UHGV virus genome: UHGV-0142349
Direction: 5' to 3' (one strand)
Length of the DNA: 48,552 nucleotides
DNA from: a virus
The translations under genes were made by a program, and so were the position numbers. How positions within the stretch are numbered: the first letter of the stretch is position 1; each line of letters starts with the position of its first letter. Positions 1 to 48,552 of this stretch are shown here, one piece after another. The notes under the pieces were generated by a model. The model was not told where the DNA came from. It did no database searches and saw only the letters and a program-made list of their open reading frames with translations.

Positions 1-1
1 A

Positions 2-262
2 CATCCGGCCGGGAAATTATTCTGGGCTTTAACGGATGAAAGCAATAAAGAGCAACCGGACGTTATTCCTGTTTATGCTGACTCACCTGCGCCGGTAGTG
101 CCGGATGATGGTCGCGAAAAGTTCGAAGCACTTGTCAGGTTTCATGCGGGTGATAAAAACCATGAAACATTATTGCTTCGTGCCAACGAAGGTATGAATT
201 ACCAGGACCCGAATGTTGATCTGGCGTGGATATTCTGGAAGTCCAGTCGTGAGCATATATAA
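2..262 (+). CDS. 3' end of an upstream gene (partial, hypothetical)
   Basis: Open frame from window edge to TAA at 260-262; translation ends ...RANEGMNYQDPNVDLAWIFWKSSREHI; no recognisable family. Confidence 0.35.
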   Translation, partial: HPAGKLFWALTDESNKEQPDVIPVYADSPAPVVPDDGREKFEALVRFHAGDKNHETLLLRANEGMNYQDPNVDLAWIFWKSSREHI

Positions 263-602
263 GCTGTAGTGAGAAGCCATGCGATTACGAGCAGTATTCA
301 GATATTCAGAGCGGGTAATGAGGCACATACAACCGAAAACATGGCAGAAATTGGATTCTGTGGGAGTTAAGTTGGAGAAGATTACTCAACTTAAGCAGTG
401 GCATATCGGCGAATATTATGGAAGTCCTGGCCGGGATGTTCGTTTGGTAAAAAGTTGAGTATTGTTTTTTTATTGATCAATTAACCACGATTTGAAGGTT
501 TTTTTATGGGAAAACCTTGTTTTAGGTGGTAACTGGGTGTAGTGTTTCATTTAACGTAGTAAAACTGCGTTAAGCGATTACCGCGTAATTTGTTGCTTTA
601 TG

Positions 603-636
603 AAGCCCTGCCTTTTTCGGCGGGGCTTTTTTTTTA
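603..636 (+). terminator. rho-independent terminator immediately upstream of lysis genes
   Basis: GC-rich hairpin (gccctgcc / ggcggggc, one mismatch) followed by a run of 9 T. Confidence 0.55.
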
Positions 637-648
637 ACGAGGATTTCA

Positions 649-1044
649 ATGTCAGCAGAACCAATTTCCGGTACGGCCGTTGCTGCTGGTGGCCTGATGG
701 GTGCCAGTGTTTTTGGTATTGCAACTGGTATTGATTACGGCGTTGTATTCGGGGCATTTGCTGGCGCTGTTTTCTATGTTGCTACAGCGGTGAATATTAG
801 CCGTCTCAAGCTGATTGGCTATTTCTTTACATCGTTCATTGTTGGAGTGATTGGAGCGCCGTTAGTTGGCTCATTTCTTGCCAAATGGACCAGCTACAAC
901 GATCGTCCTCTGGATGCGCTTGGTGCGGTTATTGTGGCTGCATTGACAATTAAAATCCTCACGTTCGTAAACAGCCAGGATCTCGGTAGCATCTTTGGAA
1001 TGCTTTCCCGCTTACGTGGAGGGGGTTCAAATGGTAAGCAGTGA
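649..1044 (+). CDS. putative holin (multi-TMD small membrane protein)
   Basis: 131 aa with about 4 hydrophobic segments; first gene of a cluster followed by endolysin and spanins. Confidence 0.5.
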   Translation: MSAEPISGTAVAAGGLMGASVFGIATGIDYGVVFGAFAGAVFYVATAVNISRLKLIGYFFTSFIVGVIGAPLVGSFLAKWTSYNDRPLDALGAVIVAALTIKILTFVNSQDLGSIFGMLSRLRGGGSNGKQ

Positions 1045-1327
1045 CCCGTCAGCACTGATTAATGCGGTGCTTTGCACAGTAATAGTAATGGCGCTGATGT
1101 TTTATCGACGGAAAGACTCAAGGCATCGTCCATTTGTTTCCTTTCTGGCTTATATCTACGTCATTGTATACGCCAATGTTCCCTTCCGTTACGTGTTCGG
1201 TCTTTATCAAGAATCCCACTGGCTGGTGGTTATTGGAAATCTGATTATCTGCATCGTTGTTCTGTATTTCAGGGGCAATCTGGCGCGGATAGTTGACGCA
1301 TTAGGATTTAATCATGACCAAAGATGA
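1031..1327 (+). CDS. small membrane protein (holin/antiholin-like)
   Basis: ATG 1031 preceded by GGAGGGGG; two hydrophobic segments; overlaps stop of preceding gene; the six-frame track starts this ORF at 995. Confidence 0.4.
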   Translation: MVSSDPSALINAVLCTVIVMALMFYRRKDSRHRPFVSFLAYIYVIVYANVPFRYVFGLYQESHWLVVIGNLIICIVVLYFRGNLARIVDALGFNHDQR

Positions 1328-1856
1328 GATTTTTAACAGCATTCTTGGAAAAGAGGGCGGCTATGTGGATCACCCTGACGACAAGGGAGGCCCAACAAAG
1401 TGGGGCATTACTCAGAGCACTGCCCGTGCTCATGGATACCGTGGCGATATGCGCGATTTAACCCGCGAACAGGCACTGGAAATCCTTGAGGCTGATTACT
1501 GGTACGGACCACGCTTTGATCAGGTTGCCGCATTATCCTCTGATATTGCCGCAGAGCTGTGTGACACGGGGGTGAACATGGGGCCAACAGTGGCGTCAAA
1601 AATGCTTCAACGCTGGCTGAATGTGTTCAACCTGCGCGGGAAGCTGTATCCCGATTTGGATGCAGACGGACGAATCGGTCCACGTACCATTAATGCGCTG
1701 CGTGCTTATCTTGGGAATCGGGGAAAAGACGGCGAACGGGTGATGCTGACGTCGCTGAACTGTACGCAGGGCGAACGCTATCTGGAGTTGGCGGAGAAGC
1801 GCGAGGCTAATGAGTCGTTTGTCTACGGCTGGATGAAAGAGCGAGTGGTGGTATGA
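1314..1856 (+). CDS. endolysin, GH108-type lysozyme with C-terminal peptidoglycan-binding region
   Basis: N-terminal motif EGGYVDHPDDKGGPTKWGIT typical of glycoside hydrolase family 108 phage lysins. Confidence 0.8.
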   Translation: MTKDEIFNSILGKEGGYVDHPDDKGGPTKWGITQSTARAHGYRGDMRDLTREQALEILEADYWYGPRFDQVAALSSDIAAELCDTGVNMGPTVASKMLQRWLNVFNLRGKLYPDLDADGRIGPRTINALRAYLGNRGKDGERVMLTSLNCTQGERYLELAEKREANESFVYGWMKERVVV

Positions 1857-2131
1857 CTGGTTTGAAGGCCGTTTTGTCATTTATTGGCACAATTATATTG
1901 GTTGCATTCGGCGCGTTTGGTTTTGGTCGTATGAAGGGGCGAGAAAAGGCCGAAGATGAAGCTGAAAAGCAGCGCATTAATGAGAATGCAGCCGCCGTAA
2001 AAGCCACTGCGGAGCGGCGTATAGAAGTGACAAAAGAGGTGGGGAATGTACAGCAGAGTGTTAACCATATGGCTGATGACGATGTTGATCGCGAGCTGCG
2101 GGAGTCGTGGAAGCGTCCCGGTGGTGGTTGA
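1853..2131 (+). CDS. i-spanin (Rz-like)
   Basis: N-terminal TMD then charged coiled-coil-like region; immediately after endolysin; overlaps stop of previous gene. Confidence 0.55.
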   Translation: MTGLKAVLSFIGTIILVAFGAFGFGRMKGREKAEDEAEKQRINENAAAVKATAERRIEVTKEVGNVQQSVNHMADDDVDRELRESWKRPGGG

Positions 2132-2255
2132 TACCGCCTGTGATTGGGTAAAGCCCATCTACCTGACTGATCACGACATCGATGTTATGGACCGCCAGAC
2201 AAAGAAAGATATTCTGGCTCATAACAGGGCATGGGAAATCAACTGCCGAAAGTAA
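2046..2255 (+). CDS. o-spanin (Rz1-like outer-membrane lipoprotein)
   Basis: Starts inside the i-spanin gene in another frame; signal peptide with lipobox L-I-A-S-C. Confidence 0.55.
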   Translation: MYSRVLTIWLMTMLIASCGSRGSVPVVVDTACDWVKPIYLTDHDIDVMDRQTKKDILAHNRAWEINCRK

Positions 2256-2286
2256 TATATATTTCTATAATTATATAAATATATAG
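2253..2286. repeat. AT-rich near-palindromic motif copy (TATAATTATATAAAT core)
   Basis: Shares TATAATTATA core with 7 other copies (3407, 35479, 40528, 41236, 41307, 45065, 46280). Confidence 0.5.
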
Positions 2287-2424
2287 TTACAACATTCTAT
2301 GCGCTTTTCTCATGGGCGCACGCATCAACCATGTTTGTCTGATATGCCGCCGCGCCCAAAAATCCTGAATTTATTGGCTGGGATTTTCGTGCGCGGCGCC
2401 ACACCAGACAAACAAATCAAATAT

Positions 2425-2500
2425 GGCCCCTTAGCTCAGTGGTTAGAGCAGGCGACTCATAATCGCACGGTCATCGGTTCAAATCCGGTAGGGGCCACCA
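2425..2500 (+). tRNA. tRNA with CAU anticodon (elongator type; tRNA-Ile2/lysidine-like or Met)
   Basis: 76 nt cloverleaf: acceptor GGCCCCT/AGGGGCC, D-arm GCTC..GAGC, anticodon loop CTCATAA, T-loop TTCAAAT, 3' CCA; G1-C72 pair argues against initiator; 5' half recalled as close to enterobacterial ileX. Confidence 0.85.
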
Positions 2501-2819
2501 ATTCACTCTCACACATAAAGATAAGCGCGGTGGAGTTACTTCTTCGTGCTCATCTTTATGCTCATCTTTATGCGTGCCTGGTGCGCATTTCGGGCGAACG
2601 TGGGGCTAAGTTACAGGCAGGGCCTGTTATCCGCAAAGGGGTAAAAGCTGGAGCGGCACGGAACTGTAGCCGTGTTACCAAAACAGCGTTGTCGGGCGAT
2701 ATCCGGCACACAACAGGCAAGGGCATTAATCAGTCTGGTTAGTGCCCTTTTCGTTGTGTTTGCTGTAGAGCTGGCCAGCGTTATGACTGCCGGAGATAAG
2801 CGCCGGAGACACAACTAAC

Positions 2820-3407
2820 ATGGAGGCAATTGCATTGTTTAATCTGATTTATGCAGATCCCCCCTGGGAATACAAAGACAAGTGTAAGGATGGGAATCGT
2901 GGCGCTGGTTTTAAGTATCCAACGATGAAAGCTGAGGATATTGCTCGTATTCCTGTCTGGCAGCTTGCTAATCCTGAATCGTGTTTGTTGGCCATGTGGT
3001 GGGTTCCGACTCAGCCAGAAGAAGCGTTGCTGGTGGTGAAAGCATGGGGATTCAGGCTGATGACCATGAAGGGCTTCACATGGAACAAATGTGGTAGCCG
3101 ACAACCAGATAAGCTGGTGATGGGGATGGGGCATATGACTCGTGCAAACAGTGAAGATTGCTTGTTTGCGGTAAAAGGCAAACTGCCGACCCGCCTTGAT
3201 GCGGGGATCATTCAGTCGTTTACATCGCCTCGTCTGGAGCATTCTCGGAAGCCTGATGTGGTTCGTGACAAGCTGGTAAGGCTGTTAGGTGATGTTCCCC
3301 GTATTGAGCTGTTTGCTCGCGGTGATTTACCTGATGGCTGGCATGGCTGGGGCAACCAGTGCAATGGAGGTATCCAGTTGCATGATGCTCTCTGGCAAGT
3401 GGCATAG
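2820..3407 (+). CDS. MT-A70 family N6-adenine DNA methyltransferase
   Basis: Catalytic DPPW motif in IYADPPWEY context; size and layout typical of phage Dam-like MT-A70 enzymes. Confidence 0.75.
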   Translation: MEAIALFNLIYADPPWEYKDKCKDGNRGAGFKYPTMKAEDIARIPVWQLANPESCLLAMWWVPTQPEEALLVVKAWGFRLMTMKGFTWNKCGSRQPDKLVMGMGHMTRANSEDCLFAVKGKLPTRLDAGIIQSFTSPRLEHSRKPDVVRDKLVRLLGDVPRIELFARGDLPDGWHGWGNQCNGGIQLHDALWQVA

Positions 3408-3519
3408 AATTATATAATTATATATTTATATAAAAATTGCTTTACAGGTGGGAAAAAATTTCCTATGGTTATACCCGAAACCGAGCGATACCCGCCCTGG
3501 CTAAACCGGAGATAACCCG
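3407..3519 (+). promoter_or_regulatory. promoter-leader cassette copy A (AT-rich motif, -35 TTTACA, 17-bp spacer, -10 TATGGT, conserved 5' leader)
   Basis: Near-identical to 35479..35591 and 45065..45180; ends at ATG 3520; GGAGA Shine-Dalgarno. Confidence 0.6.
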
Positions 3520-3789
3520 ATGAAAGTACAAGACCGTGAAGTAGTAAAAAGCCTCCTGCAATACCTGACCTCAAAAAACCTGACGGGCAGCGTTGAGTTC
3601 CGTGAAGCGTTAAAACATTTCAACGTCACTACGGTTTATCGTTGGGAAAACAAACATTCTGAAAGACCGTATGTGGTGGATGTTTTTGCGCCTGATATTG
3701 AGTGCGGTTTTGAGCGCCATTCATTCAAAAAGAAACATTCCGCTGATGTTTTTTGTGAGGTTGTATGTGCGGCAGGAGATGATGAGTGA
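3520..3789 (+). CDS. hypothetical protein (cassette-driven)
   Basis: 89 aa ORF starting right after conserved leader with SD. Confidence 0.5.
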   Translation: MKVQDREVVKSLLQYLTSKNLTGSVEFREALKHFNVTTVYRWENKHSERPYVVDVFAPDIECGFERHSFKKKHSADVFCEVVCAAGDDE

Positions 3790-3986
3790 TGCGTATTTCC
3801 TTCAAACGTGCGACTGAGCAGCAACGCAAAGAGTTCCTGGCTGATGATGTTGCGGCCGTTTATGACCTCATGAAAGAGGTTGTGGAATCAGGGAACTACA
3901 CGGCGGCAAAGATGCTTAAACTGCAATTTTTGCTGGGCGACCTGAAATACAAATCCGAAGTTGTCGCCGGACGACGCGAGCATTAA
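3786..3986 (+). CDS. hypothetical protein
   Basis: 66 aa ORF, start overlaps stop of preceding gene (ATGA), followed by terminator. Confidence 0.4.
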   Translation: MMRISFKRATEQQRKEFLADDVAAVYDLMKEVVESGNYTAAKMLKLQFLLGDLKYKSEVVAGRREH

Positions 3987-4007
3987 ACCGTAACGATAAC
4001 GAACAAC

Positions 4008-4036
4008 GAGCCTCGGCAATTGCCGGGGCTTTTTTA
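4008..4036 (+). terminator. rho-independent terminator
   Basis: Hairpin agcctcggcaa/ttgccggggct followed by TTTTTT. Confidence 0.55.
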
Positions 4037-4060
4037 CATCCAGACAAAGGAGAACATGGG

Positions 4061-4360
4061 ATGCCTTCGACAAGCACCAAAAAAGAAATGGCGGCTAGTG
4101 ATGTGCTTTACGCGCTTTCGACTATATGTGACGGAGCAATGATGAGGATGAAAGTCCTCCATGAAGCATACGGAAAAAGTCACGATGAGGCAGCTAAAGA
4201 GTGCCTGAATGAGATTGTGGACTTCCTTGATAGCCATCGTTCAGTTATATCGCGTCAACCGACAGCGTCGTCCATCACGATTAGCGCACCGGTTATCAAT
4301 ATATCAGTAACTGCGGCGTGTAAATCAGCAGCGGAAGATGATCGTGCTTATGCCGAGTGA
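4061..4360 (+). CDS. hypothetical protein
   Basis: 99 aa ORF; no recognised family. Confidence 0.4.
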   Translation: MPSTSTKKEMAASDVLYALSTICDGAMMRMKVLHEAYGKSHDEAAKECLNEIVDFLDSHRSVISRQPTASSITISAPVINISVTAACKSAAEDDRAYAE

Positions 4361-4550
4361 TTTGTTCTGGTTTCCGCTTCCAATAAGAGATTTGTTGGTA
4401 TTTCTGGCTGGCGCTTACGTCTGGAGAAAAGCGAAAGACACCTCGTTATCTTTGAGGTTTGTCTTAGCTATATCGGTAGGAACCGCGCTGGGTACGGCGT
4501 ATCTCTTGATATTACTGGAGGTATTCATTGAAAAATGGATAGTTTCATGA
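4338..4550 (+). CDS. small membrane protein (2 predicted TMDs)
   Basis: 70 aa, two hydrophobic stretches. Confidence 0.4.
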   Translation: MIVLMPSDLFWFPLPIRDLLVFLAGAYVWRKAKDTSLSLRFVLAISVGTALGTAYLLILLEVFIEKWIVS

Positions 4551-4699
4551 ATGGTCTTTGCATTTTTCTGATGGTTGTGGCCGTGTGTTTTTGTATCTCG
4601 CTGGTGGTTATTGCTGGTGTCCTGTGGCGCATCTTAGTGGCGCAGAGAGCTTTTCGGCTTAAGCGGGAGCAAATGCGCCTTGATTTCTATCGAAAGTAA
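4547..4699 (+). CDS. small single-TMD protein (50 aa, not in ORF track)
   Basis: ATG 4547 overlaps stop of previous gene (ATGA coupling); MNGLCIFLMVVAVCFCISLVVIAGVLWRILVAQRAFRLKREQMRLDFYRK. Confidence 0.3.
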   Translation: MNGLCIFLMVVAVCFCISLVVIAGVLWRILVAQRAFRLKREQMRLDFYRK

Positions 4700-4706
4700 C
4701 TCTTAC

Positions 4707-4741
4707 AGCCTCGCGGTGTCGCGGGGCTTTTTATTTTCAGG
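4707..4741 (+). terminator. rho-independent terminator
   Basis: Hairpin cctcgcggtgtcgcgggg followed by T-run. Confidence 0.5.
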
Positions 4742-4748
4742 TGATGTT

Positions 4749-5159
4749 ATGGAAAAGAAAGAAGATAAACCGATTGCCATTGGTGCAGAGTCTGTTCCGT
4801 TTAAGTTTGAATTATCCCAACTGGTAACAATGCGTATCAGTGACGAATGGGGAGAAGTTCAAGCCCGTGCTCAGTATGCAAATGGCGAAAACCAGTATCT
4901 GATTCACTATCAGGCGGCTGATGGCCGTGCTACCACAGAGTGGTTCGGTGAGTCGATGCTGATTGCGATGGAGGATAAACGTCATCCTGGCTGCCCTGTT
5001 TTTGCCTGTATTGATTTGCCAGAAGGCGCGGTACTTGAAGACGACGAAGAAGAATGCTCATCTGATGGCGAACTTGTCATTACCGGAATCGTTGATGGTA
5101 AGCCGGAATACTCTCGTATTGAGGTAAATAACGGCTGCCTCCGTTTGATCCCTGCGTAA
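4749..5159 (+). CDS. hypothetical acidic protein
   Basis: Start moved to ATG 4749 downstream of terminator (ORF track starts 4680); 137 aa. Confidence 0.45.
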   Translation: MEKKEDKPIAIGAESVPFKFELSQLVTMRISDEWGEVQARAQYANGENQYLIHYQAADGRATTEWFGESMLIAMEDKRHPGCPVFACIDLPEGAVLEDDEEECSSDGELVITGIVDGKPEYSRIEVNNGCLRLIPA

Positions 5160-5394
5160 CGCATTACAGCAGCTCTTGTGCCTATCAGGGGCTGCGATAA
5201 TGCGCAAACCAAAGCTGCCTCATTAACTCCAGCTCGCTGTGGAGTTAATGCTGGTGGCTTTTTTATTTACAGGAAGGTGGGCGACCGCCGTCAGTTGCGA
5301 CCTGACGACAGTCATTCATACCCACAGGGTGCCGTGGATACAAACCGAGGCCCACTTGCTTGCACAAGCGAGGGGATTTTAGCGGATAAACGGC

Positions 5395-6018
5395 ATGACA
5401 AAACATCTTAATGTGGTTTCTTTACCACTTTCTGTGTTGATTGGTTATGAAAAGAACGCTCGCACACACTCCGTGGAGCAGGTAGATCAGATTGTTGCCA
5501 GCATACAGGAGTACGGATGGACTAATCCGATCCTGATAGACGAAAGCAACGTTGTAATTGCTGGTCATGGTCGAATTGCTGCGGCCACTCAGTTGGGGAT
5601 GGATGATGTTCCCTGCATTGTTCTGGAAGGGCTAACGGAGAATCAGAAGAAGGCATATCGTCTGGCCGACAACCGTATTCCGCTGAATGCTGGTTGGGAT
5701 GAAGAGTTGTTAAGCGCGGAGCTTGCAGATCTTGCGGCCGATGATTTTGCTCTGGACTCAATTGGTTTTACTCAGCGCGAACTGGATAACTTATTGAGTG
5801 CGGCGGTCTACGATGACACAGAAGGTATGGATATCCCATTTGAGAAGGATGAGGCCAAATCAGGCGTAAAAGTTCAGTACCTGTCATTTGGAGGTCATAA
5901 AATCCCGGCAACGGATGAGGAAGCGGATCGTTTTGACTGCGCGGTATCTCGTTATGTTGATGATAATGGCAGCTATATCGGATTTGTATCCGCATTGCTG
6001 GCAGGGGAGGTGTGCTGA
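5395..6018 (+). CDS. ParB-like nuclease domain protein (paralog 1)
   Basis: N-terminal ParB/Srx-like motifs (NARTHS.EQV, IAGHGRIAAA, KKAYRLADNR); paralogous to 8685..9275. Confidence 0.65.
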   Translation: MTKHLNVVSLPLSVLIGYEKNARTHSVEQVDQIVASIQEYGWTNPILIDESNVVIAGHGRIAAATQLGMDDVPCIVLEGLTENQKKAYRLADNRIPLNAGWDEELLSAELADLAADDFALDSIGFTQRELDNLLSAAVYDDTEGMDIPFEKDEAKSGVKVQYLSFGGHKIPATDEEADRFDCAVSRYVDDNGSYIGFVSALLAGEVC

Positions 6019-7391
6019 TGCTTCACCTGAATTACGACATAACGCACCTACGCGGCGCGGAATATAACCCGCGTTTTATCGGTGAGGATGATCTTGCGAG
6101 GCTGGCGGAAAGCGTCAGGGAGCTGGGGCTTGTGAAGCCATTGATAGTGCGCGGCGATTTGCTGGTGGCGGGACACCAAAGGACGAAGGCGCTACGTAAG
6201 TTGGGAATAACGCGTGCTGCGGTGTATGTGTTGCCCTGTGAAACGACGGTATACGACGAAGTACGGTTTAACCAACTGCATAACGGAACGGATTTTGACA
6301 GCGGAGATGAGCGTTGCAGGGTGTCCGGTCTGGAAGATAAGCATGGTTTTGTTCAGGTATCGGCAAGCCAGATCTCAGGCAATATGCGCGCGAAAATGGC
6401 ATATGTTCGAAAGAACATAGCGGAACTGGTTATCAAGTATGGTCCGTGGGGTGGTTGTGTTGCTACTCAGTCTGGCGAGGTTATTCACTGTGCTCAGTAT
6501 GCATTAGCAGCGAAGATGACGCGCACACCGCTAACGGTGTTTGTGATCCCTGATGTTGAGAAGGAAAAATACCAAAGTTATCTGAATAAAACTTATGGTG
6601 TATTTGAGTATTCTCATCTGGAGAAAACAACATACATCCAGACGTATGCGCAGCTTATGCGGTTGCGTAATGGTGGCAGCCTGAAATCAAACCTGTATGA
6701 GTCGTTGATCCTCCCGATCATTGCCAAGACGCCAAGAGGAATTGATTTTGGTTCGGGTCAGGGAGACTACGCGCGAATGCTCAGGGCAAAGGGATATAAC
6801 CTGCATGATCTTGAGCTTTTCCGCCGTAAGGGCGCTGGAAACACTCTGGATAGGACCGCAACAAACCGGATGATTGATACGCTGGTGGACGACTTAAAAA
6901 CGCGAGGGCGTTACGACTACGTGATTTGCGATAGCGTTTTGAACTCGGTCGATAGTGTCGAGGCTGAATGGTCCGTTCTGACGGTTCTGAAAGGGCTGTG
7001 TAAAGCTGGTGGGTCAATATTCTTTTCTGGCCGTAGCCGTGGAGAGCTGGAAACAGTCCTGAAGCAGACACAAGCGGCGAGTTCCAAAAGCCGGCTTTAT
7101 TTTATTGATCATAACGGTTTTACCGCGTTGTACCGGAAGGGGCACTGGTTTTACCAGAAGTTTCACTCTGATGAGGAAGTGAAGCAGTTGTGTCGTGTAC
7201 ATGGTTTCAGGATTAAGCGGTCAATATTCAACTGTAAGAGCTGGTATTTGCACGTCATTAACGATGATTCCCTTAGTTGGGCGAGTCTGGAGAAAGCTGT
7301 TCGTTTTGAGTTTGAGTTGCCGTTGCCTGGTGGTTCAACAATCGGACGATCTGATGATGTACTGGCGGCTTTCCGGCCGTTGATTAAGTAG
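6012..7391 (+). CDS. ParB-like N-terminal domain fused to class I SAM-dependent methyltransferase-like domain
   Basis: N-term LLVAGHQRTKALRKLG (ParB-like); C-term Rossmann motif I GIDFGSGQGDYA and DYVICDSVL acidic-loop motif. Confidence 0.6.
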   Translation: MLMLHLNYDITHLRGAEYNPRFIGEDDLARLAESVRELGLVKPLIVRGDLLVAGHQRTKALRKLGITRAAVYVLPCETTVYDEVRFNQLHNGTDFDSGDERCRVSGLEDKHGFVQVSASQISGNMRAKMAYVRKNIAELVIKYGPWGGCVATQSGEVIHCAQYALAAKMTRTPLTVFVIPDVEKEKYQSYLNKTYGVFEYSHLEKTTYIQTYAQLMRLRNGGSLKSNLYESLILPIIAKTPRGIDFGSGQGDYARMLRAKGYNLHDLELFRRKGAGNTLDRTATNRMIDTLVDDLKTRGRYDYVICDSVLNSVDSVEAEWSVLTVLKGLCKAGGSIFFSGRSRGELETVLKQTQAASSKSRLYFIDHNGFTALYRKGHWFYQKFHSDEEVKQLCRVHGFRIKRSIFNCKSWYLHVINDDSLSWASLEKAVRFEFELPLPGGSTIGRSDDVLAAFRPLIK

Positions 7392-7407
7392 TGTGTAGGA
7401 GGCGCTG

Positions 7408-8127
7408 GTGGCTGACAGAATTGAGATAAAGATGGATTTTTCTTCTCAGGATATTCAACGACAACTCCAGCGCCTTGAAGAACGCGAATTGCCGTTCGCA
7501 ATGGCGCTTGCGGCAACCAGAACGGCAAAGGCTTCTCAGGCTGCGATTAAGAATGAAATTAATCGGGTATTTGACAGGCCCACGCCGTGGATTCAGAACT
7601 CTACTTACGTTTTGGCCGCAAAGAAGAGTGATCCTACAGCCATTGTGTATGCTCGTGAATGGGGAGGAACGCCAGCCCCTGTAACGTTGACTCCGCAAAT
7701 CGAAGGTGGCCAACGACAGTACAAACGCTCAGAAGGGGCGCTAAGGGCTGGTGGATATTTGCCTAACGGCTGGCAGCTTGCTCCTGGTCCCGGCGCAAAG
7801 CTGGACAAATACGGGAATATTTCGCGGGGGCAATTACAGCAGGTCTTATCTGGCCTAAGAGTTCAGCGAGATGCGCATCAAAATCGCCGTCAGGGCAAGC
7901 CTACGGAGTTTTTTGTTGTTCGACCTGGTACAAGTAACCCGCTTCAACCAGGCGTCTGGCAGCGCGTTGGGCGGCGTCCTACGTTGATCCTTACGTTTAT
8001 CCAGCAACCTAACTATTCGCAGCGTCTTGATTGGCATGGCGTGGCGCTGCGTGCTGGTGAGGATGCGTTTGCTGATGAAGTCACAAAGGCTATTGATGAC
8101 ATTCTTTCTAAGACCTTCTCTCGTTAA
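7408..8127 (+). CDS. hypothetical protein
   Basis: 239 aa ORF; G/P/Q-rich; no family recognised. Confidence 0.45.
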   Translation: MADRIEIKMDFSSQDIQRQLQRLEERELPFAMALAATRTAKASQAAIKNEINRVFDRPTPWIQNSTYVLAAKKSDPTAIVYAREWGGTPAPVTLTPQIEGGQRQYKRSEGALRAGGYLPNGWQLAPGPGAKLDKYGNISRGQLQQVLSGLRVQRDAHQNRRQGKPTEFFVVRPGTSNPLQPGVWQRVGRRPTLILTFIQQPNYSQRLDWHGVALRAGEDAFADEVTKAIDDILSKTFSR

Positions 8128-8299
8128 TCATCGTGTGGTTGATGGTGTTGTTATGCAGAGTGTATTCACTGTGTTCTGTAGCGTCGCTCGCTGGCTGTCT
8201 GTGGGGGAGCACGAGCATCGTTTCATCGTCCGGCAGAATTGGGTCCTTCTGGCCAAAAGCGTTGGATGCGGGTCATTCGAACCCCGATGTTCGGCTAGC

Positions 8300-8680
8300 T
8301 AAACGTGAAAAAAGTTAGGTTAAAAGTTGCGGTAAAAGAAATTTACTCATCTCATTGAAAAATATCGGGAAAACGTGATTTTTTGCTGTATTTGTGCTGG
8401 TAAAAAGAAAGTAGAAAATTTTCTTTTAGATCATCAAGATACGCGCAGATCTTTAACCAATGTGATGTTGTTCTGATAAAAATCGTTATAAATCATGCAA
8501 ATACATCCAATCTTTTAACCAAAACACCATCTCAAGATCCTTTTTACTTATAAAAACTTAATAAAATCAGATGATTATGCTGGTTTGTGTGATTTTTTAT
8601 GAGTAAAAAGATCGTCATTTTTCTCTTTTAGTATCAATAAGTTAAACAGTTTTCTTTAACCTGTTGTGTTATGGCGGTTA
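8300..8680. promoter_or_regulatory. AT-rich non-coding region with direct repeats (candidate promoter / packaging cos-like region)
   Basis: About 380 bp without ORFs; imperfect direct repeats GTGATTTTTT..GTAAAAAG..TTCTTTTAG near 8384-8440 and 8588-8640; TCTTT(T)AACCAA repeated. Confidence 0.35.
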
Positions 8681-8684
8681 AAAA

Positions 8685-9275
8685 ATGGCTCTAAAAATCG
8701 AATATTTACCAGTCGGTAAGCTGCTCAGATACGCCAAAAATTCACGGACTCATTCAGATGAGCAAGTTGAACAGTTGGTGAACAGTATCCGTGAGTTCGG
8801 TTTCACTAATCCTGTGCTGATCGATGAAAAGAATGAACTGATTGCGGGGCATGGGCGGCTTGCAGCAGCCGAAATTCTGGAAATGGATAAAGTTCCAGCG
8901 ATTCGGTTGAGTAACCTTTCTGAAAAACAGAAGAAGGCTTACAGGATTGCAGATAACAAGCTGGCCTTAAATGCTGGCTGGGATATGCAGCTTCTGGCCG
9001 AAGAAGTCAAAGCGTTAATGGATGATGATTTTGATATTGATCTGCTTGGGTTTAATGATGCAGAGCTTGACGAAATGTTAAGCGATGAACAGCCGCAGGA
9101 AGAAGACGATAATTCTTCCCCTGTTGTTCAAATTAAGTACCTGGCTATTGATAAAGAACGTATTCCCGCGACGGATATGGAAATTGCATTGTTGCTGGAT
9201 GTTTATCGTCAGTACCACGACGCGCATGAAACGCATGAGGGATTTGTTCAGTATCTTGCTAATGGTTGCAAGTAA
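8685..9275 (+). CDS. ParB-like nuclease domain protein (paralog 2)
   Basis: NSRTHSDEQVEQLV, IAGHGRLAAA, KKAYRIADNKLALNAGWD; collinear with 5395..6018 product. Confidence 0.65.
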   Translation: MALKIEYLPVGKLLRYAKNSRTHSDEQVEQLVNSIREFGFTNPVLIDEKNELIAGHGRLAAAEILEMDKVPAIRLSNLSEKQKKAYRIADNKLALNAGWDMQLLAEEVKALMDDDFDIDLLGFNDAELDEMLSDEQPQEEDDNSSPVVQIKYLAIDKERIPATDMEIALLLDVYRQYHDAHETHEGFVQYLANGCK

Positions 9276-9826
9276 TGGCCATCGTCAGTAAGTCAGAGTT
9301 TGCCCGCCGAAAAGGTATTTCTCCGGCAATGGTTACGAAGCTCTGTCGTTCCGGTCGCATTCCAGTGCTGAAAAGCGGCAAGCTGGATTTTGATAAAGCT
9401 AGTGCGGCTTATGAAGCGAGCCGACAGGTTGGTCGTGAGGTATCTGCTGAAAATGGAAAAAGAGGGCATGGGATATCTTCGGAACAACCAGAGTTACCCG
9501 CTGATGATGCCGGATTAGCTGGTGGTACTTCCGGTGTTGCGGTGCAATTCAACAAGGCTAAGACCGCAGAAAAAATTTATCAGGCAAAGCTGAAACGCCT
9601 TGAATTTGAAGAAAAGGAAGGCTCTCTCATCGCTAAAGATGCGGTCAGGGATGATGCATTTCTGGCAGCTAATGAATTGCGTAGCCGCTTATTTAGTATT
9701 GCTCCAAGAGCAGCTCCCCGTTGTGAAGGCAAAACAGCCAGGGAGATCGAACGCATTATTGAAGACGAGATTAATTTTGCGCTTCAGGCGCTCCAGGAAT
9801 CCCGATTTATTAAGCAGGAAGAATAA
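9266..9826 (+). CDS. terminase small subunit (lambda Nu1-like)
   Basis: N-terminal HTH-like segment, directly upstream of gpA-like large terminase. Confidence 0.55.
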   Translation: MQVMAIVSKSEFARRKGISPAMVTKLCRSGRIPVLKSGKLDFDKASAAYEASRQVGREVSAENGKRGHGISSEQPELPADDAGLAGGTSGVAVQFNKAKTAEKIYQAKLKRLEFEEKEGSLIAKDAVRDDAFLAANELRSRLFSIAPRAAPRCEGKTAREIERIIEDEINFALQALQESRFIKQEE

Positions 9827-9831
9827 ACCTC

Positions 9832-11688
9832 ATGGGCGAAACAGTATGGAGCACCGCTTTTTTCCGTGCGCTTCGCCCTAAATCACGGCTAACTGTTTCC
9901 GAATGGGCTGATAAGTATCGTCATGTAGCGCCGGGAACGTCTCCAGAGCCAGGGCCGTGGCGTACAAGCCGAGTGCCATATTTGCGTGAACCAATGGATG
10001 TTATTGGTGACGCTGATACAGAAACAGTAGTGATGCAATGTAGCTCGCAAATTGGTAAATCCGAATTACAGCTAAATGTTATGGGTTACTTTGCAGATCA
10101 GGAGCCATCTCCTCAGTTGATGATTTATCCAACGGTAGAGGCGGCTGAGGCTTTTTCAAAAGAGCGTATTGATCCGACGTTCAAATATTCCCCTGGTTTG
10201 AAACACAAGCTGCATGAAGGGAAAGAGGGGCGCGGTGCAGCCAAAAAGTCCAGCACGACTATACGTATGAAGCATTACGCTGGTGGATATATAGCACTTG
10301 TTGGTGCTAATTCCCCAGCAGGTCTTGCATCCAGGCCAATTCGAATACTGTTAGCTGATGAGATTGATCGTTACGGTGTGACGCAGGAGGGCGACCCACT
10401 AAAACTAGGTATTCAGCGTACTACCAACTTTCATAATCGTAAGAAGGTTTTTGTTTCTACTCCTGTTTTGGAGGAAACGAGCAAAATCCACAAGTGGTTT
10501 AAGCTCTCCGATCAGCGTTACTACCATGTTCCTTGCCCATGTTGTGGCACCATGCAGGTGATGAAATGGTCGCAAGTCAGATGGGATAAGAGCGATTCAG
10601 GTGAGGCGTTACCGGAAACGGCCAGATATGAGTGCTGTGAGTGCGGCGGGATTATGCGCGGATCTGGTAAACCAGACGTTGATTGGTTGGCGAAGGGGGT
10701 ATGGATAGCTGAACATACTGGAGTTAAAGGTATTGTTGGTTTTCATATTAACAGTCTTTACTCCCCGTGGGTTGCATTGTCAGAGCTGGTTGAAGAATTT
10801 GCGGAAGCAACCAGAAACCGCGATAAAAATGGATTAATGGAGTTTATTAACCTTAAGCTGGGTGAGCCATGGAAAGAGGATGCTAAAGACGATATCGATC
10901 CTGAATACTTGTTGCAACGCAGAATAAGGTTTGAAGAGTTTTTACCAGATGATGTTTTATTGTTAAGTGCTGGTGTTGACGTACAGGACACGTATTTAGT
11001 TTGTGAATTGGTCGGTTGGGGAAAAGGTAAGGAGTCATGGGGGATAGAATATAAAATATTCCCAGGTGATCCCGCACAAGATGTTGTCTGGAAACAACTT
11101 GATGAATACTTACTCCGTAGCTGGTCATTCCGTGACGGTCGAAAATTACAGATTTCTTCCGTTTGTATTGACTCTGGTGGGCATTTTACGACAGAGGTAT
11201 ATCGCTTTACTAAGCCGAGAGAATCAAGGCGAATATACTCTATCAGGGGGCGTGGTGGGGTAGGTTTACCATTTATAGGAAAGCCAAGTAATAATAACCG
11301 TGTGGGTGCTATGTTGTTTAATTTGGGGGTTGATGATGGTAAAGGGACCATCATGGCAAGAATTAAACTACATGATCCTGGTCCTGGTTATATGCATTTC
11401 CCATTAGATTCTGACAGAGGATATGATACCGAATACTTTAAAGGATTATTATCAGAGAAGAAAATATTTGAATATAAAAATGGGCAGACAAAAGAAAAGT
11501 GGGTGAAAGTCTACGAGCGTAACGAGCCTCTTGATTGCCGTAACTATGCAACTGCCGCGATGGAAATTCTGAACCCTAATTTTAACTGGCTTGCCGAACA
11601 GGAAATGCGAGGTAATGTGTATGTGCAGAACTCGTCAGGTATACGTAGAAGACGCCGTAGAGTTATAAGTAAAGGCGTAACCATATAG
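9832..11688 (+). CDS. terminase large subunit (lambda gpA-like)
   Basis: 618 aa; N-terminal region resembles GpA terminases; position before gpW and portal. Confidence 0.85.
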   Translation: MGETVWSTAFFRALRPKSRLTVSEWADKYRHVAPGTSPEPGPWRTSRVPYLREPMDVIGDADTETVVMQCSSQIGKSELQLNVMGYFADQEPSPQLMIYPTVEAAEAFSKERIDPTFKYSPGLKHKLHEGKEGRGAAKKSSTTIRMKHYAGGYIALVGANSPAGLASRPIRILLADEIDRYGVTQEGDPLKLGIQRTTNFHNRKKVFVSTPVLEETSKIHKWFKLSDQRYYHVPCPCCGTMQVMKWSQVRWDKSDSGEALPETARYECCECGGIMRGSGKPDVDWLAKGVWIAEHTGVKGIVGFHINSLYSPWVALSELVEEFAEATRNRDKNGLMEFINLKLGEPWKEDAKDDIDPEYLLQRRIRFEEFLPDDVLLLSAGVDVQDTYLVCELVGWGKGKESWGIEYKIFPGDPAQDVVWKQLDEYLLRSWSFRDGRKLQISSVCIDSGGHFTTEVYRFTKPRESRRIYSIRGRGGVGLPFIGKPSNNNRVGAMLFNLGVDDGKGTIMARIKLHDPGPGYMHFPLDSDRGYDTEYFKGLLSEKKIFEYKNGQTKEKWVKVYERNEPLDCRNYATAAMEILNPNFNWLAEQEMRGNVYVQNSSGIRRRRRRVISKGVTI

Positions 11689-11699
11689 AGGAAATATAA

Positions 11700-11939
11700 A
11701 TGAACAATGAAGCATTTTCTCTGACTGAAGCCAGAGAGATGTTATCTGTCTGGCGGGAAGCATATCGCGCTATTGCTATTGGCGGTCAGTCATATAAATT
11801 TGGTACGCGGCAGTTAACTCGTGCGGATTTATCAGAAGTCAGAAAAGAGATGGATTACTGGCGTAATGAAGTAGAAAGATTATCAGCAGGTATACGCCGA
11901 GGCCCACGAATTAAACGAGTGGTGATAAGAGATTTATGA
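11700..11939 (+). CDS. head-tail joining protein (gpW-like)
   Basis: 79 aa between terminase and portal, as lambda W. Confidence 0.6.
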   Translation: MNNEAFSLTEAREMLSVWREAYRAIAIGGQSYKFGTRQLTRADLSEVRKEMDYWRNEVERLSAGIRRGPRIKRVVIRDL

Positions 11940-13510
11940 ATATTCTTGATCGAGTTATTGCGCCGTTTTCACCTCAGAGGGCATTAAATCGAGCTTTGGC
12001 AAGAAAACGGTTAGAAGCACTTGAAGGTATTAATAACCTTGGATATTCACGTCATGGTGCAAGCACTCATAAAAAATCATTAAGGGGTTGGTTTAGTAAA
12101 GCTGGTTCTCCTGATGATGATATTGTTAAAAATATAGATAAATTGCGTGAGCGTTCTCGTGATCTCTTCATGGGAAACCCGCTATCGGTTGGCGCAATAA
12201 AAACTATCAGGACAAACGTTGTTGGTTCCGGTTTAAAACTAAATGCGAACATTGATGCCGATTTCTTGGGGATGACGCAGGAAGAAGCGCGAGCATGGGA
12301 AAAGCATGTTGAGCGTGAGTTTAGATTATGGGCTGATTCTCCAAATTGTGATGCATCAAGAATGTGTACTTTTGGACAATTGCAATCATTGGTCCAAATA
12401 TCTGCGTTAACATCTGGCGATATATTTGCTGCGCTACCAGTTATTAAGCGTAAGGGTGTTATATATGATTTGTGCGTCTATTTAATTGAAGGTGATCGTG
12501 TTTGCAATCCAGAGGATCGTTTTATACCAAATCTTTACGGTGGCGTAGAGGTTGGTGAATTTAGCGAGCCTGTGGCGTACTGGGTTGCAAAACATCACCC
12601 AGCCGGGACTTCTGGTTTTGTAACCCGCAAGTGGGAACGTATTCCCGCATATGGGAGTAAAACAGGAAGAAGAAATATTCTGCATGTCATGCAGGATTTT
12701 GAAAGGCCTGGGCAACGCCGTGGCGTTCCTGTACTTGCTCCTGTTATTGAAGCATTGAAGCAGTTAGGACGATACACCGATGCTGAATTGGTTGCTGCGG
12801 TTGTGTCAGGGATGTTTACTGTCTTTATTAAAACAGACGCTCCTGATGGACCAGTCGGTGAATCGGGTATCCCTCAGTACGAGCAGATCGATAACCATGA
12901 TGATAACACCCAAGAAATGGGGAATGGCTCCATAGTAAGTTTGGGTGAAGGTGAGTCGATAGATACAGCAAATCCCGGGCGACCAAATACGGCATTTGAT
13001 GGTTTTGTTGTCGCCATATGCCGTCAAATTGGGGCTGCTTTAGAACTCCCTTACGAACTCTTGGTAAAGCATTTTACAGCAAGTTATAGCGCTAGCAGGG
13101 CCGCATTACTTGAAGCCTGGAAAATGTTCCGTATGCGACGTGACTGGATGGTTCAGTCATTTTGCCAACCGATCTATGAGGAATGGTTGGCCGAAGCCGT
13201 TGCTAAAGGTCGTGTTATTGCCCCTGGTTTTTTTTATGGGCCTGAATATCGCGCTGCATGGAGTGGCGCTCAATGGTATGGCCCATCACAAGGCCAATTA
13301 GATCCCCTTAAAGAAGTCAAAGCTGCAAAACTGCGTGTTGAGGAAACATTCTCTACCCGTGAAAAGGAAGCGGCTGAAATGTCAGGTCTTAACTGGGAAG
13401 AAACCGCACAAATTTGTGGCAGAGAAGAGAATGCTCGCCGTGAGTTGGGGCTGATTACGCCTCCTGTTTCTGAGGTAAATGAACAAAATATGGAGACAGA
13501 TGATGCCTAA
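11936..13510 (+). CDS. portal protein (lambda gpB family)
   Basis: 524 aa, position after W and before protease. Confidence 0.8.
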   Translation: MNILDRVIAPFSPQRALNRALARKRLEALEGINNLGYSRHGASTHKKSLRGWFSKAGSPDDDIVKNIDKLRERSRDLFMGNPLSVGAIKTIRTNVVGSGLKLNANIDADFLGMTQEEARAWEKHVEREFRLWADSPNCDASRMCTFGQLQSLVQISALTSGDIFAALPVIKRKGVIYDLCVYLIEGDRVCNPEDRFIPNLYGGVEVGEFSEPVAYWVAKHHPAGTSGFVTRKWERIPAYGSKTGRRNILHVMQDFERPGQRRGVPVLAPVIEALKQLGRYTDAELVAAVVSGMFTVFIKTDAPDGPVGESGIPQYEQIDNHDDNTQEMGNGSIVSLGEGESIDTANPGRPNTAFDGFVVAICRQIGAALELPYELLVKHFTASYSASRAALLEAWKMFRMRRDWMVQSFCQPIYEEWLAEAVAKGRVIAPGFFYGPEYRAAWSGAQWYGPSQGQLDPLKEVKAAKLRVEETFSTREKEAAEMSGLNWEETAQICGREENARRELGLITPPVSEVNEQNMETDDA

Positions 13511-14567
13511 TTGGTGGGAAATAAAAAATAGCACGGGTGAAGATGACTCTCCGGCTGAACTTTTAATCTACGGATATATTGGCGAATTTGATGAGGTTTC
13601 TTCTTCTGACATAGTTAATAAATTAAAGGATATATCATCAAATGCTATCAACGTAAAAATTAATAGTTATGGTGGTTCTGTTTTTACTGCTCAAGCTATT
13701 CTTTCTTCATTAAAACGTCATAAGGCTAATATTACTGTTTATATTGATGGTATTGCTGCATCGGCTGCAACCATTATTGCAATGGCAGGTGATAAAGTTG
13801 TTATCCCATCTAATGCTATGATGATGATCCATAATCCGTGGACATTTGCTGCTGGTGATGCGGATGAACTACGTGATATTGCTGAGATGATGGATAAGAT
13901 ACGAGATAGTATTTTATCTGCATATAAGGAGAAAACAGGGCTTTCTGAGGATAAATTAATTGAACTAATGGATCAGGAAACATGGCTAAATGCAGAAGAG
14001 GCTGTAGAGCTTGGATTTGCTGACGAAGTTGAAAAACCAATGCGCTTATCCGCTTCTATAAAGGAAGGGATGCTTTCGCTCAATGGAATAACTTTTGAAG
14101 CATCAAGGTTTTCAAAATTACCTGATTCGCTCGCAAAGTTGCCACAAAATAAAAATGAATTATCTACTGAATTAAATGAACAAAATGAGGACGATGTTGT
14201 GACTCTTGATGAATTAAAAAATAAACATCCAGAATTATACAATCAGGTTTTTAATGCTGGTAAAGACGAGGGCGTTAAATCAGAACGCGAGCGCATTGAA
14301 ACAATCGAGAATAGCGTAATTCCAGGTCATGACGACCTGGTTAAGAATGCAAAATTCAAAACGGGAATTTCTGCGGCTGAACTTGCTTTGGAAATTATGA
14401 ATGCAGAGCGAGCGCGTAACAAAAACTTTCTTAATCAACGGCAAGAAGACGCAAATGAGGTGAATGATTCAGTTGATGTTAATCAACCAGAAAACAACGG
14501 CGATAAACAAGCTGAAGTAGTAAAAAATGTTATTGGGTCAGTATTCAAAAACCGCGATAAAAATTAA
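13479..14567 (+). CDS. head maturation protease (ClpP/S49-like) with C-terminal scaffold-like region
   Basis: ClpP-like motifs INSYGGSVF and IDGIAASAATIIAMAGD; true start may be the internal Met at 13503. Confidence 0.75.
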   Translation: MNKIWRQMMPNWWEIKNSTGEDDSPAELLIYGYIGEFDEVSSSDIVNKLKDISSNAINVKINSYGGSVFTAQAILSSLKRHKANITVYIDGIAASAATIIAMAGDKVVIPSNAMMMIHNPWTFAAGDADELRDIAEMMDKIRDSILSAYKEKTGLSEDKLIELMDQETWLNAEEAVELGFADEVEKPMRLSASIKEGMLSLNGITFEASRFSKLPDSLAKLPQNKNELSTELNEQNEDDVVTLDELKNKHPELYNQVFNAGKDEGVKSERERIETIENSVIPGHDDLVKNAKFKTGISAAELALEIMNAERARNKNFLNQRQEDANEVNDSVDVNQPENNGDKQAEVVKNVIGSVFKNRDKN

Positions 14568-14576
14568 GGTGAGTTT

Positions 14577-14960
14577 ATGCGAGAGTCTTTTTCATTTGAA
14601 CCAGATAATCTGATTATTTCTGGTGGTATGCCAGCAATTACAACAAGTATTAAACTTGCCAGCGGTAAAGTAAATCGAGGTGAGTTGCTTGCTTTTGTCA
14701 GTATTGATCAGACAACAAATGTTGTCACTGTGGCACCAATAAATCTCTCTGGTGAGGGGGTGGCAAAAGAACCGTATTGTATCGCTCAACATAGTATTGA
14801 TGCGACTGATTCAGCGCAAGTTGGAACAGCATGGCTGACCGGAATGTTCAATGCACATGCGGTTATCCTTCCTGAATCAGCAAAGATTGCCGATGTATAT
14901 CTGGCTTGCCGGAAGGTTGGGATATTCCTTAATACCGCACAACAAAATCCATCTGCATAA
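14577..14960 (+). CDS. head decoration protein (gpD-like)
   Basis: 127 aa directly upstream of major capsid gene. Confidence 0.6.
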   Translation: MRESFSFEPDNLIISGGMPAITTSIKLASGKVNRGELLAFVSIDQTTNVVTVAPINLSGEGVAKEPYCIAQHSIDATDSAQVGTAWLTGMFNAHAVILPESAKIADVYLACRKVGIFLNTAQQNPSA

Positions 14961-14980
14961 TATAAAGAGGTCGTATTTTT

Positions 14981-16024
14981 ATGTCGAATATTGATATTTT
15001 TGAACGACGTACAATGCTTGAGCCTGTTATTCAGAATTTCAAGGCTCGTCGTTTTCTTCTTCGTACCTTTTTTCCTGGTGTTCAGACCTTTAATACAAAG
15101 AAAGTTGATCTGGATTTTGTTCGCGGTGGCCGTACTATGGCTCCGTTTGTTGGTAAAGGTTTTGGCTCAAAAACCGTTGAGCGACGCGGCTTTGTAACGA
15201 GAACTCTGGAGCCACCACTTGTTGCACCTGATTTGGTAACAACAGCCGAGCTGCTTTTAAACAGGCTTCCGGGTGAGAATATTTACAACGCAAAATCGCC
15301 AGCAGAACGAGCCGCCGCGCAATTAGGTAAAGATTTGCTTGAGCTTGATGAAATGGTTAACCGCCGTGAAGAATGGATGTGTGCACAAGTCTTGTTTACG
15401 GGGCAGGTTGATATTGTTGGTGAAGGAGTGGATGACACAGTTTATTTTTGGCCTGAAGAGGAAGGAGATAAACCATATCTTGAACTGACAGGTGATGATT
15501 TATGGAGCGCAGCAAAATCAGATCCGTTGGTCAATGTTCGCAACTGGAAACGTCGGGTATCACTAACTTCAGGTTTTACACCTCGTGTTGCCGTAATGGG
15601 CGCAAAAGTTGTTGATGCCTTCGTTAAAAATGAAGCAGTAACTAAATATCTTGATAATCGCCGAAAAGAGCTTGGGTATATTGAGCCTAAGGAGTTAGAA
15701 GAAGGCGTAACTCATTATGGCAATCTTGAAGGTGTCGATTTTTATGGTTACGACGAACTTATTCGCAATGATAAAACAGGAAAACCAGAACCATTAGTAC
15801 CGGAAGATAAGATCCTCTTTGGCTCTCCTGGTCGAGGAACGATGCTGTATGGTGCTGTAGAGCTTGTAGATGACGCCGAAAAGACTCTGACGATTGTTGA
15901 GTCGCCACGAGTTCCAGACACCTGGGTAACTCGTAAGCCGGCTGGCCGTTATGTTGCCATGAAGTCATCTCCACTGCCTAATCCTGGTGTGGCTGATGCC
16001 TATCTGGTGGCTAAGGTGGTTTAA
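14981..16024 (+). CDS. major capsid protein (lambda gpE-like)
   Basis: 347 aa, position after decoration protein. Confidence 0.8.
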   Translation: MSNIDIFERRTMLEPVIQNFKARRFLLRTFFPGVQTFNTKKVDLDFVRGGRTMAPFVGKGFGSKTVERRGFVTRTLEPPLVAPDLVTTAELLLNRLPGENIYNAKSPAERAAAQLGKDLLELDEMVNRREEWMCAQVLFTGQVDIVGEGVDDTVYFWPEEEGDKPYLELTGDDLWSAAKSDPLVNVRNWKRRVSLTSGFTPRVAVMGAKVVDAFVKNEAVTKYLDNRRKELGYIEPKELEEGVTHYGNLEGVDFYGYDELIRNDKTGKPEPLVPEDKILFGSPGRGTMLYGAVELVDDAEKTLTIVESPRVPDTWVTRKPAGRYVAMKSSPLPNPGVADAYLVAKVV

Positions 16025-16417
16025 ATGGCCAGACTGATTAAAAACATTGATACGATAAGCCACGGCTCGCTAAAAGCGGGCCGTTTGCTTAATGGGCTAA
16101 TGGATAACTCCAGAATTGCCGAACTGATTGCGTCAGGACATGCTATTGCCACCGAAGAGGATGGTGATTTGGCATCGGCTGGGGGCTATGATGCTGCTAA
16201 GTTAGCTTTTGAGCATGGATACGCATCTGCTGTTAATGATGCTGTGGACGCGGGGTTGATTACGCGAACGGAGGCGGGTAGCTGTGTATTCGAGGTTGAG
16301 TTTGAGGATGATGGCGGCAATGAGGAAATGGTTGCTGATGATTCATCTGAATCTGTAGCTACTTCTGATACCAGTAATGCGAAAAAATCAACGCAAAAAA
16401 AAGGTAATAATAAGTAA
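16025..16417 (+). CDS. hypothetical head-associated protein
   Basis: 130 aa, acidic C-terminus. Confidence 0.4.
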   Translation: MARLIKNIDTISHGSLKAGRLLNGLMDNSRIAELIASGHAIATEEDGDLASAGGYDAAKLAFEHGYASAVNDAVDAGLITRTEAGSCVFEVEFEDDGGNEEMVADDSSESVATSDTSNAKKSTQKKGNNK

Positions 16418-16761
16418 TGAACTCCTTCAAAGAGGTTATAGCGCAAGATATTTCTGCAATATTCCTCAATGAAAAAGAGTTTGCCGATACATATAACATA
16501 GACGGCAAGGATATCCTTGCCGTTATTGATACAGACCTTATTCATGAGCGTAATAAACGCTCATATGCTGAGTTTGCAGAGGGAATAAATCAGGGGCAAA
16601 TAATATTATTTGTTTCAAGAAAAGATTTTCCTGTTCTCCCTGTCAAAGACCAGTCAATGAAAATCAACGGTAAAAATTATATTGTTGATGAAGTATCAGA
16701 TAATGTTGGTGTATTGGAAATAACTCTCACTGTTAATACTAACAGAGGAATGCCGATTTGA
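16417..16761 (+). CDS. putative head-tail connector/completion protein
   Basis: Position between capsid and tail sheath genes. Confidence 0.35.
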   Translation: MNSFKEVIAQDISAIFLNEKEFADTYNIDGKDILAVIDTDLIHERNKRSYAEFAEGINQGQIILFVSRKDFPVLPVKDQSMKINGKNYIVDEVSDNVGVLEITLTVNTNRGMPI

Positions 16762-17243
16762 TTAATCTTTTGATAGATGCAATAAAAAATCGGTTGGAAC
16801 ATGAGGTTTTCCATGATTTATTAGTGCAGGGGCCTCCTTATGATGAAACAGATAGCGATATTAAATTGTTTGTTCCAACAATATTTAAAGGGTACTTGCC
16901 TCCTAAATCACAACCATCTCCAGATAAACCGCCAGAATTTCCTCATGTGATTATCAGACCCACGGAAGGAGGAATGCAGCCTGAAACGGATGAAGTTAAG
17001 GTTAAGTTTCTTCTAGGTGGTTTTTGTGAGGACCATACTGGATATGAATGGGTAATGGCTCTTCTTGAAAGGATGATGTTTCATTTTCAGGAGAAGCCTT
17101 TACTTGAAGAGAAATTTCTCTTTCAGGGTGATATCAGATGGCGAATGTTTGATGATCAACCATATCCATATTGGATAACGGAAGCAACTGGAACGTGGCT
17201 AGTATTAAAGCCTCAGAATATTCAGTCTCAGGAGTTTATCTAA
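16758..17243 (+). CDS. putative neck/tail completion protein
   Basis: 161 aa, overlapping start, structural operon context. Confidence 0.35.
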   Translation: MINLLIDAIKNRLEHEVFHDLLVQGPPYDETDSDIKLFVPTIFKGYLPPKSQPSPDKPPEFPHVIIRPTEGGMQPETDEVKVKFLLGGFCEDHTGYEWVMALLERMMFHFQEKPLLEEKFLFQGDIRWRMFDDQPYPYWITEATGTWLVLKPQNIQSQEFI

Positions 17244-17534
17244 ATGGCTAATAAGAAAAGTAGTAAAGAAGATATAGAAAAGAAGGAAGATGTTGCTCAA
17301 ACATTTGTATATATAGGACCAACAATCCCTCAACTCTCAATTTTGAAGCATAAACTATTTAAGAATGGCTTATCTCCAGAGTGTAAAAAATTAATATCAC
17401 ATATTCCTGGTGCAAAGTGTTTGTTTGTGGCAACCAGTGATTTTGCAGATGCAGAAAAAAGACTTTCTGATAAAACCAGTGTCGAGTATGTAATGTACTC
17501 TAGAGTTTCTTCTTCTATCATGGAGATTAAATAA
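17244..17534 (+). CDS. hypothetical structural-module protein
   Basis: 96 aa ORF upstream of sheath. Confidence 0.35.
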   Translation: MANKKSSKEDIEKKEDVAQTFVYIGPTIPQLSILKHKLFKNGLSPECKKLISHIPGAKCLFVATSDFADAEKRLSDKTSVEYVMYSRVSSSIMEIK

Positions 17535-18997
17535 TGGGATATCGCCACGGTATTTATATATCTGAGCTGGCTACATCTATAACTCCTCCAGTACAAGTTA
17601 GTGCTGGGTTGATTGTCGCATTTGGTACAGCTCCTGTTAATCAGTTAGAAGATCCAGCCTCAGCAGTAAATAAACCTATCATTGCTTATACATACGCAGA
17701 GGCCGTATCTAAAATAGGATATAGCACAAACTTCGAGAAATATACTTTAAGCGAAGTAATTAAAGTCGCATTTGGAATATATGGTGTTGCGCCAGTTGTA
17801 TTTATCAATGTGCTTGATCCAGCAAAGCATAAGAAAGACGTAACTGATGAGGTAGTAAAACTTTCTGGCGGGAAAGGTACGCTCTCTAACGATGGTGTCT
17901 TATATAAATCTGTTGTTGTGAAAAAAGCAGATGGTGATTCGCCAGGGTTAACGGTTGATACCGATTATGTGCTGGCGCTGGATGATAATGGCTATACGGT
18001 CATTACCGCTATTAGCGGAGGAAAAATTACCGAAAAAGACGCTACTCTTAAGGTTAGTTATACGCATCTTGATCCCGGTGCCGTAACTAAAAATGACATT
18101 ATCGGTGGTGTGGATTCCAACACTAAAGCCAATACAGGGCTTGAGTTACTGTCTGATGTGTATCCCCGCTTCAAGTTGGTTCCTGGACAAGTGATTGCGC
18201 CTGGATTTAGTTCTGATAGTGAAGTTGGTCAGCTAATGGCGGCTAAAGCCGCGTTGATTAGTGAATTGTTCAAAGCAGAAGCCATAACTGATGCACCGAC
18301 CGATAAATCTACTATCAGTGATTACTCGGCTGTTCCTGAATGGAAACAGAACAATAATCACATGGCCGCTAACCAGACAGTGTGCTGGCCGATGGTGAAA
18401 CTTGGTGACAATATTTACCATCACTCAACCCATTTAGCGGCCGCAACATGCTTGCTGGATAGTCAGTATGGTGATATTCCATCACGTTCTCCGTCAAATA
18501 TAAAACTACAGATGGACGGTGCTGTACGTAAAGATGGCAGTGAAGTATGGCTTAACATTAGCCAGGCAAACTACTTAAATGGTCAGGGGATTGTAACAAG
18601 CCTTAATTTTGATGGTTGGAAATCATGGGGAAACCGTAATGCTATTTATCCAACATCTACAGACCCCAAAGACGCATTTCGTGTTTGCCGACGTATGTTT
18701 AACTGGGTGGGTAATACGTTAATTCTTTCGCATTGGTCAAAAATAGACAATCCTGCAAACCGTCGATTAATTGAATCGATTGTTACAAGTGCGAATATTT
18801 GGCTTAACGGCCTCACAGGTAATCAGGATATTGCAGGTGGTGTTGTTACCTTTGATCAGTCTGAAAACACGATTACGTCATTGATGGACGGGATTGTTAA
18901 ATTCCATGTAAAAATGACACCATTCTCACCTGCCAGAGATATAGAGTTCGTCATGGAATATAATCCTGATTATCTGCTGAACTTGTTTTCTGAATAA
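17534..18997 (+). CDS. contractile tail sheath protein
   Basis: 487 aa followed by tube and frameshifted chaperone (P2 FI/Mu L-like layout). Confidence 0.8.
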   Translation: MGYRHGIYISELATSITPPVQVSAGLIVAFGTAPVNQLEDPASAVNKPIIAYTYAEAVSKIGYSTNFEKYTLSEVIKVAFGIYGVAPVVFINVLDPAKHKKDVTDEVVKLSGGKGTLSNDGVLYKSVVVKKADGDSPGLTVDTDYVLALDDNGYTVITAISGGKITEKDATLKVSYTHLDPGAVTKNDIIGGVDSNTKANTGLELLSDVYPRFKLVPGQVIAPGFSSDSEVGQLMAAKAALISELFKAEAITDAPTDKSTISDYSAVPEWKQNNNHMAANQTVCWPMVKLGDNIYHHSTHLAAATCLLDSQYGDIPSRSPSNIKLQMDGAVRKDGSEVWLNISQANYLNGQGIVTSLNFDGWKSWGNRNAIYPTSTDPKDAFRVCRRMFNWVGNTLILSHWSKIDNPANRRLIESIVTSANIWLNGLTGNQDIAGGVVTFDQSENTITSLMDGIVKFHVKMTPFSPARDIEFVMEYNPDYLLNLFSE

Positions 18998-19013
18998 ATA
19001 ATAGGAGGTTGCT

Positions 19014-19535
19014 TTGAGCAATCAAATTCCTGAGAGACTTATTAACTTTACAGTATACGGTGAGGGAAACCGTATTATCGGTGTTGCTGACGCAAAGCTG
19101 CCATCAATTGAGATGATGACAGAAACTGTTAGTGGTGCAGGTATCGCTGGAGAGCTTGAGAGCGGAACGCTGGGGCATTTCAAACCAATGACTGTCTCTC
19201 TTAAATGGCGAACTCTGACCTCTGCTGGTACAAAATTATTTCTATCCTCATCGCATCAGGTAGATTTTCGCGGTAGCCAGCAGGTTTATGATGCAGGAAC
19301 AGGAAAATATAAAACGGTTCCTATTCGGGCTTCAATGAAGCTAAACCCTAAAAAACTGGATTTAGGTTCGCTACAGGTGGCAAAGGCTACTGATTCAGAG
19401 AATGAATTTGAAGTTCTCTATATCAAATTATTTATTGATGGAAAAGAAGTCTTGGAAATTGATAAGTTGAACTTTATTTGTATCTTTGATGGTGAAGATA
19501 TATTAAAAAGCGTTCGTGATGATTTAGGTTTATAA
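19014..19535 (+). CDS. tail tube protein
   Basis: 173 aa directly after sheath (P2 FII-like). Confidence 0.75.
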   Translation: MSNQIPERLINFTVYGEGNRIIGVADAKLPSIEMMTETVSGAGIAGELESGTLGHFKPMTVSLKWRTLTSAGTKLFLSSSHQVDFRGSQQVYDAGTGKYKTVPIRASMKLNPKKLDLGSLQVAKATDSENEFEVLYIKLFIDGKEVLEIDKLNFICIFDGEDILKSVRDDLGL

Positions 19536-19544
19536 GGTGACAAA

Positions 19545-19826
19545 ATGGAAACCGTTAAATTAAGTAAAGAATATCGTTTTGAAGACTTTGAGCCGGTGAC
19601 TGAACTCAACCTTGATTTAGACAACCTAAAAGGCAGTGATATTTTAGAGGTATCGGACTTACTGCAATCTCAAGGGCATGTTTCAGTTCAAACATCACTT
19701 GATAATAAAGTCCATGCAGCCTTGGCTGCTCGCTGTATTGGCCGTCCAATAGAGTATCTGAATGGATTGCCAGCGAAAGACTTTGTTAAAGTTTGTCAAA
19801 AGGTACAGAATTTTTTGCTCTCGTAG
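19545..19826 (+). CDS. tail assembly chaperone (short form)
   Basis: 93 aa upstream of tape measure. Confidence 0.55.
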   Translation: METVKLSKEYRFEDFEPVTELNLDLDNLKGSDILEVSDLLQSQGHVSVQTSLDNKVHAALAARCIGRPIEYLNGLPAKDFVKVCQKVQNFLLS

Positions 19827-19975
19827 GTTTTGATGAGCAAAAACCTATTGATAAGCAAATAATGAGGGCCGCGAGTTCTCTATCTCAATCATCTCAATCA
19901 ACACCTATATCCTACTGGCTTTCGCTTCGGTTGAGGCGAATCGTCGCATGGATTGATGTGTTTAATGAGGATTAA
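19545..19975 (+). CDS. tail assembly chaperone long form via -1 programmed frameshift
   Basis: Slippery heptamer T_TTT_TTG at 19811..19817 in zero frame; -1 frame stays open to 19975. Confidence 0.5.
19811..19817 (+). other. putative -1 ribosomal frameshift slippery site (TTTTTTG)
   Basis: X_XXY_YYZ pattern 3 codons before the stop of the short chaperone ORF. Confidence 0.5.
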
Positions 19976-19980
19976 TACTA

Positions 19981-22773
19981 ATGGCCAGCAATAAGAACTT
20001 TAAGCTGGCTTTTGAAATTGGCGGCAAAGTTGCCGCCTCTCTCCCCAAAAGTTTTACTACAGCTAATCAGGCTGTTGCTAAATTAAATGCCGAGCTTGCT
20101 GGATTAACGAAAGAACATGGGGAAATTCAAAAGCTACAATCTGTAAAAGTAAAGGTTGGACAGACTGCCCTCGAATATCATAAAGCTGCCGCTCGCGTTG
20201 AAGAGTTACAGAAGCAAATAAAAAACACGGCCAATCCAACCAGAGCGATGCTTCGTGACTTTGAGAAGGCAAAAACACATTCATCGAATTTACGAGCATC
20301 ACTACGTTCTCAGCGTGAAGAACTGGCCGCTTTAAAGTCTGCCTATCAGGGAGCTGATACATCTGCCAGAGCTTTGGCCTCAAGAGAGAAAGAGCTTAAA
20401 GCCAGCATTGATCGTAATCGTGAGGCTCAGGTCCGTAGCGTTGAGCAGGTTAACCGCTACAGAACGGCTTTGGCTTTAGCCAGAGCAAATGTTCAGCAAG
20501 TGAAAAAACAGCAGGAGGAACTTAACCGGGCATTAGAAAAACAACGTATTGATAAAATTAACAGCTATAAAAATGCGTTGGCTGAAGCACGGAAAAATGT
20601 TCTTGCAGTAAAACGTGCTCAGGAGGAGTTAAACCGCGCGTTGGAAAGGCAGCGTGAATTGAAGCGAGAGCATCTTGGTGAGGCAAAGAGTCAACTTGTA
20701 AGGTCAGGATTACAAACTGGTGCTGTAGCGGCTGGTGCATTTGCTGCTGCTAACAATGCAGCAAATTTCAATCGTGAAAACAAAATGATTGGTCTTACGG
20801 CAGATATGAAGCCGGAAGAAGTTCAGGCGATGGGGCAGGCGATGCTTGTTACCGGAACGGCCACCAACCAGTTTGCATCTGATATTCAGGCCGCTCAGGG
20901 TTTTCTCGTCGCTGCTGGGCAGGATTATAAAGAGGCTCAGGCGAATCTACTAACTATTGGGCGAACAGCTACAGCTACTGGCTCTGATATCCTCGATGTC
21001 TCGAAAGCATCATTTACATTAAGTGACTCATTGAAGATTGATCCATCTCAAATGAAGTCTGCAATGGGGATTCTGGTTCAGGCAGGGAAAGAGGGAAACT
21101 TTGAATTTAAAGATATGGCCAAAAATCTTCCTGTGCTTGGTGCTCAGTTCCAGGCATTAAAAATGGGAGGTAAAGAAGCCGCCGCGACGATGGGGGCAGC
21201 TTTGCAGATAGCTCGCAAAGGTGCTGCAACTTCGGATGAGGCTGCTAATAATATGAACAACTTTTTGGCGAAAATACTTTCCCCTGAAACCCTAAAAAAA
21301 GCAAAGAAAAATTTCGGTGTAGATTTATATAAAATTGTCACAACAGCGCAGAAAAAAGGGAAGAATCCATTCGAAGCTGCAATGCATTCTGTCATGAAAA
21401 TGACTAAGAACGGAGATCAGAAGTTACTTGGTGAGCTATTTGGCGATATGCAGGTTCAGAACTTTGTTCGTCCGATGATTCAAAACTGGAAGGAATACCA
21501 GAGAATCAAAGCAACATCTCTTGGTGCTGGAAGTGCTGTTATTGACCGCGATTTTGCCAACATAACGAAAGACAATGCGGAGCGATTGAAACAATTACGT
21601 ATTCAGGCTAGCAATGCATCATTAAGTTTTGGTCAGGCCTTGCAACCTGCTTTGAATGCCGCGCTTAGTGTTTTGGTTCCGCTGATTACAAAAATTAGTG
21701 AATTTGTAGCTAACAACCCCAATTTTGTGTCTCAGATTGTGATGGCGGCAGGTGCGTTTCTAACCATGAAAAGTGTGGTTATAGCGTGTAGGGTAGCTAT
21801 GCTGGCTTTATCTGTAGCGACAAAGCTAACACCCTTCGGGTGGATTCAGATGGCTATATCTGCGCTGGTTGCCGCAGGAATATTGCTCTATCAGAACTGG
21901 GATAAGATCAGAGATTATGCTGTCAGAGTTTGGCCTTCTGTTAAGGAATATACAGTTAAATCGTTTGAAGCTATAAAAAACTTTATCTTAAACTTTGATC
22001 TCAATGGATGGATTATATCTATGTTTGGTAAAGCATGGGATTATCTTTCCAACATAAACTGGAGTTCGGCAGGAGTAAGAATTTACAGTACATTAATTAG
22101 TGCTTTTAAATGGATGTCTCCGCTTCCGTTCTTAATTAAAGCATTTAAACTTACAACAAATTACCTTTCTGGTATTAACTGGAGCGAAACAGGAAAGAAA
22201 ATCATAGATACACTGGTATCTGTTTTTATGCGTTTTTCACCAGTTGGACTCTTTATAAGAGCATTCCAATCTGTAACGGCTTATTTGTCTGGAATAAACT
22301 GGAGTGAGTCAGGCGCAAAAATAATTGAGACGTTAATCACTGGGATAAAATCAAAAGCAAATGCTTTAATTAATGAAGTGAAAGGCGTTTTTTCTTCTGT
22401 ACGTGAGTATTTACCGTTCTCTGACGCGAAAAAAGGTCCATTCTCACAGCTAACAAAGTCAGGTGGTGCAATAATGACTACTCTGGCATCAGGTGTTAGC
22501 AGGAATAACAGCTTACAGAATGCAATAGCAACCAAGTTCGGGCAATCAAATTTATCACCTCACGGGATATCTGCCGCCGGGACTTCTGGACCTCGCCAGA
22601 ACGTTAATGCTGTGACTGGTGGAATAACCTATTCACCTGTAATCAATCTTCCGGCTGGTTCACCAAAGGAAACTGAGGCGGCAGCTAAAAGAGCATTAGA
22701 TGCGGGATATTCTGATTTTGAGAAGAAATTGAGTGCTCATATGTTCCAACAACGGAGATTAAGTTTTGGATGA
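19981..22773 (+). CDS. tail tape measure protein
   Basis: 930 aa, coiled-coil N-terminal part, hydrophobic mid segments. Confidence 0.85.
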   Translation: MASNKNFKLAFEIGGKVAASLPKSFTTANQAVAKLNAELAGLTKEHGEIQKLQSVKVKVGQTALEYHKAAARVEELQKQIKNTANPTRAMLRDFEKAKTHSSNLRASLRSQREELAALKSAYQGADTSARALASREKELKASIDRNREAQVRSVEQVNRYRTALALARANVQQVKKQQEELNRALEKQRIDKINSYKNALAEARKNVLAVKRAQEELNRALERQRELKREHLGEAKSQLVRSGLQTGAVAAGAFAAANNAANFNRENKMIGLTADMKPEEVQAMGQAMLVTGTATNQFASDIQAAQGFLVAAGQDYKEAQANLLTIGRTATATGSDILDVSKASFTLSDSLKIDPSQMKSAMGILVQAGKEGNFEFKDMAKNLPVLGAQFQALKMGGKEAAATMGAALQIARKGAATSDEAANNMNNFLAKILSPETLKKAKKNFGVDLYKIVTTAQKKGKNPFEAAMHSVMKMTKNGDQKLLGELFGDMQVQNFVRPMIQNWKEYQRIKATSLGAGSAVIDRDFANITKDNAERLKQLRIQASNASLSFGQALQPALNAALSVLVPLITKISEFVANNPNFVSQIVMAAGAFLTMKSVVIACRVAMLALSVATKLTPFGWIQMAISALVAAGILLYQNWDKIRDYAVRVWPSVKEYTVKSFEAIKNFILNFDLNGWIISMFGKAWDYLSNINWSSAGVRIYSTLISAFKWMSPLPFLIKAFKLTTNYLSGINWSETGKKIIDTLVSVFMRFSPVGLFIRAFQSVTAYLSGINWSESGAKIIETLITGIKSKANALINEVKGVFSSVREYLPFSDAKKGPFSQLTKSGGAIMTTLASGVSRNNSLQNAIATKFGQSNLSPHGISAAGTSGPRQNVNAVTGGITYSPVINLPAGSPKETEAAAKRALDAGYSDFEKKLSAHMFQQRRLSFG

Positions 22774-22984
22774 TTATAGAACGGTTCAAGGGGACTCATG
22801 GGATAGTATCGCGTTAAAGTTGTATGGTAATGAGTACCTGTCTTATCTTCTTATTGATGCTAATACTGAGCACCGCTTTACGGTGCTTTTTTCTGCGGGA
22901 ATTATTCTTAAAGTTCCTGATGCTCCGGTTATGCCAATATCAGTAAACAATTTGCCTCCGTGGAGACGCAATAGTGTTACGTAA
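22766..22984 (+). CDS. tail protein X-like (small LysM-like tail protein)
   Basis: 72 aa between tape measure and gpD-like gene as in P2/R-pyocin clusters. Confidence 0.45.
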   Translation: MDDYRTVQGDSWDSIALKLYGNEYLSYLLIDANTEHRFTVLFSAGIILKVPDAPVMPISVNNLPPWRRNSVT

Positions 22985-23975
22985 AACGCTTTTTGATGTT
23001 ATATATCAGAATGTAAATATTACCGCTCATATGTCACCTGATGTTTTGTCAATGTCTTATACAGATAATGAAGATGGTCAGGTCGATGATATTTCTATTA
23101 TATTAAAAAATGATGATGGGAAATGGTCTGGAGACTGGACACCTAAAAAGGGTGATTTTATTGATTTGAGCTTTAAGCCTATAAATCAAATCGTCCTTGA
23201 GTGCGGGAAATTCCAGGTAGATGGCATAACTTGCTCTGGACCACCTTCTGTTGTTGAGGTGACTGCTGTTTCTGTTCCTGTTTCATCAGGCATTAGACGT
23301 GATTTAAAAAGTAATGCATGGGAAAAAACAACTCTTAAAGATATAGCAACCTCTATAGCTAAATTAGCTAACCTTGAACTGTTGTTTCTTATTGATGGTG
23401 ATAGTAATCCATATTATGCGCGTGAAGATCAAATGGAGGAAAGCGATTTAAAATTTCTCCATCGACTATGCCAGGATGAAGGGTTGTCGTTAAAGGTCAC
23501 TGATAGCCAATTAATAATATTTGCTCAAGAGATGTTTGAGCAAAAAGATCCTATCGCTACGCTTACGTTAGGTATTGATGAGATAATCAGATATAGCTTT
23601 AGCACACAATCTACAGATTTGTATAAAAGTTGCACGTGCAAATATCGCGTACCTAAAAAAAGAAAGTCGCTTTCGTATACTTGGGTAGATCCATCCGTAG
23701 AAGAAGGGTCGAATCTTAAGATAAGAAAACTGGTAGCTAATTTAGATGAAGCAAAACGTAAGGCAAAGGCTGCTTTGCGGCTTAAAAATAGATATCAAAA
23801 TACAGGATCTTTAGTATTGGTTGGAGACACCAGATTGGTAGCTGGTGTAACTATAAATCTGGACGGATTCGGTTCATTTTCTGGAAAATATCTTATATCG
23901 AAAGCTGTGCATTCAATTGGGGCTAGTGGTTATACCACCTCGATTGATGTCCGAAGAGTAATTAATGGGTATTAA
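22974..23975 (+). CDS. tail protein D-like (late control D family)
   Basis: 333 aa after tape measure. Confidence 0.55.
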   Translation: MLRKTLFDVIYQNVNITAHMSPDVLSMSYTDNEDGQVDDISIILKNDDGKWSGDWTPKKGDFIDLSFKPINQIVLECGKFQVDGITCSGPPSVVEVTAVSVPVSSGIRRDLKSNAWEKTTLKDIATSIAKLANLELLFLIDGDSNPYYAREDQMEESDLKFLHRLCQDEGLSLKVTDSQLIIFAQEMFEQKDPIATLTLGIDEIIRYSFSTQSTDLYKSCTCKYRVPKKRKSLSYTWVDPSVEEGSNLKIRKLVANLDEAKRKAKAALRLKNRYQNTGSLVLVGDTRLVAGVTINLDGFGSFSGKYLISKAVHSIGASGYTTSIDVRRVINGY

Positions 23976-23977
23976 TT

Positions 23978-24598
23978 ATGAATGATTTAGAAACATTATT
24001 ACGTCAGACTATAAGAGTTGGCGTTGTTTCTGATATTGATGATGGTGATGTTACAGCAAGAGTTACTTTCGATGATCAGGATAACGTCACTTCGGCAAAG
24101 TTATCAGTTATTGTGAAAAATACGGATAAGAATGCTGATTACTGGATGCCAGATATTGGTGAGCAAGTTTTGTGTATCTTTCATCCCGCAGGGCCGCAAC
24201 AAGGTTTTATTCTTGGTAGTTTTTATGATGAAACACAGAAGCCGCCATCTAATACTGTTAATAAACGCGTCATTAGATTTAATAACGGAACTCGTATTGA
24301 GGTAGACAGAGAATCTAATTTACTCCTTGTTGATGCTGTCGGAGATGTAACCGTTAAGGCTACAGGAACCGTAACTATTGATGCTCCAGAAACCATCATT
24401 ACCGGAAATGCTACAGTTGAAGGATTACTAACCTTCAAAGGTGGAATGAAAGGATCTTCTGCTGGAGGTGTTGCAGCTACAATTTCTGGGGATGTTAAGG
24501 TTGTTGGTGGTGATATAGATGTTGATGGGATTAAATCTAAAGGCCACCATCACACGGCTCAGGGGGAATACGCTCCGACAACGGAGGCTCAGGCATGA
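23978..24598 (+). CDS. baseplate spike/assembly protein V-like
   Basis: 206 aa; position ahead of W/J/I homologs. Confidence 0.6.
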   Translation: MNDLETLLRQTIRVGVVSDIDDGDVTARVTFDDQDNVTSAKLSVIVKNTDKNADYWMPDIGEQVLCIFHPAGPQQGFILGSFYDETQKPPSNTVNKRVIRFNNGTRIEVDRESNLLLVDAVGDVTVKATGTVTIDAPETIITGNATVEGLLTFKGGMKGSSAGGVAATISGDVKVVGGDIDVDGIKSKGHHHTAQGEYAPTTEAQA

Positions 24599-25062
24599 TT
24601 GTGGGTATGCTTGGTACAATGCCTTTTGTTGCCTCATCAATAGTGGTGAATACGTTCAACAATTTTAAAAGGACGTCAAAGCGTCGTGTAGCGCGCCATG
24701 ATGTTATTGGGCTTAAACCTGTTCTGGAGGATATAGGTCCAGATCTGGATGAAGTTAGTTTTAATATGCGGTTGGATACAACACTTGGCATTGTTCCATT
24801 GGCTGCGCTTTCATTACTTAGGACAATGCAATCAATTCAGGAAGTAAATCCTGTTGTAATTGGTATTCAGTATTTTGGTAATTTTATAATTACAGATATA
24901 GAGGAATCATGGACTTATTTCGGTCCAACTGGGAATCCACGAGTGATTATCGTCGGCATTAAATTACAGGAAGTCGGACAGACCTCTCTGAAAGAAGCAT
25001 TAGTTGATATTGCTGGCAATATAGAGTCAAAAACTAGAAGTGCGTTAGGTAAATTATTATGA
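24595..25062 (+). CDS. tail protein (gpU-like, tentative)
   Basis: 155 aa; weak resemblance to P2 gpU pattern. Confidence 0.35.
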   Translation: MIVGMLGTMPFVASSIVVNTFNNFKRTSKRRVARHDVIGLKPVLEDIGPDLDEVSFNMRLDTTLGIVPLAALSLLRTMQSIQEVNPVVIGIQYFGNFIITDIEESWTYFGPTGNPRVIIVGIKLQEVGQTSLKEALVDIAGNIESKTRSALGKLL

Positions 25063-25379
25063 ATAATACGTTTACCATATCATCACCTTCTTACTCGATT
25101 GATTGGTCGCCCAAAACAGTTGTAGAAGAAGTATTGCAAAATGTCTCTACTATTATTAATACTCAGATTGGCACTGTACCATATGCCAGAAAATTAGGAG
25201 TTAATTCAAGTCTTGTTGATAGCCCTAGCCCAATTTTTATTGCTACAGCAACACGAGAAATAATTCAAAAAATTAGTGAGTTTGAGCCTAGAGCGATTAT
25301 CCATTCTGTTACTTTTGAAAGAACGGACGTTTCTGATGGTTTTATTAGGCCAAAACTTGTGATAGGAGTTAGAGAATGA
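25059..25379 (+). CDS. baseplate wedge protein (gpW/gp25-like)
   Basis: 106 aa, position before J-like. Confidence 0.6.
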   Translation: MNNTFTISSPSYSIDWSPKTVVEEVLQNVSTIINTQIGTVPYARKLGVNSSLVDSPSPIFIATATREIIQKISEFEPRAIIHSVTFERTDVSDGFIRPKLVIGVRE

Positions 25380-26500
25380 CGTTGCCGCGCGGTGGTTTGC
25401 CAGATATTACTTTCGCAGATTCTAACCCGACTGATATAACAACTCGTTCAATCAGGGCTTTTGAGAGTATAACAGGTGAAACATTAGCACCTGCTGATCC
25501 ACGTAGATTATTCATCTTGTCATTGTGTGAGATTATTATACAGCAAAGAAAAGCTATCGATTTTTCTGCAAAACAAAACCTTCTTACATATGGTGGGGGT
25601 GAATATCTCGACCATATAGGCTATCTGACGGATACGCCTAGGCTGGAAGCTCAATCTGCCTTGACTACATTTGAGTTTAATCTGTCAACAAAATTATCGG
25701 GGATATATACAATACCTGCTGGCACTCAAATTTCAACTGGAAATAGTGTTATTTTCCAAACAGATGTTTTGTTGGAAATACCAGCTGGGAAAACAGTTGG
25801 TATAGTCTCAGGATATGCTGTTATACCTGGCTTATCGGGGAATGGATTTTTACCTGGGCAAATAAACGAGTTGGTGACTCCGTTGCCGTATGTTTCCAGC
25901 GTAAGGAATCTAACAACATCTAATTCTGGTGCTGATACAGAGTCAGATGATAATTATGCTGAAAGAATAAAACTGTCGCCGGAAAAACTGTCTACAGCAG
26001 GGCCGGAGGATTCTTATAAATATTGGACAAGAACAGCCAATCAGAATATAAAAGATGTGAATGTATATACACCATCGCCCGGAACTGTAGAAATCCGTTC
26101 TTTGTTAGAGAACGGGGATATACCTTCTGATGAACTATTAGAGCAGATAAATAGCGTTCTCTCTGCAACTAATATTCGACCATTCACAGATAAAGTTCTT
26201 GTTAAGAAACCAGAGAGCATTGAATACGATATAATAATTAAATACTGGATTAACTCATCGGACAAAAACAGAACAACGTTAATTCAAAGTGAGGTTGAGA
26301 AAGCTCTTGATGAGTATAAACAATGGCAACGTTCGGTTATGGGAAGAGATATAAATCCAGATGAAATTATTCAACGTTTAAAAAATGCCGGGGCTAAAAG
26401 ATTAGAAATATCAAGTCCTGTATTTACTGTAGTTGGAGAGACGCAGGTCGCCAGAGAGAGAAATATAAATTGCCAGTATGCGGGGTTAGAGGATGGCTGA
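25376..26500 (+). CDS. baseplate J-like protein
   Basis: 374 aa between W-like and I-like. Confidence 0.65.
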   Translation: MTLPRGGLPDITFADSNPTDITTRSIRAFESITGETLAPADPRRLFILSLCEIIIQQRKAIDFSAKQNLLTYGGGEYLDHIGYLTDTPRLEAQSALTTFEFNLSTKLSGIYTIPAGTQISTGNSVIFQTDVLLEIPAGKTVGIVSGYAVIPGLSGNGFLPGQINELVTPLPYVSSVRNLTTSNSGADTESDDNYAERIKLSPEKLSTAGPEDSYKYWTRTANQNIKDVNVYTPSPGTVEIRSLLENGDIPSDELLEQINSVLSATNIRPFTDKVLVKKPESIEYDIIIKYWINSSDKNRTTLIQSEVEKALDEYKQWQRSVMGRDINPDEIIQRLKNAGAKRLEISSPVFTVVGETQVARERNINCQYAGLEDG

Positions 26501-27074
26501 TATCTTTAATGTTAGCTTGTTGGATGTTTTACCTCCTAACTTAGCTAGAGATCCCAACGTGATAGCTATGTCGAAAGCTATTGATGATGAACTACAAGCA
26601 ATTAACAATTTAATATATAAGACAGAAATATATAGCGTTGTTGATAACCTGGACTCAGTTGTTCTCGATCATTTAGCTTGGCAATGGAATGCTGATACAT
26701 GGAGGGATAGTTGGCCTGTATCGTTAAAGCGTTCTGTTTTTAAATCAATAATACGAACAAAGCGAATAAAGGGTACAAGGGCAGCGGTTGAAGATGTAGT
26801 AAATAGCTTGGGTGGAGAGGTAAACATAACAGAATGGTTTGAAACATCACCACCTGGCGAACCATATACAGCCTCAATTGTTGCTTCGATTAACTCTTTT
26901 GATGGTGCCGTTCCTTCGAAAGAGATGTTGGAAGATACGTTAAGAAGTATCAAGAGCGCAAAGTCGGCAAGAACATTATTTACATTTTCGCAAGCAGCCA
27001 ATGTTTCTGGTGGTGTCGGTATTGTTGGTGCTTGTCAGCCTGTGTCTTATGTACGATTAATTGGCGAGTGCTAA
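26493..27074 (+). CDS. tail protein I-like (baseplate)
   Basis: 193 aa directly upstream of tail fiber gene. Confidence 0.55.
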   Translation: MADIFNVSLLDVLPPNLARDPNVIAMSKAIDDELQAINNLIYKTEIYSVVDNLDSVVLDHLAWQWNADTWRDSWPVSLKRSVFKSIIRTKRIKGTRAAVEDVVNSLGGEVNITEWFETSPPGEPYTASIVASINSFDGAVPSKEMLEDTLRSIKSAKSARTLFTFSQAANVSGGVGIVGACQPVSYVRLIGEC

Positions 27075-27104
27075 TTCGCAATTTGTTAATTCAAGGAATT
27101 AAGC

Positions 27105-29483
27105 GTGAGTAAATTATTATTTACGATGACTGACGCCGGGCGTCAGGAGCTGGTTAATGCCAACAAAACAGGAACAAATAAAGTTGAGATTGTTTCTGTT
27201 GGTTTAGGTAGTAGATATTATGTCACGTCAACTTCACAAACAAATATAACAAACGAAATAAAACGACTTACCACAATAGGTGGCAAAGTTGTTTCCCCTG
27301 ATACAATTCATGTAACAGCGAAGGATGATAGTAAAGATGAGTATGTTGTCCATACAATAGGATTGTATACGAATAAGGGTACGTTGTTTGCTGTATACTC
27401 ACAAGAACAAGCAATAATAAATAAAGCATCATCTACTATCGCTTTAATATCAAGTGATATAGCAATTAAAACTCTTGATACTAAAAATATTACATTTGGT
27501 GATATTGAGTTTATTAATCCTCCCGCGACCGAAACTGTTGTTGGGGTGGCAAGATTTGCTAATGAACAAGAAATTGATGCAGGTACAGATGATTCCCTTG
27601 CTGTTTCAGCAAAACGGCTTAAGCAAGCCATTGTGAAACATGAGCAATCACGTAATCATCCTGATGCAACTTTAACCTCAAAAGGTTTTGTTCAACTTAG
27701 CAGCGCCACCAATAGCACGTCTGAAACGCTTGCTGCGACGCCTAAGGCTGTTAAGGCAGCATATGACCTGGCTAATGGCAAATACACCGCACAGGACGCT
27801 ACCACAGCGCGAAAAGGGATTGTTCAGCTCAGTAGTGCCACCAACAGCACGTCTGAAACGCTAGCAGCAACACCAAAGGCTGTTAAGGCAGCGTATGATC
27901 TTGCGGCCGGAAAGGCTCCGTCCAATCACACGCATTCGTGGGAGCAGATAACAAATGTGCCTGTAGCTTCACTGACTGTAAGGGGAATAACTCAGCTCAG
28001 TAGTGCCACCAACAGCACGTCTGAAACACTGGCCGCGACATCGAAAGCTGTAAAGGTGGTAATGGATGAAACGAACAAGAAAGCGCCCCTGAACAGTCCG
28101 GCGCTGACCGGAACACCAACAACACCAACTGCGCCAAAAGGTACTAACAATACTCAGATCGCAAGCACGGCTTATGTTATGGCTGCGATCGCTGCCCTCG
28201 TGGACTCGTCGCCTGACGCGCTGAATACGCTGAACGAGCTGGCTGCGGCGTTGGGCAACGACCCGAATTTTGCGACCACCATGACTAACGCGCTTGCGGG
28301 TAAGCAACCGAAAGATGCCACCCTGACGGCGCTGGCCGGGCTTGCTACTACGGCAGACAGGTTTCCGTATTTTACGGGGAATGATGTCGCCAGCCTGGCA
28401 ACTCTGACAAAAGTCGGGCGGGATATTCTTGCGAAATCGACCGTTGCCGCCGTTATCGAATACCTCGGTTTACAGGAAACGGTAAACAAGGCTGGTAACG
28501 CCGTGCAAAAGACAGGCGATACCTTGTCCGGTGGACTTACTTTTGAAAACGACTCAATCCTTGCCTGGATTCGGAATACTGACTGGGCAAAGATTGGATT
28601 TAAAAATGATGCCGACAGCGACACTGATTCATACATGTGGTTTGAAACAGGCGACAACGGCAATGAATATTTCAAATGGAGAAGCAAACAAAGCACCACA
28701 ACAAAAGACCTGATGAATCTTAAATGGGATGCTTTGTATGTTCTTGTCAATGCCATTGTAAATGGCGAAGTCATATCAAAATCAGCAAACGGCCTACGTA
28801 TTGCTTATGGTAATTACGGATTCTTTATTCGTAATGATGGTTCAAATACATACTTCATGTTGACAAACTCCGGTGACAACATGGGGACTTATAACGGATT
28901 AAGGCCATTATGGATTAATAACGCTACTGGCGCTGTTTCGATGGGGCGTGGCCTTAATGTTTCAGGGGAGACACTTTCAGACCGTTTTGCTATTAACAGC
29001 AGTAATGGTATGTGGATTCAGATGCGCGATAACAACGCTATCTTTGGGAAAAATATAGTTAACACTGATAGCGCTCAGGCGTTGCTTCGCCAGAATCACG
29101 CCGACCGAAAGTTCATGATAGGTGGACTGGGGAACAAGCAATTTGGCATCTACATGATTAATAACTCAAGGACAGCCAATGGCACCGATGGTCAGGCGTA
29201 CATGGATAATAACGGGAACTGGCTTTGCGGCTCGCAAGTTATTCCCGGAAACTATGGCAATTTTGACTCCAGATATGTGAAAGATGTTCGACTTGGTTCA
29301 CAGCAATATTATGGAGTGAACAACTGGCAAACATGGAATTTCCAGTGCCCGTCAGGTCATGTATTGTCTGGTATTAATGTTCAGGATACAGGGTCCAACT
29401 CTGCCGATAATATAGCGGGCGTTTATTACAGACCCGTTCAAAAGTATATAAATGGCACCTGGTATAATGTAGCGAGCGTTTAA
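27105..29483 (+). CDS. tail fiber protein (constant N-terminal part plus invertible C-terminal part)
   Basis: 792 aa; three tandem copies of [19 protein letters not shown] motif; crossover repeat at 28462..28490 inside the gene. Confidence 0.8.
27688..28065 (+). repeat. three ~80-bp direct repeats inside tail fiber gene
   Basis: Repeated nucleotide blocks at about 27688-27772, 27820-27900, 27985-28065. Confidence 0.7.
28462..28490. repeat. left inverted repeat (crossover site) of invertible segment
   Basis: ACCTCGGTTTACAGGAAACGGTAAACAAG; reverse complement matches 31505..31533 with 2 mismatches. Confidence 0.75.
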
Positions 29484-29484
29484 T

Positions 29485-30012
29485 ATGATGCACTTAAAGA
29501 ACATAAAAGCGGGTAACGCTAAAACACTGGAACAGTATGAGTTAACAAAGAAACACGGAGTTATCTGGCTTTACTCTGAGGACGGAAAAAACTGGTATGA
29601 GGAAGTGAAAAACTTTCAGTCAGACACAATAAAGATTGTTTACGATGCAAATAATATTATTGTCGCCATCACTAAAGATGCCTCCACGCTTAACCCTGAA
29701 GGTTTTAGCGTCGTTGAGGTTCCAGATATTACAGCCAACCGCCGCGCTGATGATTCAGGAAAGTGGATGTTTAAGGATGGAGCTGTAGTTAAACGGATTT
29801 ATACGGCAGACGAACAGCAACAACAAGCCGAATCACAAAAGGCCGCATTGCTTTCCGAAGCTGAATCAGTCATCCAGCCGCTGGAACGCGCTGTCAGGCT
29901 GAATATGGCAACAGACGAGGAACGCACACGACTGGAAACATGGGAACGCTACAGTGTTCTGGTCAGCCGTGTGGATACGGCAAATCCTGAATGGCCACAA
30001 AAGCCTGAGTAA
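29485..30012 (+). CDS. tail fiber assembly protein (current orientation)
   Basis: 175 aa; paralog of 30041..30574 on opposite strand. Confidence 0.7.
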
Positions 30013-30018
30013 AAATTA

Positions 30019-30036
30019 AGGCCCGATATCGGGCCT
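30019..30036. terminator. bidirectional hairpin between convergent tail fiber assembly genes
   Basis: aggcccgatatcgggcct perfect palindrome. Confidence 0.45.
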
Positions 30037-30040
30037 TCTC

Positions 30041-30574
30041 TCATTCTGGTTGTTCGGGAAACGTTACTGGCAGGCTGGAGGTGTCTGTGGATTCGACTTT
30101 CTGCGCGTAGAGCATCCACTCGGTTAATTTTTGTTTATTCTCGTCGGAAATGATGCCCAGCCGTAGCTGTGAGTCCCATAGCTGGGTTTTATCCCTGACA
30201 AGTTGCAACAGGCTTTGCTTTTCATTCTCTGCCTGCTGCCTCTGTTCCTCCTCGGTATAAGTTCGCTTTATCACTACGCCATCTTTGAACATCCATTTAC
30301 CCGAAATATCAGCCCGGCGATTTGCTGTAATATCAGGTAATTCAACGACGCTTGCGCCTTCTGGATTAATTGCTGAAACATCCTTTTCAATACAAATAAT
30401 AACGCCGTTGTGGTCATAGACCATTTTCAACGTATCAGGCTGAAAGTTCTTTTGTTCCTCATACCAGTTTTCCCCATCCTCTGTATAAAGCCATTTGATG
30501 TTAAATTGTTTCGTTAGCTGGTATTGCTCTTTTGTTTTAGGGTTGCCAGCAGTAATATTTTTTAAGTGCATCAT
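30041..30574 (-). CDS. tail fiber assembly protein (alternative)
   Basis: 177 aa, same N-terminal MMHLKNI.AGN motif as 29485..30012 product. Confidence 0.7.
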   Translation of the reverse strand: MMHLKNITAGNPKTKEQYQLTKQFNIKWLYTEDGENWYEEQKNFQPDTLKMVYDHNGVIICIEKDVSAINPEGASVVELPDITANRRADISGKWMFKDGVVIKRTYTEEEQRQQAENEKQSLLQLVRDKTQLWDSQLRLGIISDENKQKLTEWMLYAQKVESTDTSSLPVTFPEQPE

Positions 30575-30576
30575 AA

Positions 30577-31524
30577 TTAAATACTCCCCGCGTTATACCA
30601 CGTTCCATTAATGCAATACTGAATTGGCCTTGCCTGAGTTGTATCAATTAATTCATCACGGTTTCCGTTAACTGACCCCGTAACGACATAACCTGACCTG
30701 TCAGACCAGCCGGGACCATTCCATGTCTGAACAGATGACAGACCGCCAAGACGAATACCTGTAATAAACCTTGAGTTACATTCTGCCTGCGTATATGCAC
30801 CAACATCTCCCGCTGATGGCTTACGTGTTGTGGTGTAAATTTCTGACCAGTCAGCTTCGAATCCGTAACCATCACGCGCTGAACGATAAAAAATACCGCC
30901 GTTCCTGTAATTCACACGGAACTGTACGGCAGGGCAACTCCCCGTATTCATATTGAAGTGGAGGATTAATGTCGATGCGCCACCAATATTTGCGTTATAG
31001 ACCCCGCTATTCCAGTTCCAGCCAACAGCTTTATCATTTCCGACAGTGCTTCCTGTTTGCCCTAAAGCAAATGCAGGCTGCTGGTTTTTCGTGTTGTAGT
31101 CTCGTCGCCAGCCAGGAGCATAAGCATCACCATGATTAATATAAGTGAATTGAGCGTTAGTGATTCCGCCACCGCTGGAAGTGCTCGGGGTGGTTACACG
31201 GATGGTCATGGCTCCTTTATTACCCATAACCTCAATAACGCAACCTGCAAGATGAATAGTTCCACAGCCAGTATCGGTAATAATTTTATTATTGCCGTAT
31301 GACCATGAACATTTGCACATCCAGTATGGGTGATTGAATGCCCCTTGAGAATCAAGCCATTCAATCAATTGTGCCGTTGTCCAGTTCCCTGCCCCTGTAC
31401 TAATAGCACTGTGAAAAGCACGACATGCACCAATATTTTTTGTGAAGGTATCTTTTCCAGGAATATCTGCGCCGTTCTGGTTTTTCTGTAATGCGCCAGA
31501 AGCCTTGTTTATCGTTTCCTGCAA
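30577..31524 (-). CDS. alternative tail fiber C-terminal segment
   Basis: N-terminus (M)QETINKASG parallels LQETVNKAG at crossover in the expressed fiber; likely continues into the right repeat with no own start. Confidence 0.65.
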   Translation of the reverse strand: MQETINKASGALQKNQNGADIPGKDTFTKNIGACRAFHSAISTGAGNWTTAQLIEWLDSQGAFNHPYWMCKCSWSYGNNKIITDTGCGTIHLAGCVIEVMGNKGAMTIRVTTPSTSSGGGITNAQFTYINHGDAYAPGWRRDYNTKNQQPAFALGQTGSTVGNDKAVGWNWNSGVYNANIGGASTLILHFNMNTGSCPAVQFRVNYRNGGIFYRSARDGYGFEADWSEIYTTTRKPSAGDVGAYTQAECNSRFITGIRLGGLSSVQTWNGPGWSDRSGYVVTGSVNGNRDELIDTTQARPIQYCINGTWYNAGSI

Positions 31525-31533
31525 ACCGAGGTT
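31505..31533. repeat. right inverted repeat (crossover site) of invertible segment
   Basis: CTTGTTTATCGTTTCCTGCAAACCGAGGT. Confidence 0.75.
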
Positions 31534-31605
31534 TTTGCGAATTGCCTCTGTGTCGTCTGAACGATATTTTTTCCCGCTTTTAGCAACAATCGCGGTTTAG
31601 AAAGT

Positions 31606-32160
31606 ATGCAATATGGTTATGCGAGGGTGTCAACTTTTGACCAGAATTTGGAATTACAACTGGAGGCGCTCAGGAGTTCAGGATGTGACCGGATTTTTGA
31701 AGATAAAATATCCGGTGCTAAATCAAAACGACCAGGGCTTGATAAGCTACTGAAGGTGTTACGGCCGGGCGATACGGTTATTGTCTGGAAGCTGGATCGA
31801 ATGGGGCGTTCTCTGATTCATCTTGTTGATTTACTTAACCATTTTTTATCAAACAACATTGAGTTTATTTCGATTACGGAAGGGATAAAAATTAGCACTT
31901 CAATTGGCCGCTTTGCCTACACGATGCTGAGTGCAGTCGCAGAGATGGAGCGGGAAAATATGATTGAAAGAACGCGTGCAGGATTGGCGGTGGCAAGGGC
32001 TAATGGCAGGATAGGAGGACGCCGCTCAAAATTGGCCCCAGAGCAATGGGAACAGATCGGAAGGCTTATTGCGAATGGTGTTTCACGTAAGCGGATAGCG
32101 ATTATCTTCGATGTTACCTTATCCACGCTTTACCGCAGGTTTCCGGCTGGGAATCATTGA
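31606..32160 (+). CDS. serine recombinase, DNA invertase (Gin/Hin/Pin/Cin family)
   Basis: N-terminal YARVSTFDQNLELQ with catalytic Ser; small size with C-terminal HTH; adjacent to invertible segment. Confidence 0.85.
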   Translation: MQYGYARVSTFDQNLELQLEALRSSGCDRIFEDKISGAKSKRPGLDKLLKVLRPGDTVIVWKLDRMGRSLIHLVDLLNHFLSNNIEFISITEGIKISTSIGRFAYTMLSAVAEMERENMIERTRAGLAVARANGRIGGRRSKLAPEQWEQIGRLIANGVSRKRIAIIFDVTLSTLYRRFPAGNH

Positions 32161-32341
32161 CTGGAGTTAGGCCAGTAGTATGATGCTCGCAAAACGAGAT
32201 CCAATTTAGATCCTTTTACTGGTGGATTATCGTTCGATCAGTGAGAGACTTCGTGCATGACCGAAAGTGTTGTGGTAGAGTTCTCTTAAAACCACGTAAC
32301 GTGGTTATGATTGTGGGTGTCTGGTTGGAAAGCGACCAGAT

Positions 32342-33319
32342 ATGGAAACAAAAAGCCCGCAGATAAATCTGCGGGCTTCTTGCGACATCCACGGAAAACC
32401 AACAATTAACCATGGGCGCCTCGACAACTCCCATTATACGTTGGTTTTCCGTGGACGCAAGAGCGAACATATGGATAGACCAATGCCGTCTCTACGTTCA
32501 GCTTACGTTTGTAATTTGTCGCCGGAGTTCCAGCCTCCAAAGCACCATACGCACAAGCTGCCGCTGGTGTTATCTGATGCTTTACAGCGCATTAATGGTC
32601 GTGATCTTACGTGTGAGGTTGCGTTCTACGTTAATCAACCGTCAGAGCGGAAACGCCGGATAAACGAGCATCGTCGTCGGGCGATTAATGCTGTGATTGC
32701 TGCGATTTTGCACCATGTAAACATCATTTCTAAGCGGGTTCTGGCCAGTGCTGAGGCGTTGGCTGATTTTTGCGGTCTGTCTACCGTATCCGAAGCTGGG
32801 AACAAGTCTATAACGCGCTGTACAAGGGCGTTGTCGCAACTGAAAGCGTTAGGTTTTATTGATTATGAACGTCGCTGGGATCGGGTGAATAAACAGTATT
32901 GGCCAGCGAAAATAGAGATTCGTGATCAACTGCTGGAAACCGTTGGTATTACTGAACAAGCATGGAGACGTGCGGTTAGCCAGAAACTTAATTACTTCAA
33001 TGCGAAGAATAGCGAACGGCTTAAAAAAGCGATAACGGAGGCTGATTATAAGCGTATTGTTATTCAGGAGCAGATGGAGAATGTATGGCGTCAGAGGAAG
33101 ACGGCCAGAGAGATAAAGGCAAAACAGAAAGCAGCGGAGAGAGCTGCGCGTCTTGTTCGGGAAAAGGGAGAGGCCGAACTTCGTCATCAAATCACTAGAG
33201 AGGTTAGCCAGGAATTTGCTGATGGCATGTATCCTGGAGCTGACCTTGCATATTTACGATCCCTCGTTGAGCAGCGTTATAACAGGTTAAGAAAGACTTG
33301 GAAATCACTCCAACATTAA
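32342..33319 (+). CDS. repA: plasmid replication initiator RepA (IncFII RepA1-like)
   Basis: Segment SITRCTRALSQLKALGFIDYE resembles IncFII RepA1; basic C-terminus; real start may be internal ATG 32471 downstream of leader stem-loops. Confidence 0.65.
   Translation: METKSPQINLRASCDIHGKPTINHGRLDNSHYTLVFRGRKSEHMDRPMPSLRSAYVCNLSPEFQPPKHHTHKLPLVLSDALQRINGRDLTCEVAFYVNQPSERKRRINEHRRRAINAVIAAILHHVNIISKRVLASAEALADFCGLSTVSEAGNKSITRCTRALSQLKALGFIDYERRWDRVNKQYWPAKIEIRDQLLETVGITEQAWRRAVSQKLNYFNAKNSERLKKAITEADYKRIVIQEQMENVWRQRKTAREIKAKQKAAERAARLVREKGEAELRHQITREVSQEFADGMYPGADLAYLRSLVEQRYNRLRKTWKSLQH
32346..32455 (-). ncRNA. putative CopA-like antisense RNA in repA leader
   Basis: On minus strand: 15-bp-stem hairpin (32389..32454) then hairpin 32355..32376 followed by TTTTTGTTT. 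Confidence 0.35.
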
Positions 33320-33439
33320 CCCACCTGAATGATGAATCCGGTTTTACCGGAGGATTATCTACGTCGCAATAAAATATCTGTTCAAAAAACAATCTAAATT
33401 AATTTTCTCTAAACCTGAACACAGCAAAAATATCGCCTT

Positions 33440-33600
33440 TACAGGCATCGGCTAATAAAGTTATCCACAGTTTTGATATGTATATGCAAATGGTTTTTTA
33501 TAATAGATGCACTAAACAAATAAATGCAAAATCACTTTCTTTTATTAAGACTTTCTTTATTTAACTTACGCAGGCTTTGCCTGTGAATATGTTCGCCCTT
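33440..33600. promoter_or_regulatory. putative replication origin (DnaA box TTATCCACA at 33461..33469 plus AT-rich tract)
   Basis: Perfect DnaA box about 140 bp downstream of repA stop, then about 120 bp AT-rich DNA. Confidence 0.5.
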
Positions 33601-33950
33601 GCAGCGAGCTAAAGCTCGCGCCGGTTCGAGTCGCTACGCTCAAATATACCTCCTCCGGCACTTGCCGGAGGCATGGAGCAGCCTGATCATCCTTTTCGAA
33701 ACGGCGCGTTTCGAACTATACAAAATCAATTTATATAAGGCCGAAATAAGGCCTACGGCCGGGCTTTGCAGGAGGAAGGGGCGAGCCTTATCAATAAACG
33801 TCGATAAATACGCACACAGTAGCCATCAGAACGCGATAAAACGTAAGAAACATCATGTCCTATTAGACATAGAAAACTTGTCTTATACGCAATGTAGTAA
33901 ATTTCTATTGCCACATAGGAAAAGATTTCCTACCATCGTAGATATAATAA

Positions 33951-34250
33951 ATGGAGATGGTTATGGATAAAGATACTGTTTTAAAAATGTTGAATCCGGC
34001 TTGTTTAAAAAAAGCGGATGAATGGGAATCTCCTACATGTGGAGAAGTTCGGGCAGTCATTGGCCTGACCGGAATGAGCGGCTCGCAGTTGGCCAAAAAA
34101 CTAGGCTTAAAAGATAGTCGCAATGTTCGCAACTGGCAGATGTTAAAGGAGTCCACATCCAGATCCAGCATTCCGTATGCAGCCTGGGCGCTGCTGTGTT
34201 ACTTCGCTGGGTTAGGGTTAATCTTCATTGATAACAAAACAGATGTTTGA
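33951..34250 (+). CDS. hypothetical HTH-containing protein
   Basis: 99 aa; GLTGMSGSQLAKKLGL resembles an HTH. Confidence 0.35.
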   Translation: MEMVMDKDTVLKMLNPACLKKADEWESPTCGEVRAVIGLTGMSGSQLAKKLGLKDSRNVRNWQMLKESTSRSSIPYAAWALLCYFAGLGLIFIDNKTDV

Positions 34251-34537
34251 AACATGCAAATATGAGGTTTGTTATGGAACTTGTACGCAAAACACGCAAA
34301 GAGTTCTTGGACCTGTATCGCATGGGAGCTTTCACTTGTGTTGTGGCTACCCAGGACGAAGTGACAAAAAGCTGGCGGCTTTTTGCTCTCAATAAAAAAG
34401 GGATTGCCGTTTTCATTGAAAAAGCCCGTGGTGGTATCCGCGAATGGGCGGGATTGAATTATGTGGCTGATTTTTGCGCAGCTATGGGGATTCGTCGCTG
34501 GGAAGTCCATATGCCAGGAGTAAAGTCACAAAAATAG
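34247..34537 (+). CDS. hypothetical protein
   Basis: 96 aa ORF overlapping stop of previous gene. Confidence 0.35.
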   Translation: MKHANMRFVMELVRKTRKEFLDLYRMGAFTCVVATQDEVTKSWRLFALNKKGIAVFIEKARGGIREWAGLNYVADFCAAMGIRRWEVHMPGVKSQK

Positions 34538-34781
34538 GGCTTTCGCGTCGAAAATGAGGCGAAACTGAAAACGAGATTTCATTAACAAATAAGCAACATA
34601 AAAAACGGTGGAAAACGCCCAGGAAAACATGATCTTTTGAGCGGATTTTTTAGATCCGACAATGAACGGTGATCCGGTGGTGCCGATAACGTCCATTATG
34701 TTAAATAGCCCCGTTTTTCTTGAAATTATAACTCACAGGTTATATAGTTAGTGATATAAACTACAGGTTATAGGATTGAGC

Positions 34782-35129
34782 ATGTGGACGGTACTTTTTA
34801 GCCAGCGATTTGACGACTGGCTAAATGAGCAAGAAGACGCTCTTCAGGAAAAGGTTTTGGCTGATTTGAAAAAGCTACAGGTTTACGGACCTGAGTTACC
34901 TAGGCCATATGCCGATACCGTAAAAGGTTCTCGGTACAAAAATATGAAAGAGCTTCGCGTTCAGTTTTCTGGCCGTCCGATAAGAGCCTTTTATGCGTTC
35001 GATCCGATTCGCCGGGCCATCGTTCTTTGTGCAGGAGACAAAAGTAACGATAAGCGGTTTTATGAAAAACTGGTGCGTATAGCTGAGGATGAGTTTGCAG
35101 CACATCTGAACACACTGGAGAGCAAGTAA
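34782..35129 (+). CDS. type II toxin, RelE/ParE superfamily (HigB/Gp49-like)
   Basis: Gp49-like pattern (ELR..., RAFYAFDPIRRAIVLCAGDK..RFY); precedes and overlaps an XRE-HTH gene; start at ATG 34782 (track uses TTG 34776). Confidence 0.65.
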   Translation: MWTVLFSQRFDDWLNEQEDALQEKVLADLKKLQVYGPELPRPYADTVKGSRYKNMKELRVQFSGRPIRAFYAFDPIRRAIVLCAGDKSNDKRFYEKLVRIAEDEFAAHLNTLESK

Positions 35130-35428
35130 TGAGAACATTAGATGAGGCGATTGCCAGCCGTTCACCGGAAAGCCAGGCGCGAATTAAAGAAATGGCAGAT
35201 GAGATGATTCTTGAGGTCGGCTTGCAGATGATGCGTGAAGAACTCCAGTTATCACAAAAACAGGTTGCTGAGGCGATGGGTATAAGCCAGCCAGCAGTAA
35301 CAAAGCTGGAGCAGCGCGGAAATGATTTAAAGCTGGCGACATTAAAGCGTTACGTTGAAGCTATGGGAGGCAAATTAAGCCTGGATGTTGAGCTTCCCAC
35401 AGGAAAACGAATAGCGTTTAACATCTGA
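35129..35428 (+). CDS. XRE-family HTH antitoxin (HigA-like)
   Basis: HTH LSQKQVAEAMGISQPAVTKLE; start overlaps toxin stop (TAATG). Confidence 0.65.
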   Translation: MRTLDEAIASRSPESQARIKEMADEMILEVGLQMMREELQLSQKQVAEAMGISQPAVTKLEQRGNDLKLATLKRYVEAMGGKLSLDVELPTGKRIAFNI

Positions 35429-35443
35429 TCAGAACGAATGATA

Positions 35444-35470
35444 AGCCCCTGTTGCAAAGGGGCTTTTTTG
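35444..35470 (+). terminator. rho-independent terminator
   Basis: agcccct-gttgcaa-aggggct then TTTTTT. Confidence 0.6.
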
Positions 35471-35478
35471 TGCTCACA

Positions 35479-35591
35479 GAATTATATAATTATAGATTTA
35501 TATAAAAAGTGCTTTACATGTGGGAAAAAATTTCCTAAGGTTATACCCGAAACCGAGCGATACCCGCCCTGGTTAAACCGGAGATAACCCG
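35479..35591 (+). promoter_or_regulatory. promoter-leader cassette copy B
   Basis: Near-identical to copies at 3407 and 45065; -35 TTTACA, -10 TAAGGT, conserved leader with GGAGA SD. Confidence 0.6.
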
Positions 35592-35972
35592 ATGAGCATG
35601 ATTAAAATCCGCAAAAACGCTTTCCTTAAAATTCAAACTATCCTGGCTGGTTCTGTTGGCGTGATTTGCCGTTCTTCCTCAAGCCGCATCGATGACTGCT
35701 ACGATGATGAGTATCGTGTGTCCTCATGCGATGAGGCTTTAACCTGGCTGAAGGAGAATCAGGAACGTGCCCAGGTATATCTGGAAACAGAGAACGGCAA
35801 TCAGATGCTGCGTATTAGCGGTCGTTATGGATTTGAAACTACATTCATGGCCTATTTTAATCAGGCTTACTTTGACAAGGAGTTGGCCTGGTACACTGAT
35901 CGCATGAGCAAAAGCGAGCCAGCCCCGATTACACCGCCGAACAATAAACCATTTTTATTCCTCGTTAAGTAA
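35592..35972 (+). CDS. hypothetical protein (cassette-driven)
   Basis: 126 aa ORF. Confidence 0.5.
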   Translation: MSMIKIRKNAFLKIQTILAGSVGVICRSSSSRIDDCYDDEYRVSSCDEALTWLKENQERAQVYLETENGNQMLRISGRYGFETTFMAYFNQAYFDKELAWYTDRMSKSEPAPITPPNNKPFLFLVK

Positions 35973-35979
35973 ACACAAT

Positions 35980-36008
35980 GCGCAAAGTGTCATTTTGACA
36001 CTTTGCGC
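35980..36008. repeat. perfect palindrome (13-bp arms, 3-bp spacer) GCGCAAAGTGTCA-TTT-TGACACTTTGCGC
   Basis: Seen directly; AAAGTGTCATTTTGA half also at 45010..45024. Confidence 0.6.
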
Positions 36009-36075
36009 GTGTTAATATAGGGGGCGTTTGAAGATAGATAACTTATTGTGGGGCAAGCCGATAACTTACATTGGG

Positions 36076-36501
36076 TTAGCTTGAATAGGTAGTTGGTATT
36101 TTGAGCATATGGCCAATCTCTTCGAGATGCTTAGATGGATTCTCCCCAGTCTTACCTTCATGTATTGACGCTATATAGTTCAAATTTTGAGCTGCCCCAA
36201 GAATCTCGGTGTCTGATGGAACAAGACGAAAGCCGATATGTAACTTTTTGATATAGAAAGGTAAAGTGGAATATTTCGCCATTAACTGTGCTGCGGAATC
36301 TTTTAGATCATGAATGATTTCTGGCTTTAAGTTCGAGCCAGGATTCACTATTTTTGCTTGGTTACACAATAACAGATTGGATATTTTCCCTAGTTGTTCC
36401 CTGAATGAAATGTAAGGCTCAATAGCTCCTTTGACGATGAGTTGGCCTAGAACAAAAACACTTACACCAGTGACCACGGTGACAAAAGCAGATGAACTCA
36501 T
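36076..36501 (-). CDS. hypothetical membrane-anchored protein
   Basis: 141 aa, N-terminal TMD; region looks AT-richer than flanks; divergent from HTH gene. Confidence 0.45.
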   Translation of the reverse strand: MSSSAFVTVVTGVSVFVLGQLIVKGAIEPYISFREQLGKISNLLLCNQAKIVNPGSNLKPEIIHDLKDSAAQLMAKYSTLPFYIKKLHIGFRLVPSDTEILGAAQNLNYIASIHEGKTGENPSKHLEEIGHMLKIPTTYSS

Positions 36502-36602
36502 TTTTTACCTAAAGCCTAAAGATTGGATTGTTAATACATCTTATTTTGTCGTGAGTGGCTATGTCTAATTTATTGAATATCTAGGGAAAGGTAGAGGATG
36601 TA

Positions 36603-36875
36603 ATGACGGGTTACGAATTGAAATTATGGCGTCGTGGGATGAACTGGACGCAGGAGCGAGCCGCCGAAGAGTTTGGGATATCGTTGGCTACATATAAGCG
36701 ATATGAGAAGGGGGTGCCGCCGAGGGTCATGGAGATGGCCATTCGCGTTCTGTCGTTTGACGATATGGTTAAGGATCTTTCACACCTTGATAAAGATGCG
36801 ATTCTGTTAAGGCTGCAAACCCTTGTATGGGAAAAGGTTAAAGTGTCGGCAGAATTGGAACAAGGGATCAAATGA
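36603..36875 (+). CDS. HTH (XRE-like) DNA-binding protein
   Basis: 90 aa; WTQERAAEEFGISLATYKRYEKG resembles an HTH. Confidence 0.45.
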   Translation: MTGYELKLWRRGMNWTQERAAEEFGISLATYKRYEKGVPPRVMEMAIRVLSFDDMVKDLSHLDKDAILLRLQTLVWEKVKVSAELEQGIK

Positions 36876-36923
36876 TCCTTTACGGATCGTTTTATGGTGG
36901 TGTAATGTAAGCGCCAGAAAGAC

Positions 36924-36948
36924 AAAAACCGCCTTGCCGGGCGGTTTT
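36924..36948. terminator. bidirectional rho-independent terminator
   Basis: aaaaccgcc-ttgccg-ggcggtttt (A-run before, T-run after). Confidence 0.55.
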
Positions 36949-37484
36949 CAGTCTGAAATTTAAATCTTGCTTGGTAGGCTGGATTTAAAAAGACACCTCT
37001 TGATTGGGGCGGCTTTCTTGCGTCTAAAGATAATCAAATCTTTTTGCGCCTGCAACCCCTTTTTTACTGGTGCTCATTTCAGACTCACGCTCGCGTCGTT
37101 GTCTTTGCCACTTCGTTGGGTTCGGTGTTTTTGGGCGAAGTGGCGCGCGGGTATGCGTACAAGGGGAAAGTGTGCTGACGCAAGCTAGGAACAGCGATCT
37201 AAACTAAGTCGAGTCTGAGAAAGGCAGGAGTGCGACAACTCGCCTGTGCTCTATGAGCAGAAGAAGGTATATCAGACGACCAATGGCATGATTGTGGGCC
37301 ACAGGGCGCACACGGCGGCGAAGCATTGGAAACGATGTGGAGCTATCTGGTGGCATGAGTTCCGGTACTCGATCTCGAGCTTTTTTGATGCTTTTGAGAA
37401 GGGGCCGGAACTCCGGTAAAGGGCACCCTGTATGGGGGGAGGGGGGGTTGTGTCTGAAGGGTGGTTATCGGTTATGGTGGAATT

Positions 37485-37673
37485 ATGATGCGTAGAAAAG
37501 CGAGTTTGCTGCAAGCTATTGGGTCCATTATTTCTTTGTTTCCGGCAGTTGATCATTTTCGTCATATGGCGACACGTTCCAGTATGGAGTTGGCGCGTGA
37601 CGCTGACGCTATTCGAAAGGATTTTCAGAAAGTCTCTGGTGTTGATAAGAGAGAAAAGAGTAAGGGGCCGTAG
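37485..37673 (+). CDS. possible small protein (62 aa), low confidence
   Basis: ATG 37485 with GGTGGA upstream; ends before hairpin 37661..37676. Confidence 0.25.
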   Translation: MMRRKASLLQAIGSIISLFPAVDHFRHMATRSSMELARDADAIRKDFQKVSGVDKREKSKGP

Positions 37674-37683
37674 CCCCTTGTAG

Positions 37684-38952
37684 TTATGGTCTGCTTTTCT
37701 GTGCCAGCTTATCAGCACATGTTTTTATCAGATCCTGTAGTGTCCTGGCTGGCAGGTTTGCATCCAGAACGCTGAGTATGCTGTTGTGATCAGCCTGGTC
37801 GACTACTTTGCCTGTCGGTGGTAGTAGCTTGAGCTGAGGATTCAGGTCCTCGTCAAAGCTGATAAGTGCTCTGGCGTTCCTGAGCAGATCAAGAAGTAAG
37901 GCTGATATCACATTTTCCTGAGTCATTGCTGGCAGACTTAGCGCCGCTTTAGTTTTCTCCGTCGCCTTGTCAAACTCTTTGATTAGTGTCTTGCGGTAGT
38001 TCGGTTCCGTTAATAGCCGATTATGCTCTGTTGCCGCGCGGATAATCGTTTTTTCTTGGTACAGTCGTTTAGCCAGATCACGCTCGTACTGTGTTTTTAA
38101 CACGCTGCTGATAGCGTTAAAGGCTTCAATGTAGGCCAGCTTGATATCTTTTACGCCTGGACCGTCGATGCTCTCCATGAGCAAGGTAAATCCGTCTTTT
38201 GTCATGCGATAGATTGTTATTTCGCGGTCGCTTCCTTCCAACGGTCGTTGCTCTTTAAAGAAATGACGCGCCGCAGCTGTGCGAGGAATGCGTAACGCAT
38301 CGATGGCCATAACGATGGAATTGTTTGTGGTGCTGAATGCCTGGGCAACATCGGCCGAGGTTGTGAGTGGCTCGTTATTGCACACCTTAATGTAAAACAT
38401 CGGTTTGGCGTTGAGCGTATCGACAACCTCACGAGCATTGTTTGGCGAGACGGTTACGGTCGCGGCCGTTTGCGCGTTCTGGTTGAAGTAGCAGTCTTCC
38501 AGCCGTTCGAACACATCCCACGCTTGGTTAGTTTCAAGCATTTTGGCGTGACGTGCAGCCCCGCGTTCTGTCCAGAGAATGAGGGAGCGAACGTTACGGG
38601 CGATTTTCACAGAGTGACTTTTAGTTACCTTGTGGTTAACAGAGTAGTTTAAAACTACTCTGTGCTCGTCGCTCTCTCTTTTAGAGGGGGCGTCATTAAC
38701 TGAATCTCTTAAAGAGTTTTTGTTCTTCACATCATTATCTTGAGTCACTTTGTGCTTTAACTCTCGAAGTTCGTTACCTTCAATTTTGAAGTAGTGCTTA
38801 CCTTCAATGAAGCGTTCCTTATTCTCATGATGATTTTGTCGAATGCGTACAGGAGATACGCCGTAAAGCTGTGCCAGTAACTCGGTAGTAATGACAGGGA
38901 TTTGGTTATGCAGGATAGGCTGTAGGGTGTTAACGGTCGGAAGCGTTTTCAT
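37684..38952 (-). CDS. antirepressor (KilA-N/ORF6N-like N-domain, Ant-like)
   Basis: 422 aa; N-terminal ITTELLAQLYGVSPVRIRQNHHENKERFIEGKHYFKIEGNELRELK resembles ORF6N/KilA-N. Confidence 0.65.
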   Translation of the reverse strand: MKTLPTVNTLQPILHNQIPVITTELLAQLYGVSPVRIRQNHHENKERFIEGKHYFKIEGNELRELKHKVTQDNDVKNKNSLRDSVNDAPSKRESDEHRVVLNYSVNHKVTKSHSVKIARNVRSLILWTERGAARHAKMLETNQAWDVFERLEDCYFNQNAQTAATVTVSPNNAREVVDTLNAKPMFYIKVCNNEPLTTSADVAQAFSTTNNSIVMAIDALRIPRTAAARHFFKEQRPLEGSDREITIYRMTKDGFTLLMESIDGPGVKDIKLAYIEAFNAISSVLKTQYERDLAKRLYQEKTIIRAATEHNRLLTEPNYRKTLIKEFDKATEKTKAALSLPAMTQENVISALLLDLLRNARALISFDEDLNPQLKLLPPTGKVVDQADHNSILSVLDANLPARTLQDLIKTCADKLAQKSRP

Positions 38953-39176
38953 TTTGCACCTCCCATAACTACTTTGGTTACGAGGGAGATTTTTGCGTCA
39001 GAAACAGCGTTATCGTTGCTGGCGATGCGCATAGCTTCGCGCTCGATGATTTCAGCCAGGCGGAATTTATCGGCGTATGAGGCTTTCTTGAGAAGGATCT
39101 TTACGAGGTTGACGTAATAGTCATGGGGTAGGTTTGTCATTGTGATATCTCCAGTATATGGAACTATCACCGCCAT
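38949..39176 (-). CDS. small protein upstream of antirepressor (possible regulator)
   Basis: 75 aa overlapping ant start; start may be internal Met. Confidence 0.35.
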   Translation of the reverse strand: MAVIVPYTGDITMTNLPHDYYVNLVKILLKKASYADKFRLAEIIEREAMRIASNDNAVSDAKISLVTKVVMGGAK

Positions 39177-39435
39177 TCGAGGCTAATCAAATGGTGGTGA
39201 GCCGTACAGGGTTAGCCTTACCGGACACAATGACGAACCGGCGCGGATTTCTCCGCCCCTGTACGACCCACCATAATTTGGGCGTAACAGTGCTCTACGC
39301 ATAAAAAAACCGCTAACGCGGTATGCGCCATCGTGTTATTCAGGAGGCTAATCCCGACCGTAGATTTTGCTACGGCTCGGAAAGTGTCCACCAATGGCGC
39401 ATTCATGTCAATACGGCGGGATTTTAACAGAGACA

Positions 39436-39448
39436 ACCACATAGCGTG
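39436..39448. promoter_or_regulatory. operator-like site CCACATAGCGTGG upstream of ant operon
   Basis: Matches CCACAT-N3-GTGG motif seen in repressor/cro intergenic region. Confidence 0.45.
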
Positions 39449-39473
39449 GGTTTATTGGTAGGCAGAAACAAAA

Positions 39474-39498
39474 AAACCGCCCTATTGAGGACGGTTCT
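39474..39498 (-). terminator. minus-strand rho-independent terminator
   Basis: Hairpin accgccct/aggacggt with A7 before on + strand (T-run after on minus). Confidence 0.45.
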
Positions 39499-39893
39499 TT
39501 CGTGCTGATCGGATTCGCGGTCCTTTCAGCATTACGTTGTTGTATAAACAACCACGCAAGCACAAGCAGCAAATTGATTTTACTCAAAAGGTAATAATAG
39601 TCCACTATTATACATCAAAAAATTGTGGTTCTTGTTGTGTCAGCAAACTCACAGATTGTGGGTAGGTTACTGATTTTGTGAAAATAAACTGTTTTTTTCG
39701 TTTAATTTCTTTCCTATTACTAATCTTAAAATAATCGTAAAATACCTGTGGACCTTCCCGCCGATTCGCACCCGGGCACCGACTTTAGGGGAGGATTTCC
39801 TGTTGCCGTACATGCAAGCACAAGCAGCCGTGCTTGCTCTCGCGTTGTTTTCGTCGGTGGGGATGCCGTGAAACGGCCTGTAAGGGCCATACA

Positions 39894-40016
39894 ATGAAAA
39901 AATACTGTATGTGTATTTTTATCGTTGTTACTGGAGCTTTGTTTACGCCACATGGGGAGGGTTGGAAGATTACTGATAACGCTCTGAATGTGACGATAAA
40001 CATTAGCAGCAAGTAG
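39894..40016 (+). CDS. small hydrophobic protein (40 aa), candidate type I toxin-like peptide
   Basis: MKKYCMCIFIVVTGALFTPHGEGWKITDNALNVTINISSK; followed by terminator at 40022..40045. Confidence 0.3.
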   Translation: MKKYCMCIFIVVTGALFTPHGEGWKITDNALNVTINISSK

Positions 40017-40021
40017 CGATT

Positions 40022-40045
40022 AGGCCCCTTCGGGGGCCTTTTTTA
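40022..40045 (+). terminator. rho-independent terminator
   Basis: ggcccc-ttcg-ggggcc then TTTTTT. Confidence 0.65.
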
Positions 40046-40054
40046 TGGTTGAAT

Positions 40055-40237
40055 TTAAACGCTGGAGCGCATTAAGCCTTTCAGAACTGCTTCACGTACC
40101 CATTCTGGTCTGGTGGATAGCAGGGCAAATAAGCGGCCAGCTTGCAGCCGTTTGAGGTCGGTTAGACGAGTTTTCAGTAACCGTGTATATTGTTGTTCGG
40201 ACATAACAAATTCCCCTTGTTGTGTCGCGACGGCCAA
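40055..40237 (-). CDS. hypothetical protein
   Basis: 60 aa ORF downstream of parG-like gene. Confidence 0.3.
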   Translation of the reverse strand: MAVATQQGEFVMSEQQYTRLLKTRLTDLKRLQAGRLFALLSTRPEWVREAVLKGLMRSSV

Positions 40238-40266
40238 CAGTTGGCGCTGGAGGCCGTCACCTTCTC

Positions 40267-40515
40267 TTACTTCTGGTTGTATTGAGCCTTGAGTAACTCA
40301 AAAGATTTTGTCAGCACTTCTTTCAATGACATATCCATTGAGCTGGCGAACGTTTTGTACTCGCGTTTAAATTCAGGGTCGACGTTAAACGCCATTTGTG
40401 CCCCACCTGATTTGGTTCTGGCTGGCGTTTCAGTCGGGTCGAAAACCTGCGGTTGTTCGATCGATGGCGGTACGCCTTTGCTGTTCTTCTTTGGTGGTTT
40501 TGATGGTGCGGCCAT
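40267..40515 (-). CDS. partition protein, ParG-like (ribbon-helix-helix centromere-binding)
   Basis: 82 aa, basic flexible N-terminus, directly downstream of ParA-like ATPase gene (type Ib layout). Confidence 0.5.
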   Translation of the reverse strand: MAAPSKPPKKNSKGVPPSIEQPQVFDPTETPARTKSGGAQMAFNVDPEFKREYKTFASSMDMSLKEVLTKSFELLKAQYNQK

Positions 40516-40527
40516 GTGTATCCCCTC

Positions 40528-40563
40528 TTATATAAATCTATAAAACTATAATTATATATTACG
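40528..40563. repeat. AT-rich near-palindromic motif copy
   Basis: TTATATAAATCTATAAAACTATAATTATATATTAC. Confidence 0.5.
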
Positions 40564-41212
40564 CGGCAGTAGTCAGAGCCTCAAGCTGGTTGATAATCCC
40601 CTGAATAACGTCGTCTGCCTTTTTGCGTGGCGCAACGTATGAGCATTCAATGAGGCTTAAGCCCTTATCCTGAGCTTTGCTCAGAGCTGGCTTGTGGGGA
40701 ATGTACTTATCGACAACAAAGTATGGCGTATTAGCCAGGTACTCTTGGGCTTCAATGTAGTCGGCTTCGTTTTCAGCCGCGCCTGAGAACACCATGCAAA
40801 TTTTCTTGATTGGCACACCCTTTTTAACGATGCCATGAGCTGTGTTAACGGTGGTTTCCAGGTCATCGGTAGAGAATCTGGTTGGCAAAATAACCATATC
40901 CAGAAATTCAGAGAGCTTCGGTACTGATTCAGATGCGTAGGCACCGCCATCGACGATAACCAGGTCGTATACTTCTGATTCGATGATTTTCTGGACTTGT
41001 GATGGCGTGCCGCACGGCTGCGCCGCGATTGCAGGTTCGATATTGTTGGCCATTCTGCGTTGTACCCAACGCGTTACCGTTCCGTTAAGCACATCCATAT
41101 CGATCAGGCATACATTCCAGCCGGCCTTTGCATAAGCAACTGCTAAAGCACGGGCAATTGTTGATTTGGTTACGCCGCCTTTTCCGTTGAAAATACCTAC
41201 AGAGATAGTCAT
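40559..41212 (-). CDS. partition ATPase ParA (small ParA/ParF-like, Walker type)
   Basis: Deviant Walker A GKGGVTKST; start at ATG 41212 (SD GGAG upstream) rather than track start 41227. Confidence 0.7.
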   Translation of the reverse strand: MTISVGIFNGKGGVTKSTIARALAVAYAKAGWNVCLIDMDVLNGTVTRWVQRRMANNIEPAIAAQPCGTPSQVQKIIESEVYDLVIVDGGAYASESVPKLSEFLDMVILPTRFSTDDLETTVNTAHGIVKKGVPIKKICMVFSGAAENEADYIEAQEYLANTPYFVVDKYIPHKPALSKAQDKGLSLIECSYVAPRKKADDVIQGIINQLEALTTAA

Positions 41213-41235
41213 TTGTCGAGACTCCATGTGTTTGG

Positions 41236-41340
41236 TTATATAATTATATAAATCTATATTTATAGAACGAGGTAAGCATAACCAACTTTTTGGCGGATGA
41301 AAAGCGTTTTATATAATTATATAAATCTATAATCATATAA
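41236..41340. repeat. two direct copies of AT-rich motif upstream of parA (candidate centromere/operator)
   Basis: TTATATAATTATATAAATCTATA at 41236-41258 and 41308-41330. Confidence 0.55.
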
Positions 41341-41362
41341 GCGGGCGTTAGCCCGCTTTCAG

Positions 41363-41737
41363 TCAGAGGTCAGCTATCGTTGATATCAGTTGATTTGCTA
41401 GCTGTCGCTGTTTACGTGAGAGTGTTAGAGCAGCTTCTGAGCGGTCGCTAAGAGGGGTGTTTTCATCAAGAATCATGAGGCATACAGAAATAATAGCCCT
41501 GTTATATGCCATCAATGGCTGGCACAGCTTCGATACCGCTGGCACATCGTATTGTAAGGCCGTTTTGAGGCAGACTTTTTGTTCTGATGCCAGATGAAGG
41601 ATAGATTCTATCCAGTCGATATCTTTTTCATTATCAATGATTTGGCATAACATACACTCAATCGCTATGTTCAACGCTTGGATTTCGATTCCAGCAGTGA
41701 TCAGAGTTTCGTTTTTATTGGCTGTATGTAATTCCAT
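41363..41737 (-). CDS. hypothetical protein
   Basis: 124 aa ORF between repressor and parA. Confidence 0.4.
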   Translation of the reverse strand: MELHTANKNETLITAGIEIQALNIAIECMLCQIIDNEKDIDWIESILHLASEQKVCLKTALQYDVPAVSKLCQPLMAYNRAIISVCLMILDENTPLSDRSEAALTLSRKQRQLANQLISTIADL

Positions 41738-41773
41738 GCGTAGCCTCTTTTATACTTTTACATGTTGTCAAAA

Positions 41774-41792
41774 CCACAAAATGTGGTTTTTT
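41774..41792. promoter_or_regulatory. palindrome AAACCACAAAATGTGGTTT (operator-like and/or bidirectional terminator)
   Basis: Perfect inverted repeat flanked by A/T runs; shares CCACA..TGTGG core with sites at 42524-42641 and 39436. Confidence 0.45.
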
Positions 41793-41829
41793 TGAGCGTA
41801 GAAATGCACGGCTTTCGCCGTGCTGTGTA

Positions 41830-42486
41830 TCATAACCAGTTGACAACACTAACTACGCGGCCAAGAACTTTATAACGCTTAAATTCCTCGTTATTCAGAT
41901 GCTTAGTGTTCATTTCAGCATCCCTTTCGGTTGACAGCATAACAGCATTGTCACCCGGTATGACTCTACAGTGCCTCAAAACAACCAGGCCATTTCTGTC
42001 TTCAAGGGCATAGATCCCCTCATGAATCTCTGTATCGTCTGTATCAATCAGGACTTGGGAGCCAGGGGATATTGTTGGTGACATTAACTCATCGTTGCTC
42101 TGGAGAACTGACAGAGACGATGGGTTGATGTTCTTGCTTCGTAGAATCTCCTGTTCTATCGCCAGCACTGGCTTTTCTCCGGCGTGCGATGCTATGTCAT
42201 TTTTTATAGCTACAAGCCCAGGAATAACAGGAGCGTTAGTATTCTGGGGTGGGAACGGGTTATCTGTTAAGCACGCGATATAAGGCGCTGATGCTTTCAG
42301 GGCGTGCGCGATTTTCTTGATGGCAGGTATAGATGGTTGTCTTAATCCGGCCTCATAGTTCTGCAAGGTGCTTAAGCCTATTCCAGTGACTTGCTGGAGA
42401 TCTCCGGCAGTCATGCCGGATTGTTTCCGTAGAGTCTGAATGCGCAGACCTATTTCTTTCTTGATGTTCTCGTCGTTGCTTTTCAT
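41830..42486 (-). CDS. CI-like repressor (N-terminal HTH, C-terminal S24/LexA-like peptidase domain)
   Basis: HTH in the N-terminal part and an S24-like C-terminal domain; divergent from Cro-like gene. Confidence 0.75.
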   Translation of the reverse strand: MKSNDENIKKEIGLRIQTLRKQSGMTAGDLQQVTGIGLSTLQNYEAGLRQPSIPAIKKIAHALKASAPYIACLTDNPFPPQNTNAPVIPGLVAIKNDIASHAGEKPVLAIEQEILRSKNINPSSLSVLQSNDELMSPTISPGSQVLIDTDDTEIHEGIYALEDRNGLVVLRHCRVIPGDNAVMLSTERDAEMNTKHLNNEEFKRYKVLGRVVSVVNWL

Positions 42487-42523
42487 GTCTCATCAATCGT
42501 GAATGGTGGGTTATTTATACATT

Positions 42524-42641
42524 ACCACATTTAGTGGTTTTCACATGGTAAGACGAGAGGTGGACCACAAATAGAAGGTTATTTTTTGTTTCGCCCATTG
42601 AAAAACTCACGATATGTGGTTTTAATACCACATATCGTGGT
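42524..42641. promoter_or_regulatory. operator region with inverted-repeat sites (CCACAT-N3-GTGG type)
   Basis: ACCACATTTAGTGGT (42524-42538); CACGATATGTGG (42608-42619) and CCACATATCGTGG (42628-42640) form a larger palindrome. Confidence 0.55.
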
Positions 42642-42660
42642 TTTAACTGGAGTTCGTTAA

Positions 42661-43155
42661 ATGACCTTTCAGGAGTGGGTTGACGAAAATGGAGGCCAAA
42701 TTGGTGTTGCCAGAAAGTTTGGCTTTACGTCATCACTGATTGGTGCCTGGTATCGCTTCGAGAGATTCCCTCGTGCGGATAACCTGACGCTGCTGGTGGC
42801 GTATTCGGAAGGCCGGATTAACGTCCAGCAATGGGCGGCAGATTTTGCCGAACGTCAGCGCCAGCGTAGCGATGGCACATCGGTTCGGCAGAACAAGATC
42901 AAAGGGAACCTCCCTGTTAACTGCTTATCAAGGCTGAAAGCGGTTTTCTCTGAGCTGGGGATGCCTGCGGAGCGTTGCAATCTACGCGGTCCGCGATTCA
43001 TTGCTCGCTGGAAACACTCACACGTAACCGTTTCAGAGGTTCGTGATGCGATTACCGTGCTGGAGCTTAAGAATAAAGATTCCAGCGATATCGAGCTGAT
43101 TCATAAGGAGATTAGCAACGCCCGGCGTTCAGCACTTGGGAGGCTTGAGGAATGA
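42661..43155 (+). CDS. Cro/YdaS-like HTH regulator (first gene of rightward early operon)
   Basis: ENGGQIGVARKFGFTSSLIGAWYR resembles Cro/YdaS-type HTH; divergent from repressor. Confidence 0.4.
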   Translation: MTFQEWVDENGGQIGVARKFGFTSSLIGAWYRFERFPRADNLTLLVAYSEGRINVQQWAADFAERQRQRSDGTSVRQNKIKGNLPVNCLSRLKAVFSELGMPAERCNLRGPRFIARWKHSHVTVSEVRDAITVLELKNKDSSDIELIHKEISNARRSALGRLEE

Positions 43156-43667
43156 TGATTCTGGCCTTCTTTGGTGATAATCACCAGATTCAATCGCAGG
43201 TGGTGCACTACCTTGATCAAACGATTAAAGGATTTGTTATCGATCATATTGATAACGATAGCAAACATCTATCTGTAGATCAGAAAATTGGACGTGTGCA
43301 GCGACTGGTTGCCAGCCGTAACAGACGTGACACCGTCACAGTAGTCACGGGGATAACGGAGGTCATGGAGTACCAGATGTTGCTGCATCGTGGAGCTGTT
43401 TTCTGCGTTCTTCCTGGCATTCTGCCAGCAATTCTTGCTCGTGGTTTTGTCCCTATTGATGAGTCGTTTTTATATGTAACCCCAAGCCGTTCCCTTCTGG
43501 ATACGGAGGCGAAGCGTCGCATTTATATGATGCCGGACGAGGCATTTTCTGAATGTTACCGCCGTGAAATGAGGTTGGGTAAACGAGAAGTGTCTGTTGT
43601 TCGTGATGGCAGGTTTTTAAGAAGCCGCACGGTGAAAAGCACCAGAAATGACGGGGGCCATCAATGA
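43152..43667 (+). CDS. hypothetical protein
   Basis: 171 aa ORF with overlapping start. Confidence 0.4.
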   Translation: MMILAFFGDNHQIQSQVVHYLDQTIKGFVIDHIDNDSKHLSVDQKIGRVQRLVASRNRRDTVTVVTGITEVMEYQMLLHRGAVFCVLPGILPAILARGFVPIDESFLYVTPSRSLLDTEAKRRIYMMPDEAFSECYRREMRLGKREVSVVRDGRFLRSRTVKSTRNDGGHQ

Positions 43668-43897
43668 GTAGTTATGTTCGCGGTGCTGCGATGCATTGCC
43701 AGAATCCCCAATTCTGGCGCTTTCTGACCAGTAAAACAGGGAAGAACGTTTCAAACAGTTCTGAGGCCTCTGTGATTCTGCGTGAGTTTTGCGGGATCTC
43801 ATCCCGTAAAGAGCTGGCAAAGAACTACGCGGCCAGAAGCATGTATGTCCAGTTAATCAACGAGTTCAACCTCTTTATCAATGGTAAGGGGCGCTGA
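43664..43897 (+). CDS. hypothetical protein
   Basis: 77 aa. Confidence 0.3.
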   Translation: MSSYVRGAAMHCQNPQFWRFLTSKTGKNVSNSSEASVILREFCGISSRKELAKNYAARSMYVQLINEFNLFINGKGR

Positions 43898-44301
43898 TGA
43901 ACGGACGTACACCAACGAAGAAAGAGAAACTTTATATACAAGCGGTGCTCACTCACGTGGGTTGCATAGCTTGCATTATTGATGGCCGTGAAATTGAGAA
44001 TCCAGAGCTGTGGACGGAGCTACATCACGATCCTGATTACGGCAGCGTTGATGAGAATTGCCACTTCCATAGCTTTGGGTTGTGCGCACCACATCATCGC
44101 GGTGTTGTGCCTGGTGGTGGGCGCGTGCCTCCGCATATTGCCGTTCGTCACCCTCCCCTGAGTAATTGTGCTCGCTTTGTTGAGCGTTATGGCACCGATG
44201 AATTTTTGTGTGCGCAGACGTGGGAGCTGTTGCCGCAGTCAGTTAAAGACGAAATTGGGTTTGATCTTAGTCTTGGTGAAGTACCAGGGGATACCAAATG
44301 A
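43897..44301 (+). CDS. Cys/His-rich putative zinc-binding nuclease-like protein (NinG/Ref-like, tentative)
   Basis: Pattern HVGCIACI..HHDPDYG..NCHFHSFGLCAPHHRG. Confidence 0.35.
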   Translation: MNGRTPTKKEKLYIQAVLTHVGCIACIIDGREIENPELWTELHHDPDYGSVDENCHFHSFGLCAPHHRGVVPGGGRVPPHIAVRHPPLSNCARFVERYGTDEFLCAQTWELLPQSVKDEIGFDLSLGEVPGDTK

Positions 44302-44630
44302 GATATACCGGCTTTCGCAAACCAGCGACCAGGAAAAGCAAATACGGCAATAAAAAAACGGTTGTCGATGATATCGCTTTTGATAGCAAAAAAGAGGCTG
44401 ATTACTACTGCGAACTGAAGCTACTGAGAAAAGCTGGCCGCGTTGTGACGTTTCTTATGCAGGTGCCTTTTAATCTGCCAGGTGGTGTCGTTTATAAACT
44501 TGATTTCATGGTGTTTTATGACGATGGGACGATTGATTGTGTCGACACTAAAGGTGTGCGAACAGACGTCTACATCATGAAGAAAAAGCAGGTAGAGGCG
44601 CTTTATCCCGTCACGATACGGGAGATCTGA
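44298..44630 (+). CDS. DUF1064-like protein (phage nin-region family)
   Basis: YGNKKTVVDDIAFDSKKEADYYCELKLLRKAG and VDTKGVRTDVY match the family signature as I recall it. Confidence 0.6.
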   Translation: MRYTGFRKPATRKSKYGNKKTVVDDIAFDSKKEADYYCELKLLRKAGRVVTFLMQVPFNLPGGVVYKLDFMVFYDDGTIDCVDTKGVRTDVYIMKKKQVEALYPVTIREI

Positions 44631-44633
44631 ACA

Positions 44634-45011
44634 GTGAGACGCGATCTGGATAGCTTGTTTGAGCTATGGGCGCTGTGGGTGCGCAATGGCTGCAACGCCC
44701 GTAGCGGTTTCGCGTCGATGTTAGAAATGATGATGGTTACGCGTTGCCAGTTTACCGGAGGGGGCGGCGCACCAAATGACTCACTGGAAACCAGTATCGA
44801 GGGAGCGGTGACGGCCCTCACGGTAGTTGATGAGACTGCGGCGCTGGTTGTCCGAATTGAATACGGGGCGTGGGAGATTCGGGGCCTCGACATAAATGCA
44901 CCGCATATTGATAAAGCCCACGCCCTTTCTCTTAGTCTCAGACAGTATCGCCGGAAGCTGGCAAAAGCCAGGGCGTATGTTGTCGACTATTTGAAAAAGC
45001 GAAGAGAGTGA
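44634..45011 (+). CDS. hypothetical protein, possibly antitermination Q-like (low confidence)
   Basis: N-terminal LxxWxxW pattern and position after DUF1064 gene. Confidence 0.25.
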   Translation: MRRDLDSLFELWALWVRNGCNARSGFASMLEMMMVTRCQFTGGGGAPNDSLETSIEGAVTALTVVDETAALVVRIEYGAWEIRGLDINAPHIDKAHALSLSLRQYRRKLAKARAYVVDYLKKRRE

Positions 45012-45064
45012 AAGTGTCATTTTGAGCTGTTTTGATGGTGTGTAGACATCGGGAACATCGAAAA

Positions 45065-45180
45065 TCTATAAATATATAATTATAGATTTATATAAAAAGT
45101 GCTTTACAGGTGGGAAAAAATTTCCTAAGGTTATACCCGAAACCGAGCGATACCCGCCCTGGTTAAACCGGAGAAATCTG
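45065..45180 (+). promoter_or_regulatory. promoter-leader cassette copy C
   Basis: AT-rich palindrome, -35 TTTACA, -10 TAAGGT, conserved leader; diverges only in last 7 nt before ATG. Confidence 0.6.
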
Positions 45181-46248
45181 ATGAATAAACAAGTAATTAT
45201 TTCTGACTGGATCAACAACCCTAACAGCCTGTTAAGCACTGATACTGGCTACCTATTACGCCATGTTAATGGTCGTATGGTCAAAAGCGATGAGCACGAA
45301 ACCTTTTTCTTTGTTGAAGACGATGGGCGCATCTATGAGGATGGTTACTCTTATGAAGCCCAAACTGGTTGTATCCCTGCGGAGCTGGTGGACGTAACAG
45401 AAGATCTGCGCAAAGCATGGCTTGAACAGCAGCAGCGCGGAGATGATTACGTAAACACCTATCAGGAACGCCAGAACGCGCGTCTTGCCCGATATATTGC
45501 TCGTGCAGAAAAAGCCAGAAAAGAAGGTGCGGTAGCGCATAAGCGAGCGCATGACCTGTTGGATGTGATCCCGTTAGGCCAGCCGATTTTAGTTGACCAT
45601 TATAGCGCGAAAGGCCATCGCCGCCGTTTGTCTAAAGCTGATGCGTTATTCAGAAAAGCGTTTGTTGAATGCGAAAGTAAAGCATCACACTACGAGAGCA
45701 AAGCCGCAGGTGTTGGTCGTAATGGAATTTCGTCTGATGATCCTGATGCGCTATTTAAGTTGCTTCGTAAGCTGCAAGGCTGCATGAAGTCACACGTCAA
45801 AATGAAGGCCGCAAATAAGGCCATTCGCAAATACAAAAAAGACCAATTACAGCAGCTTTCTGCATTAATCGATCTCAGGTTTACAGAAAGCGAAGCCAAA
45901 GAGTTACTGGCCGGAGATTTCTGTGGGCACATCGGATTCCCTTCATACGCACTGAGCAACAATAAGGCCGAAATCAAACGACTACAGAGCCGTATTAAGG
46001 AGCTTGAATCGGTCAAGTCTGTAACAGGAGCACAGCGCGAAGAATACGACGGCTTTTCTATGGAGATAGATCCAGAGGATAACCGCATCCTGTTTTATTT
46101 CCCTGGCAAACCAGAGGCAAACATTCGTTCGCTGCTTAAATCACGCGCCTTTAAGTGGAGTCCAACCCGTAATGCATGGGTTCGTAAGATTACTCCAAAC
46201 GCCCTGGCTGATGCCCGATATCTGAAAGAATCGCTATTGAAAGCCTGA
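45181..46248 (+). CDS. hypothetical protein (cassette-driven, 355 aa)
   Basis: ORF begins right after conserved leader; no family recognised. Confidence 0.5.
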   Translation: MNKQVIISDWINNPNSLLSTDTGYLLRHVNGRMVKSDEHETFFFVEDDGRIYEDGYSYEAQTGCIPAELVDVTEDLRKAWLEQQQRGDDYVNTYQERQNARLARYIARAEKARKEGAVAHKRAHDLLDVIPLGQPILVDHYSAKGHRRRLSKADALFRKAFVECESKASHYESKAAGVGRNGISSDDPDALFKLLRKLQGCMKSHVKMKAANKAIRKYKKDQLQQLSALIDLRFTESEAKELLAGDFCGHIGFPSYALSNNKAEIKRLQSRIKELESVKSVTGAQREEYDGFSMEIDPEDNRILFYFPGKPEANIRSLLKSRAFKWSPTRNAWVRKITPNALADARYLKESLLKA

Positions 46249-46257
46249 CAGTAAGCC

Positions 46258-46281
46258 TACGGCGGGATGTCTCCCGCCGTA
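46258..46281 (+). terminator. hairpin terminator
   Basis: tacggcgggatgtctcccgccgta. Confidence 0.45.
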
Positions 46282-46312
46282 TATAGAATTATATATTTAT
46301 ATAAATGTATAA
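46280..46312. repeat. AT-rich near-palindromic motif copy
   Basis: TATATAGAATTATATATTTATATAAATGTATAA. Confidence 0.5.
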
Positions 46313-46325
46313 GGACGCCTCGACA

Positions 46326-46607
46326 ATGAAACGCAAAATTATTAACCCCCAAGATGTGATTAATTTCCTGACCGATCACCCATGTTCAAAAGTGGACGTA
46401 ATCGCGGAGCACATTGGTGTGTCGCAGAACTCTATGCGTTGCAGACTGAGAAGCATGGTTGCCGAAGGACAGATAACAACCAGGAAAATAAATGGTTGCC
46501 TGTACTACTCCGCTAAACCGGAATTGCCATTTGGCATGAATCCTAACTCCATGTTGTTTAACACCTTATTAGCCAAAGTTAAGCCGTTGAGAGGGGCTGT
46601 GGCATGA
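46326..46607 (+). CDS. hypothetical protein
   Basis: Start ATG 46326 chosen over track start 46305, which lies in the AT-rich motif. Confidence 0.4.
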   Translation: MKRKIINPQDVINFLTDHPCSKVDVIAEHIGVSQNSMRCRLRSMVAEGQITTRKINGCLYYSAKPELPFGMNPNSMLFNTLLAKVKPLRGAVA

Positions 46608-46969
46608 GCATCAAAACCCATACCGGAATAATCATTACCAATGATGGTGAGAAAAGAGTGAAGTTGCGCGAAACGCCGACAACCTGGTGTGTTGGTCCGA
46701 AAGAAACATATCGCAAGGAAGATGGCCGTCGTTGTGGGGCACCACTTTCCCGCCGTCGCCTCCTTTTAAGCACGATAAAACCTATCGGGCAGTTTGAGCA
46801 ACCAACGACTCCGGTAACGAAGATTTCAGACAAGAGTCTGGCAAACCTGATCGCTGATGCGGACAAGGTACTGGAGAGGAACACCCCAGTAGCCAATGAG
46901 GAATGGTGGCAGGATTTCCGAGCCGCAATGCTAGAGCTTCAGGAACGTCGTCGGGAGGAGTTGAAGTGA
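46604..46969 (+). CDS. hypothetical protein
   Basis: 121 aa, overlapping start. Confidence 0.4.
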   Translation: MSIKTHTGIIITNDGEKRVKLRETPTTWCVGPKETYRKEDGRRCGAPLSRRRLLLSTIKPIGQFEQPTTPVTKISDKSLANLIADADKVLERNTPVANEEWWQDFRAAMLELQERRREELK

Positions 46970-47157
46970 GCAAGAAAAATGCCGGATGGGTCAGGCCAAT
47001 GAAGGCGAATAAACATCATTATTTTAATGAAGATGAAGTAACCAGCATTTGCGGCCGTTGGATGTATTTTGGTGATTACCGTGAGCCAGACACTTTTGAG
47101 AGTCCTGATGATTGCGTGTCTTGTCGCCGGAAATTGAACAAGGTGGCTTCTAAATGA
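46966..47157 (+). CDS. small Cys-containing protein (putative zinc ribbon)
   Basis: GTG 46966 with GGAGG upstream; CGRW..CVSCRR. Confidence 0.35.
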   Translation: MSKKNAGWVRPMKANKHHYFNEDEVTSICGRWMYFGDYREPDTFESPDDCVSCRRKLNKVASK

Positions 47158-47771
47158 AAGAACGTGGTGTTGTTTTTAATGACGATATGGTTAGGGCCAT
47201 CCTCGAAGGAAGGAAGACGCAGACTCGCCGACCTGTAAAAAATGTCAGGGCCGATAACTGCCTGGTTATCCGTAAACCGACAAAGAAACGCAATGGTGTC
47301 TATACCCACGTTATGGATGCACCTGAACATGGTTTATGCCCGTTCGGTAACGTTGGTGATCGCATATGGGTCCGTGAAACATTCAACGCTTTTTGGCTGG
47401 ATAACGATGTCATTCAGGAAATCAAAGATGGTGTCTCTCTGGCTTCTGAACTGTGTGATTACAAGGCTGATTACTCAGATAGTAGCAAGCCAGCTGAGGG
47501 CTGGACCCCGTCGATTCACATGCCACGTTGGGCCAGCCGCATTCTGTTGGAAATAACCGACGTGCGTGTGGAACGGCTGCATGACATGAGCGAGGCAGAT
47601 GCTAAAGCTGAAGGCGCATCTCCGGCGACGTACAAAATTACACCGCCGGAAGCTGTTTATCGTGTTGGCTTTGGTGATATCTGGCGCGGTATTTACGGGC
47701 AAGAGAACTGGCTATCTAACCCGTGGGTATGGGTAATTGAGTTTAAGCGTATTCAGGAGGGCAACCAGTGA
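47154..47771 (+). CDS. conserved phage protein (ASCH/PUA-like, tentative)
   Basis: N-terminal MVRAILEGRKTQTRRP resembles ASCH GxKTxExR motif. Confidence 0.4.
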   Translation: MKERGVVFNDDMVRAILEGRKTQTRRPVKNVRADNCLVIRKPTKKRNGVYTHVMDAPEHGLCPFGNVGDRIWVRETFNAFWLDNDVIQEIKDGVSLASELCDYKADYSDSSKPAEGWTPSIHMPRWASRILLEITDVRVERLHDMSEADAKAEGASPATYKITPPEAVYRVGFGDIWRGIYGQENWLSNPWVWVIEFKRIQEGNQ

Positions 47772-48331
47772 GTAACCAATGGCGACCAGATATTTGCCCT
47801 ATAACCGGACGTGCATTTTTCATGTGGATTGAGCATCCGGAATTGGGAAATGTACCGACGTACGGTGGCCCATTAGACAGTTACACCATTCCAACAAAGG
47901 ACGGTGACGGTGAGTTTTCATGTGAGCGTTACGATCATGATTTCGGCGGTTGGGTAGAAAGCGAATGTCTTGGGTTATATCTGATTGATGATAAAGAGCA
48001 ATGCAGAGTCTACGAACTGGAGGAACGCGTTAAGGAGCTGGAAGCGCGGGAAATAAAACCAGCCAAAGGTGAAGTTCTTGTCGTTGTATCTGGTTTTACT
48101 GGTTGCGGAAAAAGCGCCATTGCCGGGGAAATAGAAATTGCGATGAAGGCTATTGGTGTACCGGTTCAGTGGACTAATGGCGATGCAGAAAAGCGCATGA
48201 CTGGTGCTGACTGGCTGACAGCAATTGAGATGTACAAACCAACTGTGCGCATCGTGGAAGTTAATGTGCCACGCGTCGCTGGCATTCGCATCAAAGGAGA
48301 CGCAGGAGAGCAAAACGATGAAAAACCGTAA
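47768..48331 (+). CDS. hypothetical protein with P-loop (Walker A) motif
   Basis: GFTGCGKS Walker A-like motif in C-terminal half. Confidence 0.4.
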   Translation: MSNQWRPDICPITGRAFFMWIEHPELGNVPTYGGPLDSYTIPTKDGDGEFSCERYDHDFGGWVESECLGLYLIDDKEQCRVYELEERVKELEAREIKPAKGEVLVVVSGFTGCGKSAIAGEIEIAMKAIGVPVQWTNGDAEKRMTGADWLTAIEMYKPTVRIVEVNVPRVAGIRIKGDAGEQNDEKP

Positions 48332-48509
48332 GGCAAAGATGCTGATAGCAAAGCCCGGGCAGCGTATCCGTATCTCAAATCGGCTTGTTATTTACTATAG
48401 ATATCTGGGTTTTAGGGGGTGTTCCTCTATTCGTTTTTACGGTGTCTGGCGGAGCAGAAGCGCGGCGCAAAACCGCTGGAAAAACCACTTGCGCACTAAA
48501 GGAGAGTGA
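48318..48509 (+). CDS. hypothetical small basic protein
   Basis: ATG 48318 overlapping previous stop; 63 aa. Confidence 0.25.
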   Translation: MKNRKAKMLIAKPGQRIRISNRLVIYYRYLGFRGCSSIRFYGVWRSRSAAQNRWKNHLRTKGE

Positions 48510-48510
48510 T

Positions 48511-48552
48511 ATGGCGTTAACACACCGCGAACTCTGTCAGATTGCGTACAAG
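48511..48552 (+). CDS. 5' end of a gene (partial)
   Basis: ATG 48511 preceded by AAGGAGAG; open to window edge. Confidence 0.3.
   Translation, partial: MALTHRELCQIAYK

Follow-up and report, generated by a model that had tools for sequence, protein, structure and literature searches.

A temperate myovirus of Escherichia coli that is very probably maintained as a circular plasmid

Main finding

The 48,552-nucleotide stretch of DNA analysed here (the window) very probably covers about 98.7% of the roughly 49.2 kb genome of a temperate myovirus that lysogenizes its host as a low-copy circular plasmid, i.e. a phage-plasmid. A complete and intact set of genes for lysis, packaging, head, tail and fibre shares one molecule with an IncFII-family RepA, a partition ATPase of the ParA type and a toxin-antitoxin pair (Table 1), and judging from the sequence, the phage DNA appears to be kept in E. 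coli as a free circular plasmid without integration. A mosaic architecture of this kind had been proposed in a preliminary description, and searches against Pfam, PHROGs and NCBIfam families indeed found the modules where that description had placed them. The architecture is real, and since the lineage is already abundant in sequence databases, it is ordinary for a phage-plasmid. The element is thus of a known kind; what we newly infer is a set of CCAC-N5-GTGG operators that includes one in the repA leader. In the literature searched, we found neither a name for the lineage nor experiments on this family, virion production being known from GenBank phage records alone.

Table 1. Features of the window (strand given where assigned)
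Feature	Position	Strand	Content or basis
Accessory ORF, 3' part	1..262	+	Cut by window edge
Lysis cassette	649..2131	+	Two holins (Phage_holin_8, Phage_holin_3_7), GH108 + PG_binding_3 endolysin, spanin-like ORF; family matches, annotation of relatives
Holins	649-1327	+	
GH108 endolysin	1314-1856	+	
tRNA, CAT anticodon	2425..2500	+	Met, or Ile2 after lysidine modification
MT-A70 DNA methyltransferase	2820..3407	+	
Two ParB_N-domain proteins	5395..7391	+	Second fused to Methyltransf_23 domain
Candidate cos / terminase recognition region	8260..8684	.	Predicted; G+C-rich stretch, then A+T-rich repeat-bearing spacer, upstream of packaging genes
Packaging and head module	8685..16024	+	ParB_N protein, TerS, TerL, DUF6148, portal, protease, decoration protein, capsid
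TerS	9266-9826	+	PHROG 57, E 7e-42
gpA-type TerL	9832-11688	+	E 1e-84 and 1e-75
Lambda-family portal	11936-13510	+	E 2e-100
ClpP-type prohead protease	13479-14567	+	
gpD-like decoration protein	14577-14960	+	Weak match, E 0.002, below cutoff
gpE-family major capsid protein	14981-16024	+	E 3e-54
Four head-tail connector / completion genes	16025..17534	+	
Contractile tail and baseplate	17534..27074	+	Sheath, FII tube, chaperone pair, tape measure, gpX-like, gpD, gpV, gpU, gpW/gp25, gpJ, gpI homologues
Sheath	17534-18997	+	PHROG 23, E 8e-96; without Pfam match
Currently expressed tail fibre and assembly chaperone	27105..30012	+	Constant N-part, variable C-part
Invertible segment, 3,074 bp	28462..31535	.	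Between gix-like inverted repeats 28459-28510 and 31484-31535
Silent alternative fibre C-terminus and its chaperone	30041..31524	-	
Gin/Cin/Hin-type serine DNA invertase	31606..32160	+	Resolvase + HTH_7
repA control region	32157..32470	.	Promoter-like site, palindrome, predicted countertranscript
Promoter-like site	32157-32184		
Palindrome	32292-32304		CCACGTAACGTGG
Predicted countertranscript	about 32470 to 32342	-	Long stem-loop, terminator hairpin, U-run
IncFII-family replication initiator RepA	32342..33319	+	Pfam IncFII_repA (PF02387), E 2e-42
Candidate oriR	33320..33600	.	A+T-rich stretch; one perfect DnaA box TTATCCACA at 33461-33469
dif/cer-like XerCD site	34679..34706	+	GGTGCCGATAA-CGTCCA-TTATGTTAAAT; conserved
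Toxin-antitoxin pair	34776..35428	+	HigBA order: Gp49/RelE-superfamily (HigB-like) toxin, then HTH_3 antitoxin; family matches, annotation
P1 immI-like antirepressor operon	37684..39449	-	Operator, isrK leader, C4 RNA, 75-aa ORF, antirepressor, in that order
ORF6N+Rha (pRha) antirepressor	37684-38952	-	
75-aa ORF	38949-39176	-	
C4 antisense RNA	39190-39278	-	
isrK / a1b1-like leader	39303-39389	-	
Operator of antirepressor operon	39437-39449	-	
ryfA/timP-like type I toxin locus	39748..40044	+	38-aa hydrophobic ORF at 39894-40010
Partition locus	40267..41331	-	Two 23-bp direct repeats, small ParA, 82-aa protein
82-aa protein	40267-40515	-	Disordered tail and two helices
Small ParA	40559-41227	-	
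Two 23-bp direct repeats	41309-41331 and 41236-41258		
CI-like prophage repressor	41830..42486	-	HTH_3; S24-like C-terminal domain, probably degenerate, Ser/Lys pair absent
Divergent control region	42487..42660	.	CCAC-N5-GTGG operators at 42525 and 42628; one-mismatch copy at 42607
Early (lytic) operon	42661..48331	+	164-aa first gene, Ref-type RecA-dependent nuclease, DUF1064, DUF3560, small accessory ORFs
First 14 codons of 171-aa ORF	48511..48552	+	Cut by window edge; ORF common in lambdoid prophages

Relatives and genomic location

More than 40 closed circular, non-mobilizable E. coli plasmids of 47-49 kb are 97-99% identical to the window; more than 40 circular non-mobilizable plasmids match at least 80% of positions 1-25000 at about 99%, and the second half of the window is 97-98% identical to relatives, cassette swaps excepted. 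Equally close are the Yersinia phages vB_YpM_39/41/44 (OR545053-55, deposited host Y. pestis EV76-CN), whose records share the RepA, ParA and toxin-antitoxin genes of the window. A survey of 5,426 complete E. coli genomes located the repA region on plasmid records at 82 of 82 places (71 genomes) and the head module at 80 of 81 (72 genomes), and the two modules therefore travel together. The same backbone is furthermore found in Citrobacter contigs of 46-48 kb, and contig excerpts of 15-20 kb from Salmonella, Klebsiella and Yokenella retain the shared part of it, the repressors of these relatives being 61-67% identical.

Closure and alternative explanations

Both window edges cut genes, as had been described, and the sequence therefore continues past them. 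The earlier suggestion that the genome continues or closes on itself stands in so far as the two ends are neighbours in circular relatives, but the window does not by itself form a closed circle, since about 0.63 kb (628 bp) of a cassette common to lambdoid phages is apparently missing between them. Joining the window ends rebuilt neither cut gene, and the circularity of this copy thus rests on the relatives. The first 108 bases of the accessory-ORF fragment at the left edge are 99% identical to upf89.5 of phage P7 and 93% to Stx phages.

That the sequence runs on beyond both edges would also be expected of an ordinary integrated prophage with an acquired plasmid replicon, its integrase and att sites lying just outside the window, and one of the 81 head-module places is indeed on a chromosome record. 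This explanation, which the preliminary description had itself raised, is nonetheless very unlikely, given that circular relatives of 47-49 kb hold the whole gene set, that a full relative has the gene order of the window and no integrase in its PGAP annotation, that the expected sequence between the adjoining ends is a 628-bp piece of phage accessory cassette, and that none of the genomes surveyed has the repA region on a chromosome. In agreement with the reported absence of integrase and excisionase, no Phage_integrase, protelomerase or excisionase family matched in the 83 ORFs (about 15.1 k residues), and none occurs in the PGAP annotation of relatives. The accompanying claim that no att core is present holds for integrase-type att, but there is a dif-like Xer site.

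An assembly chimera of phage and plasmid contigs could be suspected from the fact that the window ends sit in sequence repeated among many lambdoid prophages and that G+C content differs by module (38-43% in the tail genes, 46-50% elsewhere), but it is scarcely credible, since dozens of plasmids that were closed independently, several independent ATCC 25922 assemblies included, show the same junctions, and long reads already span the tail-fibre/repA and ParA/repressor junctions in relatives. Somewhat less remote, though still improbable, is that this copy is a defective phage-derived plasmid, maintained but unable to make infectious particles. Degenerate family members do exist: in the closest relative IS1203 interrupts the terminase gene, some records are shortened to 31-39 kb, and pHN68-3 has broken fibre genes. 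In the window, however, no IS elements or frameshifts were seen, and neither the lysis genes nor the terminase are shortened or out of line with the deposited phage genome OR545054; each of the 23 structural ORFs between 8685 and 27074 equals its counterpart there in length and order, with 99.1% identity across 20.5 kb.

Lysis, virion and fibre genes

The lambda-like character ascribed to the packaging and head module is confirmed by the TerS, gpA-type TerL, lambda-family portal and gpE-family capsid matches. The cos site at which the terminase would cut and package DNA is predicted near 8.27 kb, and the deposited genome of OR545054 opens at window position 8270/8271. Upstream of this, the two ParB_N-domain proteins probably have a role in DNA modification rather than partition, and the tRNA is annotated as tRNA-Ile in pN10e and as tRNA-Met in vB_YpM_41. 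The contractile tail had been called P2-like, and P2/Mu-type homologues were matched, but by comparison with the P2 and Mu maps the gene order is Mu-like rather than P2-like. The Mu-like invertible fibre is borne out by a Mu G / P1 C-type segment and its serine invertase, the segment being 92-95% identical in DNA to those of Mu (G), D108 and P1 (C). The segment inverts: it occurs in both orientations among otherwise identical plasmids, and a 3,071-bp segment is inverted between two ATCC 25922-lineage plasmids at 99.97% identity. The Gin-like invertase would thereby switch between two fibre tips and hence host ranges.

Replication and maintenance

An IncFII-like RepA had been recognized previously, and both the Pfam match and the NCBIfam RepA_IncFII_LM model (231 bits, cutoff 70) support it, whereas the score against the classical incFII_RepA equivalog is far under the cutoff (78.6 against 446.9 bits). 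Its true start is likely Met44 at 32471, since relatives are called at 277 aa. Replication would begin at the oriR-like region downstream of repA, where the lone DnaA box lacks significance, since 32 of 100 shuffles also contain one, and copy number may be set by the countertranscript against the repA leader, which has a fold z-score of -8.4 and two hairpins with 3 compensatory pairs across 4 sequences, the Rfam CopA model giving no match.

As regards segregation, the small ParA of the proposed ParA/ParG pair was matched, but 'ParG' was a positional guess, the 82-aa protein having no detectable similarity to ParG; the two proteins may act on the 23-bp repeats. The XerCD site probably serves multimer resolution, which would be carried out by host XerCD. 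The toxin and antitoxin match the HigBA assignment in family and order, and this pair, perhaps together with the timP-like toxin, would kill plasmid-free cells.

Control of lysogeny

The proposed LexA-like repressor/antirepressor switch is upheld with respect to a CI-like repressor and an ORF6N-Rha antirepressor, but not in its LexA-like mechanism, the Ser/Lys pair being absent. The S24 match of the repressor is under threshold (E 6e-4, 20.0 bits against 23.3), and the S24-like fold is unconfirmed (AlphaFold pLDDT < 50, hhalign probability 31%); the domain is probably degenerate and non-cleaving. Since the pair is lacking, induction probably proceeds via the antirepressor and not by RecA-driven self-cleavage of the repressor. 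Synthesis of the antirepressor may be gated by the P1-type C4/isrK RNA, both RNAs scoring above Rfam thresholds. No LexA box was found in the control regions, and no antirepressor trigger was identified.

The repressor would hold lysogeny by binding the predicted CCAC-N5-GTGG palindromes, of which there are six where 0.5 are expected, a count reached in none of 100 shuffles. Five are retained in L001 and L002, and diverged relatives keep those at the early promoter and ahead of repA as well as those downstream of the repressor gene, with different spacer bases. The predicted targets are the early promoter, the antirepressor operon, the region upstream of a 124-aa ORF between the repressor gene and parA, and the repA leader.

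Comparison with known systems

The 47-49 kb E. coli plasmids (for example NZ_CP020497.1 and the ATCC 25922 plasmid NZ_CP009073.1) and vB_YpM_39/41/44 are the same element, with identical gene order and 97-99% identical backbone DNA, and differ only in cassettes, namely in fibre tips, in whether the invertase is present, in the version of the antirepressor and in small ORFs close to the window ends.

P1 and P7, the classic E. coli phage-plasmids of circular form, are likewise temperate myoviruses living as low-copy plasmids with their own Rep, Par and addiction functions, and share with the present element the invertible fibre segment and its Cin/Gin-type invertase (94-95% identical DNA), an immI-type module in which C4 antisense RNA precedes the antirepressor, a Ref-type nuclease and repressor operators dispersed across the genome (predicted here). 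The present element is however half the size, and DNA similarity is limited to the fibre segment and a 108-bp fragment. In place of their pac headful packaging, ParA/ParB, Cre-lox and C1, it has, respectively, a putative lambda-type cos terminase, a small ParA with a putative 82-aa partner, a host Xer site and a CI-like repressor; its RepA is of the IncFII family, unlike the RepA/iteron replicon of P1, and no separate lytic replicon is seen in the window.

The IncFII replicons of R1 and R100 similarly combine a PF02387 RepA, a leader with a countertranscript (predicted here) of stem-loops and terminator, and, downstream of repA, an A+T-rich origin-like region containing a DnaA box. They differ in that the RepA of the present element falls under the classical incFII equivalog cutoff, in the lack of an Rfam CopA match, and in the absence of copB, the leader instead containing a phage-repressor-type palindrome.

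The fibre segment resembles the Mu G segment and its Gin in length (about 3 kb), gix-like repeats, two fibre C-termini with chaperones and the adjoining invertase gene, and is 92-93% identical to it, inversion being seen here between isolates; unlike Mu, the phage is non-transposing, and its constant fibre part and remaining genome have no DNA relation to Mu. The linear phage-plasmid N15, which uses a single RepA for plasmid and lytic replication and in which an antirepressor participates in induction, also joins a lambda-like structural module to plasmid maintenance, but the present element is circular, without protelomerase or telomere site, and has a contractile tail and another Rep family. 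Finally, Gifsy-1 of Salmonella, with the gene order isrK, orf45, anrP, likewise places an isrK-type RNA ahead of a small ORF and an antirepressor gene, to which the module described here, on a plasmid prophage, adds a full C4 RNA.

Gene content

Matches in Pfam, PHROGs and NCBIfam identify in the window a complete complement of genes for the virion, for packaging and for lysis, 83 non-overlapping ORFs having been concatenated and scanned against Pfam and single genes then searched against all three collections. Almost all long ORFs lie on the plus strand, the exceptions being those between 36 and 42.5 kb and those of the silent set of fibre genes. The modules were found where a preliminary description, made from the sequence alone, had placed them, and its remark that integrase and excisionase are missing likewise holds, the Pfam scan of the window ORFs having matched no tyrosine integrase, excisionase or protelomerase family. 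Furthermore, all 23 structural ORFs between 8685 and 27074 match those of the deposited Yersinia phage genome OR545054 in length and order, with 99.1% identity over 20.5 kb, and nothing points to decay of this copy.

Positions of predicted genes, RNAs and candidate operator sites in the window
Feature	Position	Strand	Remark
Two holins, GH108 endolysin, spanin-like ORF	649-2131
tRNA, CAT anticodon	2425-2500		Between lysis genes and methylase
MT-A70 methylase	2820-3407
Two ParB_N-domain proteins	5395-7391		One with fused methyltransferase
Third ParB_N protein	8685-9275
This ParB_N protein, TerS, gpA-type TerL, DUF6148, lambda-family portal, ClpP-type protease, weak gpD-like, gpE-family capsid	8685-16024
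Four connector genes			Between capsid gene and sheath
Sheath, FII tube, chaperones, tape measure, gpX/D/V/U/W/J/I homologues	17534-27074
CCAC-N5-GTGG	27271
Fibre and chaperone	27105-30012
Second chaperone and fibre tip	30041-31524	-	Inverted
Resolvase+HTH_7 invertase	31606-32160
CCAC-N5-GTGG	32292		repA leader
IncFII-family RepA	32342-33319
Gp49/HigB-like toxin and HTH antitoxin	34776-35428
ORF6N+Rha antirepressor	37684-38952	-
CCAC-N5-GTGG	39437		Abuts antirepressor operon
ParA, then 82-aa ORF	40559-41227	-
CCAC-N5-GTGG	41774		Just 3' of repressor gene, beside TTGACA
HTH_3 repressor	41830-42486	-	Divergent from early operon
CCAC-N5-GTGG	42525, 42628		Repressor/early intergenic region; one-mismatch third at 42607
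Early operon	42661-48331		Includes Ref-type nuclease, DUF1064, DUF3560

The packaging and head genes had been called lambda-like, and gpA terminase, a lambda-family portal and homologues of gpD and gpE were indeed found, the gpD match being weak and the protease being of the ClpP type. The term is valid at the level of protein families only, since no isolated phage in the phage collection, the lineage itself aside, has a capsid protein with more than 46% identity. For the contractile tail, described as P2-like, homologues of FI/FII, gpD, V, U, W, J and I bear out the kinship of the proteins (Pfam and PHROGs), but the gene order, with the sheath through D followed by V-W-J-I-fibre, is that of Mu rather than that of P2. 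The head and tail genes (13000-27000) have a G+C content of 38-43%, as against 45-50% for the early, lysis and plasmid regions, a split that fits modules of differing origin.

The MT-A70 methylase and the three ParB_N proteins ahead of the packaging genes probably form a DNA-modification or anti-restriction set and not a partition system. PADLOC recognised no defence system in the window, returning methyltransferase models only, together with a weak NsnC match (E 6e-7) to the Gp49/HigB-like toxin. Annotations of the tRNA gene differ between relatives, with tRNA-Ile in one and tRNA-Met in another, and it may specify Met or a lysidine-modified Ile2. In the early operon the sole hint of a dedicated replication protein is the DUF3560 protein (45181-46248), the C-terminal half of which is similar to a family of PHROGs that bears the label primase (E 3e-36).

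Plasmid state and distribution

More than 40 plasmid records, each about 47-49 kb in length, cover the first 25 kb of the window with 98-99% identity, and 226 of the 235 records matching this half are typed as non-mobilizable; the same plasmids match the second half at 97-98% identity, a few cassettes being left unmatched. Of 5,426 complete E. coli genomes, 72 contain the head module, with 80 of its 81 places on plasmid records and one on a chromosome record, while the repA region occurs in 71 of the 5,426, at 82 places of which none is chromosomal. The correspondence between the two is close to one to one, the replicons that carry them span 31-57 kb, and the lineage is present in about 1.3% of these genomes, including the reference strain ATCC 25922. 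Should an integrase and attachment sites lie just outside of the window, the element would be an ordinary prophage with an acquired replicon, but this reading is defeated by the plasmid locations and by integrase-free circular relatives such as NZ_CP020497.1 (48,172 bp), which has the same gene order as the window. Plasmid replication and partition genes, namely those for RepA (Pfam E 2e-42; NCBIfam 231 bits against a cutoff of 70) and ParA, share the molecule with the virion genes. On sequence grounds the window is very probably a phage-plasmid, as the preliminary description had proposed, uniting a virion and lysis set, replicon and partition functions, and, judging by its relatives, an extrachromosomal state without integration machinery.

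The phage collection furthermore holds three near-identical genomes (97-99%) of about 49 kb, those of the Yersinia phages vB_YpM_39/41/44, with Y. pestis EV76-CN as the stated host, and these also carry the repA, parA and toxin genes; no paper on the release of infectious particles by these phages was found in the literature searched. GenBank records name Y. pestis as a host besides E. coli, and homologues of the repressor are found in the same local gene order in Citrobacter, Salmonella, Klebsiella and Yokenella. These homologues, with 61-67% identity, are encoded on contigs of 46-48 kb of Citrobacter freundii and C. amalonaticus, and likewise on contigs of Klebsiella aerogenes, Salmonella and Yokenella. 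In Citrobacter and Salmonella the locus repeats the backbone of repressor, 125-aa ORF, ParA, 82-aa ORF, Rha-type gene, toxin-antitoxin pair, RepA and invertase; the Klebsiella and Yokenella loci are shorter and stop before the toxin-antitoxin pair and RepA.

Some members of the family deserve separate mention. The head region of NZ_CP173475.1 (12195-19700) is 100% identical to that of the window, yet has IS1203 inside the terminase gene, which suggests that some copies in the family are locked in as plasmids. The record NZ_CP032086.1 (94,204 bp), from an ATCC 25922 assembly, contains two copies of the element, the result of either plasmid dimerisation or faulty assembly. Cassettes are swapped at fixed positions, as exemplified by the Salmonella relative, where HicAB stands in place of the HigBA-like pair (locus L135, 15968-16649).

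The ends of the window

The preliminary description had suggested that the genome continues or closes on itself. In circular relatives the right end indeed runs, through the origin of the record, into the left end, with small intervening ORFs that vary by plasmid; the circle of the window itself is however not closed, as its ends do not overlap and their junction is not contiguous in any record searched. The last 42 bases open an ORF, MALTHRELCQIAYK..., which in 120 viral contigs of IMG/VR extends as ...FLKRNGFKV and in 94 of these is 171 aa long. None of the 120 has the first bases of the window directly after this ORF, and in more than 20 the window end and its first 108 bases are co-oriented, separated by 628 bp in about half and by 643 bp in most others. 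Both edges (1-108 and 48498-48552) fall within a cassette common to many lambdoid, Stx and P7-type phages (e.g. the compared loci L091, L058, L056 and L120). The simplest reading would be that the source molecule has the cassette in full and the window lacks 0.63 kb of it, which gives a circle of about 49.2 kb, inside the range of the family. Since the cassette is common in lambdoid prophages, a break of a short-read contig within this repeated sequence is a plausible cause of the window ends.

Replicon and maintenance functions

RepA was described as IncFII-like, in agreement with its passing the models PF02387 (Pfam IncFII_repA) and NF040977 (NCBIfam RepA_IncFII_LM), but it fails the classical incFII equivalog TIGR03474 with 78.6 vs 446.9 bits. 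In relatives the protein is called at 277 aa, consistent with a start at Met44 (32471). The antisense strand of the 130 nt 5' of this codon is predicted to fold into a long stem-loop and a hairpin followed by UUUUUGUUU (-70.7 kcal/mol, z-score -8.4). In four diverged relatives this leader is conserved above its flanks, and in the two hairpins three pairs are changed on both sides with pairing kept. Rfam CopA does not match the leader even at E up to 1, and a match to Thr_leader was dismissed as spurious, reflecting the hairpins. The antisense RNA is accordingly a predicted CopA-like countertranscript by position and shape only. There is no gene for CopB 5' of repA, where some 180 nt without any ORF separate the invertase gene from the long repA ORF; 3' of repA the sequence becomes A+T-rich and holds a single perfect DnaA box.

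A dif-like site, GGTGCCGATAA-CGTCCA-TTATGTTAAAT, is located at 34679-34706, and none of 100 shuffled sequences contains one. Its XerD arm is identical to that of E. coli dif and its spacer is 6 bp. The site is kept at the same position in all relatives checked, including the diverged Citrobacter-type ones, where one central base differs, and it likely serves multimer resolution by the host XerCD.

The assignment of ParA is sound, the protein being a small Walker-type ATPase homologue of 222 aa with CbiA, ParA and MipZ matches, although its score with the ParA_partition model is 78.5 vs a cutoff of 180. Two copies of a 23-bp repeat upstream of parA are a candidate centromere. The partner of ParA, an 82-aa protein named ParG in the preliminary description, is basic and, in the structure model, disordered in its N-terminal half, with two helices towards the C terminus. 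This layout would fit a ParG-like protein, the ribbon-helix-helix partner of ParA in type Ib systems such as ParFG of TP228, but homology to ParG could not be shown: there is no match in Pfam, NCBIfam or PDB sequences, Foldseek returned noise only, and all homologues are confined to this phage-plasmid family.

The pair designated HigBA is indeed in HigBA order, a putative toxin of the RelE superfamily (Gp49, PF05973, E 2e-21) preceding an HTH_3 antitoxin. Furthermore, the Rfam family ryfA matches at full length at 39748-40044 on the plus strand (143 bits), enclosing a hydrophobic ORF of 38 aa (39894-40010). The match resembles a type I toxin locus of the timP/timR kind on a phage-plasmid, and may constitute a second addiction module.

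The invertible fibre segment

The claim of a Mu-like invertible fibre is well founded. All parts of a switch of the Din family are present, i.e. a serine invertase, inverted crossover sites on either flank, and two sets of fibre tip and chaperone that face each other; the inverted repeats (28459-28510 and 31484-31535) each contain a gix-like core, and the segment is 92-95% identical in DNA to those of Mu G, D108 and P1 C. The orientation in the window is that of plasmid p25POL-A. Two plasmids of the ATCC 25922 lineage, with loci L128 and L130, differ by inversion of the segment only and are a natural record of the switch flipping: the flanks are 99.9% identical and a segment of 3,071 bp (2806-5876 and 2803-5873, respectively) is inverted at 99.97% identity, with the overlaps of the alignment coinciding with the inverted repeats. 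The occurrence of both orientations shows that the switch is active in the family, as seen in these relatives rather than in this copy. The invertase and the second fibre set are wholly absent from some relatives.

The lysis-lysogeny switch

A LexA-like repressor and an antirepressor had been proposed to form the switch, and the former attribute cannot be upheld. The repressor has an N-terminal HTH_3 domain, but its C-terminal half matches S24 only weakly (E 6e-4), missing the cutoff, and the catalytic Ser/Lys pair of S24 is missing. In an alignment with lambda CI, P22 C2, LexA and UmuD an invariant Leu-Met replaces the canonical Ser-Met and there is no Lys at the catalytic Lys position, and this state is fixed in 12 repressor homologues. 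The C-terminal half of the AlphaFold model has pLDDT below 50 and is too poor to use. The control regions likewise contain no LexA boxes: CTG-N10-CAG is absent from them, and CTGT-N8-ACAG occurs as a single copy inside a structural gene, one or more copies arising in 35 of 100 shuffles.

The antirepressor can on the other hand be retained as part of the switch, being an ORF6N+Rha gene with C4 and isrK RNAs upstream. On the minus strand 5' of the gene, Rfam places an isrK-type leader (65.7 bits, cutoff 50), an a1b1 target (35.7 bits, below the cutoff of 46.7) and a full C4 antisense RNA (70.8 bits, cutoff 45), followed by a 75-aa ORF; the predicted layout of this leader is that of P1 immI. The antirepressor itself comes in several versions, namely the 422-aa ORF6N+Rha fusion of the window, a 380-aa ORF6N protein in ATCC 25922 (L128, 11462-12604) and a 238-aa Rha protein in NZ_CP020497.1 (locus L001, 37924-38640).

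The palindrome CCAC-N5-GTGG occurs at six sites vs 0.5 expected, a twelve-fold excess that none of 100 shuffles reaches, and five of the six are in control regions. These five are conserved in L001 and in L002, a further compared locus. Relatives with a 65%-identical repressor keep the early-promoter, repressor-downstream and repA-upstream palindromes, with differing spacer bases. From this distribution we infer that the palindromes would be the operators of the repressor. Induction would then proceed by way of the antirepressor and not by self-cleavage of the repressor, because the residues for self-cleavage are lost.

It is conceivable, if rather doubtful, that the repressor also governs the IncFII-type replicon, its operator in the repA leader taking the place of CopB, such that one origin would serve both plasmid and lytic replication. 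During lysogeny the IncFII-type origin would replicate under copy control for as long as the repressor is present; the antirepressor, gated by the C4 RNA, would remove the repressor, and the same origin would then enter runaway amplification in the lytic phase. No description of a repressor governing a plasmid replicon in place of CopB was found in the literature searched. If true, this would be a compact way of coupling a plasmid replicon to the lysis-lysogeny switch of a phage. The element is also a small and tractable model of how such a replicon and a phage switch are connected.

Relation to known phage-plasmids

Phage-plasmids spread genes both by infection and by plasmid inheritance, and to our knowledge typing tools cover only a few of their groups, namely P1, SSU5, N15, AB and cp32. 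Neither a name for the present lineage nor experiments on it were found in the literature searched, the coverage of which is incomplete, so that absence is not proven. The discovery is modest, as elements of this kind are known and their sequences can already be found in public databases, but recognising the lineage would improve the annotation of plasmids and prophages alike.

Members of the SSU5 supergroup are of about 100 kb, and the listed DNA matches include no record of the SSU5 group, nor the Y. pestis 'pseudolysogenic' phage HQ103 (31,962 bp). The name pSLy3 was rejected for the family, pSLy3 being a member of the SSU5 supergroup (SSU5/pSLy3) described in PMC7969092. Membership in the N15-like group is ruled out, since N15 has a protelomerase and is a linear plasmid with hairpin ends, whereas no protelomerase was matched by Pfam here and the relatives are circular. 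From IncFII replicons the element differs in lacking the CopB gene upstream of repA that is a feature of these.

The likeness to P1 comprises the life style and three modules or motifs common to both, i.e. the invertible segment, the C4-type immI layout and Ref. The P1 backbone, however, consists of C1, RepA/ParAB, Cre-lox and a Pac terminase in about 90-100 kb, whereas the element has a gpA-type terminase and about 49 kb. Membership in the P1-like group is excluded by this terminase, by the size, by the lack of a Cre-type recombinase among the window ORFs in the Pfam scan, and by the sparse DNA similarity, which is restricted to the C segment and a fragment of 108 bp. The element is best regarded as a lineage of its own, with many members already in public data, within a well-known kind; it shares with the Mu G and P1 C segments a complete invertible fibre switch of the Din family.

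Follow-up and report, generated by a model that had tools for sequence, protein, structure and literature searches.

A tRNA-Ile2-type gene in an AUA-rich Escherichia coli phage-plasmid and its probable role as an additional AUA decoder

The stretch of DNA analysed here (the window, 48,552 nucleotides) is a near-complete phage-plasmid of Escherichia coli, and it contains one tRNA gene, with anticodon CAT. Judging from its sequence, this gene is very probably a phage-plasmid copy of the minor isoleucine tRNA (tRNA-Ile2, ileX/ileY type), which would add to the supply of a scarce AUA decoder in an AUA-rich genome. Phage-borne tRNA-Ile2 genes are already known and the gene in the window is an ordinary one, an identical gene being already annotated as tRNA-Ile in RefSeq. 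The gene and its surroundings are listed in Table 1.

The closest relatives of the window are circular non-mobilizable plasmids of ~47-50 kb, such as NZ_CP032259.1 (49.9 kb), and the Yersinia phages vB_YpM_39, 41 and 44 (GenBank OR545053-OR545055) are likewise close. The gene content of these relatives comprises a contractile-tail virion, a lysis cassette, RepA, ParA and a RelE/ParE toxin-antitoxin pair. One relative with full annotation has genes for RepA, ParA and an invertase-type recombinase, and none annotated as an integrase. The non-coding region adjoining the tRNA was found in 61 PLSDB plasmids (57 from Escherichia, three from Salmonella and one from Klebsiella), 58 of which have the tRNA gene. 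At 99% identity or more the gene occurs in 52 E. coli records, and all E. coli relatives examined retain it. The paper on the pseudolysogenic Y. pestis phage HQ103 makes no mention of a tRNA (PMC11177050).

Table 1. Features at and around the tRNA gene, and related elements elsewhere; positions are those of the window unless another record or locus is named
Feature	Position	Strand	Evidence or remark
AT-rich block of 8-bp-periodic TATAnAnT units; candidate operator/promoter for the following RNA	2255-2297	+	Repeat comparison, Salmonella alignment
Spurious 147-aa ORF over hairpin, tRNA and trailer	2299-2742	+	No Pfam match; frame not conserved; uncalled in RefSeq
Long imperfect hairpin, ~33 pairs	2332-2414	+	Fold of 2287-2424, -49.2 kcal/mol, z = -4.98
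tRNA-specific cassette (tRNA and trailer)	about 2416-2578	+	Boundaries from Salmonella alignments
tRNA gene, tRNA-Ile2 (ileX-like) type, 76 nt, CCA encoded	2425-2500	+	ARAGORN, Rfam, alignments, cloverleaf covariation
Anticodon CAT; C34 is the predicted lysidine site	2458-2460	+	ARAGORN; lysidine step predicted from TilS pairs
Trailer hairpin directly 3' of the tRNA, in the tRNA-specific cassette	2514-2560	+	Folding; Salmonella alignments
12-nt tandem duplication, GCTCATCTTTAT x2	2548-2571	+	Alignment with four relatives
Conserved structured non-coding region, cassette to terminator	2584-2718	+	Folding; alignments
Intrinsic-terminator-like hairpin (2719-2749) and T-run	2719-2759	+	Stem kept by compensatory G-C to A-U change in Salmonella relatives
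MT-A70 methyltransferase gene	2820-3407		Begins 60 nt past the terminator-like element
AT-rich TTATATAA-like / TATAnAnT arrays, at least eight, intergenic	2255-2294, 3402-3449, 35474-35505, 40528-40559, 41236-41267, 41309-41340, 45064-45095, 46281-46312		
C4 antisense RNA	39190-39278	-	Rfam, 70.8 bits, above gathering score
isrK	39303-39376	-	Rfam, 65.7 bits, above gathering score
ryfA	39748-40044	+	Rfam, 143.5 bits, above gathering score
~135-nt structured element	Salmonella plasmid NZ_CP044178.1 (L008) 2674-2817; L012 610-753; L017 1495-1638; L018 1490-1633; L019 1482-1625; loci L020-L098		

ARAGORN calls exactly one tRNA in the whole window, and Rfam RF00005 matches it with 67 bits against a gathering score of 29 (E = 1.6e-12), which confirms the canonical tRNA with a CAU anticodon that had been read at this place from the letters alone. 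The acceptor stem has seven base pairs, from G1-C72 to U7-A66, and is followed by A73 and an encoded CCA. The D stem is GCUC/GAGC, the anticodon stem consists of G27.A43, G28-C42, C29-G41, G30-C40 and A31-U39 with the loop CUCAUAA, and the variable loop has 5 nt. In the T stem (A49-U65, U50.G64, C51-G63, G52-C62 and G53-C61) the loop is UUCAAAU. The only non-standard pair of the molecule is G27.A43. A comparison of eight distinct sequences, Ile2-like and Met, found the cloverleaf 97% paired and ten pairs changed on both sides; neither column shuffles nor slid registers, used as controls, came near the real score. A natural variant on pTD225C4_47 has C13 changed to U, which still pairs with G22.

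[quoted passage not shown] Positions 1-42 are the same as in the chromosomal tRNA-Ile(CAT), and the resemblance of the 5' half to tRNA-Ile2, stated in the earlier note, is thus correct. The eight differences fall at positions 43-44 and in the T arm, where G49-C65 is replaced by A-U and U51-A63 by C-G, both by changes on the two sides, and one pair becomes a wobble. RefSeq labels the 100% identical gene on NZ_CP032259.1 as tRNA-Ile. Annotation rows were also sampled across the ranking of 6,060 matching E. coli records, and 30 out of 30 carry this label, the 89.5% identical chromosomal copies and the 94.7% identical P1-like copies among them. PGAP, for its part, relies on the isotype models of tRNAscan-SE.

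The pairs C4-G69 and C5-G68 are the identity elements by which E. coli TilS separates tRNA-Ile2 from tRNA-Met (PMC12514573, PMC11947777, PMC2500205, PMC1635315), a definition traced to Ikeuchi et al. 2005, as cited in PMC12514573, PMC11947777 and PMC2500205. The window tRNA has both pairs, whereas E. coli tRNA-Met has U4-A69 and A5-U68 at these acceptor positions, and both are kept in all the phage-borne relatives that were aligned (P1-like, Stx2 ileZ, Pectobacterium phage Ymer, Yersinia phage TG1 and Klebsiella phage KLB13). The elongator tRNA-Met is recognized by TmcA (ac4C) through C27-G43, C30-G40 and G44 (PMC2500205). None of these three determinants is found in the window tRNA, which has G27.A43, G30-C40 and C44; in the host tRNA-Ile2 the first of these positions is occupied by G27.U43, a negative determinant for TmcA (PMC2500205). 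Regarding the initiator tRNA, its marks are a C1xA72 mismatch, A11-U24 and three consecutive G-C pairs at 29-31/39-41 (PMC1635315). Initiator tRNA-fMet is ruled out by G1-C72, C11-G24 and C29 G30 A31; the earlier note had based this on G1-C72, and the absence of A11-U24 and G29-G31 now adds to it. Nureki and colleagues reportedly placed, in 1994, the IleRS identity elements outside position 34 at A73, U12-A23, C29-G41, A35, U36, A37 and A38, all of which are present in the window tRNA.

We give almost no credence to the alternative that the gene is an elongator tRNA-Met providing extra AUG decoding. The anticodon is CAT and ARAGORN does call a tRNA-Met, but this label is based on the anticodon only. 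A tRNA-Met label is also given to the same or related genes in the Yersinia phage records and in many records of other phages, in contrast to the tRNA-Ile label of the identical gene in RefSeq. Unmodified tRNA-Ile2 is itself said to be a substrate of MetRS (Muramatsu and colleagues, in 1988); nevertheless, the identity of 57/77 to tRNA-Met against 68/76 to tRNA-Ile(CAT), the C4-G69/C5-G68 pairs in place of U4-A69/A5-U68 and the lack of all three TmcA determinants led us to reject this assignment. Codon usage does not favor it either, as ATG is rarer in the phage (18.9 per 1000 in the near-identical plasmid L005) than in the host (23.9 per 1000). The proposal of a tRNA-Ile2 isotype is therefore upheld by the RefSeq label, the identity values, the TilS pairs and the missing TmcA determinants; neither a Met isotype nor a lack of AUA enrichment was found.

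Compared with known tRNAs, the window gene shares with E. coli tRNA-Ile2 (ileX/ileY type; copy between mug and nfeF) the length of 76 nt, the CAT anticodon, C4-G69/C5-G68, A73 and the encoded CCA, as well as an identical acceptor stem, D arm, anticodon loop and positions 27-42. It differs in having AC instead of UU at 43-44, A instead of G at T-loop position 59 and the T stem AUCGG/CCGGU instead of GCUGG/CCAGC, and in lying on a phage-plasmid within a phage-specific non-coding frame. The elongator tRNA-Met of E. coli, present in two copies in the Met-Leu-Gln cluster upstream of asnB, has the same CAT anticodon, loop CUCAUAA, G1-C72 and A73, but it is 77 nt long and has U4-A69, A5-U68, C27-G43, C30-G40 and G44. 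The tRNA-Ile of P1-like elements (e.g. pUSDA5905_1) is closer, at 72 of 76 positions (94.7%); it also belongs to a phage-plasmid of E. coli, is labelled tRNA-Ile in RefSeq and shares A43-C44, A49-U65 and C51-G63, which the host copy lacks. The two differ at four bases (C6/U6, A26/U26, U50/C50 and A59/G59), and the P1-like family is of ~95 kb, against ~48 kb here, with an SPFH gene and dnaB as neighbours of the tRNA. The P1-like gene lies near tRNA-Asn and tRNA-Thr, whereas the window tRNA has no companion tRNAs; according to the P1 genome paper, P1 reportedly carries three tRNAs. The ileZ gene of Stx2 phages (ileZ-argN-argO, upstream of stx2) is also a CAT tRNA labelled tRNA-Ile, 84.2% identical, with C4-G69/C5-G68, a non-Watson-Crick 27.43 and a position at the head of the late genes. 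Unlike the window element, which has none, Stx2 phages have two tRNA-Arg genes for AGA and AGG, although these are the codons most over-represented in the window. A literature search for ileZ/argN/argO gave no match, and the support for ileZ comes from GenBank annotation.

Genes of the tRNA-Ile2 type are widely labelled tRNA-Met in phage records (OR545053-OR545055, NC_050153.1, OP748252.2 and many others); the copy of a Pectobacterium phage with this label is 100% identical to the chromosomal tRNA-Ile(CAT) of E. coli. The practical value of the assignment is mainly one of annotation, since it corrects the tRNA-Met labels and an ORF call matching phrog_23857 (see below). With a tRNA-Ile2 label, this phage-plasmid family of ~48 kb would, like P1 and Stx phages, bring its own AUA decoder and depend on the host TilS, which is relevant to the prediction of host range and late-gene expression and to recoding and engineering. 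It opens no new question on tRNA biology.

Codon usage was analysed in 74 genes of the window (14,037 codons), comprising RefSeq calls mapped from a near-identical plasmid and long ORFs in the gaps, and in a host sample of 47 RefSeq genes from 50 kb of the E. coli chromosome. The comparison of AUA frequency suggested in the earlier note gave a clear difference: ATA makes up 16.2 per 1000 codons and 25% of Ile codons in the window, against 3.2 per 1000 and 6% in the host sample (chi-square p = 4e-29). Within the window, the morphogenesis genes (9832-30012) have 21.5 ATA per 1000 (33% of Ile) and the rest 11.5 per 1000 (18%; p = 4e-6). In the baseplate J gene the ATA frequency rises to 51 per 1000, and of the six ATA-ATA tandems all but one are located in morphogenesis genes. 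When the ATA share of Ile is set against a neutral expectation from third-position composition at four-fold sites, the phage stands at 79% and the host at 28%.

The idea that a phage copy could support AUA-rich late genes is borne out in so far as AUA is enriched five-fold and is most frequent in the morphogenesis genes; a specific tie between this richness and the tRNA did not emerge. Enrichment over the host sample is 9.4x for AGG and 6.3x for AGA, against 5.0x for ATA, in an element without a tRNA-Arg gene, and the G+C content is 44.5% in the window against 51.2% in the host sample. Because AGG and AGA are enriched even more without a phage tRNA-Arg, the ATA richness may simply reflect the lower G+C. 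In the Salmonella relative pAR-0407-1, which lacks the tRNA, ATA amounts to 11.8 per 1000 against 16.6 in the window over 42 orthologues (29% less). Its AGA and AGG, taken over whole gene sets, are also below those of the window by roughly the same proportion, and its G+C content is 47.4%; since AGA, AGG and G+C shift in parallel, the comparison gives no specific support to AUA co-adaptation. ATA is missing from the 346 codons of the major capsid gene (14981-16024) and occurs once among the 172 of the tail tube gene (19014-19535), while the structural genes neighbouring them have 30-60 per 1000, suggesting that AUA is still avoided where expression is highest, despite the phage tRNA. It is plausible that the tRNA relieves a heavy AUA load, but the data do not show that the load evolved because of the tRNA.

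The tRNA lies in a non-coding region that starts where the lysis cassette ends, at 2255. The AT-rich motif copy that had been noticed just upstream of the tRNA corresponds to the AT-rich block at the start of this region, one of at least eight intergenic copies, and its 41-nt core is identical in Salmonella pAR-0407-1. The long hairpin that follows ends 10 nt 5' of the tRNA and has no T-run. It is kept in the Salmonella relatives with four compensatory pairs and, as these relatives lack the tRNA, it belongs to the backbone and not to the tRNA cassette; from its predicted fold it is possibly a processing site of the RNase III type or an attenuator. All Rfam matches in the flanks were below threshold and at chance level, among them rydB (24.8 bits, with a gathering score of 50) and, for the hairpin, microRNA models. 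In the region between the cassette and the terminator, pESBL3215 has lost ~100 nt (about 2592-2694 of the window) between two TCGGGCGA repeats; part of this conserved region is thus dispensable in at least one natural plasmid. The terminator-like element is likely the 3' end of the tRNA-containing transcript.

A scan of 1800-3000 found no consensus sigma-70 promoter and, for this reason, the route of transcription is one that we infer: a + strand transcript, begun at the AT-rich block or reaching the tRNA by read-through from the lysis cassette, would contain the tRNA and end at the terminator. Processing may then rely on host RNase P and 3' nucleases trimming the tRNA, in which the CCA is already encoded. 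The host TilS is expected to recognize C4-G69/C5-G68 and to convert C34 to lysidine, which would switch charging from MetRS to IleRS and decoding from AUG to AUA. Any benefit would presumably come from the extra copy raising the amount of a scarce tRNA in a genome with five times the AUA use of the host, above all for tail, baseplate and packaging genes.

The 147-aa ORF that overlaps the tRNA had been judged spurious, and this view is sustained. It has no Pfam match, and neither RefSeq nor the Yersinia phage records call a gene there. Relatives with 97-98% identity have, from the same start, a product of 99 aa with a different C-terminus. The GCTCATCTTTAT duplication and a 1-nt deletion, which together add 11 nt, shift the frame in the window, and both are absent from the four relatives compared (vB_YpM_41, NZ_CP032259.1, pTD225C4_47 and pESBL3215). 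With the frame shifting in near-identical relatives, no Pfam match and no RefSeq call, a real protein was rejected. No ORF across the P1-like tRNA copy reaches 30 aa. Residues 16-101 of the ORF, from the part over the hairpin, tRNA and trailer, match phrog_23857, of unknown function, with E = 3e-49; this family was probably built from ORFs mis-called across the same RNA region.

Alignment with two Salmonella relatives shows that the tRNA-specific cassette is replaced there by ~380 nt of unrelated non-coding sequence between conserved flanks; a third Salmonella plasmid has the same replacement sequence, and no tRNA was found in the 44.5 kb searched of pAR-0407-1. We consider it unlikely, although worth stating, that this phage-plasmid family has a slot dedicated to the expression of small RNAs, for which the tRNA and at least one other RNA would be interchangeable cargos, with a role of the tRNA beyond codon supply. 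If so, tRNA-Ile2 would join the broader set of tRNA-like RNAs carried by phages, for example to counter host defences.

A related proposal, which we regard as quite improbable, is that the tRNA acts mainly outside codon supply, as a spare that sustains translation when the host tRNA-Ile2 is cleaved or depleted by a defence or stress nuclease, as a decoy or as a processing module in such a slot. The tRNA does sit within a conserved non-coding frame (AT-rich block, long hairpin, cargo, 3' region and terminator), a different structured RNA takes the cargo position in the Salmonella relatives, and the high ATA content has no specific tie to the tRNA. There are also described cases of phage tRNAs acting against defences that target tRNAs. 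However, the anticodon stem-loop (27-42) is identical to that of the host, and there is hence no sign of changes for escape from an anticodon nuclease; all the identity elements for normal decoding are kept, and we know of no nuclease targeting tRNA-Ile2.

Very improbable, in our view, is a functionless cargo, either hitch-hiking or decaying after its acquisition by recombination, for example from a P1-like plasmid or a host ileX copy, or left as the remnant of a tRNA-linked attachment site. At the level of the family the cassette is dispensable, since the Salmonella members lack the tRNA, but the gene is conserved at 99% or more in the 52 E. coli records. The 94.7% identity to the P1-like copy, with a few flanking bases in common, and the lineage-specific 12-nt duplication just downstream would also suit such a history; against it, the gene is full length, every stem is intact and the changes relative to the host copy keep pairing. 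An attP or integration remnant in particular was rejected, as nothing is missing from the gene and the element is a plasmid whose fully annotated relative has RepA and ParA and no annotated integrase. The preferred reading thus remains that of a tRNA-Ile2 copy contributing to AUA decoding.

The first ~135 nt of the Salmonella replacement form a strongly conserved structured element that has four helices and is closed by a GUUGUGAC/GUCACAAC stem; the element is absent from the window. At 88-89% identity it occurs in unannotated gaps of unrelated temperate phages and in a Serratia plasmid, and its exact 25-base core is present in 79 IMG/VR contigs. RNAalifold predicted 35 pairs from 57 distinct sequences, 14 of them with compensatory changes, and the paired parts alternate with highly conserved single-stranded stretches. 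Rfam 15 gave no match at E <= 1 for the Salmonella locus or at E <= 0.1 for three other loci, and a literature search for the core gave none. Taken together, the sequence comparisons suggest that the element is probably an unclassified phage non-coding RNA. On the Serratia marcescens plasmid p2 (CP083756.1, L019), a 127-nt tRNA-like Rfam match of 46.4 bits lies at 1234-1360, for which ARAGORN makes no call. It has a tRNA-type acceptor stem (GUUGUGACG...), a D arm, a T arm and an enlarged middle, and is located 140 nt upstream of the ~135-nt element, with similar closing stems. An intrinsic terminator follows the ~135-nt element on this plasmid, at 1645-1670.

Some further observations were made in the window. 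The AT-rich arrays flank parA on both sides, and three copies extend into a 121-nt repeated leader (3403-3523, 35475-35595 and 45065-45185; 87-95% identical) that runs into the start codon of the next gene. The arrays have the appearance of operators or promoters under a single global regulator. The 82-aa and 124-aa proteins adjoining parA, among which a ParG-like ribbon-helix-helix binder was sought, have no Pfam match. The C4 antisense RNA, isrK and ryfA matches are grouped between the gene of a Rha-family regulator (37684-38400) and the parA operon. The tape-measure gene has three diverged in-frame 45-nt tandem units at 22038-22322, with a spacing of 120 nt, and the tail-fibre gene has three diverged in-frame 93-nt tandem units at 27680-28072, with spacings of 132 and 168 nt.

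Follow-up and report, generated by a model that had tools for sequence, protein, structure and literature searches.

Why should a 48-kb phage-plasmid of Escherichia coli carry the same control block of ~115 bp three times, each copy in front of an unrelated small gene module? The window, which is the whole 48,552-nucleotide stretch of DNA that was analysed (UHGV virus genome UHGV-0142349), was recognised as a phage-plasmid by its IncFII RepA, type Ib ParA, CI and myovirus genes. Accessory and resistance genes are commonly carried by phage-plasmids, and to our knowledge their regulatory wiring is almost unknown outside P1 and N15. The answer that we consider fairly probable is that the block is a self-contained expression cassette of the plasmid-prophage, which would combine a sigma-70 promoter, two types of operator and a fixed 5' UTR.

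A repeat search recovered the block as direct repeats at 3403-3523, 35475-35595 and 45065-45185, all on the + strand, in front of the start codons at 3520, 35592 and 45181 that a preliminary description of this DNA had singled out. Alignment of the three copies bore out their near-identity (92-96% pairwise over 112-113 nt), and an 18-nt core of the leader had exactly three exact occurrences, against 0.04 expected from shuffled sequences. Including the elements described below, cassette A spans 3402..3519, cassette B 35474..35591 and cassette C 45064..45180. The three-copy set was present in 63 of the 66 matching PLSDB plasmids and also in three Yersinia phage genomes, while, of 5426 complete E. 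coli genomes, 74 contained the cassette-bearing phage-plasmid, with a median of three cassette sites per genome among those 74. Because the copies recur in PLSDB plasmids, Yersinia phages and complete E. coli genomes, they are not an assembly artefact, and a duplication introduced by assembly is excluded by the constancy of the three positions across dozens of complete plasmids and phages. As for the ends of a mobile element or a MITE, neither terminal inverted repeats nor target duplications, variable orientation or copy-specific presence were found; orientation and positions are constant and the block ends at the start codon, which excludes such an origin. One of the 74 genomes is that of ATCC 25922, whose copy measures 48.4-48.5 kb, and since the element resides in this reference strain, the predictions made here are directly testable. 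A truncated cassette adjoins IS26 in a 27.7-kb cfr plasmid. An assignment of the family to the pSLy3 phage-plasmid group was wrong, as pSLy3 belongs to the ~100-kb SSU5 supergroup, and the paper on vB_YpM_HQ103 proved to be about an unrelated 32-kb phage.

The modules behind the cassettes are short and bounded by terminator-like hairpins (all coordinates on the + strand). Cassette A is followed by an 89-aa ORF at 3520-3789, by a second ORF at 3786-3986 and then by a terminator at 4008-4031. Cassette B has a terminator upstream (35443-35465) and precedes a 126-aa ORF (35592-35972) and a hairpin at 35980-36008, while cassette C precedes a DUF3560 ORF of 355 aa (45181-46248) and a GC hairpin at 46260-46279. 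The three products are indeed dissimilar, as had been stated: blastp returned no match between them at E<=10, and they belong to separate PHROGs. The number of cassette-plus-gene modules varies from two to four per locus, and the gene families behind the cassettes differ between lineages. In each of the two lineage groups that encode the family of the 126-aa protein, this family is found behind a cassette, and the protein gave no structural match; on these two grounds it is a candidate establishment or anti-defence factor.

The promoter elements originally read from the block were all recovered. The -35 hexamer is TTTACA (3441-3446 in A, 35513-35518 in B and 45103-45108 in C) and is separated by a 17-bp spacer (GGTGGGAAAAAATTTCC in A and C, starting with TGTGGG in B) from a -10 hexamer that reads TATGGT in A (3464-3469) and TAAGGT in B (35536-35541) and C (45126-45131). 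This spacing falls within the 16-18 bp of a sigma-70 promoter. A promoter scan detected TTTACA, 17 bp, TATGGT in copy A; the TAAGGT of B and C, which matches three of the six consensus bases, stayed under its threshold. An A5 tract 5' of the -35, at ~-40 to -45, is retained by every lineage, and a GGAGA Shine-Dalgarno (SD) sequence precedes the ATG by 7 nt in A (3508-3512) and B (35580-35584) and by 6 nt in C (45170-45174). The layout is conserved by position across E. coli, Salmonella, Serratia and IMG/VR lineages, with variable flanks, and is retained down to relatives with 52-56% ParA identity. The idea of a small regulon, in which one promoter and leader is reused before unrelated genes in different modules, is supported. 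The regulon in fact exceeds three promoters, comprising a fourth with one operator type only, a palindrome, and five further sites of the other, a repeat array. The cassette promoter is most likely of the sigma-70 type and under repression by two proteins of the plasmid.

The region upstream of the -35 had been described as an AT-rich near-palindrome. It turned out to be a tandem array of four 8-bp units (TTATAKAW), located at 3402-3433 in A, 35474-35505 in B and 45064-45095 in C, and common to the partition (par) locus. A position weight matrix built from 12 units of the par locus only, scanned over the 48.5 kb, yielded exactly eight arrays with scores of 32-43 bits, compared with 14 for the next best site and a null maximum of 15.5. 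In the par locus, which lies on the - strand, two 4x8-bp arrays (41309-41340 and 41236-41267) flank the parA promoter in the region 41236..41340, with a putative -35 TTTTCA and -10 TATGCT between them, and another 4x8-bp array (40528..40559) occupies the interval between parA and a small ParB-like gene. Five of the eight arrays, those of all three cassettes included, lie outside the par locus; further arrays of the same units were found at 2255..2294, upstream of tRNA-Met (2425-2497), and at 46281..46312 on the + strand, directly 5' of an ORF at 46326-46607. The ribosome-binding region of this ORF is similar to that of parA.

Compared between genomes, the arrays form three lineage groups by sequence, with the par locus and the cassettes of any one genome belonging to the same group, and the matrix of 8-mers shared between par loci and cassettes is diagonal-dominant. 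The three groups match three variants of a putative β-strand in the ParB-like protein (MAFNV, MNFNV and LLLRL). These observations bear on the notion that the arrays are not specific protein sites at all, but UP elements or curved DNA boosting the promoter, or targets of silencing by the host protein H-NS. AT-rich DNA is a typical H-NS target, and the A5 tract resembles a proximal UP subsite. However, this notion does not account for the strict 8-bp period and the number of exactly four units, nor for arrays that have no promoter following them (for example the one separating parA from its partner gene and the one on the downstream side of the parA promoter), nor for the fact that the array type switches among three in step with both the par locus and the ParB-like protein, and we regard it as very improbable.

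A candidate for the array-binding protein is encoded in the par locus itself. Its type Ib ParA (222 aa; 40559..41227, - strand) is a small Walker-type ATPase without an N-terminal HTH, assigned to Pfam CbiA/ParA/MipZ and to PHROG 164, and downstream of parA lies the gene for a small ParB-like centromere-binding protein of 82 aa (40267..40515, - strand). We infer from the sequence comparisons that the arrays would bind this protein of the type Ib locus, although another binder, for instance the product of the 124-aa ORF upstream of parA, could take this role. The 82-aa protein probably adopts a ribbon-helix-helix (RHH) fold. Its AF2 monomer model (pLDDT 66) consists of a disordered tail, an extended segment and two helices (47-59 and 62-80), for which Foldseek found no match. 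Using hhalign, the protein aligned in register with ParG (E 1.3e-3, 18% probability, with a ParG sequence not taken from a database), and the Pfam HicB profile gave a weak match to two of the nine members of the family (E 0.003). Profile matches of the ParB-like protein in the PDB were discarded as low-complexity artefacts (designer PPR proteins).

A second type of operator, absent from the preliminary description, was found within the promoter. The 17-bp spacer contains the inverted repeat TAGGA-N7-TCCTA (3449-3465 in A, 35521-35537 in B and 45111-45127 in C), which overlaps the -10 and by its sequence is the best operator candidate. The window holds four palindromic sites of the form TRGGAAA-N3-TTTCCTA (eight matches counting both strands, against 0.79 matches expected), and an equivalent palindrome is present in four Serratia promoters and in every cassette of the other lineages. 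One of the sites marks a fourth promoter built on the same chassis (TTGCCA, 17 bp, TACCAT; 33908..33936, + strand), which has neither array nor hairpin. Its perfect palindrome TAGGAAAAGATTTCCTA (33916-33932) is placed in the same register as in the cassettes, and the gene that follows (33951..34250, + strand) encodes an HTH protein of 95-99 aa, the likelier start being ATG 33963 behind a GGAGA. This protein is the candidate operator-binding repressor. Its gene was found in all lineages, always behind a palindrome-bearing promoter, and in every lineage examined the palindrome lies in the promoter spacer; situated behind the same operator, the gene would therefore be autoregulated. Against the PDB, the HTH profile (A6) matched the Aca-type HTH domain of AcrIF24 (E 1.4e-6), and it matched Aca1 and Aca3 at E about 0.6 only. 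TAGGA-N7-TCCTA is the putative binding site of this Aca-type protein.

Phage P1 has dispersed repressor operators, and a LexA-like CI is encoded here at 41830-42486, so the cassettes might also be pictured as ordinary early lytic promoters held off by a CI-type prophage repressor. Yet the palindrome found in the CI/divergent-promoter region is another one (ATATGTGGT-N6-ACCACATAT), this region contains neither TAGGA-N7-TCCTA nor the 8-bp arrays, and we give this picture hardly any credence. With two operator types in the block, control looks to be exerted mainly on DNA. The earlier proposal of control at the RNA level survives as an added layer, represented by a conserved leader hairpin.

What is conserved in the leader differs from what had first been noticed there. 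Of three ACCCG repeats, the third is missing in copy C and none is conserved in the Salmonella relative, where ACCAG and AGTCG were found; for this lack of conservation in Salmonella, the repeats were rejected as a motif and are regarded as lineage-specific. The conserved feature is an RNA hairpin starting at ~+3 (3479-3502 in A, 35551-35574 in B and 45141-45164 in C, with predicted transcription starts at ~3476-3478 in A and ~35548-35550 in B). Its 17 distinct variants share a fixed geometry 9-11 nt after the -10, with strictly conserved bulges of 1 nt on the 5' side and 2 nt on the 3' side and a loop sequence that varies freely. The covariation is pronounced: 97.5% of cells were paired, compared with 12-42% in slid controls, and four of the seven pairs were changed on both sides, with G-U tolerated. 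A covariance model of the hairpin gave 27 matches, all of them phage-plasmid loci, and none among 69 unrelated loci that served as negative controls, drawn from the 120 chance loci of a permissive contig scan with the pattern TCCTANNNTN{25,45}AAACCGGAGA in unrelated taxa. In E. coli, the stability of the hairpin exceeds that of shuffled sequences only modestly (z -2.3), and one pair is weakened in copy A. Rfam returned no family for the leader even at E<=10; its covarying 5' UTR hairpin is uncatalogued. Pairing between the discriminator region and the SD was seen in some lineages; these anti-SD bases probably lie upstream of the start site, in which case the pairing would be relevant only in read-through transcripts.

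The hairpin probably influences how stable the mRNA is or how well it is translated. A target for a trans-antisense RNA of the C4/P4 CI type was rejected, as no complementary RNA gene was found on the element: the search for a partner on the element yielded only chance-level 9-11-mers, all within coding DNA, the duplex energies of C4 and ryfA with the leader equalled those with a shuffled leader, and isrK, whose duplex was ~2.6 sd better than with the shuffled leader, made an unconvincing interaction.

The bulges raise the question of whether the hairpin is instead an RNA site of the same Aca-type HTH protein, which would then repress on DNA and RNA and shut off translation as well. Their strictly conserved geometry suggests recognition rather than mere stability, the inner stem GGAC-N5-GUC of the L134-L138 lineage repeats the operator core GGAC-N5-GTC, and Aca2 and Aca1 reportedly bind structured 5' UTR motifs besides promoter inverted repeats (PMC13551039). 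The likeness of stem and operator is, however, missing in the E. coli, Serratia and L139 lineages; the SD lies outside the hairpin, and the promoter of the E. coli-type HTH gene has no hairpin. Such dual repression seems rather doubtful to us.

The position of the hairpin close to the promoter also calls to mind processive antitermination elements (of the nut/boxB, HK022 put or pLS20 conAn type), for which conserved promoter-proximal RNA structure is typical. The cassettes would then be the real lytic or late promoters, with transcripts from A and C crossing the downstream terminators into the lysis, packaging, head and tail genes. Both cassettes are co-oriented with ~37 kb of + strand genes, and the terminator-like hairpins after the first genes are what an antiterminator would have to override; conAn-type control of plasmid establishment genes is known (PMC6294495). 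On the other hand, a convergent gene lies ~100 bp past the ORF of cassette B, and in relatives three to four cassettes succeed one another at distances of 650-770 bp, each with a small gene to itself, so that an antiterminator would have nothing to act on. The leader forms a single hairpin of 22-24 nt as opposed to the two stem-loops of put, contains no boxA recognisable by eye and has no Rfam match, and its loop sequence varies. We consider antitermination quite unlikely, and retain an effect of the hairpin on stability or translation as the preferred reading.

The conservation of the block itself requires some caution. Between E. coli and Salmonella the cassettes are 85-88% identical and the adjacent coding DNA 62-69%, while copies from the same genome are 92-98% identical. 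Copies are thus closer within a genome than orthologous copies are between genomes, which indicates concerted evolution, and this could inflate the apparent conservation within genomes. The same difference (92-98% against 85-88%) would be expected if the blocks were mainly recombination linkers, that is, mobile cassettes conserved through gene conversion and module shuffling, as would a module number that varies from two to four per locus and gene families that change from lineage to lineage; the PeSLs offer a precedent (PMC2839356). What linkers leave unexplained is the position-specific retention of the -35, -10, palindrome, hairpin pairs and SD at ~60-70% cassette identity, as well as the fact that the arrays co-vary with the par locus. 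As the main role of the blocks, linkage by recombination is improbable; it is compatible with a regulatory one.

The anatomy, conservation, covariation and genomic linkage of the cassettes lead us to propose the following scheme. The sigma-70 promoter (TTTACA, 17 bp, TAWGGT, with the A5 tract upstream of the -35) would be abutted at its -35 by four contiguous 8-bp repeats bound, like those of the parA promoter, by the small ParB-like protein, in a repression that may parallel the one by omega of pSM19035, which represses promoters via parS repeats. The inverted repeat in the spacer, overlapping the -10, would be bound by the Aca-type HTH protein, itself autoregulated. The predicted start of transcription lies ~7 nt past the -10, and the mRNA would accordingly begin with the conserved bulged hairpin at ~+3, followed by an unpaired strong SD and the ATG. 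The hairpin would most likely stabilise the message or tune its translation, and might be a protein-binding site. Expression would be strong on entry into a cell without both repressors, or on repressor titration, and would be repressed after establishment of the plasmid. The predicted parts of this scheme are the assignment of binders to sites, the position of the transcription start, the timing of expression and the function of the hairpin.

Taken together, the cassette points to promoters shared by a partition protein and an Aca-type repressor, and the signature of array, TAGGA-N7-TCCTA and hairpin marks co-regulated small genes. A possible extension, which we offer tentatively, is an entry-burst regulon of anti-defence or establishment proteins in a widespread family of phage-plasmids, gated jointly by the partition protein, with the eight dispersed arrays as multiple centromeres, and by an Aca-type HTH protein that recognises the hairpin. 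If true, the leader would be a new cis-regulatory RNA family, and the segregation status of the plasmid would be directly coupled to accessory gene expression.

Several known systems share parts of this arrangement. As in omega/parS and ParG/parH, the gene for a small ParA precedes that for a small centromere-binding protein, repeat arrays overlap dispersed promoters, and, as for omega, one protein could be partition adaptor and global repressor (PMC9499535). Four or more contiguous repeats overlapping promoters are a reported requirement in pSM19035 (PMC9499535), and at least four contiguous short repeats at or overlapping promoters are what we found here (eight arrays of 4 x 8 bp). In contrast to omega/parS, the units have 8 bp (TTATAKAW) rather than the 7 bp of WATCACW, the host element is a myovirus phage-plasmid of Enterobacterales with arrays before accessory genes, a second operator and a conserved leader are added to the promoters, and array binding and the RHH fold are putative.

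Aca proteins reportedly bind promoter inverted repeats, regulate several operons and sometimes bind 5' UTR RNA motifs (PMC13551039). The present system resembles Aca operons (AcrIF24 HTH domain, Aca1, Aca2) in its homologous small HTH protein, an inverted repeat over the core promoter, a regulator gene behind the same operator, an operator at several operons and a structured 5' UTR motif (PMC13551039). Unlike in Aca operons, no known anti-CRISPR (acr) or anti-defence gene was found behind any cassette, the operons lie scattered across 48 kb instead of side by side, the hairpin is separate from and mostly unlike the DNA inverted repeat, and the promoters are tied to a partition system.

A block of promoter and repressor site before several unrelated establishment genes has also been described for the CUP elements of the IncN plasmid pKM101 with ArdK (PMC6289460, citing Delver and Belogurov 1997). 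There it belongs to a conjugative leading region, whereas here it is found on a phage-plasmid and adds partition-type repeats and a conserved RNA hairpin. In searches directed at other features, neither a relation in sequence to the CUP elements nor a homologue of ArdK was noticed. The PeSLs of T4-type phages are likewise repeated promoter-plus-stem-loop units that flank small variable ORFs and are linked to module shuffling (PMC2839356, PMC4122927). The stem-loop of a PeSL is, however, a terminator upstream of the promoter, and repressor sites are not described for it, whereas our hairpin lies in the 5' UTR of a block with two operator types. Finally, the ompA 5' UTR forms a 5'-terminal stabilising stem-loop. 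The leader hairpin is similarly placed, ~2-4 nt from the predicted 5' end and next to an accessible SD, but differs from it in the conserved bulges, which suggest a recognition more specific than simple end protection.

Alignment with MAFFT and a repeat finder placed the three near-identical promoter-leader blocks of the preliminary description at 3403-3523, 35475-35595 and 45065-45185 (cassettes A, B and C). All lie on the plus strand with an ATG at the 3' end, and they are pairwise 92-96% identical over 112-113 nt. An 18-nt core of the leader occurs three times in the window, against 0.04 expected. The 89-, 126- and 355-aa proteins encoded downstream, thought to be unrelated, indeed share no mutual similarity and belong to different PHROGs. 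An assembly duplication and the ends of a mobile element, raised earlier as refuting possibilities, are both excluded because the block recurs across plasmids and complete E. coli genomes. Among 66 matching PLSDB records (~48-kb non-mobilizable plasmids), 63 carry a near-complete block, mostly in three copies. The block is also present in 74 of 5426 complete E. coli genomes, including ATCC 25922, at a median of three places per genome, and 214 of these 217 places are plasmid-borne.

The window is a plasmid-prophage, almost identical to Yersinia phages vB_YpM_39, 41 and 44. It encodes an IncFII-type RepA (32342-33319), a small Walker-type ParA (40559-41227, minus strand) and a LexA-like CI (41830-42486, minus strand), as well as an Ant/Rha antirepressor, an MT-A70 methylase, a DNA invertase adjoining an invertible tail-fibre segment, and a block of myovirus structural genes. 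Rfam matches to C4 antisense RNA, isrK and ryfA adjoin the antirepressor gene, and this region (39190-39376, minus; 39748-40044, plus; 37684-38952, minus) looks like a second immunity module of the P1/P7 immI kind. At 29479-29645/30414-30580 and 31606-32160, inverted repeats of 71-80 nt bracket alternative genes for tail fibre and assembly beside a serine invertase, forming a host-range switch of the Mu G/P1 C type. The 792-aa tail-fibre ORF contains a 93-nt segment three times in frame within 27680-28072 (start spacings 132 and 168 nt), and a 930-aa tape-measure-like ORF has in-frame tandem repeats with a 120-nt period (22038-22322).

The cassettes head moron-like, insulated modules. Cassette A precedes ORF 3520-3789 and an overlapping 66-aa ORF, closed by a strong terminator (4008-4031). 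Cassette B, with a terminator on its 5' side (35443-35465), precedes the 126-aa gene alone, followed by a 13-bp hairpin and a convergent gene, while cassette C is followed by a DUF3560 gene and a GC hairpin. The MT-A70 methylase gene (2820-3407) lies just 5' of cassette A. Past the terminator of that module, 5395-7391 encodes a ParB/Srx-domain protein and then a 459-aa methyltransferase. Pairs of this kind characterise regions devoted to anti-restriction or establishment. Directly 5' of cassette B lies a Gp49/HigB-like toxin and HTH antitoxin pair (34776-35428), at whose equivalent position a Serratia relative carries HicAB.

We compared the window with the Salmonella Weltevreden plasmid NZ_LN890526 (ParA 96% identical), Serratia marcescens p2 (CP083756; ParA 54%) and IMG/VR contigs retrieved by way of ParA and of the HTH protein discussed below; individual loci of relatives are given L numbers. 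Every lineage examined has 2-4 or more cassettes with their parts in one common order: AT array, A5 tract, -35 (TTTACA, TTGCAT or TTGCAG), 17-bp spacer, -10 (TAWGGT, TATTAT or TAATAT), hairpin, GGAGA or AGAGA, and ATG. In E. coli/Salmonella as well as L134-L138 a cassette precedes the gene of the 126-aa family, which was not detected in Serratia or L139; a confident structure model of the 126-aa protein gave no fold match. Other families behind the relatives' cassettes include 103-aa and 80-86-aa proteins and DUF1391. Between E. coli and Salmonella, cassettes are 85-88% identical and the adjoining genes 62-69% (DNA). Within one genome the cassettes are 92-98% identical, and lineage-specific substitutions are common to all copies of a genome. 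This is concerted evolution, which, from all cassettes of the window and of relative L002, points to gene conversion between sites 10-32 kb apart. A less likely rival reading takes the blocks to be recombination linkers: this homogeneity is in its favour, the position-specific conservation of promoter and leader parts across lineages against it.

The AT-rich element 5' of the promoter, initially read as a near-palindrome, proved to consist of four 8-bp units (TTATAKAW) per cassette, ending 7 nt 5' of the -35. Four-unit arrays also flank the parA promoter on both sides (41309-41340 and 41236-41267) and lie between parA and the next ORF, of 82 aa (40528-40559). A weight matrix built from these 12 par-locus units alone, with 100 Markov shuffles as the null, found exactly eight arrays in the window (32-43 bits; next best 14; shuffle maximum 15.5). 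The five outside the par locus are those of cassettes A, B and C, one at 2255-2286, in a stretch of such units (2255-2294) ~130 bp 5' of a tRNA-Met gene (2425-2497) with no clear promoter identified in between, and one at 46281-46312, 5' of an ORF with weak winged-HTH matches (46326-46607). Around the last (46260-46330), a GC hairpin, the par-type array and a ribosome-binding region GGACGCCTCGACAATG, closely like that of parA (GGAGTCTCGACAAATG), follow one another.

The 82-aa ORF has a basic, disordered N-terminal half followed by GG-x-Q-MAFNVDPEF and two helices. This layout is that of ParG/omega-type ribbon-helix-helix centromere-binding proteins; direct support for the fold is weak, and the comparative support is stronger. 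Three array types were found: E. coli and Salmonella have TTATAKAW, Serratia and L139 have WWTCTTTA/AATTAAAG, and L134-L138 have GATATAAA/TATATMTT/TATATCAA. Within each genome, par-locus and cassette arrays are of one type. The matrix of shared 8-mers is diagonal-dominant, each cassette sharing 16-22 words with its own par locus, 10-26 within its group and 0-12 across groups. The putative β-strand of the small ParB-like protein (MAFNV/MSFNV, MNFNV or LLLRL/LLLQL) falls into the same groups. From these sequence comparisons we infer that the arrays may be bound by the 82-aa partition protein. The rival reading, non-specific AT DNA, is unlikely: it has their base composition on its side and, against it, the strict 8-bp period with four units and the agreement of types within genomes. 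A cassette fragment (array and -35) truncated by IS26 was also seen in a non-phage 27.7-kb cfr plasmid (NZ_CP140467.1, 2501-2548), adjoining a related ParA/small-protein pair and a RelE/HTH toxin-antitoxin pair.

The 17-bp spacer holds an inverted repeat, TAGGA-N7-TCCTA across lineages and TAGGTC-N5-GACCTA in the L139 lineage. It reads TGGGAAAAAATTTCCTA in E. coli and is a perfect palindrome, TAGGAAAATATTTCCTA, in Salmonella; in both, its final TA doubles as the start of the -10. Palindrome matches number eight in the window, both strands counted, against 0.79 expected. The fourth site, TAGGAAAAGATTTCCTA (33916-33932), lies in the same register within a promoter (TTGCCA, 17 bp, TACCAT) that has neither array nor hairpin and precedes a 95-99-aa HTH ORF (33951-34250). 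A homologue of this ORF is present in every lineage, always 3' of a palindrome-carrying promoter: with the palindrome only in E. coli, Salmonella, Serratia and L139, and behind a full cassette, with one ORF between, in L134-L138. Its profile matched the HTH domain of AcrIF24 (E 1.4e-6; shared motif W-x-x-PT...R.V...G.SG..AA..LG....N.R......I.FAAW) and, weakly, Aca1, Aca3 and HipB. The spacer palindrome is a candidate operator of this putatively autoregulated, Aca-type protein. The HigA-like antitoxin and a 90-aa HTH protein are poorer candidates, not being conserved across lineages. Control of the cassettes by CI, a further rival, is made less attractive by CI having its own operators: the CI/divergent-promoter region (42487-42660) has a different palindrome, ATATGTGGT-N6-ACCACATAT, and a perfect palindrome, ATATGTGGTTTTAATACCACATAT, at ~42612-42635, unrelated to the cassette operators, and no array.

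RNAfold returned the same bulged hairpin in every leader variant; the ACCCG repeats of the preliminary description are not what is conserved, Salmonella having ACCAG and AGTCG. The hairpin comprises an outer stem of 4-5 bp, one unpaired 5' purine, an inner stem of 3 bp, a 5-nt loop and two unpaired 3' bases: AACCG-A-GCG[AUACC]CGC-CC-UGGUU in E. coli, GGCC-G-GGC[AUACC]GCC-AG-GGCC in Serratia, GGCC-G-GAC[ACAAC]GUC-AA-GGCC in L134-L138 and GACC-G-AGC[AAUCU]GCU-AA-GGUC in L139. This geometry is kept in 17 distinct variants, 9-11 nt 3' of the -10, which would place the hairpin at about +3 given a predicted start 7 nt after the -10. Pairing holds for 97.5% of cells in the leader alignment (A7), with both-side changes in four of seven pairs and G-U pairs present; sliding the partner by 1-3 columns lowered pairing to 12-42%. 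The loop is free to vary in sequence. Searching with a covariance model (E<=1) gave 27 matches, all on the sense strand in phage-plasmid loci, and none in 69 unrelated loci. For the transcript predicted in E. coli the folding energy is -9.6 kcal/mol (z -2.3), with the Shine-Dalgarno (SD) sequence unpaired in the E. coli-type leader. No matching Rfam family and no antisense partner were found for the leader. An antitermination element is a less likely, rival reading of this structure, favoured by its promoter-proximal position and disfavoured by the absence of an Rfam match.

In the cassettes of L134-L138 and L003 (e.g. L137, 12986-13057), the 6-8 nt that separate the -10 from the hairpin complement the SD region (CUACUCAU, CUUUUCAU and AUCUCU versus AUGAGGAG, AUGAAGAG and GGAGAU). 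These bases probably lie 5' of the transcription start, so that the SD would be masked solely in read-through transcripts, making translation promoter-dependent.

The anatomy, conservation, covariation and linkage of the cassette parts are observed; on them we build a model of which proteins bind, where and when transcription starts, and what the hairpin does. The cassette would combine a sigma-70 promoter, constitutive by itself, with an optimised leader, and two proteins would together shut it off: the centromere-binding protein at the arrays and the autoregulated Aca-type protein at the spacer palindrome. As both putative repressors are encoded by the element, a burst is predicted upon entry into a naive cell, and repression once the plasmid is established. 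The 5'-end hairpin may protect the mRNA or be a further protein target.

The arrays are like omega/parS of pSM19035, where the ribbon-helix-helix ParB (omega) binds contiguous 7-bp repeats that overlap the promoters of copS, delta and omega, a run of four or more being needed for function (PMC9499535). The palindrome, autoregulated HTH gene and 5' UTR motif are like those of Aca-controlled operons: Aca proteins are reported to shut down strong promoters by way of inverted repeats at the -35/-10 and to control several operons, and Aca2 and Aca1 also to bind structured 5' UTR RNA (PMC13551039). Dual DNA/RNA control by the Aca-type protein is a less likely, rival reading, favoured by the strictly kept bulges and disfavoured by the SD lying outside the hairpin; no known acr gene is present in the window. 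The cassettes further resemble the CUP elements of pKM101, with no sequence relation seen (PMC6289460), and the PeSL cassettes of T4-type phages, again with no sequence relation seen (PMC2839356). These likenesses are analogies, membership of none of the four kinds being demonstrated and the ribbon-helix-helix fold being putative. A repeated phage-plasmid block that unites partition-type arrays with an Aca-type operator and a covarying leader hairpin was not met with in the publications consulted, and this combination appears to be undescribed.

Follow-up and report, generated by a model that had tools for sequence, protein, structure and literature searches.

The window analysed here, a stretch of 48,552 nucleotides, represents an Escherichia coli phage-plasmid of approximately 48.5 kb that encodes a gpA-type terminase, a lambda-type portal and a myovirus tail together with an IncFII RepA and a ParA. 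Elements of this family were present in 72 of 5426 complete E. coli genomes (approximately 1.3%), including that of the quality-control strain ATCC 25922/Seattle 1946; in the phage-plasmid typing paper, no group of matching size and morphology was found. Between the stop codon of a gene for a 239-aa protein (8127) and the ATG of a ParB-like gene (8685) lies a non-coding stretch, 8128–8684. The GC content from about 8300 to 8700 is 0.27–0.30 compared with approximately 0.45–0.55 on either side. The 380-bp AT-rich gap with direct repeats pointed out in the first-pass annotation is real, the non-coding DNA is larger than was stated, and its repeats go far beyond chance. The main features of the locus are the following:

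8241–8247, plus strand: cosQ-like heptamer GGGTCCT, at −30 to −24 from the first base of the cohesive end
8271–8282, plus strand: putative cosN with the 12-nt cohesive end GGTCATTCGAAC, placed by the breaks of 10 assemblies and by conservation
8283–8305, plus strand: conserved spacer CCCGA..N8..CTAGC, which separates the nick site from the first repeat
8300–8684, no strand: cosB-like AT-rich, A-tract-phased region (the gap itself), recognized by GC content and periodicity
8685–9275, plus strand: ParB/Srx N-terminal-domain protein, 196 aa (Pfam ParB_N, E = 4e-8; phrog_620)
9275–9826, plus strand: small terminase subunit (TerS), 183 aa (phrog_57, E = 7e-42)
9832–11688, plus strand: large terminase subunit (TerL) of the gpA family (Pfam GpA_ATPase, 7e-76; GpA_nuclease, 1e-84)

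Neither a credible open reading frame nor a conserved small one was found in 8128–8684. Two reading frames crossing 8133–8318 were rejected as spurious, since a Salmonella relative keeps only the cos core of them. A promoter region had been offered as the alternative reading of the gap; this is unsupported, because the scan of 7900–9000 revealed neither sigma-70-like sites (0 versus 2.2 expected) nor intrinsic terminators (0 versus 1.0 expected). An Rfam search gave no match in the gap, and the sole match in 7900–9000 was to RNase P (8873–8946), far below threshold.

The large subunit contains the ATPase and endonuclease domains of the gpA family, and tblastn aligned it with lambda gpA at 28% identity over 92% of its length. 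For terS, the ATG at 9275 was taken as start, while the list of reading frames begins at a TTG at 9266. The AlphaFold model of TerS predicts an N-terminal winged helix–turn–helix (HTH) of approximately 50 residues (pLDDT of about 85 for residues 1–50), for which Foldseek returned BldC, Xis and the DNA-binding domain of lambda gpNu1 (1J9I). The match to 1J9I had a probability of 0.97, an rmsd of 2.2 Å over 54 columns and a TM score (target) of 0.61; the Foldseek E-values of 0.35–0.8 are weak because the matching domain is small. TerS did not match Pfam Phage_Nu1, and a sequence search of the PDB gave no significant match. The protein would thus be a structural analogue or distant relative of gpNu1 and not a member of its family at sequence level, with a predicted N-terminal winged HTH of the gpNu1 type. 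In the model, the best structural matches of this domain are the small BldC/Xis-type winged-helix proteins, which polymerise on direct-repeat arrays; they attach head-to-tail to AT-rich repeats and bend the DNA. These proteins are transcription and recombination factors, not terminase subunits, and the likeness is one of fold only (12–20% identity).

Matches of the ParB-like protein in the PDB and NCBIfam span only residues 5–92 or so, and no HTH is recognizable; the protein resembles the N-terminal module of ParB-domain methyltransferases. The order cos, parB-like, terS, terL also occurs in the relative L029 and in Vibrio phages. From Vibrio to Escherichia, the ParB/Srx-like gene is conserved between cos and terS. 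In lambda-like packaging systems, as the first-pass annotation pointed out, cos lies just upstream of the small terminase gene; here the gap is on the side of the terminase genes, but the ParB/Srx-like gene intervenes.

The position of the genome ends was estimated from the ends of related sequences. The breakpoints of 10 independent assemblies, three of Yersinia phages, five of Vibrio phages and two of metagenome contigs, fall within the 12-mer GGTCATTCGAAC or its homologue. The three Yersinia phages are near-identical, with 99% identity to the window; the records of vB_YpM_41 and vB_YpM_39 run from 8271 round to 8270, and that of vB_YpM_44 runs from 8283 round to 8282. These records are labelled 'circular', and in principle an editor may have chosen where they start. 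No paper on vB_YpM_39, vB_YpM_41 or vB_YpM_44 was found in the literature, and the paper on the Yersinia phage HQ103, checked for packaging terms, yielded nothing on termini. Five linear records of Vibrio phages break at 0, 0, 10, 11 or 12 nt of the homologous 12-mer. The XM1 record has a copy of the 12-mer at each end and, in addition, an extra terminal A, as expected from fill-in of a 5′ overhang and subsequent A-tailing. Vibrio phage X29 has been reported to have defined ends (PMC5690320). Metagenome contig L009 starts with the first bases, GGT, of the 12-mer, and in metagenome contig L036 an Illumina adapter tail at the very start leads directly into GGT. A TerL search of genome contigs yielded three distant loci, and L009 and L010 begin at cos. 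When metagenomes were searched with the 16-mer GGTCATTCGAACCCCG, 116 of the 120 matches, in soil and marine contigs, were unrelated and due to chance; the other four belonged to the family, with cos internal or with the contig ending 13 nt past the 16-mer. All 29 matches of the 16-mer in viral contigs were internal (prophage or plasmid assemblies), with no ends among them.

Conservation singles out the same site. In an alignment of 17 gap sequences, the core GGGTCATTCG(A/T)ACCC is invariant except for the A/T position, the next base being altered in one further sequence. Compared with Salmonella, a block of approximately 50 bp around the 12-mer is about 96% identical against a background of about 65%, and the cos block can still be recognized in relatives with a TerL identity of only 50–60%. 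Within the spacer 8283–8305, which occupies the position of the I2 segment of lambda, CCCG and CTAG persist in almost every relative, even where TerL identity drops to 50% (CCCA/CCAG in L009 and L008). Assembly ends and conservation show, if indirectly, the position and the 12-nt length of the cohesive end, and the assembly boundaries indicate unique ends with a 12-nt overlap at a fixed site. The nicks would then lie at 8270/8271 in the top strand and at 8282/8283 in the bottom strand. The 12-mer is retained both at left ends (GGT starts) and at right ends (vB_YpM_44, and XM1 plus A), which by the logic of library chemistry fits the fill-in of 5′ cohesive ends; 3′ overhangs would be trimmed.

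The heptamer GGGTCCT is identical in sequence and offset to lambda bp 48473–48479 (NC_001416), and the CG before the top-strand nick is also common to lambda and this element. Exact copies of the heptamer are present in the Salmonella plasmid, in Vibrio phage XM1 and in contig L038; in Rostov7 and X29 it is shifted by 1 nt, and in L029, L008 and L035 it is degenerate. We take lambda bp 48473–48479 to be the cosQ of Wieczorek and Feiss (2001). The 7-bp cosQ has been described as highly conserved (PMC4669245). Judged by its sequence, the conserved 7-bp element approximately 30 bp upstream of the nick is a putative cosQ element. A cos or packaging site within 8300–8680 had been suggested in the first-pass annotation. 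The kind of site was recognized correctly (gpA-family TerL, lambda-style cos, repeats in the cosB position), and the repeats do occupy 8300–8680. The position needs correcting: the termini fall just outside this interval, the probable cut site being about 20–30 bases to its left, with cosN (8271–8282) and the cosQ-like heptamer (8241–8247) in GC-rich sequence left of 8300.

Inside the gap, segments of approximately 85 bp at 8375–8461 and 8589–8661 match with a local score of 25 (shuffles, 10.0 ± 1.7; maximum, 16); the repeats as such had been noticed before, with coordinates that were slightly off (near 8384–8440 and 8588–8640). They comprise GTGATTTTTT at 8375 and 8589, GTAAAAAGA at 8400 and 8603, TTTTCT(C)TTTTAG at 8419 and 8619 and TCTTTAACC at 8450 and 8653; the element TCTTTTAACC is found at 8511. 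Tandem Repeats Finder reported a period of 12 at 8310–8338. The core GGTWAAA, a motif picked after inspection of the sequence and replicated independently in relatives, occurs seven times in 8300–8684 compared with 0.25 expected from dinucleotide shuffles (0 of 2000 reached seven), and only 25 times in the entire window. Altogether, nine GGTWAAAAG-like (R-like) sites can be recognized from +48 onwards, the first three forward and the later ones mostly reversed. They are given here together with two further features of the array:

8316–8340, plus strand: first pair of R-like sites, GGTTAAAAG (+48) and GGTAAAAG (+61); identical in the Salmonella group
8399–8408, plus strand: R-like site GGTAAAAAGA (+129); at +130 in Salmonella and L029 (there GGTTAACAA)
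8409–8498, no strand: segment of 90 bp missing from vB_YpM_44
8450–8458, minus strand: reversed R-like site TCTTTAACC (+182); at +183/+182 in Salmonella and L029
8511–8520, minus strand: reversed R-like site TCTTTTAACC (+244); TTTGTTAACC at the aligned position of L029
8539–8547, minus strand: reversed R-like site CCTTTTTAC (reverse complement GTAAAAAGG; +270)
8602–8611, plus strand: R-like site AGTAAAAAGA (+333); at the same +333 in both lineages
8632–8644, plus strand: single exact match (TATCAATAAGTTA; +362) to the IHF consensus WATCAANNNNTTR
8653–8661, minus strand: reversed R-like site TCTTTAACC (+385); at +386/+387 in Salmonella and L029
8676–8684, plus strand: R-like site GGTTAAAAA (+406), overlapping the ribosome-binding region of the ParB-like gene; GGTGAAAAA in the Salmonella group

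The positions of the sites are conserved. Offsets of about +48, +61–63, +129/130, +182/183 and +385–387 are common to the window, the Salmonella group and L029, in which the motif is GTTAAC. Counterparts of the first pair are GGTTAACAA at +48/+63 in L029, GTTAACAC at +50/+67 in XM1 and GGTAACT at +48/+65 in L036. The counts of the alternative motifs agree with this: for GTTAAC, 11 of 13 in the L029 gap and, in the 3.3 kb examined from XM1, 5 of 7 within the initial 130 bp, and for GGTAAC, 3 of 3 in L036. At the 8539–8547 site, the window and the main Salmonella group have AGATCCTTTTTA without any change, and at the 8602–8611 site GTAAAAAGA is invariant throughout the Salmonella-type sequences. 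The first site falls between +46 and +50 in every lineage (+48 here, and in four others within this range), the distance at which R3 of lambda lies. The R3–cosN distance has been found to be critical (PMC9026076). In sequence, this is the arrangement of a cosB, with repeated predicted TerS sites on the terS side of the nick and the first of them approximately 50 bp out.

An AAA/TTT periodicity of 10.75 bp was detected in the gap, the highest among the 385-bp stretches of the window and reached by 0 of 1000 shuffles; the DNA of the gap is probably intrinsically curved by phased A-tracts. A lambda-type I1, that is, an IHF site flanked by the first two R sites of opposite orientation, was not found; the sole IHF match of the gap is that at +362. 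It is kept in L031 and L025 and not in the main Salmonella group, and the window contains five matches to the consensus versus 3.6 expected. Being close to the chance number and poorly conserved, it is weak evidence. The phased A-tracts may stand in for the IHF site.

Alternatively, only cosQ and cosN could be functional, with the gap as a fast-evolving spacer whose repeats arose from local duplication and low complexity; the imperfect internal duplication of approximately 85 bp, the tolerated 90-bp deletion and the background identity to Salmonella of just 65% or so would fit such a spacer. We consider it very unlikely: the enrichment of the motif is far above dinucleotide-matched chance, the stretches of 100% identity fall on the sites, the offsets are conserved even though L029 replaces the motif, and the strongest A-tract phasing of the window is in the gap. 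The absence of 8409–8498 from the plaque-forming phage vB_YpM_44 indicates that this segment, including the 8450 site, is dispensable.

With approximately 370 bp and nine sites, the array is about three times as long as the 120-bp cosB of lambda, the Vibrio interval (approximately 140 bp, five sites) and the metagenomic intervals (approximately 100–170 bp), and therefore much of it may serve another role. Thus, cosN and cosQ might stand as described while most of the array (approximately 8400–8684) forms the regulatory region of the parB-like/terS/terL operon and does not bind terminase. The ParB/Srx-like protein, a late-gene regulator or a nucleoid protein such as H-NS, silencing the packaging genes in the plasmid state, might bind there; H-NS typically targets AT-rich curved DNA. 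Besides the excess length, a regulatory role would account for the mostly opposite orientation of the extra sites, the overlap of the last one with the ParB-like ribosome-binding site, the 90 bp dispensable for plaques and the presence of the ParB-like gene beside the array in three lineages. However, no sigma-70-like promoter was found in 7900–9000, the proximal (+48, +61) and the distal sites share one motif family, the repeats persist in L035 and L036, and the ParB-like protein matches a ParB N-domain only. On balance, a regulatory array appears rather unlikely, though it is the most plausible of the alternatives.

In L035 and L036, short repeats lie between cosN and terS, and the DNA examined does not contain a ParB gene, which points to TerS as the likelier binder. 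Differences in the TerS recognition helix showed no clean co-variation with the changes of the motif across relatives, so co-variation does not settle whether TerS or the ParB-like protein binds. With the array still read as cosB-like, binding of a protein to it is suggested by the sequence, and TerS would be the candidate. There is also a slim chance that the long, curved array with sites in both orientations goes beyond an enlarged cosB and forms a nucleoprotein scaffold peculiar to the lineage of plasmid prophages, where the ParB/Srx-like protein acts as a third packaging factor or as a switch. As a packaging factor, this protein would be a nuclease or a nucleotide-dependent clamp; as a switch, it would hold cos and the packaging operon inert during plasmid replication.

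Because this is a plasmid with genes for ParB-domain proteins, the array might also be a replication origin (iterons and a DNA-unwinding element) or a parS centromere next to cos by coincidence, AT-richness, short direct and inverted repeats and curvature being hallmarks of these as well. The plasmid functions are encoded elsewhere in the window:

32342–33319: IncFII RepA, 24 kb from the array
33351–33550: AT-rich stretch belonging to the RepA gene, directly downstream of it
40267–41227: ParA (40559–41227, on the other strand) and a small partner gene

The reading as oriV or parS was rejected, because RepA and ParA lie elsewhere. An iteron-type array adjoins its Rep gene, and this one does not. 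A ParABS centromere lies beside a parA–parB operon whose ParB contains an HTH and a dimerisation domain; the ParB-like protein adjacent to the array matches an N-domain only (approximately residues 5–92) and lacks the HTH and the C-terminal domain found in partition ParBs. In addition, the GGTWAAA motif is not clustered near the rep or par genes, and the same kind of repeats adjoins cosN in X29, XM1 (approximately 140 bp) and the metagenomic relatives. An origin or centromere at this place is thus hardly probable.

Most of what characterizes the lambda cos region recurs here: the gpA-family TerL, the 12-nt stagger, GGGTCCT at −30 to −24, repeats from about +48 on the terminase-gene side, a TerS with a (here predicted) N-terminal winged HTH, and the order cos, terS, terL, small head–tail connector gene and lambda-type portal. 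The R sites of lambda are of the CGTTTCC type, and the GGTWAAAAG motif is unrelated to them. Further differences from lambda are the base pair after the 12-mer (CC here, CG in lambda), about nine sites in approximately 370 bp instead of three in 120 bp, the lack of a conserved IHF site between the first sites, the ParB/Srx-like gene between cosB and terS, the TerL identity of 28%, a TerS outside Pfam Phage_Nu1, the myovirus virion and the plasmid state of the prophage. The cohesive-end group of lambda, 434, phi80, 21, N15 and gifsy-1 (PMC4669245) was considered as well; GGTCATTCGAAC agrees with lambda at 3 of 12 positions, which places the element outside this subgroup. With N15 the element shares the plasmid prophage, the gpA-type terminase and the conserved cosQ, but the cohesive end of N15 differs from that of lambda at only 2 of 12 positions, and N15 has a shorter rather than a longer cosB. 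The 'simple cosB' of N15 illustrates that cosB architecture varies within the lambda-like kind of cos (PMC4669245).

The Vibrio myophages X29, phi 2, Rostov 7, XM1, PVP-XSN, R19R and R20L, for which the name 'Weiviridae' has been proposed (PMC11432961), are closer. Their TerL is 63–66% identical, and they share the order cos, parB-like, terS, terL, a 12-mer homologue GGTGCTC(G/T)CGAC, a cosQ-like GGGTCCT and GTTAAC-type repeats from +50. They differ in having just five direct repeats, in a single orientation, over approximately 140 bp, and X29 has been reported with integrases instead of plasmid functions. In the XM1 and X29 papers, the cos site and the repeats are not described.

Thus, the region 8241–8684 is probably a lambda-type cos (cosQ–cosN–cosB) of a myovirus-type phage-plasmid of approximately 48 kb, with the long array as its cosB-like part. 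The kind of element is well known, the phage family is uncharacterised and the cosB-like array is unusually long. In the mechanism we propose, the gpA-family TerL would nick the strands 12 nt apart and leave 5′-GGTCATTCGAAC as the cohesive end of the virion DNA, and GGGTCCT, 30 nt upstream, would serve as the cosQ-type termination signal that closes the preceding genome. The gap would be the cosB-type half, a curved stretch with GGTWAAAAG-like sites, about nine in number, to which TerS would bind through its winged-helix N-terminal domains and thereby anchor the large subunit at the nick site. Packaging would run rightwards, into the ParB-like, terS and terL genes.

The cosQ heptamer and its spacing are common to lambda and to terminases just 28% identical to gpA, with hosts ranging from Escherichia to Vibrio and with gut metagenome contigs in addition. 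That cosQ is kept across such a distance argues for its being read by the conserved core of gpA-type large subunits. The turnover of the motif at fixed positions (GGTWAAAAG, GTTAAC, GGTAAC) offers a natural series for the evolution of packaging specificity. Finally, a common but uncharacterised phage-plasmid family of E. coli and Salmonella gains a defined genome start, together with a prediction of its cohesive end and a packaging signal that can be tested, of use for correct annotation, for judging the transducibility of plasmids and for cosmid-like vectors.

Records of plaque-forming Yersinia phages that are 99% identical to the window have their boundaries inside its non-coding interval 8128–8684. 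The first and last bases of the vB_YpM_41 and vB_YpM_39 records are window positions 8271 and 8270, those of the vB_YpM_44 record 8283 and 8282; the two boundaries differ by exactly 12 nt, GGTCATTCGAAC. Identity across the gap is just ~65–70% in the syntenic Salmonella Weltevreden plasmid (large terminase subunit, TerL, 88% identical) and ~20 related viral contigs, yet the ~50 bp with this 12-mer at their centre hardly vary among them. Relatives with TerL identities of 50–77% retain ...GCG/GGTnnnnnnnRC/CCCRR..CTAG upstream of the homologous small terminase gene, terS (slashes bound the 12-mer). Two metagenome contigs also have their boundary exactly at cosN, the nick site: L009 begins GGTTGCGCGAAC/CCC, and in L036/L010 the first phage bases, GGTAGGCGCGGC/CCC, come straight after an Illumina adapter tail, GCTCTTCCGATCT. 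In the latter (IMGVR_UViG_3300045988_118791 = CAAGIL010000179.1) the 13 nt of adapter at positions 1–13 abut the cohesive end, an assembly artefact that marks a physical DNA end.

Vibrio myophages (TerL 63–66% identical, gene order as in the window) have linear records whose boundaries fall within the homologous 12-mer GGTGCTCGCGAC, at position 0 (PVP-XSN, R20L), 10 (R19R) or 11 (X29), and each end of XM1 bears the 12-mer, with an added terminal A. The GenBank records of XM1 (PP580404), X29 (KJ572845.2/NC_024369.2) and R19R (PP839371) thus treat the end inconsistently: it is duplicated with an extra A, split after 11 nt and split after 10 nt, respectively. No cos feature is listed in the feature tables for the terminal stretches of these three records, and neither the XM1 paper nor the X29 paper mentions cos. 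Because the 12-mer is kept at left as well as right ends, as end-repair of 5′ overhangs yields, we infer a 12-nt cohesive end of 5′ polarity, as in lambda. The reverse complement of the cosN core (8268–8286), CGGGGTTCGAATGACCCGC, slightly resembles a tRNA T-arm, GGTTCGAAT. The cosN 16-mer also matches many soil and marine metagenome contigs exactly; these are unrelated, and the matches are taken to be chance.

The ends of lambda (NC_001416) were aligned with the window, giving ...AC GGGTCCT TTCCGGTGATCCGACAGGTTACG/GGGCGGCGACCT/CGCGGG for lambda and ...TT GGGTCCT TCTGGCCAAAAGCGTTGGATGCG/GGTCATTCGAAC/CCCGATG for the window. Both have the heptamer GGGTCCT at −30 to −24, in lambda bp 48473–48479, reported to be the mapped cosQ (Wieczorek and Feiss 2001), and both have CG before the top-strand nick. 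The heptamer occurs at the same offset in the Salmonella plasmid, XM1 and contig L038, is displaced by 1 nt in Rostov7/X29 and is degenerate in the related loci L029, L008 and L035. cosQ is a highly conserved 7-bp site required for termination (PMC4669245). The cohesive ends of window and lambda have 3 of 12 positions in common, so membership of a 'lambda-like cohesive end' subgroup was rejected. The flagged AT-rich gap (8300–8680) is on the side of cosN nearer the terminase genes, the position of cosB in lambda, where cosB spans 120 bp with the TerS (small terminase subunit) sites R3, R2 and R1 and an IHF site (PMC4669245). The cos is very probably located at 8241–8282. The first-pass annotation, which had placed a candidate cos or promoter region in the gap itself, was essentially right about cos, and its anatomy is corrected as follows.

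Proposed anatomy of the cos region
8241–8247: cosQ-like heptamer
8271–8282: cosN with the 12-nt end
8283–8305: conserved spacer
8316–8684: long, putatively curved, multi-site cosB-like array (the flagged gap)

The AT-richness of the gap is real (GC 0.27–0.30 over 8300–8700). From the end of the 239-aa gene (stop, 8127) to the start of the ParB-like gene (ATG, 8685) no ORF is credible. ORFs crossing 8133–8318 were dismissed as spurious, since the Salmonella relative conserves only the cos core within them. The proposed promoter gained no support, as neither a sigma-70-like promoter nor a terminator was found in 7900–9000. An RNA or small peptide gained none either: the sole Rfam match in 7900–9000 is a far-sub-threshold RNase P inside the ParB-like gene, and a search for conserved small ORFs in the gap gave none. 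The repeats described earlier are real, at the positions listed here.

Repeats in the gap (start positions)
GTGATTTTTT: 8375, 8589
GTAAAAAGA: 8400, 8603
TTTTCT(C)TTTTAG: 8419, 8619
TCTTT(T)AACC: 8450, 8511, 8653

Two ~85-bp blocks of the gap align with a score of 25 (shuffles, 10.0 ± 1.7). The 385 bp contain 7 copies of the repeats' common core, GGTWAAA, where 0.25 would be expected (0/2000 dinucleotide shuffles reach 7), and the whole window contains just 25, with no second cluster. The AAA/TTT periodicity of 10.75 bp is the strongest in the window (0/1000 shuffles reach it) and suggests intrinsic curvature, which could take the role of IHF bending in lambda; a single IHF consensus (8632–8644) is close to what chance would give and little conserved. 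The array is partly redundant and some of it dispensable, since the plaque-forming vB_YpM_44 lacks ~90 bp of it (8409–8498), including one reverse-oriented site.

R-like sites across relatives (offsets from 8271 or its equivalent; (−), reverse-oriented)
Window, GGTWAAAAG-like: +48, +61, +129, +182(−), +244(−), +270(−), +333, +385(−), +406
Salmonella group: +48, +62, +130, +183(−), +319(−), +333, +386(−)
L029: +48, +63, +130, +182(−), +257(−), +311, +324(−), +387(−), three more
XM1: five direct GTTAACA(C/G)T repeats, +50 to +126
L036: three GGTAACT repeats, +48 to +75

The L029 motif is GGTTAACAA/TTGTTAACC, and its gap holds 11 of the 13 GTTAAC in 9.8 kb. The recognised sequence changes between lineages and site positions persist, which fits a specific binding protein co-evolving with its sites. 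The first site lies at +46 to +50 in every lineage compared, in keeping with lambda, where the R3–cosN distance is important (PMC9026076).

In two related loci (L035, L036) the DNA examined lacks a ParB-like gene and still carries short repeats between cosN and terS, and Vibrio phages have the gene with a short array; the factor common to all arrays therefore appears to be the homologous small terminase subunit. The predicted TerS model (mean pLDDT 77; ~85 over residues 1–50) has a winged HTH at its N-terminus, whose best structural matches are BldC, mycobacteriophage Xis, an excisionase and the lambda gpNu1 DNA-binding domain 1J9I (probability 0.97, rmsd 2.2 Å over 54 columns). On balance, we favour a function of the gap as a TerS-binding cosB.

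A serious residual rival is that the distal array may have an extra function, either regulatory or as a platform bound by the neighbouring ParB/Srx-like protein. The distal two-thirds are specific to the Escherichia/Salmonella/L029 lineage, consist mostly of inverted sites and extend to the ParB-like ribosome-binding site, and from Vibrio to Escherichia the gene has stayed between cos and terS. However, the protein matches the ParB N-domain only, the N-terminal module of ParB-domain methyltransferases. The order cos/parB-like/terS/terL, conserved from Vibrio phages to the window, hints at a packaging-linked role for it. The window encodes three paralogous ParB/Srx N-domain proteins (5395–6018, 6012–7391, 8685–9275), one of which carries a fused methyltransferase domain; in each case the match to ParB-domain Type II methyltransferases is confined to their N-terminal ~150 aa.

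Beside packaging and head genes (small terminase, phrog_57; gpA-family large terminase; DUF6148; lambda-family portal; protease; decoration; capsid), the window encodes a contractile tail and baseplate, a Mu/P1-like invertible tail-fibre segment with a Hin-type invertase, and IncFII RepA, ParA and a CI-like repressor.

Inversion and plasmid genes
31606–32160: Hin-type invertase, adjoining the tail-fibre region
32342–33319: IncFII RepA
40559–41227, minus strand: ParA

The probable plasmid origin is an AT-rich stretch (33351–33550, GC 0.28) following RepA (region 32342–33600), and the probable partition module comprises ParA with a small ORF downstream of it (40267–41227, minus strand). That the gap itself is an origin or centromere is unlikely: ParA and RepA, the latter with an AT-rich stretch of its own, are 24–32 kb away, and the same kind of repeats also stands beside cosN in non-plasmid Vibrio relatives. 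The tail-fibre region (27105–32160) is 90–95% identical to the invertible S/U segments of Mu, D108 and P1, which with the adjoining invertase suggests host-range switching by inversion. A tRNA-Met (anticodon CAT, 2425–2500), also annotated in the Yersinia phage records, lies within the mechanical ORF 2299–2742, which is therefore probably not a gene. The first ~110 bp, 94–99% identical to a short segment of P7, Stx2 phages and other lambdoids (annotated EaA or hypothetical), form a mosaic joint with unrelated phages.

Of 5426 complete E. coli genomes, 72 carry the interval 8128–8684 at 97–100% identity, 71 of them on plasmids that nearly all measure ~47–50 kb; the plasmid of strain Seattle 1946/ATCC 25922 is among the carriers. 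This plasmid location, together with the gene content and the identity to plaque-forming Yersinia phages, identifies the element as a myovirus-type phage-plasmid. None of the ten typed phage-plasmid groups fits it by size and morphology, and its family is uncharacterised. Judged from sequence comparison, the element very probably carries a lambda-type cos, in which the cosB-like array is unusually long and is separated from terS by a ParB/Srx-like gene.

Follow-up and report, generated by a model that had tools for sequence, protein, structure and literature searches.

The 48,552-nt stretch of viral DNA analysed here (the window) carries what we consider, with a probability of roughly 0.92, to be an active host-range switch of the Mu G / P1 C type on an Escherichia coli phage-plasmid of ~48.5 kb. 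This element is complete, encodes an IncFII-type RepA and a contractile tail, and matches the 48-kb E. coli ATCC 25922 plasmid at 97–99% identity along most of its sequence. Relatives of it were obtained as phages that form plaques on Yersinia pestis. The related phages vB_YpM_41 and vB_YpM_44 exhibit a different inversion that is bounded by ~400-nt U/U' repeats and looks like homologous recombination. A literature search returned no paper on the 48-kb family or on the phages vB_YpM_39, vB_YpM_41 and vB_YpM_44. The name "pSLy3-like" was rejected for the family, as it belongs to the SSU5 supergroup.

In the orientation shown, the fibre gene S (27105–29483, + strand) encodes a fibre of 792 aa. 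Its constant part up to the crossover core, termed Sc (27105–28466, + strand; 454 codons; Pfam Phage_fiber_2 and Phage_tail_fib), contains three Phage_fiber_2 repeats at 27680–28072, which are apparent both in Pfam and as direct repeats. The variable C-terminal part, Sv (28467–29483, + strand; 338 codons; Pfam Gp34_trimer), is Mu/P1 S-like and ~98% identical to the Mu protein up to a distinct tip of ~60 aa that resembles neither Mu nor P1. It is followed by its paired assembly chaperone U (29485–30012, + strand; Caudo_TAP, E = 5e-37), which is 91% identical to Mu U. The opposite strand holds a second pair, consisting of the chaperone U' (30041–30574, − strand; Caudo_TAP; 98% identical to Mu U'), silent in this orientation, and the alternative variable fibre part Sv' (30577–31527, − strand; gp37_C domain), which is 91% identical to Mu S' overall and identical to it over the C-terminal ~260 aa. 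U and U' share 56% identity and converge on a central hairpin, a perfect GC-rich palindrome (AAGGCCCGATATCGGGCCTT, 30018–30037) in the 28-bp spacer between their stop codons. The palindrome resembles a terminator, a T-run being present on the − strand. Sv' lacks its own start codon; its reading frame (30577–31524, − strand) runs uninterrupted into the right repeat as far as the right core. According to the open reading frame list, all four inner genes are intact. The layout given in the initial annotation, a forward fibre C-terminus and assembly gene facing an alternative pair on the other strand, matches these reading frames, and the peptide parallel that it had noted between the N-terminus of the alternative fibre and the crossover region of the expressed one (GLQETINKASG in Sv') is real.

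A repeat search delimited the segment by inverted arms of 52 nt (28459–28510 and 31484–31535, 79% complementary) that contain a 29-nt core repeat, in which 28462–28490 pairs with 31504–31532 with two mismatches. Such repeats are expected by chance at 2e-7 per 5.5-kb region and 1.5e-5 per whole window. The left arm of this 29-nt repeat had been placed correctly before, whereas the right arm had been assigned to 31505–31533, a register that produces 17 mismatches. The sites that look functional measure 26 bp and reach 9 bp beyond the repeat recognised earlier. The left gix-like site, TTATCGAATACC-TC-GGTTTACAGGAA, spans 28453–28478 with its core at 28465–28466 and falls within the S reading frame; the right one, TTCCTGCAAACC-GA-GGTTTTTGCGAA, spans 31516–31541 with its core at 31528–31529 and reads TTCGCAAAAACC-TC-GGTTTGCAGGAA as the reverse complement. 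Both are imperfect palindromes, inverted relative to each other and with identical TC/GA cores, and enclose 3,061 bp of DNA between the cores (28467–31527). The inner half-site of the left site is identical to that of Mu gix, and overall the inner half-sites are identical to Mu gix or match it at 11 of 12 positions. In addition, the left site agrees at 26 of 26 positions with its counterpart on the ATCC 25922 plasmid, a site that recombines. A site scan of the 48.5-kb window revealed no third gix-like site, other matches being at chance level; with only two sites scoring above chance in the window, a Min-like multi-inversion system was ruled out.

Inversion in silico at the two cores generates an in-frame Sc–Sv' fibre of 770 aa, with U' starting 3 nt past its stop codon. 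This exact protein (P0123) is found in public data on seven contigs of ~48–49 kb, and the 792-aa Sc–Sv form on four. One public match, L021, is 100% identical to window positions 19105–37483. Another, L019, represents a 99.97%-identical element whose flanks differ from the window by 2 mismatches in 9,389 nt and 2 in 5,917 nt, and which carries 28462–31535 inverted, with one mismatch in 3,074 nt and with junctions exactly as predicted in silico. Both orientations are also represented among independently assembled versions of the ATCC 25922 plasmid, for which a clean 3,071-nt inversion is the sole difference, and identical junctions turn up repeatedly across separate isolates and metagenomes. 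The equally sized E. fergusonii plasmids CP057568 and CP057564, considered as a further orientation pair, both have the same orientation and were uninformative. The inner half-sites differ at +6 (28472, A/G), and in L017–L020 and the ATCC 25922 plasmid this marker follows the segment, which locates the crossover between 28461 and 28472. The exchange is thereby assigned to the ~10 bp surrounding the core, as opposed to the more extended identity deeper inside the segment. The second orientation anticipated in the initial annotation thus exists, and neither of the observations that it had named as speaking against a switch, a single orientation together with an inactive invertase, was made: both orientations were found, and the catalytic Ser9 is present.

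These observations suggest the following mechanism. The late operon would transcribe S, with Sc lying outside the invertible segment and the last part of the gene inside. Invertase dimers would bind the two inverted 26-bp sites and cut at the shared 2-bp cores; half of the resulting tetramer would rotate by 180 degrees before religation, leaving the DNA between the cores inverted. The recombinase encoded in the window is the probable catalyst. Sc–Sv would be produced together with U in the orientation shown, and Sc–Sv' together with U' after inversion. By analogy with Gin, Cin and Hin, the enzyme would be activated when host Fis occupies an enhancer within the 5' part of the invertase gene. 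By analogy with Mu and P1, the two fibres would recognise different cell-surface receptors, such that a lysogen population would release phage of two host ranges.

The invertase gene (31606–32160, + strand) lies immediately to the right of the segment, as had been recognised, and encodes a small serine recombinase of 184 aa (Pfam Resolvase, E = 3e-44, and HTH_7) with Ser9 as nucleophile. Its best match among solved structures in a PDB search is Mu Gin (3uj3), with 211 bits versus 110 bits for gamma-delta resolvase. The protein is 55% identical to Gin and 54–60% identical to the Gin, Cin, P88 and Kp4849-2 invertases, differs from the ATCC 25922 plasmid enzyme at a single position (183/184), and is 100% identical to that of phage vB_YpM_39. 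None of the invertase-specific NCBIfam models passes its cut-off for this protein, and a simple scan upstream of the gene yielded no promoter candidate. In an alignment with Gin and Cin, Ser9, Arg7, Arg42, Asp64, Arg65 and Arg68 are invariant. The same applies to Q150, R153 and L154, the counterparts of Hin Gln151, Arg154 and Leu155, i.e., the Fis-contact residues of helix 1 of the DBD, whose conservation distinguishes invertases from resolvases (PMC3798978).

The enzyme departs from two further signatures of the invertase family, the basic helix-B patch and the helix-E switch. Helix B reads Asp46-Lys47-...-Lys50, keeping two of three basic positions, with Asp46 at the Hin Lys47 position, which is "always a lysine" in 15 invertases and forms a patch together with Lys/Arg48 and Lys/Arg51 (PMC3798978). 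In helix E, Ala104-Tyr105-Thr106-Met107-Leu108 replaces Phe105-Phe106-His107-Val108-Met109 of Hin, where Phe105, Phe106 and Met109 are regulatory residues of a "phenylalanine switch" and F105A, F106Y or M109L, each introduced singly, leaves little or no inversion (PMC4513852, Tables 1 and 2). The helix-B and helix-E positions control Fis-dependence and tetramer formation in Hin (PMC4513852, PMC3798978). The combination of Asp46 with Ala-Tyr-Thr-Met-Leu is fixed in ~89 of 120 cluster representatives nearest to the protein; it therefore marks a natural sub-clade and not a lesion. Going by sequence, we file the enzyme as a divergent invertase sub-clade, with the helix-B lysine regarded as a conserved signature and not as a definition; its previous designation as Gin-family holds in the broad sense, but not in the sense of sharing all residues conserved in Hin, Gin and Cin. 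The Cin protein of phage D6 was rejected as a characterised member of the sub-clade, since it carries the canonical residues. The sub-clade is widespread and, as far as we found, apparently without experimental study in the literature.

A putative recombinational enhancer at 31624–31695 (nt 19–90 of the invertase gene) was assigned by homology, within the coding region, to the enhancer annotated in P1 cin. Both conserved blocks of the P1 enhancer are kept in the window, but this conservation does not constitute independent evidence because the same bases encode conserved residues. A motif scan placed candidate Fis cores (G..C 15-mers) at centres 31634 and 31683, a spacing of 49 nt that is also seen in Mu; a crude Fis-consensus scan gave no G..C 15-mer pair exactly 48 nt apart. 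The distance from the right core to the candidate enhancer is ~105 bp, as compared to ~96 bp for Mu in the same scan and ~100 bp for Hin (PMC3798978).

Among known systems, Mu, D108, P1, P7 and D6 all match the segment. Positions 28446–31535 are collinear with the Mu G segment and 90.5% identical to it over 3,101 nt, which bears out the initial description of the segment as Mu G-like. The order of elements is shared with Mu (Sc, gix, Sv-U / U'-Sv', gix and the invertase gene, with its 5' end beside the right site), as are the TC core and similar inner half-sites. In contrast, the outer half-sites (TTATCGAATACC and TTCGCAAAAACC versus TTATCCAAAACC in Mu), the Sv tip, and the invertase with its non-canonical helix-B and helix-E residues all differ; Sc is a P2/P88-like part of 454 aa with three fibre repeats rather than one of ~170 aa, and the element is a plasmid prophage, whereas Mu is a transposing phage. 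The plasmid prophage lifestyle is common to P1, P7 and D6, whose Sv, U, U' and Sv' cores are 92–95% homologous, with 94–95% identity to P1 over ~3.0 kb of the segment, and P1 cin has its enhancer in the 5' part of the gene, like the candidate in the window. However, cin points towards the segment, the P1 repeats are much longer, the P1 C segment is larger (4.2 kb) with larger Sv parts, and the Cin proteins of P1 and D6 have the canonical K...FFHVM residues. Salmonella Hin/H and E. coli e14 Pin/P share the recombinase class, the 26-bp sites, the 2-bp core and the Fis-contact residues (PMC3798978), yet Hin flips a promoter instead of a coding segment, and its residues F105, F106, M109 and K47 are replaced in the window invertase. 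The p15B Min system and plasmid shufflons likewise diversify a fibre or pilus tip by site-specific inversion, but employ more than two crossover sites as opposed to the two present here.

Two alternatives to an active invertase switch appear highly improbable. The segment could be a frozen relic of a Mu/P1-like ancestor, locked in one orientation with Sv-U as the sole pair in use, as might be suspected from the single orientation of the window itself and from an invertase that is non-canonical at positions where single substitutions inactivate Hin. Against this stand the intact state of the inner genes, the inverted segment with predicted junctions in the nearly identical L019, the seven contigs with the exact Sc–Sv' fusion, and the deposition in both orientations of the ATCC 25922 plasmid, which has identical sites and almost the same invertase. 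There is similarly little chance that the isomers were generated by RecA-dependent recombination between the repeats, or by assembler choices in mixed reads, and not by the invertase. The arms do share 29–52 nt in the window and ~73 nt in the ATCC 25922 plasmid, and the U/U' inversion in vB_YpM_41 and vB_YpM_44 resembles homologous recombination. By the standards of RecA, however, such arms are very short, and sequencing reads are longer than they are. In every isomer pair, the A/G marker located 6 nt inward of the core has switched sides together with the segment, and the junctions are the same in independent isolates and metagenomes.

A further alternative retains the switch but has the invertase regulated differently, the dimer-to-tetramer transition showing less or no dependence on a Fis-bound enhancer or a different rate; we judge this unlikely. 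It derives from the sub-clade signature, i.e., Asp46 in place of Lys at a helix-B position that contacts the enhancer and the helix-E replacement of Phe-Phe-His-Val-Met, which is fixed in most of the nearest cluster representatives and falls on the positions governing Fis-dependence and tetramer formation in Hin. Conversely, the Fis-contact residues and two of the three helix-B basic residues are conserved, blocks homologous to the P1/Mu enhancer cores occur in the same place and at the same spacing, and the site-to-enhancer distance is in the range of Hin and Mu. Each substitution alone is inactivating or toxic in Hin, yet this enzyme evidently inverts in vivo. At rather low odds, the sub-clade may achieve its control of inversion by gating the dimer-to-tetramer step differently, and its reliance on an enhancer occupied by Fis might be changed or absent.

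Although active, the switch is of a textbook type and offers conceptually nothing new for the field, its one departure at the residue level being an invertase sub-clade with Asp at the Hin Lys47 position and Ala-Tyr-Thr in place of Phe-Phe-His. For the biology of the element, it implies that a common E. coli phage-plasmid would release virions with two alternative receptor-binding tips, which bears on host-range prediction, phage typing and the way in which differing assemblies of a single strain are interpreted. The invertase sub-clade combines non-canonical regulatory residues with a ready in vivo readout and could be used for comparative work on the Hin/Gin activation model.

The fibre module of the window is built as a cassette bounded by inverted repeats. 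A repeat search returned arms at 28459-28510 and 31484-31535 (52 nt, 79% complementary), within which a 29-nt core at 28462-28490 pairs with 31504-31532 with 2 mismatches; by chance, ~2e-7 such repeats would arise in the 5.5-kb region around it and 1.5e-5 across the window as a whole. The initial annotation had placed the left arm and the two mismatches correctly but located the right arm at 31505-31533, which is one base off, since in that register the pairing is lost and 17 mismatches arise. Aligned with each other, the arms show their conserved block to be half of an imperfect 26-bp palindrome of the gix/hix/cix class. The left site (28453-28478) reads TTATCGAATACC-TC-GGTTTACAGGAA and the right site (31516-31541), as reverse complement, TTCGCAAAAACC-TC-GGTTTGCAGGAA. 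Mu carries TTATCCAAAACC-TC-GGTTTACAGGAA at both segment ends, so that the likeness to Mu covers the core and the inner half-sites, the outer half-sites being particular to the lineage of the window. When the whole window was scanned with a degenerate two-half-site profile, only these two sites rose above chance level. With no third such site in the window, a multiple-inversion system resembling Min of p15B is ruled out, and the system is a simple two-site switch.

The 792-codon fibre gene S (27105-29483, + strand; Pfam Phage_fiber_2 repeats and Gp34_trimer) extends from a constant part outside the segment, Sc, into a variable part inside it, Sv, and is followed by the 175-codon assembly chaperone gene U (29485-30012, +; Caudo_TAP). 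On the opposite strand lie the 177-codon chaperone gene U' (30041-30574; Caudo_TAP) and a 315-codon frame, Sv' (30577-31524; gp37_C), which lacks a start codon of its own and is open into the right repeat. To the right, a 184-codon gene (31606-32160, +; Resolvase and HTH_7) encodes the invertase. Open reading frames and Pfam domains thus agree with the forward fibre and assembly pair, the alternative pair on the other strand and the adjacent invertase described initially. U and U' are 56% identical, which accounts for the internal inverted repeats I1-I3, and a perfect GC-rich palindrome (30018-30037) occupies the spacer between these convergent genes. The three Phage_fiber_2 repeats of Sc correspond to direct repeats of 93 nt (27680-28072), of which the other two copies share 84% and 67% identity with the first; their copy number varies among relatives, and the fibre of the Escherichia coli ATCC 25922 plasmid is longer.

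When 28467-31527, the stretch between the identical cores, is inverted in silico, Sc (454 codons) becomes fused in frame to Sv', giving a 770-aa fibre with U' starting 3 nt past its stop. Exactly this sequence is present in a collection of 15 billion proteins (P0123, 'tail fiber protein [Escherichia coli]', EKO0803238.1, HAX2752506.1), as is the 792-aa form; seven contigs, each 48-49 kb long, encode the former and four contigs the latter. At the nucleotide level, one contig (L021; ENA ERZ27297388, k119_46852) is 100% identical to window 19105-37483. A second (L019; ENA ERZ28575624, scaffold_777) differs from the window in its flanks at 2/9,389 nt and 2/5,917 nt; its copy of 28462-31535 is inverted and has a single mismatch over 3,074 nt, and its junctions, TTATCGAATACC-TC-GGTTTGCAGGAA and TTCGCAAAAACC-TC-GGTTTACAGGAA, match the in-silico prediction exactly. 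This very element thus occurs in either state, and the alternative orientation with a different fibre that had been anticipated from the window is found in nature.

The plasmid of the reference strain ATCC 25922 (48,488 bp) is collinear with the entire window and 97-99% identical over most of its length; both of its 26-bp sites match those of the window at 26/26 positions and its invertase at 183/184. Of the independent assemblies of this plasmid, CP158444, CP081011 and CP037450 have the orientation of the window, and CP009073, CP117232, CP066145, CP149501 and CP101926 the opposite one, the isomers differing in blastn by a clean 3,071-nt inversion with flanks 99.9% identical. A 94,204-bp 'linear' record (NZ_CP032086.1; loci L008 and L010) holds two 48-kb copies, one per orientation, and is either a genuine dimer or the product of assembling reads from mixed molecules. 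The largest similarity gap between window and plasmid, 28493-29238, lies in Sv, whose distal part (28493-29238 and 29280-29483) is where the two elements diverge most and whose last ~60 residues also differ from Mu S and P1 S. The tip of the fibre is being swapped separately from the remainder of the segment.

The best match of the invertase among solved structures is Mu Gin (3uj3; 211 bits, versus 110 bits for gamma-delta resolvase), and it is 55% identical to Gin, 54-60% to Cin and the P88 and Kp4849-2 invertases, and 57% to D6 Cin. Neither a single orientation nor a mutated catalytic serine, the outcomes named initially as speaking against a switch, was found: both orientations exist, and Ser9 is intact in the alignment along with the conserved Arg and Asp residues. 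Hin residues Gln151, Arg154 and Leu155, Fis contacts conserved in invertases and not in resolvases (PMC3798978), correspond to Q150, R153 and L154. The proposed Gin-family assignment holds in the broad sense, the enzyme departing at two elements from residues conserved in Hin, Gin and Cin. At the position of helix-B Lys47 of Hin, 'always a lysine' in 15 invertases (PMC3798978), the window enzyme has Asp46, and its helix E reads Ala-Tyr-Thr-Met-Leu in place of Phe105-Phe106-His107-Val108-Met109. Among Hin mutants, F105A grows poorly and does not invert, F106Y inverts at a trace level and M109L very little (PMC4513852, Tables 1 and 2). In a search of 5.8 billion protein clusters, ~89 of the nearest 120 cluster representatives share this helix-B/helix-E signature, which is thus not a lesion; their sources are E. 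coli, Salmonella, Citrobacter and Shigella, they are at least 69% identical to the window enzyme, and canonical K...FFH(V/I)M enzymes appear among the representatives listed only at 63% identity or below. Given this prevalence and the presence of the exact sequence on 995 contigs, the enzyme belongs to a natural sub-clade of the invertase family, for which we found no experimental study in the literature; judging by the isomers, it evidently functions in vivo. Related invertases (P0007-P0018; 193 aa, 88% identical to the window enzyme), encoded on contigs of ~85-100 kb from E. coli and Salmonella, join an Ala-Tyr-Thr-type catalytic domain to a Gin-like C-terminal DNA-binding region and tail, and P0019 has a canonical Lys-Lys...Arg helix B alongside the Ala-Tyr-Thr helix E. 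Invertase genes of this group appear to be mosaics.

Within cin, the P1 record annotates the Cin enhancer at nt 19-90. Both conserved blocks, GT(G/A)TCAAC...TGAC and CAGGATGTGA, are retained in the homologous part of the window, 31624-31695. Candidate G..C 15-mers have their centres at 31634 and 31683 and are thus spaced by 49 nt, as are those that the scan gave for Mu. From the right core to the first of them is ~105 bp, comparable to the enhancer-site distance of about 100 bp in Hin (PMC3798978). The stretch is compatible with a putative enhancer, but its conservation is no independent sign of one, since it also codes for the conserved motifs RVSTxDQN and GCxxIFEDK.

The initial interpretation is supported; the sites, the reading frames, both isomers and the crossover position are demonstrated, and Gin-type site-specific inversion, alternating expression of Sc-Sv/U with that of Sc-Sv'/U', is the best-supported explanation. 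The window's own invertase would be the catalyst, presumably activated by Fis and the enhancer, and the Sc-Sv and Sc-Sv' fibres would differ in receptor specificity. A frozen relic that no longer inverts is contradicted by the exact 770-aa fusion on seven contigs and by the inverted segment of L019. Isomers could also stem from RecA recombination or assembly artefacts, an account disfavoured by the shortness of the arms and by the behaviour of an A/G marker 6 nt inside the core (window 28472). In all isomer pairs this marker moves with the segment and the outer half-sites stay, so the exchange falls between 28461 and 28472, whereas homologous recombination along a 50-75-nt repeat would not most often place it at 28461-28472. 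Such a crossover position is expected from a staggered cut at the core. That the invertase combines canonical chemistry with non-canonical regulation seems to us unlikely.

The segment is closely akin to known ones, in line with its initial description as Mu G-like: the Mu G segment is collinear with window 28446-31535 and 90.5% identical, and homologous parts of the P1, P7, D6 and D108 segments are 92-95% identical. Mu S and P1 S are almost identical to Sv up to about residue 730 of the fibre, but both differ from it over the last ~60 residues. Mu U and U' are 91% and 98% identical to their counterparts, and Mu S' is 91% identical to Sv', with the last ~260 residues identical. A different rearrangement distinguishes the Yersinia phages vB_YpM_41 (L001 5286-6490) and vB_YpM_44 (L011 2786-3989): relative to each other, they have only the middle of the segment inverted, namely the 3' parts of U and U' with the spacer (~394 nt of unique sequence). 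At its borders the 5' parts of U and U' constitute inverted repeats of ~400 nt that are 97% identical, against just 71-75% for their counterparts in the window. This inversion leaves each chaperone C-terminus paired with the opposite fibre and looks like homologous recombination.

Taken as a whole, the window represents a complete phage-plasmid with lysis genes, terminase, portal, ClpP-type protease, capsid, sheath, tube, tape measure and P2-like baseplate, followed by the fibre module, an IncFII-type RepA (32342-33319), a RelE/HigB-type toxin-antitoxin pair, and ParA and ParB-like genes. Its close relatives vB_YpM_39, vB_YpM_41 and vB_YpM_44 were isolated on Yersinia pestis as plaque-forming myoviruses, so the family makes infectious particles. 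Two strong hairpins at the 5' end of the repA frame (32349-32455), with 16-nt arms at 32349-32364/32367-32382 and perfect 16-nt arms at 32388-32403/32440-32455, lie upstream of the start of the Pfam RepA match and could serve copy control as an antisense-RNA or leader region. A 23-bp AT-rich motif, TTATATAAATCTATAATTATATA, explains most of the remaining inverted repeats of the window, with 10 dispersed copies on both strands at up to 3 mismatches and none expected by chance (2255, 3410, 35483, 40528-40558, 41244, 41317, 45073 and 46282). The set looks like operators or promoters on which a phage regulator acts, much as the C1 operators are scattered over P1. Rfam matches above gathering score comprise a C4 antisense RNA (39190-39278, -), a family of P1/P7-type immunity, isrK (39303-39376, -) and ryfA (39748-40044, +); a tRNA-Met (CAU) lies at 2425-2500. 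Window 1-108 is 99% identical to a phage P7 stretch annotated upf89.5, a match that stands apart from all other similarity to P7 in the query.

The switch belongs to a well-known kind of system, and its non-canonical invertase sub-clade is the sole aspect that might repay experiments.
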